Origin: Amphiscolops sp. MND2022
Taxonomy: Eukaryota
Reading direction: 5' to 3'
DNA length: 64,000 nucleotides
NCBI GenBank assembly: GCA_964187785.1
Contig: OZ076409.1
Coordinates: 39,930,001-39,994,000 of the forward strand
Shown here: positions 1-64,000 of the stretch, piece after piece
Layout of the letters: each line of letters begins with the position of its first letter
Position numbering within the stretch: position 1 is the first letter of the stretch
Notes under the pieces: generated by a model
The model's input: only the letters and a program-made list of their open reading frames with translations
Databases searched by the model: none
What the model was told of the DNA's origin: nothing
Made by a program: the position numbers and the translations under genes

Positions 1-3000
1 TTGGACCCTCTAGTCCTCTCTCACCATTATTGCTGAGTCAACTTCCTCCTCAAAATCTGATGTGGTGAACTTTAGGCCTGGGTCTACTTCTGAAACACCC
101 TTTATTTTGTCTACAATGTTACTTTTTACCGTGTTCGGTTCTCGTCCATACAATTTTCCAAATGGTGACTTTCCGTCCGTTTTTTCTCCCATTCTTAGCG
201 CGTATAATATTTCCGACAAACCCGATTTGCCTCTTTTTAAGACAATGTTTTTATTCGTTCGTTAACGTTCGTTTATAGTCCGGATAAGTCGCTCGATTGT
301 ACCGTTTTCCCCGTGGACGCACTGGACAGGTTAATCGATTTATTTGGAAATTAAGACCAAATGTTTTGAGTTCTTCGCTAATAAATACAGTGCCCGAATC
401 GGATCTAATTTGCTTTGGTATACCGTACTGTGATATGTAGTTTTTTAAAAATTCGATTACTTTCTTGGGTGTTGGTTTATGTAAAAATAGGGCGTCGGGC
501 CATGCGAAAAAAATATCTATGGTTACTAGCAAGTATTTTTTTCCCGTAATCTGCTTTTTGAAAAGGACCCGCAAAATCCAGTGCTTTTTCGTGGTTAGGT
601 TTTTCAGATTTTGGAATTTTCCCGGATTGTTTCTGTTTTAGTAAATGTTTAATGTTTTTACCTGCTGGGTTGCACTGATCGCAACTTTTTGCAGTGGTTA
701 CCACTTTGCAGTGGAGTTTGGGCCACCAGATGTCTGAGATGTACCGTGACATGGTATCTCTACCAGGGTGTCCGTAAAGAATTGAGCTCATATTCGAAGC
801 GCGTAAATTTGTCGGGATTACTAATCGTTCGTCCATGTACAGATAAATTCTCCTGTCAACGCTAAACGAATCCAATTTTTCGCGCCAGGGTTCAAGCAAC
901 CGAGAGAGTTTTGCTCCTTTCTTCATTTTCACCAATTGGACTACTTTTTGGAGCATTTTGTCCGCTTCGTAATTTGCAGGTAAGAACGAATCGTTAATTT
1001 TATCAATAACTTCTGACGTGTTATTCAGCATATTTTTCTGATTTTCTCGCTCACTTACTTCATTTAGGTTCGGTACCGCACTGATTTTCTGCTCGTTCCG
1101 CCGCGTGTAACTTTCCTGCGATCTGATTGGTTGATTACCTTTTCGTTCTCTTGCTTACTCAGCAAGCTGTACGTCTTGCTCGCTTTCCACTCTCAATACC
1201 GAATCAGGCGCACGCGGCAGTTTCATCGATTTTGGCATCTCCAGTGGACTTGTCTCATTTTCTGAAATAGCATCAGTTTTTGAGATTGTATTTACAGTGA
1301 ACCAGTCGTTCCATAGTTTTTCAGATTTGACCACGTTTCTTTTCATTTCGCTCGGGTGTCGTGATAGATAATCTGCGAAGCCTAATACTCTACCTGGTGC
1401 ATGAATAACTTCAAATTCGAATGGTAGTAGTCTATCCACCTATCTTCTTAAGCAGCTAGAGAATGTTTTATTACTTCTATTCGGTTTTAGCACTGATGCC
1501 TACGCTTATTGGTCCGAAATGACTTTAAATTTGACGCCGTACACATAGTTTTCAAAATATTCGATCGTCCAAACTACAGCTAGTAGTTCCAATTCATTAA
1601 TAGAGTATTTGGATTCAAAACGTGTCAAAAATCTAGACGCAAATGACACTAGTTTCCATTTTTGGTTATTTTGGTGTTGCTGAAGTACCGCCCCTAATCC
1701 TTGATTACTCGCGTCGCAGATAATTCGCACTTTCTTATCTCTTTGAAAATGTGTCAGTCTTGTTATTCTTTTAACTTCTTGGTTAATCTTTAAAAATGCC
1801 TTCTCGTGTCCATTCCCACTCAGCTTCTTTTTTTATTATTGTTCTAAATGGTGCACAATTGTTAGCCAGGTCTGGTACAAATTTCTTCAATTGGTTAACT
1901 GCTCCCAGAAATGACCTCAATTCTCTCAAATTACCCGGGCGTAAACTTTCTGTGATTCCTTGCACTTTGCCATTTGCCGGGGAGATGCCTTCCCCTGACC
2001 GCTCATATCCCAACCATTCTCTTTTTGTACAAGCTATTTTACATTTGTCTGCTCTCAATTGCAATTTCGCACTATCTAACACTTTCAACTCTTCCAGGAT
2101 TTTTGCATATGTACATTTTTTTCACCTTTTGTAGCTATTAGGATATCATCTATAAACACAAATGTACAGTCCATATTTACAAGGGTTGTATACATTAGTG
2201 TTTGAAATCCGTAGTGTCCGGTTATGAATCGATAGATGCCAGTTTTCCGCCGATAAGTTGAAAGTTACAGTGTTTGGCAGTGCCTTCATCCGTTGGTACT
2301 TGTCAATACGCATATTTCATGTCGACTGAGGAATACCATACTTTTTTCTTCTTTTCCGTCAAGTGTTTCGGCGATCATGTCCATTAAATTTTCTAAATTC
2401 GGCATTTGATACTTGTCTTTTGCAATTGAGTTATTTAACGCTCTTGCGTCTAATGCTGTTTTCACAGAACGGTCTTTTTTACAGTTATCACTACCGGTTG
2501 TATGAAAACATCATCTTTTATCGTATCCACGTTTTCAATATGTCCTTGTTCGAGCAGATTTTTATCTTCTTTATCTACTTGGTCTTGCAATTGTAATGGT
2601 ATTCTACGTCCTTTCTGCTGGGTTGCGCGAGTACCGTCTTTCATGTTAGTTTTAATTTTGTAATTGTTTACTCTACCGCGACTCTTGAACAAATTTTGAA
2701 ACTCTTCAACTAATTGCTCCACGTCTGGACTTAGCTTAATCTCAGGATCTGCGCTCTCGCAGGAAATGATAAATACAGTATTCTCACCCTGTGTCATTGG
2801 CTGTTCAATTTTGTATTTGAGTGCTGTGAGCCAATCACGACCGACAATTGATTTTGCTCCTTTCTTCGCAACAAGCACTCTCGCCTTCCACATTTTCGTT
2901 TTTCCCACTTGGATACTGAAGAACATATATCCCAACAGCGGCAGGGGACATATATCTTTCATCGTCGATCATCTTTGCAACTACTACCCAATATTTGTCA

Positions 3001-4273
3001 ATGATGCGCTCCAGTTCCTCTATTGTAAATATAGACACGGGCAAGCCAGTGTCAATGATAGCCTGGAATTTCTTTCCACACATCAGGCCTTCCATCATGA
3101 ACGGTTTTGCTCCTGCACCATTCACCTGCAAAACTATTGAGTCATCATCCCAGTCGTCAGATTCTTCAGATATGTAGATCACTTTTGACATCTCTCTCCG
3201 TCTTTTCTGCAATCTCTGCTTCATTTGCTTTCTTTTTTCGTATATTTTTGATTACAGCATTTTTCAAGGTGGCCAATGATGTCACATAACTCACATTTAT
3301 GGTTGGTGGCCGGGCATTTCTTTATCTGGTCTGTCGTGAAGTTTCCTACTCCACAATGAAAACATTCTCTCTTGTTGACCCTTTCCGTCGCACATACCGG
3401 TTCGCTCTTGATTGTTGGCACTTTTGAACTTTCTGCCACTCCTATCCCCTCGGTCGTCTTTTGTCTCTTGACACCTTCGTCATAGGAAATGGCATATTGC
3501 AGGGCCTCTTGAGGGTCATTGAAGGGTCCAACACAAAACTTCTCTTGGACTTTCTTTTTGTTCATATTTAAAGTGAACACATCATGCACCAACGTTTTGG
3601 GTTATATCGCCCAGTTCCCATCTAGACGCCGGTCTATTGAGTGCGTGCCAGAATTGTTGTAGTGACTCGTTACTTTGCTGTTTTCTAGGTAGGAATTGGT
3701 GTCTATCTAGTGTTCTATTACGTGCCACGTGGAAGCAATTTCTACTTCTTTTAATCATATCCCGGACTCCCAATGTCCAAACTGATAGATCCGGGTGTTT
3801 ATCTTTAAACATCTTCCTAGCGGGTTCTCCCACTGGAAGGAATAGCCAAGTCACGACATTTTTCTCCGCCGCTTCTTCTGCCATATCCCCGATAAGTGCC
3901 TTTATCCTGGGACTGTTCGCATCCGTGGTTCTTGTCAGCTCGTCTATGGAGATTGAATACTTTGCCATCACTGCTACGGCGAACAAGTCGAACCATCGTT
4001 TCCATTCCATTAACGGGGATCAGGCCAGGTAAAAGTGAAGGGTTCTCTTTTTGTAATGACGCAGTAGAAGTTTTTCGCAGCGCCATGTTACAGACTACTG
4101 AGAAGCAAGTAAAGAAGAGAGAAGGGAGATATAATGTATTGCAAACTGTATCTCGAATCGAAGGCAACCGCAACTAAATATTATGTTAGGTAACTCATTC
4201 TAGCAATTGTGACAGGTGTTGGTAAATACTATCTTGAATTCACATTTAACTTCTCTTTTTGTACTCTGTCACA
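1..4273 (-). mobile_element. Decayed Ty3/Gypsy LTR retrotransposon (gag-PR-RT-RNaseH-IN in fragments), running off the left edge of the window
   Basis: Fragmented minus-strand ORFs in Gypsy order: gag with Zn knuckles (CFHCGVGNF..C, CELCDIIGHLEKCC), protease IIDTG, RT, RNase H (CDAS, ELELLAVVW, ADYLSR), integrase (GHPG..CDQC, LDFAGP, SDSG). Many stops and frameshifts. Confidence 0.93.
4086..4273 (-). repeat. 5' LTR (~188 bp) of the left Gypsy; PBS TGGCGCTGCGA at 4075-4085 overlaps the gag ATG
   Basis: Ends TGTTACAGA...TCTGTCACA form an imperfect inverted repeat. On the minus strand the LTR is followed directly by TGG. Confidence 0.7.
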
Positions 4274-4440
4274 GATGATGATGATGATTTTGATTGTTAT
4301 TATTATGTAACGCCTTCTTAAAAATCAAAGTGTACAGAAGAGTTCATTTATCAGCATAGATTTGAAGGTTTGAAAAAAGGCCCAAAGTCATTCAGGGAAT
4401 GAAATATAAAACTTGGCACCCAATTCCCAGAAACTTGCCA

Positions 4441-5455
4441 ATACTTGTTGCTGATGCCTCTCACAACAATCTTGCTTTCTTTTGACTGTTCTTCATTCAG
4501 AAGTCCTAATGATACCATTGCTTCCTGTTGATTCTAGATACAAGTAAAGTGGAAATGAGGAGTCCTTCAAGGCATAAAATTTTCGTTTCCGATCTGCAAA
4601 CCATAGTACCTCGCACATGAACTAACCTGATGTTTATCATTCGATAAATCTAAATGAACTGCTTTGTTGTGTACTGTTTGTAGATTTCTGTGCCAGTGGT
4701 CACTGTTATTGAGTGAGACCGTTAAAGATCATACATTCATGTAGACGGCAGAGTAGCTGCCAGCCATTTTAATTAAATAGAAGCCTGTAGATTCGTGATC
4801 GATCGTTAAGTATACATAGCTTACACGAAAGAATATAGTCCTACAAATCAGTTTTTCTTTAGAATTATACGATTCGTTAGACTACAACATGGCGCAGTCA
4901 GACTAGAAGATGGAAAATAACAAATCATCTGATAGTACAAGCACCTCAAACGGAGAAAGCAAACTCAGAACGCGGAAGCGCAAGAAACGAAAAAACGTAT
5001 CGAAAAGTTACACTCCCGTCATTTGACAAAAGAGGGATACAAGAAGCCAAACTATGGTTGCGAAGATTTACGCAGAATATCGAAACGACATAACACATCG
5101 ACTTGAACGAAATGACAACAGACCGGGATATACTGCAACAATGCCGTGACAATTTGGAACACCGAATCAAAATCCATATTACATGGGAACTGGGAGAATC
5201 AGCTATACCGGAGACCACAAGAACTCCATTAGAGACAACGATCCGAATAAAATGGTCGATAAACATCAGGTTAGTTCATGTGCGAGTTACTATGGTTTGC
5301 AGATCGGAAACGAAAATTTTATGCCTTGAAGGACTCCTCATTTCCACTTTACGTGTATCTAGAATCAAAAGGAAGCAATGGTATCATAAGGACTTCTGAA
5401 TGAAGAACAGTCAAAAGAAAGCAAGATTGTTGTGAGAGGCATCAGCAACAAGTAT
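4441..5455. repeat. ~198-bp inverted repeat pair (4441-4638 and 5258-5455)
   Basis: Direct reverse-complement match with only a few mismatches. Confidence 0.95.
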
Positions 5456-6990
5456 CTTTGACTTTTGGTTACTTTTCTTACCGGAACGAAATAAAATCCA
5501 CAGTCACGAAAACTTCTTTGGAATAACTGCAGAGAAAAATGAAATTGCCGACGACGTCTGGACAAGAATCCTACAGGTAGAAAAGAAATGCGAATTTGAA
5601 ACTAAGACTCCAGCTCTGCTGATAGCCTCAATTTTTCTATCATTACGTGAATGTTCAACCTGTGATTACGAAACAAAGGAAAAAACGGAAGAGCATTTTG
5701 ACAATGGAAAGTATCACAGAGCCAACACAGGAGTATATATATGTACGACCGGCTCAACGGTTGAAACAGTTCCAACGACGGTAAAGGAAAACAACATGTA
5801 CAAGCACGACAGTACAAAAGAAAATGGTCAGGAAAGTCCACTCAAGAAACTCCAAGAATGAAACTGGACAATCAAACAACTGAATACAAAAACAACTGTT
5901 GCGGACAATGTGGCGAACCAAATTGGTTAAGACAGCATATCCGCCACGTAAAGTAGGCAGAAGGCAGACACTGTAAAAGAAGAAGATTTTACGAAAAGAT
6001 GTGCAGATCATTAAAGAAAGCACAGTACATTGAATGAAAGACCTCATCAGCAGAAAAAAACAATTGGGATTTCAACAAAGTCAGAACTATACACAACAAT
6101 AAACGAAGAAAGAATTTTACAATGCGGTGCTAGTGGTCAACGAAGTACCGATCAAATTCATTATAATACTGTATGTCACCAGTTACTTTATTTCCAAATT
6201 GTTTGTTCGAAAATAAAACTAACGCGGAATCTTCAGACACCACAAAAAAGTAAACAGCCAAACGATCGATTTCACTGGACAGACGCATGCAATGGTAACA
6301 ACAAAGAAAAACAAAGAAAGAGACTTGCTTTTTTCAACAACCAAAACAGTAATATCACCCTTATTTGTATTAGTTTGGATGCAACTGCTGAAAAACAACA
6401 GTGTAATACATAGTCACAGATACAATTGGACAAAACGGAAAAGAAAATAATCCATTCATAGAACGAATTTGAAAATATCTTCTATAAAAACAAAAAAGTC
6501 TTCTAGTGAATATCAATCTGTGGAAAGGTGCACAAGAAATACAACAGACGGGACGACCAACGCCAATACACATTCAGGAACAAGTAGTGAAGAAGTTGAA
6601 ACGAATAATAGAAAACTGATTTTCGGAAAGACAAACCGAAATAACAGAAGAGTGCCTCACGAACCCCGCAGTGTTTACATTAAAGAAAGATATGTCAATA
6701 AAAATTGCACAAGAAATTGAAACGAAGTAAGGATGTAGAGAAAACTTCAAATGCCAAAATTATAGGTACAACAAAAAAAATATCCGAAAGCTAAGACAGC
6801 AAAATATTGGCAACAAAACTGGATTCTGAATATGCATACGGAAAAAGAAAATTGGAACAAAGCTTTCATGCGTTTTCATCACAGGCGAAGAATATACAAG
6901 AGCCTACTGTTTCCTCAAAAGATTCTACAAAATTGACGGATATCCCATCAGTTTGCAAGACCGGATGGTTAAAGTTAGGGAACAGAAACA
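4665..6990 (+). mobile_element. Second, heavily decayed Gypsy-like element (LTR 4665-4889, PBS TGGCGCAGTC, gag to partial RT)
   Basis: TGTTGT...ACAACA LTR followed by TGG. Gag-like remnants (NEMTTDRDIL, WELGESAI, PERNK..FFGIT) and an RT remnant (KLDSEYAYG). Confidence 0.7.
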
Positions 6991-7079
6991 CCCAGCTTGG
7001 CTCTATGTCATAGTCAAAGTAACCGACCTAAGTGCCTACGAAAGTAACTACATCTAAGTTGTAAAGGCGTGGCAAATTT

Positions 7080-8450
7080 GGTCAAATCCAGAGGACCTTA
7101 TGATATACTTTGTTTTTTTTTCCAAAAGTTGGCTGACTTTTGAGTCACGACCTGCACTTGATCTTTAAAGCGATGAACGGAACAAAGACGATAACTTGGT
7201 CCAGTAACACTCATTCACAAGCAAGAATATAAATATATTGTCGACAACTACAGACCAGTTACCTTTTGATTTTTTTGAGCAAAGTACTTGAGATATGTAT
7301 GTATGAATCTCTGTATGAAACTTGTGTGAGCCATATCACAAATTCTCAACATGGATTCATCAGGAGAAGGTCTGTACTAATAAACAAGCTGCGCTATCTC
7401 AATGCCTTTGCCAAAGCATTCGACCTCAACATGTACCTTTGGAAAACTGGCGAACATCGGCGCCGGTGGTTGCTTCCTGAGATTAAAAATTTACCTGCCA
7501 GGTTTTTCCAGTGGAAAATTGTAAACACTTAGTCCGAATAGGATAGGGGAACATCCGGTGGTCAAACCTGGATATAAGAAGCTGTGTGCCACATGGATCC
7601 ATCATCGGGCCTCTGCTGTGTTTTCGGGGCCTCCGCCAGAAAACTTTCACAACTTCTACATTCTCCTGTTTGTTGACGACTTAAAAATAATCACTACAAA
7701 TACGGCCCATGTAAAACTTTCCCTGGATCGGAAGTGTCTTGAAAACGGAACGAAGACAATGGAATGAACTTTGCCATAGATAAGAACGGCTTTCTAGAGT
7801 TCCGTTGTGATGACGCTACGTTTGTCTTTAACTATGAACTTTTTGAACAAGTAGGAGTGTTGAGGAACCGAAATGATCTGACCTGGAGTACTCACTTAGA
7901 AGAAAAATTGAGTGAGGCCGTATTGCTACTTCATTATGTTGAGCGGAACCATTGACTCTTTGCTCATCCAAAATTATGTCGCGTCAAAATTGTGATCTTA
8001 CCCATAATCAGTAATGCCTCCCCGTGCATTCACCTCACGAAAGCTTGAAACATTCCACAAATGTGTGCTGAAATGGGTACTAAACCACTATGCTTCGATT
8101 TATCAAACTCTTTTATCAAGAGTTACGTTTCGCTCGCTAAGAGTTCATTATTTATCAAAAACTCTTGAAAAAATTCCCCTTTGGTGTTCAAAATTCCTCT
8201 GCTGCGATACGTTTTTTTGTAGAGACATTGCCCAAAATGAAAAAGGTCTCCGACCTCCAACTATCTATAAAACGTACCAAAAATACCTTCGAACAAACTA
8301 TTGGCTCAAACCCGAAAGTCTGGTTTTGTGAGGACGATATTGATATCGGATAACCTCGGTTTCTGCAACTACTTCTATCGGAGACAAAGATGCTTCCGCT
8401 ATAACTCTTTTTCCAAATATTAAAATTACTAGAACTCTTCAACTTTCATC
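7080..8450 (+). pseudogene. Decayed LINE (CR1/L2/Jockey-type) reverse transcriptase
   Basis: Motifs NYRPV, LSKVLE, SQHGF, VPHGSIIGPLL, LLFVDDLKI and DLTWSTH are spread over several frames. Confidence 0.85.
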
Positions 8451-8715
8451 ATTGTAAACAAAGTGACTTCAAGCTATAGGAAACAAAATAATGTGGAGGA
8501 ACAAGGTTCCTTAAATTATTACTCCTAATAGAACCAGAAAAAACCCGAACTGTGTTCTGCCTCAGTACATGCTGACACGTAAACAAACTACCGTACAGTG
8601 TAGATTTCTTCAATCCTGTTGAACTTAAATTTGGTATGGAACCAGTTTGTAGAAAACCAATTTGTAGAAATTATCAAATTCAAGAAAAAAACAGTAAGAC
8701 CAATAATGTATGAAT

Positions 8716-11394
8716 CAGAGTTCTCAATTCCAATCCCAATTCTCAAATCCAATTCCAATTCCTGGCTGCTCAATTCTAATTACAATCAACTTCGCTACAT
8801 TCCAATTCCAATTCTAATGCTCGATTTTTGACCAAATGGAAGTGATTTTTTCATTCACCTAGTTTAATTTTCAATGATTCAAAAATTGTGTTCAAATTTT
8901 CATTGATTTATTTTTACATGCAATGTATATTGTTTGTACTGTGTTGTAGTTATAGATCTATGCTTTGGGAGGAAATGCTAATGCTAATCATACTACTGGC
9001 ATTGAAAACCAAGACGTTTTTGAATACTGCGTGAACACTTCTTCTACAAACCTTTAAAACAAGTTTTATTCGGTACAATTTATTATTGACCGGAAACCGC
9101 AGTTCGCAATAGCACTAATTGCGAGGAACTATCAAGAGCGGTAATTCTGGCACTCGGGCCATGTGGAAGCATTGCACTGCCTGTATCACGTATGAAACGA
9201 TCAGCAGATCAAAATATTTTGCCGTTTGAGACCGCGAAAAGGTGTGTCACAGAGAGAGGCTTGGATCAGGTAGCTGCGCTAGTTTATGAGGATGGCGTTT
9301 CTATAAATACTGTGGTAAAGTCGCTAACCCTCCAGAAATTTTATGCGAAGATGGGCTCTTGTAAAGTCACCTTTGGTAGTGTAAATGCCTCCCTTGAAAG
9401 GCAAAACCATTTTTTGCTAAAGATAAGAAAGGTAATAACTAAGAGAAACAATAGGCAGCTATTGTCAATGTCATTTGATGAATGGACCTCACTTGATAGA
9501 AAGAAGTTTATAGGAGTATACATCCACAGTGAGAAGGTTAAAATATCTTTGGGAATGATTAAGTACACCGGTTTTTGAGGGTCTGAAGAGATTGCTACAA
9601 ATAAGGAATTTGATATCCACATTTGGATTAATGCCTTCAGATATTTAATTTTGCACTACTGTTTGTATTGCTGATGTACAGGCCGCATTGGCTGTTGTTG
9701 GGTGGTACAACTTTCCGTGTCTTGCACATGATAAATCTAATTGTTAAAAGATTTGTGTTCTTGATTGTTGAGTCTACGGATGAAAATTAAGATTTTTCCG
9801 ATGACGATGAGGATCTAGTAGTAAACCAGTTTTCTTTTGTTGTAATTATTGCCCGACATTGTGTACGCGAAGTTCTATCAACTACGAGCTTGCAGGAGAT
9901 ATTACACGACCTGCAAGCTAGCTTGAAAGAAGAACCAGCAAAAATATTCGAAGAAAATTGTACAAGGAGGAAGTCACTGCTGATGATGTTGAATCGATTC
10001 TACAGGTTGAAGGGCTTACGGCAATAAAGTCGAATTTCGACTCGTCGATTGAATATTGTAGATAAACAACGTCGAATGAATAGCATAGAATTTACCGAAA
10101 AGATTTGAGTCGAATTCTTGTCGAATTTGGTCGAAAATAAACTTTTAGGTTTTAAAAAATATTTCAGGTACTTTTACCTATCTAATATGGGGTCATATAC
10201 TGTGTATGCACGCTCATCCGCACCATCGCGAAGACCAGCTCCCACTACGATTGCTTCGCGATCTCCATTCCCGGTAGGTCTTTGCTCCTGCTCGACCTCG
10301 CTTAGCAAGATGGGAACATAAGCGGGGCCCCAACGGGCCGCGCGGCACTAGAAGAAATTGGGCATCTCCGACGGCCAAAACATTGTTTGACTATTTTACA
10401 TTTGCATTAACATCAACGCAATTACTTCGACATAAGTCCGTCGACGATGGTACTTCGACGCTAGTTGTACGCTTCAAATTCGTCTTTAGTTGTTCGACTT
10501 TATTGCTGGACACTGGTTGAAGCATGTTCTTCGAATTATAATGTCGTTGGATATTCTGCAAGATGACTTCGATTGGAAGAATGTTGCTGAACTAATACAA
10601 ATCTTGACTTCGCTGAAGGAACTTACTACAAGTCTAGAAGGAGGTTTTGCTGACGTGTCACTTGCAATTAAGTCAATTTACTTTCTGTTCCGATTATATA
10701 GATCGCAGTCAGCTCTCTCAAATCAAATTCAGCAAATTTTTCTAAGTGCCTAATAGCAATGCTGCGGCAAATGCAAAAAATTTCCAGTGAGTTCTACGAC
10801 GCTATTAAACATTATGTTGCCTCACAGACCACAATGCGGGATCCGTCGAGTGACCATGGCTATAATGAGCGTGCTAACTTATCATTTGCTGATTTTGTAT
10901 CGCAACTTTGACCTAAGCAACTTGCAGCAAATATCCGCCGACGTTGAGTGAATCTTTTCTTTTGGGAGGATATAAAGGAACTTTCTGCAGAGACGAATAT
11001 TTGGTGTAAACCACTCCAGGAATGTATTTTTGTAGAACATTTTTCTCCTTAAGTTGATATAAACAATGTTGATAACATCATACGTTCTCTAATTTACCCA
11101 ATTTTCTGCTGCATATTTTGATTAGGTTATTTATTAACCAGTGATTATTTTCTAGTTTTGCTACATTTCTCCTGAAAACGATTGTATTCACTTGTTCTTT
11201 GATTTCAGGGCCTGTGTGGTTGTCTGGGGTCGATTTGAGCGGTTGCATGAGATTCTATGTAAAAAAGGTATGTAAGTCATGTCGGGTGAAATCAATTCCA
11301 ATTCTAATTCCCAGCAACGGAATTGATTCAATTCCAAATCCTGCTTTGAAAAATCAATTCAAACTTTTAAAAGTAGGAGTAATTGAAAACCCTG
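8716..11394 (+). mobile_element. Decayed hAT DNA transposon
   Basis: TIRs CAGAGTTCTCAATT / AATTGAAAACCCTG, subterminal CAATTC repeats, transposase motifs SFDEWTS (DxWT) and FPCLAH (CxxH). Putative 8-bp TSD is degenerate (gtatgaat/ataggatt). Confidence 0.8.
10013..10515. mobile_element. MITE nested in the hAT transposase, carrying cassette type 1 (~10185-10375)
   Basis: TIR core GCAATAAAGTCGAA / TTCGACTTTATTGC, flanking duplication GTTGAAG (10006-10012, 10516-10522), and GTCGA-rich subtermini. Confidence 0.75.
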
Positions 11395-11404
11395 ATAGGA
11401 TTGA

Positions 11405-11610
11405 TGTAAAGTATAAAACGTGCCTCGGGTATGTCTCCATTTCCTCAAGTGCCCGCGGCCCGTTGGGGTCGCTCATGTTCCCATTCACATTAACTCATGG
11501 GAATTCACATGTTCCCTTTCACATCCGCTCATGTTGGAATTCACAACAACTCAATGTTGCTACTTGGCCAAGGGAGCGAAGCCATCGAACCGTAAAACAA
11601 ATTTGCTAAG
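11405..11610 (-). repeat. Chimeric copy of the structured cassette (type 1 half joined to type 2 half)
   Basis: 11405-11485 is the reverse complement of ~15385-15470. 11551-11608 matches ~39761-39818. Confidence 0.8.
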
Positions 11611-14600
11611 TATCTTGTAACATTTTTCGTTTGTTTTTGTTTTTGAATATTTCGGGTAAAAATCACTTCAGTTTTGATCTTGAATAAGTTGCTTTTAGTC
11701 CTTGCTCGAGTTAGAATGGACTTGGCTTGATTTGGTGGTCATTTGGATTAAATTGCAAGCCAAATGATTCGACGAAAAATATAAATTACTTCAAGCCAAG
11801 TGGCTCGTTGCCTAATTGTTGTGATAGGCTTGTTGAATAGCTTCAGAGATGGCAATGATTTGAATTTGAGACAACTGGACAACATCTCTGACGCTGTTTT
11901 GTTGGTTTGTCGCTGCTTTTGGGCTGAAAGAACCATCACAACCCGGTGAGATAATTCCATTTTTATTTCATTTTAACAATTCAAGGTTTTGTTCTATATA
12001 CGGATTGCTTCACTGTTGTGATTGTTTTTTTGGGGAGATTGGCACACACACAAATGTGGTAGTCCTGCAATTGGTTAGGTTTCGAGGTTGAGTTGTGATG
12101 AAAAACAACGAAGCCTGCAACGCTTCGAAGTGTCTGAAGCCCTCAGGGTTGATAGACTGGCTAAATTGTAGGCTTTGCAACGGATGGGGTCACATAAAAT
12201 GCGCCAATTTATCAAGAACTGAAGCCCGGAGTTTTGCCAAATTTAAATGTAGTAGGTGCTCTTTAGTGAACACAATCCCTCAGTGTCAGGATGATAACTT
12301 TAGACCAGACACCCTTTTTAATTCAGGCGTTGTTCATTTGAAAAGAGTTCCCAAAAATTTACGGATATCCCTAGCTGAAAATTGATATTCAAAATTATTG
12401 ATTTTTGTGGAACCCCGTCAAATATTGCCTAGTGTTGCTGACTGCTCTCCTGTCTAAGCTTTTTTTGGAAAAACCACCTCAAGGAGGTAAAGGTAAGCGG
12501 TCATCACTTAGTGCAATTATCAACAAGCTTGTTCGAGATGGTGTCATTGAGAAAAAACCGAAACGCGACAGAAAACCGCAGCAGAAAAGCGAGTTAGATC
12601 GACGACTGCGTTCCATTTGCACTAAATTAGACGAAGGTAATGTTAAGGCCGGAATCAGAGTGGCAGTAGGCGACGACAAGATTGCAGATTTTACCGTCAA
12701 CAACTACGCTGCCCTTAAGCTGAAACATCCGCAGAGGGAAACTTGCTCTGTTCCGGACCCCACCGATATCGATTGATTTTTAACCTCGGGGTTTTTCGTC
12801 CACAAGGCTCTCATGTCCTTCCCCAACGGCTCTAGTGCAGGGTTGGATGGCATTTTGCCTCAAATTTTGAAAAATTTGGCTGCCAAGTAGAAAGCGCAAA
12901 CTGGGCTGAATTTTCTCAGCGCCTTAAAAAATCTTGTGAATGTGATTCTCGGAGGAAAAGTACCTTTCGAACTTCGGCCGTACTTCTTTGGTGCGAAACT
13001 AATTGCGGTAAAAAAGCCCGACGGAGGACTTCGTCCTATCGCCATGGGCAAAACTTTCCGCCGATTGTCTGCAAAATGTGCCGGATACCATTTCTTCGAA
13101 TCACGTCAAGCTAGATATGGAAATCGACAAATAGTTGTAGGCACCAAAAGGGGCGCTGAATTGGCCTCACATGTTTTCCGTTGTTTGATAGAAAGCCCTC
13201 AGCCCAAAGAAAACGTAATTTTGAAAATTGACTTTGAAAACGCTTTCAATTCGATAAACCGGCAATTCATGCTAGAGAAAGTTTTTGAAATACACCCTGA
13301 AGTTTATAAGTATTCACACTCGGCGTACAGTCAGCCACGTTTTCTGTTTTACGGTGATTCAGTAATCAAATGTTGTGAAGGGACCCAGCAAGGAGATCCT
13401 GAGTCTCCAGCTTTGTTTTCGGATTCCATTCAGGATTTGATTGACAGTTTGGAGTCGAAAATAAACTTATGGTACCTAGACGATGGAAATTTAAGTGATG
13501 ATTACCGAACCGTTTTGAAAGATCTCAAAAAAATTGTTGAAGCTGAAAGAATGCTGGGACTCAAACTTAAACCCACGAAATGTTAAATTTTTTTCCCTGG
13601 TAACATCACTGAAAAACGACGATCGACAATTTCAGCATCTTCCCAAAAACGTTGCCCTGGGATCAAAACACCAAAGAAAGATGAACTCATCATTGTTGGT
13701 TCACCGCTCGGCCCGAAATCACAAGCAGACTTATTGGAAAAGACTATTAATGAACTGGAAAAAGTTAACGGGATTATTGAAAAACTAGATGCGCACTATG
13801 GTTTTTTCATGTTAAAAATTGCTTCAGTGTGCCAAAGTTGTTGTATTTCCCGAGAACCAGTTCATGTTTCAATCATCCAGCTCTCTTGGAGAATTATGAC
13901 AAAGCCGTGCGCGACGGGCTTTCCAAAGTGTGTAATGTGAACTTCGACGATATTTTGAGTACTCAGCTGGCTCTGCCTGCTGAGTTGGGTGGTCTTGGGG
14001 TTTCATCCGCGTCATTATTAGCACTTCCCGCCTTTTTGGCCTCAGCTTTTGGTGCGAGTGACTTTCTCACGACGATTTTCTCGGAAACATTCGAAGATGT
14101 TTCGTTTACAAAAGCGCTTGAGAAATGTTTCAGTTTGACGAATGAACAGGAAAGTCCTCTGGATGGAACCCAGAAAAATTGGACACAACCTGTCTTCGTC
14201 AAAACCGCCCAAGATTTGATTTCTAGAATGGATGACAAACGTTCGAAAATTTTCAACTCTCATCAAGGTAAATTCGGGCCTCATTGGCTGAACGTCGTTC
14301 CTTGCAAGAACTTAGGCCTGATACTTGCTGATCAGCAACCTCGAATTTCAATTGGTTTGCGTCTCGGTGCCAACATCTGTGTTGCGCATACGTGCCACTG
14401 TGGTAAAAGAGTTGAATGGGACGGTTTACACGGACTTTCTTGCACCAAGAGTGCTGGTCGCTTCTCACGTCATGCTACTCTCAACTCTCTCATAAAGCAG
14501 ACGTTGGGATCTCCCGACTGGAGTGTACGCCATTGATCTAATTGCTGCGGGTCTAATGGAATTAGATCTAACTGTTAGGTCTAACTTTCAGATCTAGTTT

Positions 14601-14620
14601 TATCTAAAGTACTTGGGTCT

Positions 14621-15788
14621 GGGTGACTGTAAATAGGTCGAATTGTTTTGGTCGAAAGGACAGAGGTCGAACCTTTTGATCGAATTGCAAGAATCGAATG
14701 GAATGCGGTCGAATTTTATCGTGTTTGTTGTATGGATTGGTCGCTTCGCTCCCTTCGTCAAGTAGCACCATTGAAGCATGGCAATATGGCACGTCGCTCT
14801 GCTTCGCTTCGCTCCTGCATTCAGGGCACTAGAGGTATGTGAACATATCTGACTACGTTATAAAAATTTCGATCCGAGTTGTTTTGATCCCATTCAAAAC
14901 TTGGTATGTCGACCTGAGGACTAACTCTGATTTTCGATCCCGTTCCTTCGACCTATTTTCGCCGGCGGGCGGGAATAACGTCTAAGGAATAACGTCTAAA
15001 TTGAAAACGGGAATAACGCCTAAATTTAAATCATTTTTCGGGAATAACGTCTAAAGTTTTAGACGTTATTCCCGTTTTTTTAGACGTTATTCCCGTTTTT
15101 TAGACGTTTTTCCTGTTTTGAAAGTTGAACTTTCTGAAATCAAAAAAAATTTTTCTGAATATTTTCACAACAAATTGCACAAAAATGGGTCCTGGCAAGT
15201 GTATCATTGTCTACGGTACCCTTAATTCGAACAACAACAATTCATAGTTATTTATTTTTTCCCACATATTGTGGGGGCGTATTCGGTGTATGCACGCTCG
15301 CCCTCACCGTCGCAAAGACCAGCTCACACTACGATCGCTTCGCGATCTCCGTTCCCGCTAGGTCTTTGCTCCTGTTCGACCTCGCTTAGCAATATGGGAA
15401 CATAAGCGGCCCCAAGGGGCCGCGGGGCACTAGAGGAAATGGGGACATATCCGAGACATGTTTTATACTTTGAATCACTTCATAGCATCAGATCCTAATT
15501 GACCTGAATTTTTTCAATTTTAGACGTTATTCCCGTTTTTCGGACGTATTTTGACAATTTTTCTGTATTTTAGTTGTTTTTCAGTAATTAAGACGTTATT
15601 CGCGTTTTCAGGTTTAGACGTTATTCCTCTTTTTAGACGTTATTCCTCAGTTTAGACGTTATTCCCGTTTTTTTAGAAGTTATTCCCTAATATTTCAATT
15701 TAGATGTTATTCCTTTAGACGTTTTTCCCGGTGGACCTTTAGACGTTATTCCTTAGACGTTATTCCCTCCTCTAATTTTCGCCCACCC
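14621..15788. mobile_element. Mutator-type MITE B (same family as 18208-18558) carrying cassette type 2
   Basis: TIR GGGTG..GTAAATAGGTCGA; 9-bp TSD cttgggtct/cttaggtct. The right TIR is split by element C. Confidence 0.88.
14964..15774. mobile_element. Mutator/foldback-type MITE C with GGAATAACGTCTAA subterminal arrays, carrying cassette type 1 (~15270-15470)
   Basis: ~37-bp TIRs, exact 9-bp TSD attttcgcc (14955-14963, 15775-15783), many TTAGACGTTATTCC repeats. Confidence 0.9.
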
Positions 15789-15985
15789 CTTAGGTCTAAC
15801 CCCTTTATGATCCAATATGTGTTCTGAAAGCGAAAATATAATGTGGGGCATATGCGATCTCCGTTCTCGCTAGGTCTTTGCTCCTGTTCGACCTCGCCTA
15901 GCAAGATGGGAAAATAGGCGGCCCCAAGGGGCCGCGGGGCACTGGAGGAAATGGGGACATATCCGAGGCACGTATCACTTTTTAG

Positions 15986-17802
15986 GAGAAATGGTCATTT
16001 CGCCTAATGCCATTTCGCCTAAAGTCATTTCGCCTAACGTGTTTGGTCACTTCGCCTAATTTTTTTAGGCGAAACGTCTTTTACTTTTTACAGACGGGTT
16101 AGGTGCAGGGCTGTGGTGGTATCAATAACTCATTGTTTGCTGTTTTTCAGATATGGTAAAATGTCGCAATACGAGCCTTATTTCGAAGAGTATGTGCCGT
16201 CATCGGATAGTGAAAGCGACCGGTCATTCGAATTATTGCCGAGGCCACTACATTCTCAGCGAAATATTGTTGAAGAATTGGACTTACCCGATCCTATCCT
16301 TGATATTTCGAACATTGAAAATGCCGACCCAGCCCCAATTACATTTGAGTTCATATCAAATGGTACTAGCAAGGGTAAGACAATGGTCTCATCCTCCCAT
16401 GGGTACACTTATGTGAAGGCAAATACGGTCAAACAAACAACGTATTGGCAATGTTCGAAGCGAAATACCATGAAGGGATGTCGATGTCCGGCTACGGTAC
16501 GATCTAAAGATGGGGGTTTTACTGCGGGGAAAAAATCGCACAATCATCCGGCTGATTTCTCCGACAAACCAAAGCGACTTGTATATCGAGATGCAAAGCG
16601 AGAAGGACTGAGCGATTTATACAAGCCTGCCCAGTCTATTGCGGAAAAAATTTTATCACCAGTCTTCGTAAATGACGTTAATAACAGCCCCAACATTCCA
16701 TTGCCAAAAAACATTGCCCGCGCTACCAACCGACAGCGACAGCAACAACGACCAACAGAGCCAGTGGATTTATCGTTTACAATTGACGATGCAAGTGTCG
16801 AGGGATTTTTACGAGCCGATGTCAAATGTGGAGAGAATCGACATTTAATTTTTGCAACGAACACGCAGTTATTTCATCTGGCAGAGGCACGCCGATGGTA
16901 TGGTGATGGAACCTTTAAAGTTATTAAAGTCCCGTTTGTGCAACTATACAGTTTTCATGCTTTTATCAAGAAAGGTGATGCGACAAAACAGGTACCCCTT
17001 GCGTATATTTTTATGTCTGGTAAGCGAAAGGGTGTTCTTTCCATTTAAATCAAGCTGTTTATAAAAAGATTCAAGAGTTAGGCCTTGAAACGCTTTACGT
17101 CAATGATAATTCCATTCAATATTTTTGCAAAAAGCTAATGTCTCTATGTTACATCCCAACAACCCACGTTGAATTATCGTTCGCATCGCTAAAATCCCGA
17201 GCATCGGAGATTCCTATGTTAAAATCGCTCTGTGTGTATTACGAAAACACGTGGTTGAAAAGTAAGATTTGGTCCATCGACGAAACTAATGTTTATATGC
17301 AGCCTGTGAGAACCAACAATGACGTCGAGGGATGGCACGCGCGTCTCAATCGAAAAGCAGGTCGGCATAGTTTACAGTTTTATCTGCTCATCAAATTGCC
17401 TAAAGAAGAATCGGTCTCCGTCGATCTGACAATTGCGCTCGTTTCAAGAGGTCATGTTTTACGATCCCAGCGTCAATTAAATAACTCTGTTGCAAAGTTA
17501 ATTGAACAATGGCAAGAGTACCGAGATGGTAATATCAGTTCGACATCGTTACATGATACACTTTCTACGCTTACATAATTTGTTTGCTATATAACAATGA
17601 CTTAACTCTGTTAATCTATACCTTTATACATTCCTCTGTTAACACATTCCTCGGTTCTCATTAAAATTTCAATTTCATACACTTGTTTTTATGTTAATAT
17701 AGTTTGGTTTTTGACTTTGGTCATTTCGCCTAATTTTTTTTAGGCGAAATGACTCAACTAAATTTTTAGGCGAAATGGCATTAGGCGAAATGACCTGCAT
17801 CC
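15986..17802 (+). mobile_element. MULE (Mutator) transposon D with FLYWCH-MULE transposase
   Basis: TIRs GGTCATTTCGCCTAATGCCATTTCGCCTAAA; TSD ctttttag (15978-15985, 17803-17810). Confidence 0.92.
16161..17578 (+). pseudogene. FLYWCH-MULE transposase with an internal deletion/frameshift near 17029
   Basis: FLYWCH (YTY..YWQC..CPA..HNH), WYGDGTF, GCSFH and RTNNDVEGWH are present. The segment that normally carries the second catalytic Asp between GKRK and GCxFH is absent and the frame shifts there. Confidence 0.87.
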
Positions 17803-18207
17803 CTTTTTAGTTTTAGATCCTAATTGACTAATTTTTTTCTCAAATTAGATCAAATTAGAAGAGATTTTTAGACCTGATTTTTTATATCAATTTATTTAGA
17901 TCTCAGTTTTGCCCCCTCTCTTAGATCTATTTAATTAGACCTGATTCCACGTACCTCTCTCGACTTGCCTTCAATGCTCGAACCGCGAGGACTGTGCCGA
18001 ACTGATGGCAAACGCCCATACGGTGTTACCATGTTTTCTTGGGAAATGGGTAAACAGCTGGTGTGGGATGTCACGGTTGTGGAAGCTCTTGCACCCAGTC
18101 GCCTGAATCAAGGCTCTTTATGCAACCCGGGAACCACTGCCACCGAGGCTGAAGCGCGTAAAATTGAGAAGCATCGCGAATTAATAGACAAGGGATACAT
18201 TTTTCAG

Positions 18208-18558
18208 GGGTGGCTGTAAATAGGTCGATTTTTTCTGGTCGAAAGGACAGAGGTCGAACCTTTTGATCGAATTGCAGAGATCGAATGGAATGCGGTCGAA
18301 TTTTATCGTATTTGTTGTATGGCTCGGTCGCTTCGCTCCCTTCGCCAAGTAGCAACATTGAGGCATGGCCATAATGGCACGTCGCTCCGCTTCGCTTCGC
18401 TCCTGCATTTAGGGCACTAGGGGTATGTGAACATATCTGACTACGTTATAAAAATTTCGATCCGAGTTGTTTCGATCCCATTCAAAAATCAGAGTATGTC
18501 GACCTGAGGACTAACTCTGATTTTCGATCCCGTTACTTCGACCTATTTCCGCCCACCC
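18208..18558. mobile_element. Mutator-type MITE (family B), uninterrupted, carrying cassette type 2
   Basis: 21-bp imperfect TIRs and exact 9-bp TSD atttttcag. Removing it restores GYIFQ|PVALEVQG of the CRE endonuclease. Confidence 0.95.
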
Positions 18559-19804
18559 ATTTTTCAGCCGGTGGCCTTGGAAGTACAGGGTTCTTTAGGC
18601 GAGAGCAGTGAAATTTTCATCACGCGTCTCTGTAAAATGCTCTGTCGTTCGCACGACGATCAACGAGCTGGCAGCTTTTTGAAGCAACTGATTTCAATGG
18701 CTCTTCAGATTCGCAATGCGGCCTGTGTTCTAGGAACTGTGAGCGACAGAGATGCGTTCGAAGAAATTTATTACATATAGCGTAATTTTTTTGACGTTTA
18801 TATCATAGCAGCTTTAAAAAAATTTCTACCGGTCGACTGCTTAGTGGCTGGTTTGAGTAGTCTGTTGGTTGTTTTTTTTGGTACTGGTATAGTGGCTGGT
18901 ATGGGGTCCCCTACTTTCGTTGCAGACCACGGGTGTGTGTCTTTTCCCCCCAACATGGTGATACACATGGCACTTGATTGATGACGAAGATCCATGATAT
19001 CTGATAGAGGAAAAAATCATAAAGAAGAGAAAAAGAAAAAAGTAAATAAAAGGAAAAAAGTGGCTCGTGACCGATTTTTCCGGTTCAAAAATATGAGCTT
19101 GAAAATAATTGGCCCGAGAACCTTGTACTGTGGTTGAACGGTGGGTTCCGTTCGATCACCCTTTTTCGAGAATCTCGGTTCGGCACGAATATTGCTGTGT
19201 CAAACATCCTGATACGAACACTGACTGGGGACGTTGAATCCACCAACACTTGAATACAGAAGACAACTTGGCAGAGTGGTATAAGTTTATATTTTTCTCA
19301 ACGACCTCTATGACTTCACAGCTATACGTGATCGTTTCGACCGTAGCGATACAGAAACGAGAAACTGTCAATTTAAAACTTAACAAGAATCGGACTCCGG
19401 ATTCACTTCTTTAATGTTTCCGCCATTGGCGACTGGCCCTCGCTTCCAGAATCAGTAGTATGGTGTGAAAATGTCACTCTATCCAAAGCAAGGGTTTATA
19501 AATATTGGGCCTCTGAAGTTTTCACCACTGAGTTCCTCGACTGAAAATAGACTGCAGAAGAAAAAGCTAATCGTCAGAGACCCAATGATCATAAGATGAT
19601 TGTTCAATGGAGAATTTGAGTTTGACCGACTCTTCGTGTCACTGTCACGACGAGTCGAAATCGGCACGGCACGTAAGACTGTTTTCTAAATGAAAGTGAC
19701 TTGCCTCCTGCAACCTTTTATTTTCACTACATTTTAACATTCTCTGTCTTCGTTAAGTTTTACCTCCAGCTAAATTAGTTCTTCCCTGGAAAGAAATCGG
19801 ATGA

Positions 19805-22359
<2,555 letters not shown>

Positions 22360-25300
22360 ACAACAACTAAGTGAATACACAGATGACATCAAACGAGAAC
22401 AGCCAACTAAAGTTCATTCTTTATTATTATTACTATACACGTTTAAACTCAGTTAAATTAATAGTAACCCATCTGCCCTACCACCCATACAATTTTCAGT
22501 CTCCCCTGATGATTTTATTCCCAGGATGACCTTGCCTGACCTGAAAGAATAATCTGAGTTGAACTGTTGACCGACCTCCAAATGTTGTCCCTCTCATGTA
22601 CCTGACCTGACATTACCTGCCCTCTCTCCCTACCATCACCTCATTCACACGCTACACGGGAGTAGAGAAAGGGACTTTAAGGCCAATAAGAAAGATCTGT
22701 GTTCATTCTTCCATGATCGATGTTTTTGAATGATCGTTTGAAGAAGGACCCTTTCACTCTTACTTTGAATGCTTCACTGAAACGATTAGCATTCTGTATA
22801 AGTGTTGATCAAATTTATACGACGCACTATGACATGATTTCTTGTGGAAGTTGATCCGCTTCATTGAGGTTTGAAAACAACAGCAGTGCTCACTGCATTA
22901 CATACGGATCGTAGTGTAAAGTAAAATTTATACTTGTTGTCTATAGTGCAAATCAAAATGTAGTTCGTTTCATGCAATCCATCAATCAATGTAGTTGAGT
23001 TATATATATAAGTTATAATCGTAACCTAAACTTATTTGACTGAAGTGACGCCCTCGCCCGGCGGCCGCCAAAGCCGCAACTTGTGAATTACAATCAGTTT
23101 ATTATTGCAGATACCTTTTATTGCAGGTACAACTTCTAGACTTGCACTCACCATGTTACAACTCTAACTCGAACTTGATCGATTATTAATTCACATCTCA
23201 TTCATGAAGAATCGGATATACATATCTATATACGAGTGACCTCGTTGAAGTTTCTTCATGTGTAGACAAGTCATAATAGGTCGCATCGTTCAATTCTCAA
23301 ACACGAGCGGTCTGTTTTGTTCGCACAAACGTTTGACAAATATTGTTAATTCCATGATCTATGTGATGTATATCATTGAAATTGGTTAAACTGACTAAGT
23401 ACGCACTGAGTTTTTGTTGTTGGCGTGTGCGAGTCTAGGAAGTTATTGTGAATTGGTTGTTTTGAATTTCGTTTTCCAAATTAGTCATGTATGTATTATA
23501 TCGTTATTCTAATATTGGTCGCCGTGCCGTGTCGCGTAGCATCTTAGCATTCTATGCATTGAGCTCTAAACTCCAACTAAATGTATCGTGATGGCTGGCT
23601 TATGGTTCTCAAATTTAATTCTTTATCGAAAACTTGTTTTTGCTTAGAAGCCAACCACCATTTGCTGTTCTCATTTTCTTCCACAGTTTTTTTAGTAATA
23701 ATAATTCTACAAGTTATGGCAAAAAGAGAAAGCTAGTAAGTGGTGTAACCAGTTTAGTCGCCTATACTGCTGTTGTAGAATAAACAGCACTACCGACCGC
23801 CAAAGAAGGACTCGAACTAAACTGACTGAACACCAAACGTAGACTACTAATGTTGAACCGCCGCTACCAACATCATTTGCGTCACAGATTGCATGAAGCA
23901 GCATGTACATGCAATAATCGAGTAGAAAGCAACCAAAATGTAATGTGAATTCATTTATCCAATGCATGCGTTGAAAGAAGCTACACGTCACTGTGTTTGC
24001 TCAAAATAGACATTCGATCATTTTTTTTAAAAAAGTAAAATATGAAATATACACAATACAAACGACAACGCTCTTTTTTCTCACGATTTTATATAACATG
24101 CGCTGTAACCGAAACTCCACTTTCAGCATAAATTTGTGGTTGGGACTCTGTTAATATTGTGATACCTTCCCGCAAAAACATTGGGTACGCAGTTTTAAGT
24201 GCATATTGTATTGCTATAAATAAACTTGCCTTTCCTCTGTACGTTTCCATAAAACATTTGCACATACTGTATAACGTGCGAATGAGAGTAATCCTAATTT
24301 TACAAAAGCGTGGGGTTTCAACAGCACACAGAATTCTTGTTAGATGAACTAATGTATGTTCAGTAATCTAACAGTCAATGTTTTAGTTCTCCCTATTTGA
24401 ACTATAGCAATTGCATTATGGGCAGTTTTCAAATTGTGATTACCGACGTTGATATAATGAACCTGGACTTCTGCAGAAAAAAACATCCCTAATTATTTGA
24501 TGGTGTATGTGAAATTTTTTCCAAGTTCTGTTTCTGGAACATTCTATGAAAGTGCATTTGAGGATAGGAATTGATCGAAGTGCAATGACTACAGAGTAAA
24601 CGAATGACGTCCAAAATTGAAGATACAATGTAATGAGTGTGCGTCCAGAATGAAAACGGATTGAAGTTGAAAGCACTTAGGAAACTAGAAATGGAAAATT
24701 CGGATTTTCAGCCGAACTACATTTTCATCATTGCTGCATGTTGTTTGAAACATAGTGTGAGACCCCAGAATTATTCAACTTTAGTTACGCAGAAAACATG
24801 AAGCTAGAGAAGAATTCGTTCTTAACTTCGAAGCATGTGTTCAAGTGACACGCTTGGCTGCACTTCATCGGCGAGGCTTCAGCATGGCTCAACTTAATGG
24901 ATAACATTACGAAATGGTATTGCTTATGGTACTTTAATACGAAAAAAAGCATTCAAAAGGTTTTCTCCAATTTATGGGTTTATTTGCATCAAGCATTGTA
25001 AGTCATGGTATGTATATTACTCCAAAGGAAAACTATTTTGTAATGCAGATATTTGTAATGCACTGTTTTTAAAGATCCTAATTCACCTTTTTCCATCTTA
25101 GCGGCAAGCCTAAGACCTTTGACCACCTCACTCAAAAGCCTGAAATCTCGACCCCCACGTCTTACAGAATGTTGAAACTCACTTTTGCCAAATGGTTGCT
25201 ACCGATGATTCGACATTTCCTACCTTTTGATTTCCTACCTTTTGATTTCCTGACACGCAATCAGTTGAAAAGATAGTGTTCCACAAGTTTCTGCGAAATT

Positions 25301-25577
25301 GGTCAAAGAGTAAATTTTGAAAAGTTTCTTAACGGCCGCAATTCGACCATTTTCCCTTCACTTTTTCTTCTTTTTCTGTATCAACATGCGAAGATGATTT
25401 ACAAGGAGTGCGTCTAACAAGCAGACCAGTCAAATAGCATAGAAACATTATGCGTACCGATGAACAGACTCGATTCCTATTGGTTGAAATTCCAGATTAG
25501 AACTAAATAATTGCGTCAGATTAGCAGTCAATAAAATTATTATTATAACGTAGTCAGCTATGTTCACATACCCCTAG

Positions 25578-28500
25578 TGTAAGATTTTTAGTTTTCCAGT
25601 AGCTTTAACTATTTGTTGAGAATAGCTCCACTACAACTCAATTAAACCCGTAGGTACCATGCACGAGACAAGGACTGGCTGAGTATCTACATAAATTTTT
25701 ATTAACTCCGAAGAAGAGACGAATCAACTTAATCGAAGGCGGTGGGGGTAAGTGTGACAAGGAAATCACGATCTTTACAACTTTGCTATTTTTCCCTCTT
25801 TCAGGGGTTTGTCTCGCTACTCTTAGGCTGTTAAAAATTATCTTTCCGCTGATGAAAAGAAGCAGGTTGAACTTTACTTACTATACATCAAATAAATAAG
25901 TCGAGTAATAGACACAAATACAATTTCACATCCACGAATAATAGAATGAATAATATGATAACATCGATAATAGCGGAGAATATTACTGAGTATTTTAGCA
26001 GTCATATTAGGAGGCATATAACACAAGAGAACAGTAAACAAGAATTTCAGCAAGGTTAAGTTTTTTTTGTATCCGTAAGGATGGGGGTGATATCGAAGAT
26101 ATCGGAAGAATCAACTCGCCGCAAAATCTCTATCGGTCTTGGAGTGAAAAACAATAATCCGTGTATTATCAGCCCACTTAGGCTTAAACCGTGTATTATC
26201 AGCCCACTTAGGCTCAACCGTGTATTATCAGCCCACTTAGGCTCAACCGTGTATTATCAGCCCACTTAGGCTTAAACCGTGTATTATCAGCCCACTTAGG
26301 CTCAACCGTGTATTATCAGCCCACTTAGGCTCAACCGTGTATTATCAGCCCACTCAGGCTCTTTTACATGTAATACGATAGACCAGCAGTCCACCCTACT
26401 CCCGGGTCGCAATCCGTACTAGCGAAAAGCGGGGTAGCAACAAATCAGGCAACTTCAGGTTGTTAGGCTGAAGGCACGGGCTAACCGGCCAGACGAAGTA
26501 AATCTGCAATTTCGATAGTCCGGCGTCTGATGCGGGATGCTATCGGACGCAAAACAGCAAACCGTTCTCTAGATTTCAACTCACTTTGTGTGTCGCAAAA
26601 ATGGCGCACACTTCGGCCCAAGTTACTTTCGGCAGTTTAGTCATATCATTATTCATAGTTCATCATCTTTCCTTTTTCGGGTTCTGACTAAGTGTTGAGC
26701 AATACAGTTTTTTCCTACTTCGGTACTGAAAGTTCATTAGAAGTACTTTTTCTCAGCACGAGTCGGTCCTAGTTCCACCTCCTTGTCAATCATGACTGAT
26801 GGTTTTACTTCGTTTTCAATAGAATTTAAGGGGTGGTGCTACTGACTCAGTGTTTCCCACTTTTGTAAGCACGACTTGAACTTCGGCTTACTGATTGACA
26901 TTTGCACTTTTTGCCAGGTCTCTTTTTCTCACGCGGTTCCTGACAACTCTCTTCAACTAAAAATGGCTGAAGGAAACAATTTTCTACAATTTACAATGAC
27001 CGAAAAGGCGATTTCAATTCATATCAAAAAAAGTCGTTTTTCGTGTTACAACTTCTAAGGGCAAAAACAAGGTGTTCCGATCACGGGAGGCAAAAACCAA
27101 GTACACCATTTGAAAGTAAAATTCAAGGGCTACAAAAGCTTACTCCATGGTTTTCTTTCTATTTCAACTCCTTCACAGTGAAAAACGCCTTTAAAGTTTG
27201 GAAGTCAAAAATCACCCATCGGTTTTCACGCAAATCTCAACTTTGGAGTGCTAGTACTCAGTCAATTTGAAAGATACAGGCTGGGGGCTTATATACATCG
27301 TTAGCCCAAGCCATGAGGAGTATTTTGCACTTTAGATGAGGTCTCTATCTTTTCTCAACAAAATTTGATAGTACTTTTTCTGAAAGTAGTCATTTTCCCG
27401 ATTTTTATGTCTGGACTTTCAACTTTGGAGGCCAATATCTCGAAACCAGGGCATTTTTCGGAAAAACGCTTCTTCTAAACGCTGTGCGCCTGGGTCTTGT
27501 GCGTCTACCCTGAAAGTTTCAGCTCGATATCGCCCAAAACGTGCGGGGGGGGTTAGCATTTTGGTAGGTCGACATCCCTATCGGCAGAGAGAAATCACCA
27601 CTTTAAATTCTTTGGGGTTCTTCGCTAGCGCACCGCAGCACTCTATTTATTATTCTATTCACTCCTCCACTTCAATTCTCAAGTACGCTGTGAAGGGGGC
27701 GGCTATTGTGCGCTTACACGTTGAGTACTAAGCGATAACATGCGAAAAACGGCTTTTTAGGCCATTTTAGGGCTGTTTTTAACGTTTGCTGGCTCAGTTC
27801 TCAAAAACTACTGAATATTATTTATTTTCCAATTAACACAAGTTAGGGCATCCATTTATCTTTAATTTAAGCCATATCCGAACATTTTCTGGCAACTGTA
27901 GCGATCACACGAAATTTTTAAAGGAAACTCAATTTTGGAAAATCGTCAAAATTTTATATGCACTTATTTTCAAAGCTTCCCCCCGATATGTTCCCGGGGT
28001 CGCACAACGCTCATACTCTCAACTTAAGCTTTCCTTTGGATGGGCTGTCGAATGCTGAAAACCGTTTGTTGATATCTTTTTCCAACTTCGAGAAATCGCG
28101 TTTTGATTTTTAGTTTGCATTAATAGAGGGGGTAATTCCAAAGTGTGCGGCGGCCGTTTTCTTATTAGCTACGCGTACAGCCACTCACAGCACGTTCTAA
28201 TTTTCATTCCTTTCGCTTTCTGCCACGCGTAGCTGAGTTGTATTCTATGCTGTTCACGCACACAGCGGAGTTTTCACTCTCGCCTACCCTCAAACACATG
28301 TATTAACATAGTAATTTGACTAAATTTCTATTCACAGTATTTTATGACTTCTAATGCTTTTTCTGTGGAAATTCGTTACTGAAAAGTTCCTAAATGTTTA
28401 CTCAACACGTAGTCAGGTCAGAAAGGAACATTTTGGTGGTTTAATTTTTCTTATATTCGCAATAGGTATCGAGAAAATCAATGTTAAAGTTTCGTTCCGA

Positions 28501-28771
28501 TTAGAATTTTCTTACATAGGTTTAGTTGGTGGCGGCCGTCTTATTGCATTAATACGTTGTGCGGCCGCTTCATAGCAGCTAAGAATGGTTATTTTGGTTG
28601 TCCGCGGAACTAGAGACGATATTATTGACATTAAATAATAGTGCGAGGTACTTGAAGTACTTAGTGTAATCTTTACTTTTATACGATATCACCCCGTAAA
28701 ATCTACCTTGCTGATGAACTAAAATTTAATAAACACCAAATCATGAGCGAAAAGTAAAAAAAAATCCTACA
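25578..28771 (-). repeat. 3' LTR (3194 bp)
   Basis: Near-identical to 36592-39701 and preceded on the minus strand by the PPT. Confidence 0.97.
26159..26361. repeat. 29/30-bp tandem repeat x7 within the LTR (x4 at ~37173-37287)
   Basis: Unit CCGTGTATTATCAGCCCACTTAGGCT(C/TA)AA with no spacers. Confidence 0.97.
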
Positions 28772-28782
28772 TTCCCCCCCAC
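28772..28782 (-). promoter_or_regulatory. Polypurine tract GTGGGGGGGAA
   Basis: Abuts the start of the 3' LTR on the minus strand. Confidence 0.9.
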
Positions 28783-30289
28783 TTGGACTACTACTCTCCT
28801 GAGTAGTTGGTTTATTTAAATTTTATTCTTTTAGTAGGGGCATTCTGATTCGTTAATTCGTAGTCCAGTCAGGTTGTAATGTAGCCTTGTTTCATCAACT
28901 TAATCTCTTTTATTTTGTAAACAAGTGCTTGAAATACAATGATATTAATATTAAAATCACTTTACACTCTTTTAACAATCCTCTTAATTAAATACAAATC
29001 TATTCTACCACTTAAATCACATTAATTTCATCAAAATTTTCCATTCTCTCACACAAATTGTATCTTTTTCAATCCAATATAAGATTTTGGGAGTGAAGTG
29101 TGGTAAATTTTGAAACAATCTCTTTTCTGTTATAACTAAGTTCTTTACTGACTGGATTTCTTAGTTCATTCTCCTAAGTTTTTATTATTTAATTATTTAC
29201 TTTTAATTTTCTGTCCAAGCAAGGAAAATATAGTTTTTGAGCTTTTCTTTGGGGGAAATAAATACAGGGAGGGATTTAACGGACGCAGATTTAATCTGGG
29301 TACAATTTATCATTGTGAAAAGGTTCGTCTCACGTGTAGGGTTCTGTACTCGCGCTGATAGGCTTCATTCACACCAAATTAACATTCGGATCATCTCGGG
29401 ACACATTGTCGTCTTGTTGCGGAGGTCGAAGCACACTTCTTTCTCCAGGATCAGCAAAGTTGTTGTTTGTTCTTTTGGCCGGCATATATAACATTCCAAA
29501 CAATATTAACACACCCAAAATTGTGATACATTACTGAAGAAGAATACTTTCACTTTTCTGAATAGTAGTCGAAGAGAAGCAGACTACTTCGCTGAATTTA
29601 CTTGAGGCAGGTTACAGAGTCAGTACAACGGAATAAACTTGCAATCCCCCTTAACAAATCTTTCGTGTCCGAAACTGGGTACGACTGGAACTCAAATATT
29701 TTCAGGAAGGGGGGATAGTCTCTTTTCTGGATCTTCTTCAGATAACATACGGAGACTTTGTAAGCGATACTGTTTTGACATGTCATTTCTGCGATTTCGT
29801 AGTTACGGAAGGTCATTCGCGCGAACCTAGGCGGACAATCCTCAACGCTGGTTCCAAGCAAGTTCTTACTTTTCACGCCGGTACCCGATTACGTCAACAC
29901 AAATACTACATTTACATTATCTTTCGACTATACTAGCGAGTCGAATTATTCAAGCATGGAAAAAAAAATTTTCCGACAACACGAAACACAGACACATAGA
30001 GCTTAAATACGGTAATAAATTTTTTTTGAAGTCATTCGAATTGATTGTAGGGGCGATTACTACAATTTTTCAATTCTAGTAACTGAGGTAATTAGGTTAA
30101 GGCAAAACTAAATGAAGGAGAGCCGGTAGCGACACGGATGACACTACTTTTCGAACTCATCACCTCATGATTGACAGTCCGAGCTTACAAGTAATTCGAT
30201 TAGTCATGCTCGCGAACGGCTAAACGAATGATGAGCTTCACTACTTCGGATGATTCAACTCACCTGACCATCACCCGAAGACATTAATG

Positions 30290-33200
30290 TTATTTTGGCT
30301 TTACCACGTACTCGTCTATGCCGAAGCGCACTGGCGGTCGACGATTCCGTGTCGTTTCTATCATCAGCGAATCTGGATGTTCGCTTTCGTTGTCCTCATC
30401 TGAAGAAGGCGGGGTATTTCTACTCTCGTTTATTTCTGCATAAACAGGAAATGAAGACTCCTCTGACGGTGCGGGGACGTCTATATACAACGGGCAATTA
30501 GTCAGAGTAGTCTCTTCGTCGTTTTCGGCGCTTATCACGCGGGGAACGTCATGAAATGACACGTGCGGCCGGTTTTTATTGGCTTGGATTTCCGCCGAAG
30601 TAGGGCGGAACACATGATACGGTCTATTTTCGGTTTTTTGATCGGATGAATCAGATTCATCCTCGATTTCTTCATAACTCGGTAGCGTCTTTGTCGCCAC
30701 TCGTTCGGATCGTTTCGGGAGGGATTCGCCAAAATACGGTTTAAGACGATTAAAATGGATATTCTGCCACTTTTCCGGGCAACCTGGCTTGCAAATCTGA
30801 TAGTTCACTTCACTTGTCTGACTCAATACTTCGTATGGACCGTGCCAAGGGAGATGGAACTTTCGGGATTTCGCTTTGTGTGGCTCGAATAACCACACTC
30901 GGTCTCCTGTTTTAAAACTTTTTCCATGGACCTTTTTCTGATAATAATCCTTCTGACGACGTTGTTCTTTCCCCATGGTCAGTTGCGCATGACTATGTAC
31001 TTCGAATAGTTTATCACTCAACTCGGCTCCTACCTCACCTAATTCTAAACGGGGGTCGCCAGGAGGTTTCGGATAGAATAAGTCGATCGGATATTGTGCT
31101 TCTCTCCCGTACAACATCGAAAACGGGGTCGTACCGAGGGTCTTATGTACGGTGGTATTGTACACAAAATTTACGTGGGGCAAGTAGAGATCCCACTCCT
31201 GCGGTTTTTCGGCGCAATACTTAGAAATAGTATCGGCAATCACTCTATTGAATCTTTCTACTTGACCATTTCCTTGGGGATGATACGGAGAAGTCCTAGT
31301 TTTATCGATCATGAAAACTTGGCAAATATCTTTCATTACTTCGCTGTTGAAGTTAGTTCCTTGATCCGTATGTAAAGTATCGGGAGCTCCAAATTTCAAA
31401 ATCCACTCTTCGACTAAAGTCGTGGCCACCGTCTTAGCCGTCATGTCTTTCAAAGGAACGGCAACCGCATACTTTGTATACAAATCGGATATAACTAAAA
31501 TGTATCGCGCCTGTGACTTTTTCGCTAGCGTTACGGGTCCCAAGATATCTGCTGCAACAATACGAAACGGCGCCTTTGCTTCGATTGTTTGCAAATGAGC
31601 TTTTCGACCTTTTCCCGCCGTTGATCTAGCCGCGCAACGCGTGCATTTTGCAATATACTTTTCTACACTTGACCTGAGACCAGGCCACCAAAATCTCTGT
31701 TTAATCCTTGATAACGTTTTCTCGGCTGCAAAATGACCTCCGCTCAGAGGGGAGTCATGTAACTGATATAACACTTCGGCTCTCATAGTCGAAGGAACGA
31801 CTGCCTGCCATATTTCACGTTCACGATTGCTAGGTTTCCATTTTCGATAAAGGACTCGATTGGCCAGCGCTAGCTGATCCCAATTACTCCAAAGTTCTAA
31901 CGCCTCTGGACAACTCCATTCTAATGCTACTTCTCTGGGGATGGGGTTGGGCCCTAAATCTTCCAATGTACCATCTATCCGAATTCCACGTCTAACCATT
32001 TCACGGAATAGTACTCCCGTACTACGATCCATTCTCTGACCATACGCTAGGTCGCTATCCGATCTAGTCCATGAGATATGCCCCCCCACTTGCTCTGATA
32101 CTAACATTTCTTCAGGGGTAACGACGGAACAGGCGGAATCTACACTTGATGAACGCGGGGTACCTCGTCTTGCCGAAGTCGAAGGGTACAATTGCTCTTG
32201 GTCTCTCGGTGTATACACGGAGATCGTAAAATACGAATCTTGAAACACAACCTCTAGACAAATAGCTACATTCACCCACTCTAATTCGTCATCGACGCAA
32301 CCTATTCTAGGCATTGCAAGTTTGGAAATTCCATGGGAGCTAGCATGTTCTTTCACTTTCAATAGACTTTCTTTTAGTACATCGTATTTAGCAACTTCTC
32401 CGTTACAATGCTTGGTGATCAATATGTACACATAACGTCCCTTTTCAACATCTTGGTACACTAGGAAACCTCCAACACGATTTACCGACTCTGCGAGAGG
32501 TGGTAGATACGAATACGTTTTCACGAACGATTTCATGGGAGCAGTGGCTACTCTCATGTCGGCAGATACACACAAAACTAAGGAATCGGGGGATTCGAAA
32601 AAATCCCCTTCTCGATAACGGACTACTTCTCTAGGTGGGTGAGAAATTTGCATTTTCAAATGTCGAGCTACATCCTCTGAGTTTTCCAATTTCTCACGAG
32701 CTTTGGTTCGGGCGGCTCGAAGATCGCGTTCGGCTTCAAACAAAGCACTATCAAATTCGGTGAATTCGGGAATCGGTCCTCTTAACGCATCTTCTTCGCC
32801 GGGCAGCCATTGGGGTACGTCATTCGGTCGTCGACTAAGACCGTCCGCATTACAATGTTTATCCCCTGGACCATGTACTATTTGATAGTCATACTCCTGA
32901 AGTTTCTGAACCATTCGAAAAGTCATTCCATCCGCATTTTGCCTAAACAACCATTGAAGACTTGCATGATCTGTGCGAATAATACATTTGGATCCGTAAA
33001 TGTACGGTCTGAACCACTGGACGGCTTGAACTACACCTAGCGCTTCTCTTTTGGCTGTTGCATAATTTACCTCCGTTTTAGTTAGAACTCGCGACTCAAA
33101 GGCAATTGGATACTCTATCCCATCGATCACTTGAGACAAAACTGCGCCGAGCGCCGTATCACTAGCATCGGTATCAATAATGAACGGAAGTTCAAAATTT

Positions 33201-35116
33201 GGAAATGCCAAAATTGGAGCTTCTAACAATCTTTTCTTCAGCGTTCGGAACGCTTTGTCATGTTCTTCGGTCCATGTGAATTTTAATCCTTTGCTCGTCA
33301 ACAGATAAAGGGGCCTAGCCACTTCCGCGAAGTTTTGGACAAACTTCCGATAATAGTTGCAGAAGGCAACAAATGAGCGAACTCCGGTGACGTCGGTCGG
33401 AGGCTCCCATTCGCGTACTGCCGCTAACTTTTTCGGATCCGGTTGGATCCCTTCCTTGTTAATCACATGACCTAGATAGTGGACCTCGGTGCGGAATAAG
33501 TTGCATTTCTTCGGTTTAAGACGTAAACCGGCTTTGCGCAAAACTATAAACACCTTTTCTAAATGCTCCAAATGTTCTTCTGGAGTTTTGCTAAACGTTA
33601 GCACATCATCTAGGAATATGAGCACATGTTTATACAGATCTTCTTTAAAAATGTCGTTCATGTTCCTTTGGAAAGTTGGCGGGGCGTTCGTTAAGCCAAA
33701 CGGCATCTTCAAACACTCATATAACCCTCCATCCGGAGTACAAAATGCCGTTTTGTGCCGGTCTTCGGCCGCGACTGGAATCTGCCAATAGCCACTTGCT
33801 AAATCGAGAGACGAGAAGACTCCCGCCCCTTGCAGTGCATCAATCGTTTGACCGATCCGGGGCAACGGATACGCGTCCTTTACGGTAAGGTCGTTCAACT
33901 TTCGGTAATCTATACACATTCGGTTTGAGCCATCTTTCTTAGGTACCATTACTATGGGACTACTGAAAGGACTTTTACTCGGTACGATCACTCCTTTCTC
34001 AAGCATCTCGCGAATTTCTTCACGAACGGCTTCTAATTTATGCGGAGCAATTTTGTAGGGCGAAATTTTGAACGGTTTCGCATCGCCTATGTCTATGCGG
34101 TGTTCTACTCCTACAGCGGTTCCTAACGGGTCTGAAGGCAGTGAAAACACATCTCTGTAATCACGAATCAAATCTCGCAATTTTTCCTTTATTTCGGCGT
34201 TCTCGAGTCCAGGGGTGGCTAAATTTAAAATTTCGTCCACTTCCTGTTCGAGTTTTTCGTTTATTTCGGAGGCCGCTGATACTGTGTCAGGACCGGGTAC
34301 CGTTTCGCAAACAAATGCGTCATCTTCCGGCGGGGGAACATGACCGCTTAGGACTTGCATGGGTACTTTGATGATGAAACCATCATCTTTGGGGATCGTT
34401 AGTTTCTGTTCGACTAAGTCAGTCGAGCATTGATTTTCCATCATGAACTTTAAGCCAATCATGATCTCAGGGTAGAGATCTTCTACAACCACGAATTCAT
34501 CGGAAGCAACGCACGTTCCGATTTTAACTTGTGCTTTTACGATACCTTTGGTAGGCATCTCGTTGGCTATTGGGCCTGTTAAACGACTGGGATTGGGAGC
34601 TATTGGATTACCAATAGTCTTAGCCAATTCCAAACTCATCAAACTTCTACTGGCACCAGTGTCTATCATGGCCCAACAGCGTAGGCTTTCGACTTCATAG
34701 GGAATTAAAAGCGTGGCCCCTGGAATGTATTGATTATGGGTAAGTTTTCTCGATTTTACCTCATCAGACCGGGCCTGATTTGGAAATTCGGGCTCTTTCT
34801 TGGACAAAATTTTCACAGAGCCAGGCTCAGCTTGGTTATCCTCAAAAAGATTTTGTATTGGGGGACTATTTACAACAAGGGTATGGGATTCTTTTGGAAA
34901 AAAGCCTCCCGGGCCAAACTCGTCACACATTTGTTTCCAAGTTTCGGGGTCGATCCGCCTACTGCGATTGCGCTGTCGCAAACGGCTATCATTACTCCTA
35001 GACCTAGAACGAACACGCTGACTTGTTTGCGGAAAATTTGTAGCAGCTGGAGATGGGATGGAATCCCAAGCGCGAGTAGAGCCTGCTACTGCATACTCGG
35101 CTGTCGGTAGTTTAAA
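30290..35116 (-). CDS. pol: Pol polyprotein (protease, RT, RNase H, TARG1/OARD1-like macrodomain, integrase with GPY motif), in the -1 frame relative to gag
   Basis: IDTGAS, FLDD, DTDASD..ADGLSR, macrodomain at ~32207-32630, HHCC, DILGP/DQG/VERFN, WHGPY. The frame is open from the slippery site to the stop. Confidence 0.97.
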   Translation of the reverse strand, partial: FKLPTAEYAVAGSTRAWDSIPSPAATNFPQTSQRVRSRSRSNDSRLRQRNRSRRIDPETWKQMCDEFGPGGFFPKESHTLVVNSPPIQNLFEDNQAEPGSVKILSKKEPEFPNQARSDEVKSRKLTHNQYIPGATLLIPYEVESLRCWAMIDTGASRSLMSLELAKTIGNPIAPNPSRLTGPIANEMPTKGIVKAQVKIGTCVASDEFVVVEDLYPEIMIGLKFMMENQCSTDLVEQKLTIPKDDGFIIKVPMQVLSGHVPPPEDDAFVCETVPGPDTVSAASEINEKLEQEVDEILNLATPGLENAEIKEKLRDLIRDYRDVFSLPSDPLGTAVGVEHRIDIGDAKPFKISPYKIAPHKLEAVREEIREMLEKGVIVPSKSPFSSPIVMVPKKDGSNRMCIDYRKLNDLTVKDAYPLPRIGQTIDALQGAGVFSSLDLASGYWQIPVAAEDRHKTAFCTPDGGLYECLKMPFGLTNAPPTFQRNMNDIFKEDLYKHVLIFLDDVLTFSKTPEEHLEHLEKVFIVLRKAGLRLKPKKCNLFRTEVHYLGHVINKEGIQPDPKKLAAVREWEPPTDVTGVRSFVAFCNYYRKFVQNFAEVARPLYLLTSKGLKFTWTEEHDKAFRTLKKRLLEAPILAFPNFELPFIIDTDASDTALGAVLSQVIDGIEYPIAFESRVLTKTEVNYATAKREALGVVQAVQWFRPYIYGSKCIIRTDHASLQWLFRQNADGMTFRMVQKLQEYDYQIVHGPGDKHCNADGLSRRPNDVPQWLPGEEDALRGPIPEFTEFDSALFEAERDLRAARTKAREKLENSEDVARHLKMQISHPPREVVRYREGDFFESPDSLVLCVSADMRVATAPMKSFVKTYSYLPPLAESVNRVGGFLVYQDVEKGRYVYILITKHCNGEVAKYDVLKESLLKVKEHASSHGISKLAMPRIGCVDDELEWVNVAICLEVVFQDSYFTISVYTPRDQEQLYPSTSARRGTPRSSSVDSACSVVTPEEMLVSEQVGGHISWTRSDSDLAYGQRMDRSTGVLFREMVRRGIRIDGTLEDLGPNPIPREVALEWSCPEALELWSNWDQLALANRVLYRKWKPSNREREIWQAVVPSTMRAEVLYQLHDSPLSGGHFAAEKTLSRIKQRFWWPGLRSSVEKYIAKCTRCAARSTAGKGRKAHLQTIEAKAPFRIVAADILGPVTLAKKSQARYILVISDLYTKYAVAVPLKDMTAKTVATTLVEEWILKFGAPDTLHTDQGTNFNSEVMKDICQVFMIDKTRTSPYHPQGNGQVERFNRVIADTISKYCAEKPQEWDLYLPHVNFVYNTTVHKTLGTTPFSMLYGREAQYPIDLFYPKPPGDPRLELGEVGAELSDKLFEVHSHAQLTMGKEQRRQKDYYQKKVHGKSFKTGDRVWLFEPHKAKSRKFHLPWHGPYEVLSQTSEVNYQICKPGCPEKWQNIHFNRLKPYFGESLPKRSERVATKTLPSYEEIEDESDSSDQKTENRPYHVFRPTSAEIQANKNRPHVSFHDVPRVISAENDEETTLTNCPLYIDVPAPSEESSFPVYAEINESRNTPPSSDEDNESEHPDSLMIETTRNRRPPVRFGIDEYVVKPK
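35070..35116 (-). promoter_or_regulatory. -1 ribosomal frameshift signal (U UUA AAC plus downstream stem)
   Basis: Heptamer at 35110-35116 is in the correct gag phase. The -1 frame is open into pol. Downstream CGAGTA...TACTCG can pair. Confidence 0.85.
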
Positions 35117-36480
35117 GAATTAGACTGCGGAAGACTTGGACATTGCTTAGCGTAGTGACCTATCGCCTTACAATTAAAACATTCCGCTTCTTCGGGGGGA
35201 GGGTGCGAAACATTTAGCTGACCCGACGATCCTGCCCTATTTAGAGGCGCGCGATAGTTAGGATTGAGAGGGGCTTGAAAACGGGGAGCTTGCCAACTCT
35301 GAGGCTGCCCACCAACCGGCCTTTGCGAACTTCCTAACGCTCCTACGATCGCAGATGACATGTCTTTCATACCCTGCACTAGGATTTCGTTTTGTCTGGT
35401 CATCATTTCGACTTGTTTCGAGGAACTTTGTTCTAAGTTTTTCGTTATTTGATCGGTTTGCTTGGATATCTGCTGGCAGATGGAATTTTCGAATCGATCA
35501 AAGCGACTTGCCACATTGGTTAAAGATGTTTGAAGGGCGGCAAATTTTTCTTCGATTTGGTTGTTACTCGAATAGCCAGCTCTCACTAGATCGGGATCCT
35601 CATATTCGTCATACGAATAGCGCAATTTATCAAGTTTCCGCTCTCTTTTTGATTCATGAGTCTTGTGGATTATTTCGAGTTCCTGTGCTCGTTGCAAAGT
35701 TTCCCCGAAATCACGGTCACGCTCGTCTTCATACAGACTAAGTTGTATTCGCGAATCAAAAAGCCCTTCAATAAATTGATCTCTCATATCGCGTTCTCTT
35801 TCCCGGAGCGATTTTTCAGGAAAGGCTATATCAGCGAGTTGACGTACTCTTCTCGAGTAGTCTCTAAGGTCTTCATTTTCCCACTGTTTAGCTGCTTTAA
35901 ATTCCGACCGCGTAGCTCGCTGGCTGCGATATTGCTGCATTTTGGGTTTCAAAATTTCAAGTAGTTCATCAAAACGTGGGGGATAAGAACCGGGTTCTTT
36001 TTCAATATATCTTTTGGGGACAGTTTCAAATTCTTCAATAGCCCAAGATGTTAAACAAGTAGGTATTGCAGCAATTTTTTGACTATCATTCCACCCATTG
36101 GCTTTGGCAACTGCTTTGAAGTGTTTTACCCAATTTTCCCAGCGGTTGTAATCTTTGCTGGGGAACTTTTCTGGTTTTATTGGCGATTTTTCGTACAGGG
36201 GTTTTTGTCTTTTTCTAGATTCATTTTCAAGGACCATGGAGTCGTCAGAATCTAGGTCTGCTTCAATTTTGAATCTTTTAACTTCTTTTTCCATTTCTTT
36301 CAATCGCCGATAAGCATCTCTTTTACACTCCTTTTCCGCGTCGGCCAATCCTACGAAGGAAATTTTAGTGGACTTACTGAGGAGTGGCTTACTACCACCT
36401 GTGACGGGAGTATGGGTGCCGTTGGGATCTTCTTGGGTGACGGGGGAGATCTGCTGATCGTTGTCGTCGTCTCCAGACAT
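35086..36480 (-). CDS. gag: Gag (464 aa) with CCHC zinc knuckle
   Basis: Capsid-like region (W..HF..VA.AN.W, DQFIEGL) and CFNCKAIGHYAKQC; lies between the PBS and pol. Confidence 0.95.
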   Translation of the reverse strand: MSGDDDNDQQISPVTQEDPNGTHTPVTGGSKPLLSKSTKISFVGLADAEKECKRDAYRRLKEMEKEVKRFKIEADLDSDDSMVLENESRKRQKPLYEKSPIKPEKFPSKDYNRWENWVKHFKAVAKANGWNDSQKIAAIPTCLTSWAIEEFETVPKRYIEKEPGSYPPRFDELLEILKPKMQQYRSQRATRSEFKAAKQWENEDLRDYSRRVRQLADIAFPEKSLRERERDMRDQFIEGLFDSRIQLSLYEDERDRDFGETLQRAQELEIIHKTHESKRERKLDKLRYSYDEYEDPDLVRAGYSSNNQIEEKFAALQTSLTNVASRFDRFENSICQQISKQTDQITKNLEQSSSKQVEMMTRQNEILVQGMKDMSSAIVGALGSSQRPVGGQPQSWQAPRFQAPLNPNYRAPLNRAGSSGQLNVSHPPPEEAECFNCKAIGHYAKQCPSLPQSNSLNYRQPSMQ

Positions 36481-36572
36481 CGTTGAAAGGGTTCAGCAAC
36501 TCACAAGGGGTGAAGGGAAGGCAAGGGAAAGAAGTAAGCAAAGAAAGAGGAAATAACAAAGACGCAAAGAAA

Positions 36573-36590
36573 GCCCACCCAGGAGCGCCA
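36573..36590 (-). promoter_or_regulatory. Primer-binding site TGGCGCTCCTGGGTGGGC, tRNA-Asn-like
   Basis: Begins one base after the 5' LTR. Its complement GCCCACCCAGGAGCGCCA resembles the 3' end of metazoan tRNA-Asn(GUU). Confidence 0.8.
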
Positions 36591-36591
36591 A

Positions 36592-39500
36592 TGTAAGATT
36601 TTTAGTTTTCCAGTAGCTTTAACTATTTGTTGAGAATAGCTCCACTACAACTCAATTAAACCCGTAGGTACCATGCACGAGACAAGGACTGGCTGAGTAT
36701 CTACATAAATTTTTATTAACTCCGAAGAAGAGACGAATCAACTTAATCGAAGGCGGTGGGGGTAAGTGTGACAAGGAAATCACGATCTTTACAACTTTGC
36801 TATTTTTCCCTCTTTCAGGGGTTTGTCTCGCTACTCTTAGGCTGTTAAAAATTATCTTTCCGCTGATGAAAAGAAGCAGGTTGAACTTTAATTACTATAC
36901 ATCAAATAAATAAGTCGAGTAATAGACACAAATACAATTTCACATCCACGAATAATAGAATGAATAATATGATAACATCGATAATAGCGGAGAATATTAC
37001 TGAGTATTTTAGCAGGCATATTAGGAGGCATATAACACAAGAGAACAGTAAACAAGAATTTCAGCAAGGTTAAGTTTTTTTTGTATCCGTAAGGATGGGG
37101 GTGATATCGAAGATATCGGAAGAATCAACTCGCCGCAAAATCTCTATCGGTCTTGGAGTGAAAAACAATAATCCGTGTATTATCAGCCCACTTAGGCTTA
37201 AACCGTGTATTATCAGCCCACTTAGGCTCAACCGTGTATTATCAGCCCACTTAGGCTCAACAGTGTATTATCAGCCCACTCAGGCTCTTTTACATGTAAT
37301 ACGATAGACCAGCAGTCCACCCTACTCCCGGGTCGAAATCCGTACTAGCGAAAAGCGGGGTAGCAACAAATCAGGCAACTTCAGGTTGTTAGGCTGAAGG
37401 CACGGGCTAACCGGCCAGACGAAGTAAATCTGCAATTTCGATAGTCCGGCGTCTGATGCGGGATGCTATCGGACGCAAAGCAGCAAACCGTTCTCTAGAT
37501 TTCAACTCACTTTGTGTGTCGCAAAAATGGCGCACACTTCGGCCCAAGTTACTTTTTCGGCAGTTTAGTCATATCATTATTCATAGTTCATCATCTTTCC
37601 TTTTTCGGGTTCTGACTAAGTGTTGAGCAATACAGTTTTTTCCTACTTCGGTACTGAAAGTTCATTAGAAGTACTTTTTCTCAGCACGAGTCGGTCCTAG
37701 TTCCACCTCCTTGTCAATCATGACTGATGGTTTTACTTCGTTTTCAATAGAATTTAAGGGGTGGTGCTACTGACTCAGTGTTTCCCACTTTTGTAAGCAC
37801 GACTTGAACTTCGGCATACTGATTGACATTTGCACTATTTGCCAGGTCTCTTTTTCTCACGCGGTTCCTGACAACTCTCTTCAACTAAAAATGGCTGAAG
37901 GAAACAATTTTCTACAATTTACAATGACCGAAAAGGCGATTTCAATTCATATCAAAAAAAGTCGATTTTCGTGTTACAACTTCTAAGGGCAAAAACAAGG
38001 TGTTCCGATCACGGGTAGCAAAAACCAAGTACACCATTCAAAAGTACAATTCAAGGGCTACAAAAGCTTACTCCATGGTTTTCTTTCTATTTCAACTCCT
38101 TCACAGTGAAAAACGCCTTTAAAGTTTGGAAGTCAAAAATCACCCATCGGTTTTCACGCAAATCTCAACTTTGGAGTGCTAGTACTCAGTCAATTTGAAA
38201 GATACAGGCTGGGGGCTTATATACATCGTTAGCCCAAGCCATGAGGAGTATTTTGCACTTTAGATGAGGTCTCTATCTTTTCTCAACAAAATTTGATAGT
38301 ACTTTTTCTGAAAGTAGTCATTTTCCCGGTTTTTATGTCTGGACTTTCAACTTTGGAGGTCAATATCTCGAAACCAGGGCATTGTTCGGAAAAACGCTTC
38401 TGCTAAACGCTGTGCGCCTGGGTCTTGTGCGTCTACCCTGAAAGTTTCAGCTCGATATTGCCCAAAACGTGCGGGGGGGGGGTTAGCATTTTGGTAGGTC
38501 GACATGCCTATCGGCAGAGAGAAATCACCACTTTAAATTCTTTGGGGTTCTTCGCTAGCGCACCGCAGCACTCTATTTATTATTCTATTCACTCCTCCAC
38601 TTCAATTCTCAAGTACGCTGTGAAGGGGGCGGCTATTGTGCGCTTACACGTTGAGTACTAAGCGATAACATGCGAAAAACGGCTTTTTAGGCCATTTTAG
38701 GGCTGTTTTTAACGTTTGCTGGCTCAGTTCTCAAAAACTACTGAATATTATTTATTTTCCAATTAACACAAGTTAGGGCATCCATTTATCTTTAATTTAA
38801 GCCATATCCGAACATTTTCTGGCAACTGTAGCGATCACACGAAATTTTTAAAGGAAACTCAATTTTGGAAAATCGTCAAAATTTTATATGCACTTATTTT
38901 CAAAGCTTCCCCCCGATATGTTCCCGGGGTCGCACAACGCTCATACTCTCAACTTAAGCTTTCCTTTGGATGGGCTGTCGAATGCTGAAAACCGTTTGTT
39001 GATATCTTTTTCCAACTTCGAGAAATCGCGTTTTGATTTTTAGTTTGCATTAATAGAGGGGGTAATTCCAAAGTGTGCGGCGGCCGTTTTCTTATTAGCT
39101 ACGCGTACAGCCACTCACAGCACGTTCTAATTTTCATTCCTTTCGCTTTCTGCCACGCGTAGCTGAGTTGTATTCTATGCTGTTCACGCACACAGCGGAG
39201 TTTTCACTCTCGCCTACCCTCAAACACATGTATTAACATAGTAATTTGACTAAATTTCTATTCACAGTATTTTATGACTTCTAATGCTTTTTCTGTGGAA
39301 ATTCGTTACTGAAAAGTTCCTAAATGTTTACTCAACACGTAGTCAGGTCAGAAAGGAACATTTTGGTGGTTTAATTTTTCTTATATTCGCAATAGGTATC
39401 GAGAAAATCAATGTTAAAGTTTCGTTCCGATTAGAATTTTCTTACATAGGTTTAGGTGGTGGCGGCCGTCTTACTGCATTAATACGTTGTGCGGCCGCTT

Positions 39501-39701
39501 CATAGCAGCTAAGAATGGTTATTTTGGTTGTCCGCGGAACTAGAGACGATATTATTGACATTAAATAATAGTGCGAGGTACTTGAAGTACTTAGTGTAAT
39601 CTTTACTTTTATACGATATCACCCCGTAAAATCTACCTTGCTGATGAACTAAAATTTAATAAACACCAAATCATGAGCGAAAAGTAAAAAAAAATCCTAC
39701 A
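36592..39701 (-). repeat. 5' LTR (3110 bp)
   Basis: Near-identical to 25578-28771. Confidence 0.97.
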
Positions 39702-40369
39702 CCTAGTGCCCTAAATGCAGGAGCGAAGCGAAGCGGAGCGACGTGCCATATGGCCATGCTTCAATGTTGCTACTTGGCGAAGAGAGCGAAGCGACCGAGC
39801 CATACAACAAATATGCTAACCTCTTCAAATAAATCAAGTTTCACATATTGGCTGTAACAGCACTCCTTTCATTGATTTGTGATTCTAAATTCCGATTGGT
39901 CAAACAATGAAGTTTTGATTAAATTGTCTGCTTTTTGAGTAGTCTGCTTATTAAACGGTCTGCTTGTTAGACTACTTCCGATTTACAAGCAGTCCAAAAG
40001 GAGCGAGCCTTTTGTAAAGAGTGGCCCTTCTGATGGAGAATGGATTTTCTAGAACCTTGTAACCTGATCGAGTGATCAAATCTTCGACAACTTTTCAAAG
40101 TTCATAGTATAACATTCTCGTCTTCATCATTTTAGTTTCTACAAACTTCACAGAAACCCATTTAGTCTCGCTTTCACTAGACTTACGTAGAACGAATTCC
40201 TGGAGAACCGCAAATACCTATTTTTGGGAGGATTTGTTGGGTGCAGGGAGAAAAAGAGAGGTCATAAGCAACCTTCAGCTAGGTAGCCCAAATGCTTAGA
40301 TTCAACAAACTTTGAAAGCTAACATGGAGTTTGATTTTTGTGATGATATATAGTATTTTTCAAAAGTGT

Positions 40370-42611
40370 TGTCACGACCCGCTCCCGGTCGTAATTTCTA
40401 TTGCTGCAGCGGAATACCAGGCTTTGGAAGAGGCCGAGGACAAGGCCGAGGTAAACTTTACTAAACTAATTTAATCTTAAACTAATCTAAAATTCTACTT
40501 ACAGTACAGCTAAATTGATTGCAGATATTTTTCCGAATACAGAATCTAACGTAAGCGTTACGGAATATTTTCAGAAATGACTCTAAACAAGCTAAAACTT
40601 CCGGTCTAATGTTTTCACACGCAACGCCGTTTTATTTCCGGTCTCATCTTCTGAATTTTCCATTTCGATCTAAATACTAAATAATCTTGTAAATGGGATC
40701 ATTTCTTCTGCTCCACACTGAAATGAAAACATTCAAAACAATATTCAACTCCGAGATCCCAACGGAGTCCATACAATCTAAAATGAAAGAACATACAGAA
40801 ATATGGTGGAAATGTATTCCAATATTAAAGTAGTTGTTAAATATCCACTTAATACCGCATCCAAGTGGTTTTAAGTAAATGTTTACAACGTTATGACAGC
40901 GTCACTCAACTAGGTTGGTAACGAGCGTTTCTATTTTTACGGACCAATAGCGTCGCTTGTTGACAGAATTATTTGTGCCGGTACTAGTTAGATTAAGCTT
41001 GGTTGCTAATAGCAACGCTTACTAGCTAAGAGAAAAGAATAGAACCGCCTACGCTTTCCGTTTCCACTCCGCTTGCTACTGCTGCTCAGCCAAGAGCAAT
41101 CTCAATGCGTACGGAACACTTACGGAACGGATTGTAAAATTGTATTCTGCTGCTCAGCTATAGGTAATCTTAATACGTAGCATCTACGGAGCGGATTGTA
41201 AAATCACAAATGAGAAATACTGCTTCAAACGAAATCCAAACGAAGCTTTTTAAATCGATGCTTTTGGAAGATTTAAGAGTTATGGTTTTTACACAAGGGA
41301 AACTGTACTGTAGGGAAGAATGATAGAAAATTGCAATGATGATTTTTACGTTCTGGTTTTTATGTTTTATACTATCATCATGATAAATCACTAAAAACAC
41401 GTTGACATTACGCCTTACTCAGTTCCTCATTAAGGGAACAAATCTACTCGATTTACTACAGCATTTAAAATATCTTAATGATAATCCTAATATGGGACGT
41501 AAGGTCAACGTCAATTCATCGGTTTCAAGTCAATAGTGATAGTAACATTTCTATGATAATGACAATCGAGCTAGTGACCAGACTTCGATCATGTTTTGAT
41601 AAATTTCATGATTATTGTGCAAAGTGTTGAAGTTGCTTTCCATTTATTATGAATATGTTGCGCTCATCTTTGTTGCATTACGTTAAAGTCCCGTTTGGGC
41701 TTAGTTTTGTGTTTGATGTAAATGATATAGCATACCATTAGTAGGTAATTCATATGTTTGAATTTGGGATTATAATTTCAGCATCGTTTGTTCCTTTATA
41801 CCAAATTTCTACGTTTTTCCTCCGCTTCCAAGTTGATTCAATCCGTCGCGATTACGTCGCCATTTTCGAGTGTCATTCTTTTGCTTCGAAATTTAACTTC
41901 CCAAGTTGAGAATTGACTAATTGTTCATGCCGGCGTGCCTACGCTGATGGAAATGCAAGCTAGACTTTTGTTTTACCGCAATTTTGAGACTCAAACAGGA
42001 AGTGAGATTGCATGAACAAAAATGATTTCAACAAATTTTACGGAACGCTGACGTAACTAGGAATTTTGATGCCTGTTTTTACGACGCGGGACTGAAATGA
42101 TATGAATCATTAGCGCTTTTTGTTGAACAAACCCAATTTTTGTGATACCTAGGAATTTTTGGGTGAGGAACAAATGATGCTGAGAAAGTATAAATATGTA
42201 ATACATACATGTAAACACACAGTTTTTGAATTGCCTTGTAACAATTAGTTCTGTTCCGTTACTATAACGTATCTAAAGATCTTTGAAGATTTCAACCTTT
42301 CCAAAGATACTTTCTCTCTCTCTCTCTCAATTAAAATGACAACTAGAAGCCAGAAAAGGAAAGCGGTAGCCGAGTTGGTCTCTGGTGATTTCGAAACCTC
42401 TGTAACCGAAAATTTTCCGCCTGAAGCTCTTGTAGCTAGTTCCAGCAAAATCCCTAGGATAGAATCTGAGGACTTAACTGAGATAAAAACGTCACTAAGA
42501 AAAGAAATTATGTCTGATCTGACTAAAATACTTGCAGAAAATCAAAAGGAAATGCTCAAGCTGATAGCACCTTTAAACAAAAAACAGACTGTCCATATGA
42601 ATACTCAAGAC
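40370..42611 (+). repeat. 5' LTR, truncated ~100 bp before its end
   Basis: Matches 46207-48448 up to CAAGAC, then diverges. Confidence 0.93.
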
Positions 42612-44800
42612 ACGGACTAAGGACGGACTTCCACCGACTACAGCCAAAGGCAATTTCCCAGACGGTAAACTACAGACGACTCGTGCCAAGGGCAGCAACT
42701 CTGGTTTTGGCACACGTTGCAGCAACGACTCACATCCGACACACACCTTCTTCAAATAGTTGTCTTCCCAGAAGAGAACGAAACAACGTTCTACCTCCGT
42801 ATCTTTTTCGTACTGCAAAGAATACTCCCGAAATTGCCCAATGTTCTTGAACATCACACGCAGCACTCGGGGAACAAGGCCTTGACACAACACGGACTGA
42901 AACAAACACCCAAATCAAAAGAAGAAGGAAGAGAAAATAAAAAACAACACCGGAGAACGAACCCCACAACAGTACATCTTTGTGGTCACCTAACGGCTTA
43001 CAAGAAACGGAGCAAATACGACATAACAGAACATCACCCACTAAATGTACCAAACATACAAAATACTAACCACAGTCTCTGAACGACTCCACTGTAGAGA
43101 GAATTCCGGATCCCGACCGCCCAGAGACGCAAGGAAGTAGCCCCACAAACGACGAACCAACGTGAAATCACCGCCACTGCGTAACACGTCGCTCAAGCTT
43201 GAAACGAGAGTCATCAGTGGCACCTTTGAAGAAGTCTTTGAATGTTTGGGCAACATGTCCTCAGGGAAAGGAAACTCCCCGCCCAAATCCACGAAGGGCC
43301 GCGAAAGGAAGTCGTCCCTCTGACGGGCACTCAGCTCCATGGGCTCCATTAGCTTGTTGAACACAGGGAGACCCATGTGCACACGATATGTGACGTCCTG
43401 CTCCCAGTGTTTCTTTGACTCAAAATGACGAACAAACTCAGCTGACCCTTTTGAGCCCATCTTTACGTCTCTTCTGCAAATACGACAATAGAAGAGCTTG
43501 GCACTTCCACACTCCGAACCCGTCACGAAATCAGCAAATAACGGATTCAGGGATAACATCCGACGATGCAACAACTTCCGACTGCTGTACTTTTTCGTCT
43601 TCGGGCGCTCAAGGTGACTCTCCACTTTCTCAACGAGCTCGCTAAAGCCTACAATACGAACAAAACCAATCAAACAAATGTAGCACCCAAAACAAACGTC
43701 GCCGCAACGTACAACACACCATTCCAACAAGAGGCCAATCACAAATAAACAACTCACCTGTCTGTATCTGCCGAACAGTACGCTCCTCTACCGTCGAAGC
43801 CAACTGACGACCCAGCTGCATCACTTCGGGTGACACGGGAGTTGCCGAGAATGACACGTCTTCCGCCCCACTCCAACCACTCAAGGTAGCATCAACGTCT
43901 GCGGCCCGTGTTGTCCTTTTCAATTTCGGAGACGACTCCATGAATCTTACACTCGTCTTCCGGAATGGAAACACTTTCGAACCTACAACACAAGAGTGAT
44001 AAGAAATGGAAACAGAAACCAACAAGTTGAAAACCAGAGCCGCATGTATAAAAAAAAAAAAAACAACAACAACAACAACAAAAGAAACCAATCACACAAA
44101 CACACAACTTACAGACTGGCGTATCCTCTTCGTCTGCAGTCCTTTCTTCCCCTGTGGAGGTGGTAGCAGCCTCACCTTCATGAGGCTCCACACTGACATC
44201 GAAATCGCCCGGAACTACTTCGGACAAATCAGGAGGAACTGCTGGGGAAACATCAACGCCCGGAACTACTTCGGACAAACCAGGTGGAGCTGTAGAAGAA
44301 ACATCAACGCCCGGAACTACTTCGGACAAACCAGGTGGAGCTGTAGAAGAAACATCAACACCCGGAACTACTGAAGATCCAGTAGTAGGATTAGCAGGAA
44401 GCAATGTTGTCAAAACATCATTGATGGATTGCTCAGGAACCAACACTGAAGACACCGGAGGCAACTTCAAAGAAGTACCCAGCAAAGATAACCCCACGGA
44501 AGTAGCAGAGGTCCCACCCGTAGTGGTAGCGGAAACAACAGCCAAGGAAGTTCCAGGTTGAGTTACTGAAAATCAAGATCTGGTTCAGACGCGTCAGAGT
44601 TACGGGTAAGACTATAAAAGGCTGATCACCGAAACAAAAATAGTCCTATTACCCAAGAAGTCAGAAAGATTTTACCAACCTGAAGAAGTAACTATAACTT
44701 CCGTTTCCGAGGGATAAGCGTCGTCTTCAGTGAAGCAGAAGTTAGTCTCATGCCCACTGAGAAAACCAGAGACATCAGGAGGAACAGCGTTTTCACTCAT
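42573..44800 (-). CDS. Spliced antisense accessory gene, 3'-truncated at ~42612: Ser/Pro/acidic N-terminus, C2H2-type Zn finger, hAT-transposase-like region; exons 44800-44680, 44565-44113, 43982-43758, 43648-43071, 42896 to the junction
   Basis: Four GT-AG introns with pyrimidine-rich acceptors and compatible phases (1,1,1,0) give ~555 aa with no stop. Zn finger CRIC-x16-H-x5-H. Confidence 0.8.
44209..44372 (-). repeat. 51-bp in-frame coding tandem repeat x3 (VVPGVDVSSTAPPGLSE)
   Basis: Direct reading. Confidence 0.92.
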
Positions 44801-45395
44801 GGCCAAAGGGACAATAGCGATTACCAACGGAATCTAAAAAGGAAAAAGAAATCAACAAGATAGAAATCACGCCGAGTAAAAGTTGACACCCTAAAAGAAA
44901 TCATTAACGTCATCCCTACGTAGTTGGAAAAATCATCTAATCTTCAACTTCAGTGAAAGCCTATTATGGCAGTGACGGGAGAAAACGTTCCAAAAAGAAT
45001 ACAGATGAATAAAAGATTCATCAAGAAGCTCTGAAGGAAAGATATTATTTTGAAAATTACGGAATATGAACGTAGAATATTCGAGAAAAAATCAATGACG
45101 TCATTACGCCATCAAACGGAAAGAAGAAGAAAGATAAAATTAGAAGCTTTTCTGTGAAGTTTCAACCAATCACTGCGCAGATGAAAGAATTTCCTTTTCC
45201 GAACTCGGGACGCACCGGAACGAAAACGGAAAAACCGACCAATAGAATTTCGATAAAAATCACGAAGGAAAGAACTTTAAACGGTCATTTGTCGTCCAAT
45301 TCACATAAAAGCTTGACCAGCACATTTTTCTTAACGCACAATCTTTGCCAACAAGAAAAATTCTTGAAATAAACCTATCTGAAATTTTCAACAAA

Positions 45396-46301
45396 ATGAG
45401 CGGATACAGCTTGGTCATTGATATCTCTACTGATGAAGAAAACAATCGCACGAGTACTCCGCTGAAAACACTGCCCCTGAATACAATAGGAACGCTAAGT
45501 GACTCCTCAGTCGAAGTTTACCGTGGGAGTGACGCCGATTTAGAATCTACCTTTAGTTCCGATAGCTCCCCGAAGAAATGTGGGCCCACCCCCAAAAAGA
45601 AAAAGAAGTTCGGGCGAGTTACGTTCAACCTGCCGACAGCTAATTCGGACACAGATGACTACTACGAAGAACCACCTTCCCCGCAAGAACAGTACTCTTG
45701 GGCAGAAACCGCGTCCACTCCGAAGAGTAAAATTCCCTTGCTGGGAAATGAAAGAGTCCCGAATACGGTCAGGCTGAATGACTTAAATGAACCCCCGCTA
45801 GCAGATCTGGACGCCCTATACAACTTAGATTTAGAAGACCGTCAGTTCACCGCATCCGCCAGTCGTGGCCGTGGTCTGAAAGCAATGGAATGCCCCAGAC
45901 AGCCTTCATTCTCGCCCCGCAGTAAGGAAAACGCTCCCCCTACGGAGGGAAAAGGAAAATGCGACTGCACATTGAGCAACTCGAGCAAGCCAAATGGGCC
46001 ACCCGAATTTTGTCCTGCTGTGTGGGCACAAATAGAAAAGGAAAGTCGCGAAATGGAAGAAGAAGAAAAGCTCACGGCCAAAATGAAGGAGGGCAGAGGT
46101 CTTGCTCGCGGCAGACGACTACACAACGGGCGCCCCCCAATCATTATTCGAAAAGAAATCCCACACTGCAACGCTCTACCCTTGTCTTTCGGTTCAAGAG
46201 GGGCCCTGTCACGACCCGCTCCCGGTCGTAATTTCTATTGCTGCAGCGGAATACCAGGCTTTGGAAGAGGCCGAGGACAAGGCCGAGGTAAACTTTACTA
46301 A
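45396..46301 (+). CDS. Unknown low-complexity protein (301 aa from ATG) with NLS-like PKKKKK and RG-rich tail, ending inside the 3' LTR
   Basis: Long intact ORF with AAAATG start context; crosses the PPT/LTR boundary. Confidence 0.65.
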   Translation: MSGYSLVIDISTDEENNRTSTPLKTLPLNTIGTLSDSSVEVYRGSDADLESTFSSDSSPKKCGPTPKKKKKFGRVTFNLPTANSDTDDYYEEPPSPQEQYSWAETASTPKSKIPLLGNERVPNTVRLNDLNEPPLADLDALYNLDLEDRQFTASASRGRGLKAMECPRQPSFSPRSKENAPPTEGKGKCDCTLSNSSKPNGPPEFCPAVWAQIEKESREMEEEEKLTAKMKEGRGLARGRRLHNGRPPIIIRKEIPHCNALPLSFGSRGALSRPAPGRNFYCCSGIPGFGRGRGQGRGKLY

Positions 46302-48551
46302 ACTAATTTAATCTTAAACTAATCTAAAATTCTACTTACAGTACAGCTAAATTGATTGCAGATATTTTTCCGAATACAGAATCTAACGTAAGCGTTACGG
46401 AATATTTTCAGAAATGACTCTAAACAAGCTAAAACTTCCGGTCTAATGTTTTCACACGCAACGCCGTTTTATTTCCGGTCTCATCTTCTGAATTTTCCAT
46501 TTCGATCTAAATACTAAATAATCTTGTAAATGGGATCATTTCTTCTGCTCCACACTGAAATGAAAACATTCAAAACAATATTCAACTCCGAGATCCCAAC
46601 GGAGTCCATACAATCTAAAATGAAAGAACATACAGAAATATGGTGGAAATGTATTCCAATATTAAAGTAGTTGTTAAATATCCACTTAATACCGCATCCA
46701 AGTGGTTTTAAGTAAATGTTTACAACGTTATGACAGCGTCACTCAACTAGGTTGGTAACGAGCGTTTCTATTTTTACGGACCAATAGCGTCGCTTGTTGA
46801 CAGAATTATTTGTGCCGGTACTAGTTAGATTAAGCTTGGTTGCTAATAGCAACGCTTACTAGCTAAGAGAAAAGAATAGAACCGCCTACGCTTTCCGTTT
46901 CCACTCCGCTTGCTACTGCTGCTCAGCCAAGAGCAATCTCAATGCGTACGGAACACTTACGGAACGGATTGTAAAATTGTATTCTGCTGCTCAGCTATAG
47001 GTAATCTTAATACGTAGCATCTACGGAGCGGATTGTAAAATCACAAATGAGAAATACTGCTTCAAACGAAATCCAAACGAAGCTTTTTAAATCGATGCTT
47101 TTGGAAGATTTAAGAGTTATGGTTTTTACACAAGGGAAACTGTACTGTAGGGAAGAATGATAGAAAATTGCAATGATGATTTTTACGTTCTGGTTTTTAT
47201 GTTTTATACTATCATCATGATAAATCACTAAAAACACGTTGACATTACGCCTTACTCAGTTCCTCATTAAGGGAACAAATCTACTCGATTTACTACAGCA
47301 TTTAAAATATCTTAATGATAATCCTAATATGGGACGTAAGGTCAACGTCAATTCATCGGTTTCAAGTCAATAGTGATAGTAACATTTCTATGATAATGAC
47401 AATCGAGCTAGTGACCAGACTTCGATCATGTTTTGATAAATTTCATGATTATTGTGCAAAGTGTTGAAGTTGCTTTCCATTTATTATGAATATGTTGCGC
47501 TCATCTTTGTTGCATTACGTTAAAGTCCCGTTTGGGCTTAGTTTTGTGTTTGATGTAAATGATATAGCATACCATTAGTAGGTAATTCATATGTTTGAAT
47601 TTGGGATTATAATTTCAGCATCGTTTGTTCCTTTATACCAAATTTCTACGTTTTTCCTCCGCTTCCAAGTTGATTCAATCCGTCGCGATTACGTCGCCAT
47701 TTTCGAGTGTCATTCTTTTGCTTCGAAATTTAACTTCCCAAGTTGAGAATTGACTAATTGTTCATGCCGGCGTGCCTACGCTGATGGAAATGCAAGCTAG
47801 ACTTTTGTTTTACCGCAATTTTGAGACTCAAACAGGAAGTGAGATTGCATGAACAAAAATGATTTCAACAAATTTTACGGAACGCTGACGTAACTAGGAA
47901 TTTTGATGCCTGTTTTTACGACGCGGGACTGAAATGATATGAATCATTAGCGCTTTTTGTTGAACAAACCCAATTTTTGTGATACCTAGGAATTTTTGGG
48001 TGAGGAACAAATGATGCTGAGAAAGTATAAATATGTAATACATACATGTAAACACACAGTTTTTGAATTGCCTTGTAACAATTAGTTCTGTTCCGTTACT
48101 ATAACGTATCTAAAGATCTTTGAAGAATTCAACCTTTCCAAAGATACTTTCTCTCTCTCTCTCTCAATTAAAATGACAACTAGAAGCCAGAAAAGGAAAG
48201 CGGTAGCCGAGTTGGTCTCTGGTGATTTCGAAACCTCTGTAACCGAAAATTTTCCGCCTGAAGCTCTTGTAGCTAGTTCCAGCAAAATCCCTAGGATAGA
48301 ATCTGAGGACTTAACTGAGATAAAAACGTCACTAAGAAAAGAAATTATGTCTGATCTGACTAAAATACTTGCAGAAAATCAAAAGGAAATGCTCAAGCTG
48401 ATAGCACCTTTAAACAAAAAACAGACTGTCCATATGAATACTCAAGACTCGGACTCTGAACCTGAGAACGTCTCCGTAGCAAGAACGTCCACCCCCGTCA
48501 AAACCCACACTGCGACTAACTCTAAAACAACACCAGTAAATAGTCGTAACA
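46207..48551 (+). repeat. 3' LTR (2345 bp), complete
   Basis: TG...CA termini, followed by the TSD. Confidence 0.95.
48173..48551 (+). CDS. LTR-encoded N-terminal ORF (MTTRSQKRK...), probably the start of gag; second copy at 42336-42611
   Basis: ATG-initiated frame stays open to the last base of the LTR and contains a coiled-coil-like segment. The gag identity is an inference. Confidence 0.6.
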
Positions 48552-48679
48552 AGTGTATCAAACAAATTTGACCTTGCAGTGCTGTATAATCATAGTGAAA
48601 ATAATACTTGCTGCAAATTGGATTGGATCAGTACTACCTTTGGTTACCATAGTTTTTAAGCGTTTGTCGTTACTAGACA

Positions 48680-49250
48680 ACTCAGAAGGTTTTTTTCGGC
48701 ATTGTGAAACTTTTCCCAAAATGTTTCTTGATGTCGCCAAAGGGTCCCCTCTTTGGTTATTTTGATTTTCTGCAACAAAATAAATGATCAAAAAGCCCAA
48801 AGGGTCCGTTTTTTGGCACTGAAAATTTTTTCCAAGGGTTTTTGATCCCGTGGAACTGATGAGTTTTCTCACTGAATATGATTGAAAAGACCTACAGTTT
48901 TTTTTCGACTGTGCAACTTTTTTCGATACAGTTTTCGTTTGGTCAAATTGTACCCTTCCCGTTAATAATTGTTTTCGGCCTAAAAGCGTTCGGGGAGCCC
49001 AAAGATCCTTTTTCGGCACGATTAATATTTTGTCCAAACTTTTTTGGAAAAATATTTATAAAAGAAAAAAAAAATAGTTTTTGATGTTTCAAGTTGGGGA
49101 AAAATTAGTTCGAGTCTTCTGCGTATCCCTTCAGGTTTTTTCAGCACTGTAAATTTGATGAAATTCTCAAAAGTATCCCATTGCATATTATATTTAAACC
49201 AGTTTTTTTAACCTTGAGCGGGGCGCCGACTTGGGTCGTTCCCGGCTTGT
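48680..49250 (+). repeat. Decayed dispersed repeat, probably non-autonomous Helentron/HINE-like
   Basis: Internal repeats (TTTTTCGGCA.TG, CAAAGGGTCC), GC-rich 3' end GGCGCCGACTTGGGTCGTTCCCGGCTTGTT, and a related remnant at 20455-20705. Confidence 0.5.
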
Positions 49251-51800
49251 TTGGGACTACACAGTTTTTACAGGTAAAAAAGAACCATTTGGACAAACCC
49301 CAATCACAAGAATATAGGCTGAAACGTAAAAATTCCCAAATCCATTTTTGGCATTTTTCCAATAGAAACACGGAATTTTTTGCTAACAAAAGCTAACAAT
49401 TGTTCCTCAGAGTTCTTTAGTACAATTTACGCCAACATGGCAGCTTTAAATTTTCTCGATTGTTGGACTGATCTTTCCCAAAAACATACTGGAGACAAGT
49501 TGAGAGGTACAACACGCCAAACCGATATCAAACTGATTGCTCATTGGGCAATATGAATTGTTACTATCAGTTTCTTGCTCAAGAACCCGTCTGTGATGAG
49601 TAGGCAGAATTTCGAGCATCCGTTGGGCACCAACACAGCCCTAATGATCTAATGAATACTACACTGACCACAAAAACCAAAAAGTATGGTTTATTCCTTC
49701 TTTTTACACTATTTTCTTCATATTCCCTTAATCTTCACACAAAATCATACCAAGTAGCCTAAGTAGTCAAATAGAAATACTTCGAAACATCCAAAAACTA
49801 GGAAAACTACAATGCTTTCGAAAATTCAAATTTTAAGTCAATTTTGAATATCCTTTGTTAAAAACCTATATTTCTTCAAAAAAAGACGGAGTAGCAGAAT
49901 AGAATGAAGGTCGTTTTGATCTCCGTGGGTTGTTAAATCCACAAAAATAAACGAAATTGGAAAAAAGTACATAAACATGTCCGAATAGGGAAATTTCGAC
50001 ACTTCTCATTTCACGCATATCTTTGGAGGAAACTTTCCTCCAAAGATATGCGTGAAATGAGAAGTGTCGAAAGTGTGTAAAAACAAACAATTTGTTTTGA
50101 AAACAAATTGTTTGTCAAAAGGTAGCATGTTTGGTAGCCATTTCTTGTTTTCGAACTCATTAGATATTCATATCCATCAAATGATGTAAAGGACGTTCGA
50201 AAAAAGGATGAAACTGCCAAAAAGTTTTTAGCCATGTTTGAATTTACTGGGCATTAAAAACGTAGTCATTAAAAAAATAATGTCAAGTTTATAATTTTAA
50301 AAAGTTTGCTATAAATGTATAGTTGTGTCTCCCAACTCTTTGATTTTTCATACCCACCAAAGTGGTCAAAAGATGTAGAAAATCTAACAGGTTGAAATTG
50401 AAGAAGTTCCAAATTTGTTTTGTAAAAACGTACAGAACTGTTGAATTGTCCGTCGTTGAAATTCGAGGGAAAGTATCGAAATTAACAAAAATGGGACCAA
50501 ATAAACAAAAAGTAGAAATTTTCTACATTTAATTTGGGGCATTTCAATGTCAAAAAACTTTAAAGTTCTTCTCAAAAGAGTATTGAGTAGGTATATTGTC
50601 CTCAGCTGAACTTAAATGATGTTTTTCGAAACGTTCAAAAACTGCACAAAAATAGTCAAAAGTGATGTTTCCTTTTTTACGTATTTTTCAGGCACTGCTA
50701 CAAAACATTTCTGACTGCTCTTCGTAAAAGCTAGTTGGTTCGTCGTTGAGCTCTGCTGATTTTGTAACACTTCTAAAGTTTCAAAAACTGTCCAAAAGAT
50801 GCATAAAAATGATCAAATGATGGAAAATTCAATAAAATTTGACCTCCTTGCGTTATTCCGGTCTTCAAATACCTTCAAAAATACATACGCTACGAACCTA
50901 ATTTTATGTCAATTGGATTTGGTTAAAGAACCTCTTTTATTTTGCTATAGAAATGCAACATGACAAATTTTGGAGAGAATCCGCAGCTAAGTTGTAACTT
51001 TTGTCCCGTATGTAAAGATTGGCTGAAAATAAAAAGCAGTTATCCAGTAAATGTGATGTGGGACTTCATAGATACGCATGCTGATGGTAGAGATATGTTA
51101 GAATATACATCTAACATCCGCAGAGTTCTTACTACGCCCGTTTAAAGACAGATTTTTCCTGCCATTATGCTTTTAGGATTGTGATAGGCGATTTTAACAC
51201 ATACCTTGGTAGTGAGCAGTAATAGTTTAATAGCAAAAATGGAGGTAACGAAGATATTAAAATTTATAATTTTATCAAAAAATATTGAAGTTTTTCATAC
51301 GAATAAGATAGAACAAGTCGCGTGTAGCAGGTGCGCGCTGTTTTCTCGATATTCAAAACTCAAGAGATGTTTCATTAATTTATAACTTTGCAAGTAATGT
51401 GCTTTCAAAGTTTCCACCCGTGACATGAGCTGTCTCAAGTTTTTAGTGGAAGTCATTTAAAGTACTATGTGCGCTGATTTGATGCGATCTTTCAGATTAT
51501 GTTGAAATATTTCACAAAAATGATCAACATTGCCTGTAATGTAATCATTTCAGCAAAAGACACAATAGCAAATACTGGGCGAAGGTTACGTAAACTAGTC
51601 AATCAGAAACACACTGACATCACGGTTATTTCCGTGCTCTTGCAAAAACTTCAAGCATGTAAATTGACTGGAGGGATACATATCTCGGAGTTCGTAAAAA
51701 CGTCAAAACGCTCACCCAACTTCTCAAGAAGTACCCTGAATATCTTTTAGTAAGGTTATGAACATGTCATTCAGATGGCTGGAAGTAAGAATTTTATATT

Positions 51801-52675
51801 TTTAGGAGTCGGAAAAAATTTTCGACTACTTATGCAATCGTGCTGTTTTTTTTTGCTTTTTTTTCTCCCGACCTTTTCATGAAAATTTCAAATTTCTCAA
51901 AAACTGTCCATACGATTTTCACGAAATTTTGCACAGTCATTCTACACCCAAAGGGGCCCCTGCGTGTGCAAAGGCATCAAAATCGTATGGCTGGGATGTG
52001 AGAAACATAGCCAAAATTAGCCCAAAAATGGCCAAAAAACAGCCATTTTCAGACTTTTTTCGATTTTCTCAAAAACTGTCCATACGATTCGAACGAAATT
52101 TTCTACAGGTATTCTACACCATATTAGAGTCCCATATGTGCAATGGCATCAAAATCGTATGGCTGGGATGTGAGAAACATAGCCAAACTTAGCCCAAAAA
52201 TGGCCAAAAAACAGTCATTTTTCGATTTTTTTTCGATTTTCTCAAAAACTGTCCATACGATTCGAACGAAATTTTCTACAGTCATTCTACACCATATTAT
52301 GGTCCTTTATGTGCAATTTCATTAAATTCGTATGTCTGGGATGTGAGAAACATAGCCAAACTTAGCCCAAAAATGCCCAAAAAACAGTCATTTTTCGATT
52401 TTTTTTTCGATTTTCTCAAAAACTGTCCATACGATTCGAACGAAATTTTCTACAGTCATTCTACACCATATTATGGTCCTTTATGTGCAATTTCATTAAA
52501 TTCGTATGTGTGGGGTGTGAGAAACATAGCCAAACTTAGCCCCAAAATGGCCAAAAAACAGTCATTTTTCGATTTTTTCGATTTTCTCACAAACTGTTCA
52601 TACGATTCGAACGAAAGCGAGTCAGAAGGAAAAAGACTTAAGCCGACTCCTTTACCGCATATGCGGCTCTGGTTT
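51801..52675 (+). mobile_element. Helentron/DINE-1-like non-autonomous element with a ~172-bp tandem array (~4.2 copies, ~51890-52612)
   Basis: Subterminal IR AGGAGTCGG (51804-51812) / CCGACTCCT (52643-52651), 3' palindrome CCGCATATGCGG, T-rich ends, no TSD seen. Confidence 0.75.
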
Positions 52676-54996
52676 GAAATGACGGTCAATAAAACTTGGT
52701 TCCCTTCATTGAAACAGTTATGTTCCCAATGGGCAGTGCTATCAGTCTATCTTCACTGTGTCAAGGGATGTGGTAATCCCACATGAGGGCATTCAACACG
52801 GCAAAGCAATTAAGGACTCCCTACATGCTTTCAACTACAGCAGTTCAGAATACATGCACAATTCAGTGCAATGCATTCACACATTTTACAAGCTGAGTTA
52901 TATGAGGAATTTAAAATGTACGCAATGTATGATTGCAGTCCTATTGCCATCTGCATGAATTTGCAGCAATTTAGAGAAGCCATTAAATAATTTTGGAAAA
53001 TAAGGGGAAAATGCAAATTTGGACGATAAACTCATGCTGTAATCGGTAATAAGATTCTTACTTAGTACCAAAAAACTACGTGCATCAAGGTTAATCGATT
53101 GTTTACAAACATTTCTAATCCCAAAAGCATCAGAAGTGAAACAAGACTCAACGATATGTTCCCATGTAGCGTAAATTTCTCTGGAACCCCTTGACATGTC
53201 AATTTTTGGTCAAATGTCAAAACTGGAACCGAAACGGATTGTAAGACTTTTCGTTTTCCAGTAGCTTCAACTATTTGTTGAGAATAGCTCCATTACAACT
53301 TAATTAAACCCGTAGGCACCATGTACGAGGCAAGAACTGGCTGAGTATCTACATAAATTTTCATTAACTCCGAAGAAGAGACGAATCAACTTAATCGAAG
53401 ACGGTGGAGTGTGACAAGGAAATCACGATTTTTACAACTTTGCAACTTGCTTTCTTTCGGGGGGTTTGTCTAGCTACTATTCAGCTGTTTTAAGGTGTCT
53501 TTTCACAAGTGAAAAGAAGCTGTTTGATAGTTAATTATTAAACATCGAATAAATAGGGCGATTAATAGACACACATATTTTCACACCCACGAATAATAGA
53601 ATGAATAGTATGATAACATCGATAATAGTGGAGAATTGTATGGGTTATATTAAGAGTCATTCACCACAAGAAAACAATAAACAAGAGCTTCAGCAAGGTT
53701 TGGTTGTGTATCCGTGAGGATGAGGGTGATATCGAAGGAAGTAACTCGCCGCAAAATATCTATCGGTCTTGGAGTGAAAACCAATCCGTGTATTCTAAGA
53801 CCACTTAGCCTGTTCCTGGTTTTCTAAGGCCACTTAACCTGTTCCGTGTATTCTACGGCAATTTGCCTGTTCCGTGTATTCTTAGGCCACCTAACCTGTT
53901 CCGTGTATTCTAAGGCCACTTAGCCTGTATTACATGTGGTACGATAGACCAGATGTCAACCCTGCTGCCGGCTTTAAATTCGTACTAGGGTATGGCGGAG
54001 TAGCAACGACTTTGGCTGCTTCAGGTTGTTAGGCTGAAGGCACCGGCTAAACGGCCAAACGATGTAAATCTGCAATTTCGATAATCCGGTACCTGATCCG
54101 GGATGCTATCGGACGCAAAGTAGCAAACTGCTCCCTAGATTTCACCTCACTTTATGTGTTTTCAAATGGCGTACCTTTAGACCTTAGTTACTTTTTTGGC
54201 AGTTTAGTCATTCAAGTTTTCGTATTTCGTAATCATTCCATTTTGGTGCCTGACTAAGTGTTGAGTAATACAGATTCTCCTACTTCGGTACCAAAAATCA
54301 TCAGAATTACTTTTTCTCATCACTAGTTGGACCTGGTTCTACCTTTCTGTCAATCATGACTAGTGCTAGTGGTTTAGTTCGTTTTCAATCACCTTTAGGA
54401 GGAGGTATCACTGACTCCATTTTTCCCACTTCTGCAAACACGACTTTAACATCGGCTCTGTTATTGACATTTGCACTTTTTGTCAGGTCTCTCTTCCTCA
54501 CACGACTCCTGACAACTCCCTTTAGCAAAAAATGGCTGAAGGAGAAAATCCCAACAGTTCAAATGGCCTAAAAAGCTGTTTTATTTCACACCCTGAGAAG
54601 TCGATAATCTACCAACACATTCTAGAACAAATATTAGATGTTTCGATAATCAGGGCCAAAACCAGTTACACCGTCTGCAAGGGCATTTAAACGGCTACTT
54701 CAATTCTCAATTACGCTGCATTTAGGGTTGCTATTGCGCGCTTATACGTTGCCTACTAAGCGATAACAAGCAAAAACAACTATTTAGGCCATTTTAGGGC
54801 CTTTTTTAACGTTTGCTGGTTCTGTTCCCAAAAAGTGCAAAGTATTCTTTGCTTTCCATTTGACACAAGTTAGACAATGTAACTTTCCTCAAATTAGGCT
54901 ATTTTCGAACCTTTTAAGACAATTGTAGCGATCACATGCAAACTATGGAGCAAAGCATTATTGGAAATTCGTCAAAGTTTTGCACGCACGTTTCTC

Positions 54997-55196
54997 NNNN
55001 NNNNNNNNNNNNNNNNNNNNNNNNNNNNNNNNNNNNNNNNNNNNNNNNNNNNNNNNNNNNNNNNNNNNNNNNNNNNNNNNNNNNNNNNNNNNNNNNNNNN
55101 NNNNNNNNNNNNNNNNNNNNNNNNNNNNNNNNNNNNNNNNNNNNNNNNNNNNNNNNNNNNNNNNNNNNNNNNNNNNNNNNNNNNNNNNNNNNNNNN
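54997..55196. other. Assembly gap (200 N)
   Basis: Run of N. The flanks correspond to positions ~185 bp apart in the homologous intact LTR. Confidence 0.99.
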
Positions 55197-58100
55197 AGCG
55201 GCCGTTTTCTTATTAGCTACGCGTACAGCCACTAACAGCGCGTTCTCAATTTCATTCCTTTTGCGTTCTAACACGCTTCGGAAGTTTGCATTCAATACCT
55301 CTTCTGCGCACTGTGAAGTTTTTCACTCTCAAACACACGCATTAACGTAATTGTTTGACTGAAATCTTGTTCATAAATGAAAGTGACTTCTAGTACGATT
55401 TTTGTACGAAATCACTTCCTGAAAGTTCTGTAAAGTTTACTCAACACGTAGTGAGGTCGAATAGGAACATTTATTTGTTTTAATTTTTCATATATTCGCA
55501 ATAGTTGCAGAGAATTTCGATATGAAAGTTTCCTTCCGAATAAAGGTTTCATACCTAATTCTATGTGGTGGCGGCGTCCGTATTGCAATAATATTGTGCG
55601 CGGTCGCCTCATAGCAGCTAAGAATGCTTGTTTTGATTGTCAACGTGACTAAAGACGATATTATTGACATTGAACAATAGGGCGAGGTACTGGAAGTATT
55701 TACTATTATCTTTACTTTCACAGATATCACTTCCGAACAATCTACATTTCTGAAGGTAGAAAATTTGAATATACATCATAGCATGTTCAAAAGTTAAAAG
55801 CCCTACTTTCTCGTCCACTTGGACAACTACTTTCCTGAGTAGTTGGTTTGTTCAAATTTTTATTCTGATACTAATGCGTTCTGATTCGGTAAAACTTTGT
55901 CCAGTCAGGTTTTGAAATAGCCTTGTTTCATCTACTAACTTTGTAAGCAAGTGCTTGAAAAACAATAATAAAATCACTTCATATTCTATTAGCATCCGCT
56001 TTTTTCAATTCATTTTTATATCTTTTGGAACATTTAAATTTTACAGCTTTTTTTCACACCATTTTATCCTTTACAATCTCTTGAAAGATTTTGGAGAGTG
56101 AAGTGTTGCAAAAACTACAACAATCTCTTTTCTATTTTAGCTAAAATCTTACTGACCAGGCTTTGTAGTTTATTCTCCTGAAATTTTTAATTCTTTTTGC
56201 AATTTTCTGTCCAAGCGAGGAAAAATATAGCTTCTGAGTTTTTCGACGAGGCAAATAATTACAGAGGGAGGTGGTTAAAATATTACCGGGTGTAGTTTGG
56301 GTACAAGTTACTAAGGTGAAAAAAAATTTCGTCTCAAGTATGGGGTTCCGTAGTTGTCATTTCCGCGATTTAGCAGTTGCAAAAGGTCATCCGCGCAGGC
56401 TTAGATGAACAAATATCCCATCGCTGGTTTCGGACGAGTTGTAACTGTTTCACAAAGGTACCCGATTACATCAACACAATTACATGGAGAAAAATACAAT
56501 AATAGTTTTTTAATTTGAAAAAAAAATCAAATATGAAAGTCGTTTGAATTGTTGTTTGGACGACCACTACAGCGTTTCAATTCTCGCGACGAAAACGTTG
56601 GAGTTAAAGCGAAGAAATTGCACGTGAGCCGATACCGACCTTGCTGACGCAATTTTTCTGATTCAGCACCTCATGACTGACTGAAGCTCACGATAATTCA
56701 CTTAGTTATGCTCGCGAACTGCGAACAAGTGAAAAATTAGCATCACTACTTCGGATGACTCAACTCACCTGACCACAATCCGAAGACATTACGGTTATTT
56801 GGTACGTACTACGTACTCGTTTATGCTGAAGGGAATTGACGGTCGACGATTCCGTGTACTTTCTACTATCAACGAGTCTGAAAGATTACTCTCGTTATCT
56901 GTTTCTTGGTTAGGCGGTCAATCTTTCCCACCTTTGTGTATTTCTTCATAAAAAGATAGGAGTTTACATCTGAGGGTTCGGGACATCTATATACAAGAAA
57001 GGTTAGTCAGAAAATCCGTCTCGTCGTCTTCTGCATTCATCAAGCGAGAGGCGTCGTGAAACAACACGTGCGTCCGGTTTCTATTGGCTTGGATTACAGC
57101 CGCAATGGGGCGAAAAACAAGGTATGGCTGATTTTTGGTCTCTTGGTCTGATGAGTCGGTTTCATTCTGTTTTTCTTCAAAGTTCGGAAGCGCCTTCGTT
57201 GCTAAAAGTTCATCGCGTTCCGTAGTGACTCGCCAAGATACGGCTTCAAACGATTGAAATGATTGGTTTGCCACTTATACGGGGAACCCCGCTAGCAAAT
57301 CTGATAACTCACATCATTTTTTTGCTCTAACACTTCGTATGAACCGTGCTAGGGCAGGTTAAATTTTCGCTGTTTCACTTTGTGTGGTTCGAGCAGCCAC
57401 ACCAAGTCTCCTAGATTATATGGCTTCCCACGGACTTGTCCTTTATAAAATGTTTTCTGTCGACGTTGTTCTTTTCCCATAGACATCTGCGCGTGACTAT
57501 GTACTTCGTATAATTTTTCACTCAAATGTGAACTTACCTCACCTAACTTTAATCGGGGATCATTTGGAGGTTTCGGAAAGTTTAAATCGATGGGGTTTTG
57601 CGCTTCCTTTCCATAGAGCATTAAAAACGGGATCTTGCCGAGAATTTTACGTACAGTGGTGTTATACACGAAAGTAACATAAGACAAATACAAATCCCAT
57701 TCCTGGGGTCTTTCCGCGCAATACTTCGATATGTTGTTAGCGATGACTCGAATAAAACGTTCTACCCGGCCATTTCATTGGGAATGGTACGGAGAAGTTC
57801 TAGTCTTCTCAATCATGAAAGCCTGGCGAATGTCTTTCATCACCTTACTTTTGAAATTCGTTCCTTGATCAGAATGCAACGTATGTGGAGCCCCAAATTT
57901 CAAAATCCAATCTTCGACTAAAGTTGTGGCAACTGGTTAAGACGTCATGTCTTTCAAAGGTACGGGAACCGCATACTTTGTATATACATCTGAAATCACT
58001 AAGATATACCGCGCCTGCGACTTTTTTGCAAACGTTACTGGCCCCAAGATGTCTGCTGCTACCATGCGATTCGGCGCCTTAGTTTCGAAGGATTGCAAAC

Positions 58101-60847
58101 TAGCTTCTCAACTTTTTCGTGCTATTGATTTGGCTGCGCAATGCTTACATTTTACAATAAACGTTTCGACGCTTGGCTTGAGCCCAGGCCACCGGAACCT
58201 CTGTTTAATCCGTGACAAGGTTTTCTCTATCGCAAAATGACCTCCGCTAAGGTGAGAATCGTGTACCTGGCACAACGATTGTTGGTACAACACTTCGGAT
58301 AGCATAATCGCCGGTACTACAACCTGCCATATTTCGATCACGATTGCTGGGGTTACATATTCGATAAAGGACACGATTTGCCAATGCAAGATATTCCCAA
58401 TAACTCCAGAGCTCGAGCGCTTCTGGAGAACTACATCCGAACACGACTTCGCCGAAGATGGGATTAGGTCCTAAATCTTCTATCGTACCGTCTATTCGAA
58501 TTCTATGCCGTAACATTTCGCGAAGCATGATTCCCATGCCTCGATCCATTCGTTGGTCATATGCATAAATGACTGTGTGATCTAGTTCACGGGATATGCC
58601 CCCTCACTTGCTCGGTTACTAGCATTTGCTCTGGAGTGGCGACGGAATATACGGAATCTTTATCTGCGGAAGCCGACGTACTACGTCTTGAGGAAGCGGA
58701 CGGGTACAGTTGTACCTGATCTCTATGAGTATACAGAGAAATTGTAGAATAGGACTCTCGGAAAACTGCTTCAAGACAAATAGCTATGTTCACCCACTCC
58801 AATTCATCATCAACGCAACATATCCTAGGTATCGCAAGTTTTGAAATTCTACGTTAACTAGCATGTTTTTCATTCTCAGTAAACATTCTTTCAACAAATC
58901 GTGCTTAGCTACTACATCTTTTGTATAATTCCTGATGAGTACATACAAGTAACGTCCGGGTTTCTCTTCTCTACACACTAGAAATTCTCCACCGCGATGT
59001 ACCGACTAAGGGATAGGAGGTGAATGCGGATACGATCTAACGAATGAATGCATGGGAGTAGTAGTCAATCTCATGTGTGCGGCAACACACAAATCGAATG
59101 AATCAGGCGGTTGAAGAAATCCATTCCTGGATAGCGGACTGCTTCTCTTGGGTATGCGAGATTTGAATTCTTAAATGCCATGTTATGTCATCTGACGATT
59201 CGTTTCTCCCTCGAGTTTTAGTTCGGGCGGACTGAAAGACACCTTCGGCTTCAAACAAAGCACTATCGAATTTGGTAAATTCGGGGATTGGTCCTCTCAA
59301 TGCTTCCTCTTCGCCTGGAAGCCATTGCGGTACGTCATTTGATCTCCGATTATGACCACCCGCATTACAACGCTTGTCACCGGATCGATGCACTTATTGG
59401 ACAACTTTTTCTTCAGCGTTAGGAACGGTTGGTCATGTTCTTCGGTCCAAGTGAATTTGAAACCTTTGCTCGTCAACAAGTGAAGTGACCGAGCTTTTTC
59501 TGCAAAATTCGGGACAAATTTCCGATAAAAGTTGCAGAAGGAAACAAATGAGCGAACTCCCGTGACGTCTACTGTTCATTCTCATTCGCGTACTGCCGTG
59601 ACCTAGGTAGTGTACGTCAGTGCGAAACAACTTACATTTTTTCGGCTTAAGGCGTAAGCCGGCTTTGCGTAGTACGCCAAACACTTTTTCCAAATGCTCC
59701 AAATGTTCTTCAGGCGCTTTACCAAACGTTAGCACATCATCTAGGTAGATCAACACATGTCTATAGAGGTCGTCTTTCAATATGTTGTTCTTATTTCGTT
59801 GAAACGTCGTCTGAGAGCATTCATTCACCCAAACGGCATCTTCAGACCTTCATATAAACCTCCACCGGGAGTACAGAAAGCTGTTTTATGCCGATCTTCG
59901 TCTACGACTAGGATCGGCCAATAACTGCTGGCTAAATCAAAGGACGAGAAGACGCCTGCCCCCTGCAGTGAATCGTTTGGCCTATTCGTGGTAACGGATA
60001 CGCATTTTTCACCGTGAGGTCGTTCAACCAACTGTAGTCAATAAACTTTCGGTTAGAGCCGTCTTTCTCAGGCACCATGACATCGAGTCTGCTGAAACGA
60101 CTCTTACTCAGCACGATCACTCGCTTATCAAGCATCTCCTGAATTTCTTCTCGAATCGCTTCGAGTTTAAGCGGAGCATTTTCACAGGGCTTTATTTGGA
60201 ACGGTTTTGCATCGCCTATATCAATTTGATGTTCTACACCTACCACACGGTTTCCAGGGGGTCCGAAGGCAAGGAGAACACAACTTTAAAATTACCGATT
60301 AGAACACGTAATTTTTCCTTTATTCCGGTGTTCTCGATACCAGGAGTGGTTTAATTCAAAAATTCTTCTACGTGACGCTCGAGTTTTTGGTTAATATCGG
60401 AGGTCGATGACACTGTGTCAGGACCAGGTACCGTTTTAAAGACAAGAGCGTCATCTTCCGGAGGAAGAAAAGGCCCGCCTAAGATTGGGATCCGTACCTT
60501 GACGATTGAGCCACCATCATGAATTTCACTCATACCAGACTTTCAGATCCTCTACTACGACGAATTTGTCGCTCTGGTGTCTATAACTGTCCATTATCGA
60601 CCGTTTTCTACTTCGTATGGAATTGAAAGCGTTGCTCCTGGAACGTACTTGCTATGTGCAATATATTTCGGTTTATTTTCGTCCAGCAACGCCTGATTCG
60701 GAACTTCTGCATCGTTTTTGGAACGAATTTTACAGAGCCAGCTTTTGCTTGTGTATCTTCAAAGATATTTTGTTCAGGGGGGCGATTTACAAAAGGGGGG
60801 ATTGGGTTCCCTTGTGTAAAATCCTACGGGACCAAATTCTTCGCACA

Positions 60848-61828
60848 ATTCTCGCCTGATTTCAGGAACGGTACGCCTGCTTCGATTTTGCTGTCGCAGA
60901 CGGCTTTCGTTACTCCTAGACCTAGGGCGACTGTTCGGATAGTTTTCGGAACGCTTGTAGCAGAAAAGGGAGGGATAGGATCGCAAGCGCGAGTAGAGCC
61001 TGCTACTGCATACTCTGCTGGCGGTAGTTTAAATGACTTGTTTGCAGTTGGTTCGGACACTGTCGTGCGTAGTGACTTATTGTTTCACACTTTTAACACT
61101 CCGCTTCTTCGGGGGAGGGTGCGTAATGTTTTCATGTCCAAACGATTCTACCCTATTCGGAGTTGCACGAGAGTTAGGGGTAAGTTGGCTTGGGGACGAG
61201 GAGGCTGCCAGCTCTGGGGCTGCCCACCAACCGACCGTTGCAAATTTTCCAACGCTCCTACAATCGCAATGGTAAAATCTTTGAAATATATCTGTAAACC
61301 CTCTTTCATCAAAACCTCAATTAATGGCTGAAGTGAACAACGCAGAAACTGAATCTGTTGGAGTGTCAAATCAGACTTCGCAAATAGTTGAAATAGAAGA
61401 TAATTACGAACGAATTTGTCGCCTGAGTTCAGCATCGGTACGCCTGCTTCAATTTTGTTGTCGCAGACGGCTTTCGTTACTCCTAGGGCGACCGTACGGA
61501 TAGTTTTGGGAACGTTTGTTGCGGAAAAGGGAGGGATAGGATCGCAAGCGCCAGTGGAGCCTGCTACTGCATACTCGGCTGGCGGTAGTTCAAATGACTT
61601 GTTTGCGGTTGGTTCGGACACTGTCGTGCGTAGTGACCTATTGTTTTACAATTTTAACACTCCGTTTTTCGGGGGAGGGTGCGTAATGTTTTCATGTCCT
61701 AACGATTCTACCCTATTCGGAGTTGCACGAGAGTTAGGGGTAAGTTGGCTTGGGGACGGGGAGGCTGCCAGCTCTGGTGCTGCCCACCAACCGACCGTTG
61801 CAAACTTTCCAACGCTCCTACAATCGCA
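60848..61828. repeat. Tandem duplication (~420 bp) of the gag/pol junction separated by a ~143-bp filler
   Basis: 60848-61268 matches 61413-61828. Filler 61272-61414 matches 63250-63390. Confidence 0.92.
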
Positions 61829-62480
61829 GATGTTATATCGGTTATACTTTGCACAACAGTTTCTATTTGTCTGGTCGCCGATTCGGTTTGTTGAGGAATC
61901 TTTTGGGAGATTGAATTTTCGAAACTATTGAAGCGACTTGCAAAGTTGGTTACCGCTGTTTGTATGGCGGAAAAGTTTTCTTCGATTTGGTTGTTATTTG
62001 AATAACCAGCTCTTACTACATCTGAATATTCAGGGTCGTCGTATGAGTAACAGAGTTGATCAAATTTTTGATCTCTTTTTGTTTCTTGAGGCTTGCAGAT
62101 TGTTTCAAGTTCCTGTGCTCTGTCCAAAGTTCCCCCAAAATCACGGTCACGCTCGTCTTCAAACAATTAGTTTGTATTCTTGACTCAAAACGTCCTTCGA
62201 TAAACTGATCTCTCATATTTCGTTCTCTTTCGGGGAGGTGGTTTGTCAGGGAAGGCTATGTCTGCGAGATGACGTAATCTTCTCGAGAAATCTCTCGAGA
62301 AGTCTTCGTTTACCCATTGTTTAACTGCTTTAAATTCCAATCGCGTAGCTCGGTGGCAGCGATTTTGTTGCATTTTGGGCTGAGGCGTTTCAAGGAAATC
62401 ATCGAACCGTGGGAGATAACAGCCTGTTTCTTTCATAACATATTTGTGGGGGACAGTTTCAAATTCATCAATCGCCCGAA

Positions 62481-63510
62481 ATTGTGCTGGATTGGAAGTG
62501 AATATACATGTAGTTCATCAGTTCCTTAAAAAATCAACGTTCATTTATCAGCACTTGATTTGTATTCAATTCGTCTTTATTTTACCGGTGCTGTTAATCA
62601 CGTTGAGAATAAACCTGTAGTTGCATTAGGTGTGAAAGTTCATTTCTTTCACATCCTTATAGTATCAAAGATTGTAGTGCTGGTAATTACCAAGTGTAAA
62701 TTGGTGACTTGGTGTAAATCCAGTAATCGCGCTACCATTGCTTCGGTTTTGGCCATGCAGCAGCAAAGTGCGACACAAGCGATCACTAATTAACACCTGC
62801 CAGACTAACCAATGAGAAAAGGCAGTTGATAAGAATTTGAGTCTTACCAACTAAGCGTGACACACAACTTGCAAAAGGGGAAGCCGCGATAAGTGACTAG
62901 TCAGTGAAACACTCATACGACCTACTGTTCAGTTGCTATGAAATCTTGCCATATTAGCTGACTACTCCTATATTTGATCCTACCCGATCGTGGATGTTGA
63001 ATATAATCAAAACTGCAAGCTGATCTGAAAGTATATTCCACAACAAAATCCATCGTATACACATCTGCAATAACTTGGTGAACTGATGTTTCAATAAAGT
63101 ACCACGTTTAGTCTACATTAGCAGACTAAAGTATTCGCCTTTGGAATTAGACTAATCTCATCACAAAGTCATCTACAAATCCATTCTTTACTACAGTTTA
63201 TTTTTTAACCATCACTTGAGTTCAGAAGAGGGTACTAGACTTCGAAGTTGTAAAATCTTTGATATATCTGTAAACCCTCAATCATCAAATCCTCAAATAA
63301 TGGCTGAAGTGAACAACGCAGAAACTGAGTCTGTTGGAGAGTCAAATGTGACTTCGCAAATAGCTGAAATAGAAGATAATTACGAACGAAAGTTCAACGA
63401 AGTAGTAGAGCTGAAGAATTTAATGATGGCAATGATGGAAAAGTCAAGCAATACCCGTACTACTACGTCAGGTAAAAGTTCTTCAAAGCAACCCTTACAA
63501 GGGTCTGACA
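62481..63510 (+). mobile_element. Probable partial or solo LTR of another family, with a gag-like ORF start inside it
   Basis: AATAAA signals, ORF MAEVNNAETES...LQGSD open up to a ...TCTGACA end, same layout as 48173-48551. Left boundary is uncertain. Confidence 0.45.
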
Positions 63511-64000
63511 CTTATATAACTAATTAGGATCAATTAGCCGAAATTATTAAATGTCGAATTTGCAGAAAACTGAAAACGCAATAAGTTGAAATATTGTGGG
63601 CAGTTGAAAAAGTAACGGTTGAAAATGCAAAGGATGAAATGTCCTGACACCCCTAAACAGTTTTTAAATCTCAATCAATTTCGCACACACTGTCGTTTCT
63701 CCAGAAAACTATTTTTTCGTGAAGGAATTTGTTTGTTTGCTTCATAATTCTTTGGTTGAAGTCGCTTGTAGTAATTATTAAAGACAGACAGCTGGTTACT
63801 GAAGAGACATCCACCATATTCGCAGTCTAATTCAAGCAGTTGATTGGCTGCACTTTCCCCATTTTTGTTTCAGTTGTTTAAATAACTGATTGCCTCAATC
63901 AATTTAATTTATTGGTTGCGTCCTTTTGCCGGGATTAGTTACAATTAAAAAAACTCTGCTCGCTGTTTCGAAGCTCCTGAGAAGCAGCTGATGGTTTCGA

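Follow-up and report, generated by a model that had tools for sequence, protein, structure and literature searches.

The MITEs analyzed here are one clan of non-autonomous Foldback-type Mutator (Muta1/Phantom-like) elements, and a shared core is present in all six bounded non-coding carriers (6/6), which span five families. Judged from a near-identical core between non-alignable arms and from a mosaic core, the core appears to have been exchanged between families. The reading favored in this study, at slightly less than an even chance, is that the clan has an exchangeable core, which would be passed on by capture or recombination and kept since it probably aids mobilization in cis.

The window, meaning the whole stretch of DNA that was analyzed, is a 64-kb piece of contig OZ076409.1 of Amphiscolops sp. 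MND2022 (positions 39,930,001-39,994,000, assembly GCA_964187785.1). It is eukaryotic, repeat-rich DNA. The module is known from seven core copies within this one window.

Carriers and nested elements

The carriers, the coding MULE, and the Gypsy element are as follows.

10013-10514, + strand: carrier H, MULE-type MITE of 502 bp with GTCGAA arrays; perfect 8-bp TSD
14520-17956, + strand: carrier A, MULE-type MITE with GTCTAA/ATCTAA arrays; 9-bp TSD with one mismatch
14621-15788, + strand: carrier B1, with GGTCGAA arrays, nested in the left arm of A; 9-bp TSD with one mismatch
14964-15774, + strand: carrier C, 811 bp, with GGAATAACGTCTAA arrays, near the right end of B1; perfect 9-bp TSD
15986-17802, + strand: FLYWCH/MULE transposon, inside A, whose coding sequence occupies two frames; 8-bp TSD
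18208-18558, + strand: carrier B2, 351 bp, within a non-LTR retroelement; perfect 9-bp TSD
25405-25577, - strand: carrier G, piece 1, an arm plus the 3' end of the type-2 core (25543-25577)
25578-39701, - strand: Gypsy element with pol domains, splitting G at CCTAG in the shared 3' motif; 5-bp duplication
39707-39979, - strand: carrier G, piece 2, the rest of the type-2 core (39707-39815) plus an arm

Nesting is frequent in this region: A contains B1 and the coding MULE, and B1 contains C. Carrier A, whose insertion site is the non-LTR retroelement that also holds B2, measures ~435 bp after removal of B1, C, and the coding MULE, and B1 measures 348 bp once C is removed. Carrier G taken whole (25405-39979) has a perfect 9-bp TSD and 19/25 end identity. 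The Gypsy element that splits it has LTRs that are 99.1-99.4% identical and lies outside the module. The two ends of H are identical at 17/25 bases, with the arm word at base 17 at both ends. H is located within a decayed hAT-like element; the hAT label of this host has no Pfam support, and the element gave an Atlas feature match to ZBED1-like clusters (0.94). The coding MULE lies in A, immediately 3' of the core of that carrier. Its FLYWCH domain was detected at E 8.8e-9, its relatives carry PF10551, and no core was found in it by nhmmer.

The carriers belong to one clan

The TSD is 8-9 bp in all six bounded carriers (8 bp in H; 9 bp in A, B1, B2, C, and G); four are perfect, and two (A and B1) have one mismatch. 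The word G[TC]C[TG]AA or ATCTAA, which was defined once the ends had been inspected, begins at base 17 in 11/14 ends, both ends of the coding MULE included, against a background of 0.0023 per position. The exceptions are the left end of B2, which has a one-base variant, and G, which has the word at base 8. For the end comparison, the right end of B1 was rebuilt across the C insertion. Over the first 22 bases, cross-family ends are identical at a mean of 10.5 positions, compared with 5.7 for random pairs, and 42 of 80 cross-family end pairs reach at least 11/22 (1.5% under the null). The ends of the coding MULE share the same register with the ends of H, A, B, and C at 11-13/22 identity; G is the most distant. 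The initial annotation had described the ends of the carriers as unrelated. This description is wrong, because TSD size, word register, and end identity are common to the carriers.

Both arms of the carriers bear inward-facing word arrays. The word spacing is 13-15 bp in the left arm of B2, 15 bp in the coding MULE, and 16 bp in G, and overall it is mostly 11-16 bp or multiples thereof. Despite the related ends, the arms are mostly unalignable between families. A TIR/TSD scan of the window, whose 72 mostly chance pairs were judged by eye, revealed no further clan member without a core.

These features are consistent with known MULEs. In the excerpted text of PMC6446971, MULE TSDs are 8-11 bp long and FLYWCH is given for the Phantom group. 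Muta1 is described in an excerpt of PMC5225508 as having an 8-9-bp TSD and 12-bp repeats with 3-4-bp spacers. The Muta1/Muta5 derivatives of Aedes aegypti resemble the carriers in the 8-9-bp TSD and in subterminal repeats placed ~15 bp apart (PMC5225508, same excerpt). Similarly, Muta1/Muta5 and Phantom (PMC5225508 and PMC6446971, as excerpted) have many short non-coding derivatives and a zinc-finger MULE partner, like the carriers. The named relatives of the MULE protein of the window are from invertebrate animals (crustaceans, molluscs, cnidarians, and rotifers), at 29-51% identity; no relative was found in the viral collection.

Core copies and shared motifs

The cores were located by blastn and nhmmer over the window.

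10194-10383, + strand: type-1 core of H, with a diverged 3' end; 89.7% to the C core over 174 bp (nhmmer)
11413-11605, - strand: copy X, a mosaic core with a type-2 5' part, a unique repetitive middle, and a type-1 3' part
14720-14864, + strand: type-2 core of B1 (blastn, nhmmer)
15278-15466, + strand: full type-1 core of C, with three hairpins (blastn, nhmmer, folding)
15836-15977, + strand: type-1 core of A, with the 5' part deleted; 93.3% to C over 120 bp (nhmmer)
18307-18452, + strand: type-2 core of B2 (blastn, nhmmer)
39815-39707 plus 25577-25543, - strand: type-2 core of G, in two pieces split by the Gypsy element (blastn, nhmmer)

The shared core is real, and the observation of the initial annotation is partly confirmed overall. 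Its type-1 sites (in H, C, and A) and its type-2 sites (in the B family and in the Gypsy-split G copy) were all recovered. Its list held six of the copies; the seventh, mosaic X, and a motif shared at the 5' end were absent from it.

The core is 145-190 bp long and GC-rich, with a GC content of 0.48-0.57 vs 0.27-0.45 in the arms. A 3' motif is common to both core types. Its degenerate pattern, which was derived from these same core copies, matches five places in the window with 0.00 expected (0/100 shuffles). The end motif reported earlier has a degenerate form in H, A, and G. The second motif, at the 5' end, ends in TGTATG and is likewise common to both types. Direct similarity between type 1 and type 2 is weak: three of nine cross-type pairs beat all 100 shuffles. 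The middles of type 1, type 2, and X are completely different, and the core edges are ragged when the two types are compared, with no 5' boundary common across types.

By alignment, copy X is the best link between the two types. Its 5' part matches the type-2 core of B2 over 53 bp at 88.7% identity, and its 3' part matches the type-1 core of C over 72 bp at 88.9% identity. Copy X sits just beyond the presumed right-hand end of the hAT-like element, and TIR/TSD scans gave no convincing pair of carrier ends for it.

GCGAAGC occurs 14 times in the window vs 4.9 expected. As had been claimed, it is repeated on one strand: 12 of the 14 copies are inside cores, all on one relative strand.

Apparent exchange of the core between families

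The strongest contrast between core and arms was found in B2 and G. Their cores are identical at 140/145 bases (97%), whereas the scores of their arms were reached by 25/200 and 27/200 shuffles. The similarity ends sharply at both core junctions, and both junctions are at TTA-like sequence. By comparison, B1 differs from B2 evenly, with 93-94% identity in arms and core alike, so it is just a copy of greater age. The word used in the arms does not go together with the type of core. H and B both have GTCGAA and differ in core type; H, A, and C are all type 1, though A and C use GTCTAA/ATCTAA.

The initial annotation had named descent of all carriers from one ancestral element as a finding that would count against it. 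In part this applies, since the carriers form one MULE clan, but the B/G pair, with a 97% core and arms at the shuffle level, together with mosaic X, indicates that plain descent from one ancestor is insufficient. The A/C pair tells otherwise: A and C are alignable for ~50 bp past the core (z 4.5), which fits plain descent with remodelled arms.

The core had been placed in the middle of its elements, and this position is borne out in all six bounded carriers, where the left arm makes up 0.48-0.58 of the total arm length. If insertion were uniform, five families would be placed within 0.08 of the center with P about 1e-4. The central position excludes random nesting; yet it is expected for any filler between equal arms.

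Structure and composition of the core

Only the C core folds better than shuffles on both strands and with both RNA and DNA parameters (z -1.9 to -2.3); for the A core this was seen on one strand, under RNA parameters (z -2.2). The type-2 cores fold no better than shuffles (z -0.04 to +2.45). The term structured, which the cassette had been given, is thus apt for type 1, where one copy reaches a z of about -2.3, and not for type 2, and the three hairpins named with it are confined to type 1. Among three close sequences only, 0/41 pairs were compensatory.

Over the seven cores, C-GNA-G mini-hairpins with a stem of at least 2 bp occur 18 times on one strand and never on the other, and each type-2 core has four or five of them vs about 0.2 expected; these counts come from core copies that are not independent of each other. 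In DNA, GNA loops have unusual stability, for which folding programs may give no credit. The words of type 2 overlap, so that a repeated site for a protein on double-stranded DNA is an equally good reading of them. A 10-bp dinucleotide periodicity of the nucleosome type was found in none of the seven cores (p 0.57-0.96). The CpG observed/expected ratio of the window is 1.05, without CpG depletion, and this makes it unlikely that the core serves to escape silencing by DNA methylation. C also contains a candidate p53-like word, picked out by eye.

Rolling-circle and small-RNA readings of the core

One branch of the initial annotation proposed that the core is a rolling-circle-like parasite. An independent Helitron/Helentron-like parasite that aims at the center of MULE MITEs would explain the sharp B2/G junctions at TTA-like sequence, the GC hairpin shortly before CTAG in type 1, and the strand bias of the mini-hairpins, as expected for a single-strand substrate. 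Helitrons and HINE/DINE-1, as defined in an excerpt of PMC4067079, are similar to the core in a GC hairpin near CTAG (type 1 only), in being short and non-coding, and in having no TSD of their own; the core lacks their defining terminal features. A canonical Helitron starts with TC, ends at the 3' side in CTRR before a T, having inserted between A and T, and carries a palindrome of 16-20 nt ~11 bp from that end; Helentrons/HINEs insert at TT and have subterminal inverted repeats of 11-15 bp. The CTAG is internal, with at least 30 shared bases beyond it; it reads CTTG in X, and the next base is A or G in 7/7 copies and never T. The hairpin before CTAG has 18 nt in C and A, is imperfect in H and X, and is absent in type 2. 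Subterminal inverted repeats, searched as 11-mers with at most one mismatch and at least 25 bases apart (for X, with 10 flanking bases on one side), were found in 0/7 cores. The boundaries are ragged and the ends differ between types, no clearly free core and no empty carrier was seen in the window, and no Rep/helicase domain was present in the nine ORFs scanned. With the central placement of five families also arguing against random insertion, such a parasite is improbable. Under the definitions in the excerpted PMC4067079, a canonical Helitron is ruled against by the internal CTAG without a following T (0/7), and a Helentron/HINE by the lack of the 11-bp inverted repeat in all seven cores.

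Another reading is that MITEs captured a headless SINE, or what is left of some other small RNA, in the way that MER6 captured the V domain. This is very unlikely. The precedent is a conserved ~120-bp domain that spread by riding in a MITE (PMC6887750, as excerpted), the core is of comparable size, and the fold of one type-1 copy is modestly good. Against it, no core has an Rfam match (the six weak hits in the window are all elsewhere) and ARAGORN found no tRNA in the cores, so that a tRNA-, 5S-, or 7SL-derived head was not found, although a very decayed one could escape these searches; no A-rich or simple-repeat tail was seen. One 13-base V-domain motif, with up to three mismatches, is not in the cores; its eight matches elsewhere compare with 12 expected. 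The V domain of MER6 was one capture from a known SINE according to the same excerpt of PMC6887750, while the core is in several families, and neither a SINE source nor the V motif was found for it.

A proposed cis-aiding module or a neutral passenger

In the favored model, each carrier would be built of two arms of transposase-binding words ~15 bp apart, flanking a 145-190-bp core without mobility of its own. The core would pass between families when an ectopic copy serves as the template for mending the gap left by MULE excision; alternatively, a MITE could nest in another MITE and the inner arms then be lost. Gap repair is a general route of capture by MULEs. The cores may recombine with each other via their shared end motifs, as in mosaic X. 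Core-bearing versions would probably be favored through cis help in mobilization, with the core most likely acting as a protein-bound or easily bent center that draws the arms together; what is recognized may be the GNA mini-hairpins of the one strand. The cis module, which the initial annotation gave as its other branch, is a plausible candidate. A cis benefit is possible because all six bounded non-coding carriers bear the core, the core is GC-rich, and the GNA words stand at 18:0. Speaking against it are the coding MULE without a core and the lack of periodicity, compensatory pairs, and a type-2 fold. Exchange and benefit together are also questioned, because the A/C pair fits plain descent and only three of nine cross-type pairs beat shuffles.

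A more specific form of the cis-aiding module would make the core a sequence-specific enhancer of transposition that is portable and works as a hinge at the center, pairing the arms of any short MULE. We consider this unlikely. Recognition of the hinge would then, with the same low probability, be through GNA mini-hairpins on one strand or through a host protein, and the core would be, no more probably, a selfish module that ranks one level beneath the MITE and crosses families differing in transposase specificity.

A neutral passenger has nearly the same probability as the cis-aiding module, though it is somewhat improbable taken alone. New families of the clan would be built from old ones, and the core would be functionless filler of a founding, abundant family; by an equally doubtful route, the arm arrays would turn over by slippage, or nesting would supply new arms. 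The related carrier ends, the A/C similarity past the core, the ragged boundaries, the middles that are free to change, and the lack of covariation or a global fold are all consistent with such filler, and MULE derivatives take up arbitrary filler in the excerpt of PMC5225508. However, the same filler is found in five of the five families in the window, while Muta1 derivatives have heterogeneous interiors in that excerpt (PMC5225508). Neutral filler must also account for the persistence of the two end motifs in types that otherwise cannot be aligned, and for the strand distribution of the GNA mini-hairpins.

Comparison with known systems and significance

The Aedes MULE derivatives have shared arms and heterogeneous interiors (PMC5225508, as excerpted). 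Here the reverse was found: the interior is shared and the arms are unalignable. The carriers can be summed up as MULE MITEs of the Foldback type whose conserved interior appears exchangeable. In the titles, abstract openings, and excerpts covered, which left out most subscription journals and Repbase, no account was found of a core shared by MULE MITEs with different arms.

The mobility of mPing rises with internal GC-rich sequence; a role proposed for internal nucleosomes is to draw the two ends close, and no internal sequence common to the elements is given in the excerpt of PMC9921582. The internal regions of mPing/Ost35 and the core are alike as GC-rich non-coding DNA able to raise mobility in cis, which for the core is only proposed. 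In the excerpted PMC9921582 the effects are not tied to a shared sequence, whereas here one sequence family recurs. The Brassicaceae MITEs with E2F sites (PMC5950925, citing Henaff 2014, in excerpt) are similar to the carriers in that different families share one internal motif; that motif is a short site, compared with a 145-190-bp module with no factor identified here. A possible half match to the E2F motif of this excerpt (PMC5950925) was seen by eye in the type-2 core. The strong gyrase site of phage Mu (PMC10052514, as excerpted) offers a functional analogy only, as a central cis site aiding end pairing. There is no homology, Mu is 38 kb long vs 0.35-0.8 kb for the carriers, and the function is shown in Mu and proposed here (PMC10052514).

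The exact 3' motif pattern had 0 matches in the viral, metagenome, and prokaryote collections, and the exact type-2 motif pattern had 0 matches in the prokaryote and viral collections, all of which hold little animal DNA. An nhmmer search of 80 metagenome loci that carry MULE relatives at 31-53% (304,705 bases in all) gave no match to a core (best E 0.37).

The success of MITEs is usually credited to their ends and size, and the interiors are regarded as filler. A natural interior that outlasts its ends provides a defined sequence for testing selection on interiors. If the core is an enhancer, it could improve MULE vectors, and it would be a eukaryotic counterpart of the central gyrase site of Mu. 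In either case, clustering repeat libraries by similarity of the interiors will lump together families that different transposases move.

Three of the five insertions in or beside the elements (Gypsy, MULE, and hAT-like) are within ~25 bp of the 3' motif, with a hand-estimated P of about 0.01 for a feature chosen post hoc. As a weak lead, this clustering could be a mark of open chromatin beside a bound protein.

Host gene and base composition

Between its stacks of transposons the window showed a single host gene, which reads like an ARF GTPase, a tentative name. The CpG observed/expected ratio of the whole window is 1.05; germ-line CpG methylation has left no sign in it, despite the very high repeat load.

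Features of the window outside the core, the shared interior of the MULE-type MITEs
4441-4638 and 5258-5455: inverted repeat with arms of 198 bp (98% complementarity) that are separated by 619 bp
8716-11394: hAT-like transposon, decayed; its subterminal words are of the AATTCC type
about 12000-18780: non-LTR retroelement (RVT_1), host of the MITEs A, B1, C and B2 and of the FLYWCH/MULE coding transposon
about 19998-22340: intron-containing gene between transposon stacks
25578-39701: young Gypsy with very long LTRs (~3.1 kb, 99% identity)
40370-42618 and 46207-48455: direct repeat, 2249 bp, 99.9%
49994-50072: isolated hairpin, perfect 39-bp stem, 1-nt loop
51883-52670: stretch with a tandem array, 4 units of 173 bp, preceded by a T run
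52655-52666: perfect 12-bp palindrome, after the 173-bp units

Transposable elements and structured repeats

The LTRs of the Gypsy contain a 29-bp tandem array, and a relative of this element (72-77%) lies further downstream at 53240-62477. The 2249-bp direct repeat probably represents the LTRs of a further, very young element. The 173-bp array with its palindrome looks like a HINE/Helentron-type element and has no sequence in common with the core. The isolated hairpin gave only sub-threshold matches to miRNA models, and no TSD was found at the 198-bp inverted repeat. The hAT-like transposon had no match in Pfam; in the Atlas feature-match resource it matched ZBED1-like clusters. The non-LTR retroelement belongs to an abundant family with many relatives at 80-95%. 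At 11395-11425, 15966-15985 and 25573-25577, three unrelated transposons have inserted no more than about 25 bp from the core's shared 3' motif.

What the first reader, a model, noticed from the sequence alone, without database searches (positions are those of the whole stretch)
32207..32630. TARG1/OARD1-like macrodomain fused between RNase H and integrase in an intact Gypsy Pol, with remodelled ligand loops
Seen: YREGDFFESPDSLVLCVSADMR...GRYVYILITK...YDVLKESL...GISKLAMPRIGCVDDELEWVNV...VF...ISVY lies in frame in Pol. Knowledge: this follows the motif order of the TARG1/OARD1/Poa1p/DarG-type ADP-ribosyl hydrolases (GDLF..DSLAHCIS.D..MGAGIA..RYIYYLITK..MPRIGCGLD.L.W), which remove ADP-ribose from protein acidic residues and from DNA thymidine. 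Macro-type inserts have been noted in some other retroelements, so the fusion itself may not be new. Here the catalytic Lys (ITK) and Asp are kept, but MGAGIA has become VATAPM and GCGLD has become GCVDD. The older copy shares CVDDELEW (~58795-58820), so this is a family trait rather than decay. Inference: a counter-defence against host ADP-ribosylation, or a domain repurposed for another ligand or for integration targeting.
Basis: partly seen in the sequence, partly recalled or inferred. Interest (0 to 1): 0.75.

Follow-up and report, generated by a model that had tools for sequence, protein, structure and literature searches.

The report
Pocket-blocked TARG1 domain in Gypsy Pol
A young, high-copy jumping-gene family carries, inside its main enzyme polyprotein, a copy of the ADP-ribose-removing enzyme TARG1 whose binding pocket has been rebuilt, so it is likely no longer an enzyme, yet natural selection keeps it about as well conserved as the intact copies carried by other jumping genes in the same genome.

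Summary
A TARG1/OARD1-fold domain (32207-32632, minus strand) lies in frame between RNase H and integrase in the unbroken Pol of a young Gypsy element. Evidence: OARD1 match E 1.5e-20, Foldseek TM 0.89, LTRs 99.3% identical, at least 150 genomic copies.

The fusion itself is common. Other families in this genome carry intact TARG1 domains at four positions, and this scan reported the fusion before on other DNA.

The pocket is what differs. G43, I44 and G123 (human numbering), whose mutation abolishes ADP-ribose binding and catalysis in TARG1, are replaced in all six subfamilies of this clade. G43 is kept in 137 of 137 and G123 in 142 of 143 ordinary homologues. An acidic residue is fixed in the phosphate loop. 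Lys84 is Arg in one subfamily with unbroken Pol frames.

The domain is not decaying: shared-variant pN/pS is 0.11, and 30 of 30 copies picked by RNase H carry it. The sister family lacks it altogether.

Best reading: a selectively kept pseudo-enzyme with a structural or binding role (0.55). Rivals are a new ligand (0.2) or a working ADP-ribose eraser (0.15). No activity was tested.

The parts
32207..32632 (-). TARG1/OARD1-fold macrodomain, Pol residues 830-971, with remodelled ADP-ribose pocket
32534..32551 (-). Loop 1, VATAPM in place of MGAGIA (G43 to A, I44 to P, human numbering)
32411..32425 (-). ILITK; last residue equals catalytic Lys84 of TARG1, kept in this copy
32276..32314 (-). Loop 2, MPRIGCVDDELEW (G123 to V, L124 to D, D125 kept)
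30290..35119 (-). pol open frame, 1609 aa without a stop: protease, RT, RNase H, macrodomain, integrase
34430..34702 (-). Aspartic protease
33461..33946 (-). Reverse transcriptase core (RVT_1)
32840..33274 (-). RNase H
30737..31798 (-). Integrase (H2C2 finger, rve core, p58 C-terminal domain)
35086..36492 (-). gag open frame, 468 aa, with a CCHC knuckle; overlaps pol in another frame
36592..39701 (-). 5' LTR (TG...CA), 3110 nt
   Evidence: 3085 matches, 21 mismatches, gaps of 2, 2 and 88 nt against the 3' LTR
36574..36590 (-). Primer-binding-site-like 17-mer next to the 5' LTR, identical in the sister family without the domain and in the Gag-protease-macro elements
28772..28780 (-). Polypurine tract
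25578..28771 (-). 3' LTR, 3194 nt; 5-bp target-site duplication CCTAG at 25573-25577 and 39702-39706
58728..59128 (-). Broken macrodomain of an older, diverged copy (about 53240-62477), with stops and a frameshift; CVDDELEW at 58794-58817

Best explanation
The domain is a TARG1-fold module fixed in the Pol polyprotein of one Gypsy clade; it has likely lost ADP-ribose binding and hydrolysis, and is probably kept as a folded pseudo-enzyme with a structural or protein-binding role between RNase H and integrase. Shown: the fold, the in-frame position, replacement of the pocket glycines in every subfamily, purifying selection, and retention in copies. Inferred: an ancestor carried an active TARG1 domain, as other families in the genome still appear to. 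Bulky side chains at G43, I44 and G123 plus a fixed acidic residue at position 124 would close the diphosphate channel. Selection now acts on the fold and on a new set of invariant residues. The binding partner is unknown.
For: Human TARG1 G43E, I44E and G123E lose ADP-ribose binding and catalysis (PMC5928194, passages; its supplementary figure S1 was not seen). G43 is Gly in 137 of 137 and G123 in 142 of 143 aligned ordinary homologous stretches, and both are Gly in 30 of 30 intact-type genome loci. In the 6 remodelled subfamilies G43 is A/A/L/A/E/S, I44 is P/P/P/P/A/P, G123 is V/V/I/V/V/V, L124 is D in 6 of 6, H32 is L/I/F, the GDLF Asp is D/D/E/H/I/N, and Lys84 is Arg in one. K84A inactivates TARG1 (PMC8501950, passages). 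Not decay: pN 0.10-0.12 against pS 0.74-0.79 between subfamilies A and B. In 47 copies, variants shared by at least 3 copies are 30 synonymous and 11 non-synonymous, pN/pS 0.11, p 1e-11 against neutrality. Constraint is weaker than on RT+RH+IN (75 and 3, p 4e-4) and equal to the flanking linkers (23 and 8, p 1.0), as expected of a structural module. 54 of 142 positions are invariant in the 6 subfamilies, many not shared with ordinary TARG1. Net charge has dropped (median -1 against +4/+5), which argues against the basic-patch RNA binding of TARG1. The sister family has no such domain and has open Pol frames. A single-copy host-like TARG1 gene with an intact pocket exists.
Against: No binding or activity was measured. 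The published mutants are Gly/Ile to Glu; Ala, Pro and Val are milder, and a co-evolved pocket might still take a ligand. Lys84 is kept in 5 of 6 subfamilies, Asp125 in 6 of 6 and Asp37 in 5 of 6, though 38% of all positions are invariant, so this is not remarkable by itself. The domain is as conserved relative to RT (61% at RT 86%) as an intact-pocket domain (60% at RT 87%), so the rate does not separate dead from active. The 47 copies were picked by their score to this domain, which biases its variant counts downward. The six subfamilies are related, so the charge test is not on independent points. Pocket geometry in the model could not be inspected.
Confidence: 0.55

Rival explanations
1. 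The pocket was rebuilt for another ligand or adduct (another nucleotide metabolite, a modified nucleic-acid end, or a host peptide), and Lys84/Asp125 would still do chemistry or binding there.
For: The new loop forms are fixed: M-R-V invariant before loop 1, Pro at I44 in 5 of 6, DD-x-LEW-x-N-x-A-x-C in loop 2. The stem branch of the domain is long (1.01 changes per site, support 100) and is followed by ordinary conservation. Lys84 and Asp125 are mostly kept.
Against: Lys84 is Arg in subfamily C and the adenine-side Asp is free to vary. Constraint equals that of the linkers. No candidate ligand can be named from the data.
Confidence: 0.2
2. It is still an ADP-ribosyl hydrolase that strips host ADP-ribose marks from element proteins, RNA or cDNA (counter-defence).
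For: TARG1 fold with Lys84, Thr83, Ser35, Asp37 and Asp125 in this copy. Other retroelement families carry intact TARG1 domains at several positions, which suggests selection for the activity. [quoted passage not shown]
Against: All three tested pocket residues are replaced, against near-total conservation of G43 and G123 elsewhere. An acidic residue sits in the phosphate loop. One subfamily with open frames has Arg at Lys84. The sister family does without the domain.
Confidence: 0.15
3. The domain stays attached to integrase and tethers it to chromatin, steering insertion as chromodomains do in chromoviruses.
For: It lies directly upstream of integrase. Chromodomain tethering in Gypsy elements is known (bioRxiv 2021.11.30.470311, passage).
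Against: Likeness to the sister family's pre-integrase segment resumes only after the domain (Pol residue 990), so it may stay with RT-RNase H or be cut free. This is inference; the protease sites were not determined. Insertion sites were not analysed.
Confidence: 0.07
4. A dead passenger drifting neutrally inside an open reading frame.
For: The pocket is lost, and the sister family lacks the whole segment.
Against: pN/pS 0.11 among shared variants. pN 0.10-0.12 at saturated pS. Present in 30 of 30 copies picked by RNase H, 29 of them over the full length.
Confidence: 0.03

Closest known systems
Human TARG1 / OARD1 / C6orf130 (PDB 4J5Q, 4J5R, 4J5S, 2L8R)
   Same: Fold (TM 0.89), 35% identity, motif order, Lys84 and Asp125 in this copy
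   Different: G43, I44, G123, L124 and H32 are replaced; neutral rather than basic; embedded in a retroelement Pol
DarG macrodomain (5M31, 5M3E) and yeast Poa1p (6LFQ, 6LFR)
   Same: Same structural class (Foldseek E 5e-8 to 8e-7, TM about 0.8)
   Different: 16-18% identity; stand-alone enzymes that bind ADP-ribose
Intact TARG1-type domains in other Gypsy-type Pol proteins (L094, L098, L107, L099, L100; P0112, P0144, P0071, P0122, P0127)
   Same: Same domain in a retroelement polyprotein; L094, L098, L107, P0112 and P0144 have it at the same RNase H-integrase position
   Different: They keep G43, G123, K84 and D125 (15 of 15 rows). Whether the remodelled domain shares one insertion with L094/L098/L107 is unresolved (AU p 0.61)
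Macro-domain open reading frames of fish epsilon-like endogenous retroviruses
   Same: Macro domain captured by an LTR retroelement (PMC4977317, passage citing Basta et al. 2009)
   Different: Described there as additional open reading frames; subclass and activity not given in the passage read
Inactive viral macrodomains
   Same: Recurrent loss of macrodomain activity in viruses (PMC10221186, start of abstract and passages); most viral TARG1-like homologues lack some essential residues (PMC4245714, passage)
   Different: Those losses are described as catalytic-residue changes that may keep binding; here the binding loops are changed and the catalytic pair is mostly kept

Membership tests
TARG1/OARD1 (Poa1p-like) macrodomain, as a fold family | Sequence homology to TARG1 over the whole domain | tested here: met
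   E 1.5e-20, residues 4-141
TARG1/OARD1 (Poa1p-like) macrodomain, as a fold family | Macro fold closest to TARG1 | tested here: met
   repeated without ordinary TARG1 rows in the alignment
Active TARG1-type ADP-ribosyl hydrolase | Catalytic Lys84 | tested here: inconclusive
   Lys in this copy and in 5 of 6 subfamilies, Arg in subfamily C; role from PMC8501950
Active TARG1-type ADP-ribosyl hydrolase | Asp125 (catalytic role recalled, not from a call) | tested here: met
   Asp in 6 of 6 subfamilies
Active TARG1-type ADP-ribosyl hydrolase | Pocket residues G43, I44, G123 needed for ADP-ribose binding | tested here: not met
   All replaced in 6 of 6 subfamilies; requirement from PMC5928194
Active TARG1-type ADP-ribosyl hydrolase | GDLF Asp and His32 (roles recalled) | tested here: not met
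   Asp in 2 of 6 subfamilies (kept in this copy), His in 0 of 6; ordinary homologues 121 of 133 and 125 of 137
Active TARG1-type ADP-ribosyl hydrolase | Measured ADP-ribose binding and hydrolysis | not testable with these tools
   Needs biochemistry
Ty3/Gypsy LTR retrotransposon | LTRs with TG...CA ends, target-site duplication, primer site and polypurine tract | tested here: met
Ty3/Gypsy LTR retrotransposon | gag, then pol in the order protease-RT-RNase H-integrase | tested here: met
Envelope-bearing Gypsy element | Third, env-like open frame | tested here: not met
   No match to relatives' third frame anywhere in the window. Subfamilies B and C and the sister family carry one; it is env-like by likeness to L098's frame, which has a weak Baculo_F hit below cut-off

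The most novel reading that the evidence does not exclude
A Gypsy clade took an ADP-ribose eraser, rebuilt both phosphate loops in one burst, and has since kept the new pocket, with its Lys/Asp pair, for a ligand or nucleic-acid adduct that no macrodomain is known to handle. It lives in a genome where TARG1 domains are traded among many retroelement families, and even kept by non-autonomous Gag-protease-TARG1 elements whose autonomous partner lacks one. That would point to an undescribed ADP-ribose-based host defence against retroelements, with a second-generation answer to it.
Probability: 0.15. Interest if true: 0.8.

Novelty: new variant of a known kind. Interest (0 to 1): 0.45.

Why it matters
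Retroelements repeatedly capture TARG1-type erasers, which hints that hosts ADP-ribosylate retroelement proteins or nucleic acids. This genome offers a natural comparison set: intact domains at four positions, a pocket-remodelled clade under purifying selection, a sister family without the domain, and non-autonomous elements that keep only Gag, protease and an intact domain. Assaying the isolated intact and remodelled domains side by side would test directly whether the eraser activity is what elements select for, and what a macrodomain is still good for once its pocket is gone. If the domain is only a folded spacer, the finding is a modest pseudo-enzyme case.

Tried and rejected
Complementation idea: I asked whether the non-autonomous Gag-protease-macro elements (same primer site) supply an intact domain to this family. 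Rejected as a specific partnership. Their LTRs are 91% identical to another autonomous family (L139/L144/L146; Gag 52-53%) and share only about 30 nt around the primer site with this element.

Origin of the domain: a tree of 140 columns cannot tell one shared insertion with L094/L098/L107 (AU p 0.61) or descent from the host-like gene (AU p 0.49) from an independent capture; long branches meet. The first bootstrap tree of the domain timed out and a quick search replaced it.

dS is saturated between subfamilies, so pN and pS are given and no dN/dS value is relied on. The macrodomain figures for the older copy include out-of-frame read-through and were ignored.

No verdict is available on whether the domain contacts RT-RNase H or integrase. 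No RNA holder was listed for 31500-33500; this is no evidence on expression. The ESM Atlas only repeated the Macro assignment.

Literature: ten full-text searches (most judged from listings) showed no paper describing a TARG1-type domain in Gypsy Pol. The library lacks most subscription journals and repeat-database entries, so this is weak. The original TARG1 structure paper was not held. The chromatin-evolution preprint passages had nothing on TARG1 fusions. A words search of earlier scan notes for a pseudo-enzyme version found nothing, and a sequence search found nothing.

Full report
Observation. They form residues 830-971 of a 1609-aa Pol frame without stops. Pfam places protease, RT and RNase H before them and integrase after. 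The domain matches human OARD1/TARG1 at E 1.5e-20 over its whole length, and nothing else in PDB passes E 0.1. AlphaFold with a 57-row alignment gives pLDDT 92.9, and Foldseek ranks TARG1 first (TM 0.89), then DarG and Poa1p. That alignment held many ordinary TARG1 rows, so I folded it again from 18 remodelled rows only: pLDDT 69, the same core elements, and TARG1 again first. Foldseek scores include sequence, so this is not wholly independent.

The element. It spans 25578-39701 with 3.1-3.2-kb LTRs (3085 matches, 21 mismatches), TG...CA ends, a 5-bp target duplication, a primer site and a polypurine tract. It is young. The window's subfamily (A) has no env-like frame. Subfamilies B (about 80% in the domain) and C (about 60%) have one. 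Three more subfamilies (D, E, F; 57-69%) come from unnamed public assemblies. An older broken copy lies at about 53240-62477.

The fusion is not unusual. Of the 150 hits I scanned 60 of the longer ones with Pfam. Five are Gypsy-type Pols with the domain between RNase H and integrase or after integrase, and two more join it to an RT or a protease. In this genome, 20 fetched loci show intact-type domains in four settings: RNase H-integrase, protease-RT, after integrase, and in Gag-protease-macro elements without RT. Earlier notes of this scan report the same fusion on other DNA (unchecked AI notes, not used as support). In print I found macro domains mentioned for fish endogenous retroviruses (PMC4977317, passage) and degenerate TARG1-like proteins in viruses (PMC4245714, passage). 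Ten searches showed no paper on TARG1 in Gypsy Pol, which is weak given the library's limits.

What is special is the pocket. In human TARG1, changing G43, I44 or G123 to Glu abolishes ADP-ribose binding and catalysis (PMC5928194, passages), and K84A abolishes rescue from DarT (PMC8501950, passages). Among the ordinary homologous stretches (the query and 13 remodelled fragments set apart), G43 is kept in 137 of 137, G123 in 142 of 143, K84 in 143 of 144 and D125 in 139 of 143. All 30 intact-type genome loci keep G43, K84, G123 and D125. In the six remodelled subfamilies G43 is A, A, L, A, E, S; I44 is mostly P; G123 is V or I; L124 is always D; His32 is always replaced; and the GDLF Asp survives in two of six. 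K84 is kept in five and is Arg in subfamily C; D125 is kept in all. That bulky and acidic side chains close the channel is inference from the published mutants; I could not inspect the model's pocket.

It is not decaying. Between subfamilies A and B the domain has pN 0.10-0.12 at pS 0.74-0.79 (saturated), like protease and above RT, RNase H and integrase (0.03-0.06). In 47 copies of A, variants shared by three or more copies are 30 synonymous and 11 non-synonymous (pN/pS 0.11, p 1e-11). That is looser than the enzyme cores (p 4e-4) and the same as the linkers (p 1.0). These copies were chosen by their score to the domain, which biases the count. Chosen by RNase H instead, 30 of 30 copies carry the domain: 29 over its full length (one of these with a 5-residue deletion in loop 1) and one truncated. 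Relative to RT it is as conserved as an intact domain (61% at RT 86%, against 60% at RT 87%). 54 of 142 positions are invariant across the six subfamilies, many of them new. TARG1 also binds RNA through basic surface patches, independently of the pocket (PMC5928194, section 10). The remodelled domains, however, are near neutral (median net charge -1 against +4 to +5; six related rows), so that fallback is weakened too.

History. On RT+RNase H+integrase the six subfamilies form a clade (100). Its sister (100) is a family with the same primer site that lacks about 190 residues including the domain. The domain tree shows a long stem (1.01) for the remodelled clade, but cannot decide between one insertion shared with L094/L098/L107 and later lost in the sister, or a separate capture (AU p 0.61). 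Either way close relatives have open Pol frames without it, and the host appears to have its own intact gene.

Mechanism. Most likely (0.55) the domain is a pseudo-enzyme: captured active, then fixed with a closed pocket, and kept because its fold and new surface serve the polyprotein or bind a partner. A rebuilt pocket for another ligand (0.2) fits the fixed new loops and the kept Lys/Asp. A working eraser (0.15) needs a pocket geometry not seen among the ordinary homologues examined. Integration targeting (0.07) has no direct support. Neutral decay (0.03) is largely excluded. Fold, position, substitutions, selection and distribution are shown; loss of binding and any present function are inferred. 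Contact with RT or integrase remains untested.

Verdict. It is a member of the TARG1 fold family but fails the pocket test for an active TARG1 hydrolase. It is a new variant of a known kind: a clade-wide, selectively kept, pocket-remodelled TARG1 domain in Gypsy Pol. Interest 0.45. The non-autonomous Gag-protease-TARG1 elements found on the way deserve their own look.

Noticed in passing
L095:3019-5520, L096, L097, L102, L103, L105, L109 (G000): Young non-autonomous LTR elements (LTR pairs 96-99.7% identical) that encode only Gag, protease and an intact-pocket TARG1 domain, with no RT or integrase; about 100 copies by Gag search. Their LTRs are 91% identical to an autonomous env-bearing family whose Pol has no macrodomain; their domain groups with that of L094/L098/L107. 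Possibly more interesting than the finding itself.
   Followed up: partly
L139:2402-6661, L144, L146: Sister family (bootstrap 100) of the remodelled clade, with open Pol frames that lack about 190 residues including the whole macrodomain.
   Followed up: yes
L094, L098, L107; L099, L101, L106; L100: Other families in the same genome carry intact TARG1 domains between RNase H and integrase, between protease and RT, and after integrase; L100 also has a weak dUTPase hit.
   Followed up: partly
L104:4757-5701 (G000:C1:46433556-46434500): Single-copy, uninterrupted 315-aa host-like frame: an unassigned N-terminal half plus an intact TARG1 domain (E 1.5e-41 to OARD1).
   Followed up: partly
P0127: A Gypsy-type Pol from elsewhere with a TARG1 domain followed by a weak Tpt1/KptA RNA 2'-phosphotransferase match (E 3e-6) after integrase.
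   Followed up: no
window 28772-30289; L091:7598-9877: The window's subfamily lacks the env-like third frame that subfamilies B and C carry, and is by far the most numerous in the searches.
   Followed up: partly
window 26159-26363 and 37173-37289: The LTRs contain a 29-30-nt tandem repeat array that is longer in the 3' LTR; the two LTRs differ by an 88-nt gap.
   Followed up: no
window 40370-42618 and 46207-48455: A second young element with 2249-nt direct repeats (99.9% identical); its internal frames (43041-44572, 45309-46301) have no Pfam match.
   Followed up: no
window 16038-17048; 12891-13586; 477-2082; 51883-52593: FLYWCH-finger frame (likely a DNA transposon), an RT fragment, a decayed Gypsy fragment, and a 172-174-nt tandem repeat.
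   Followed up: no
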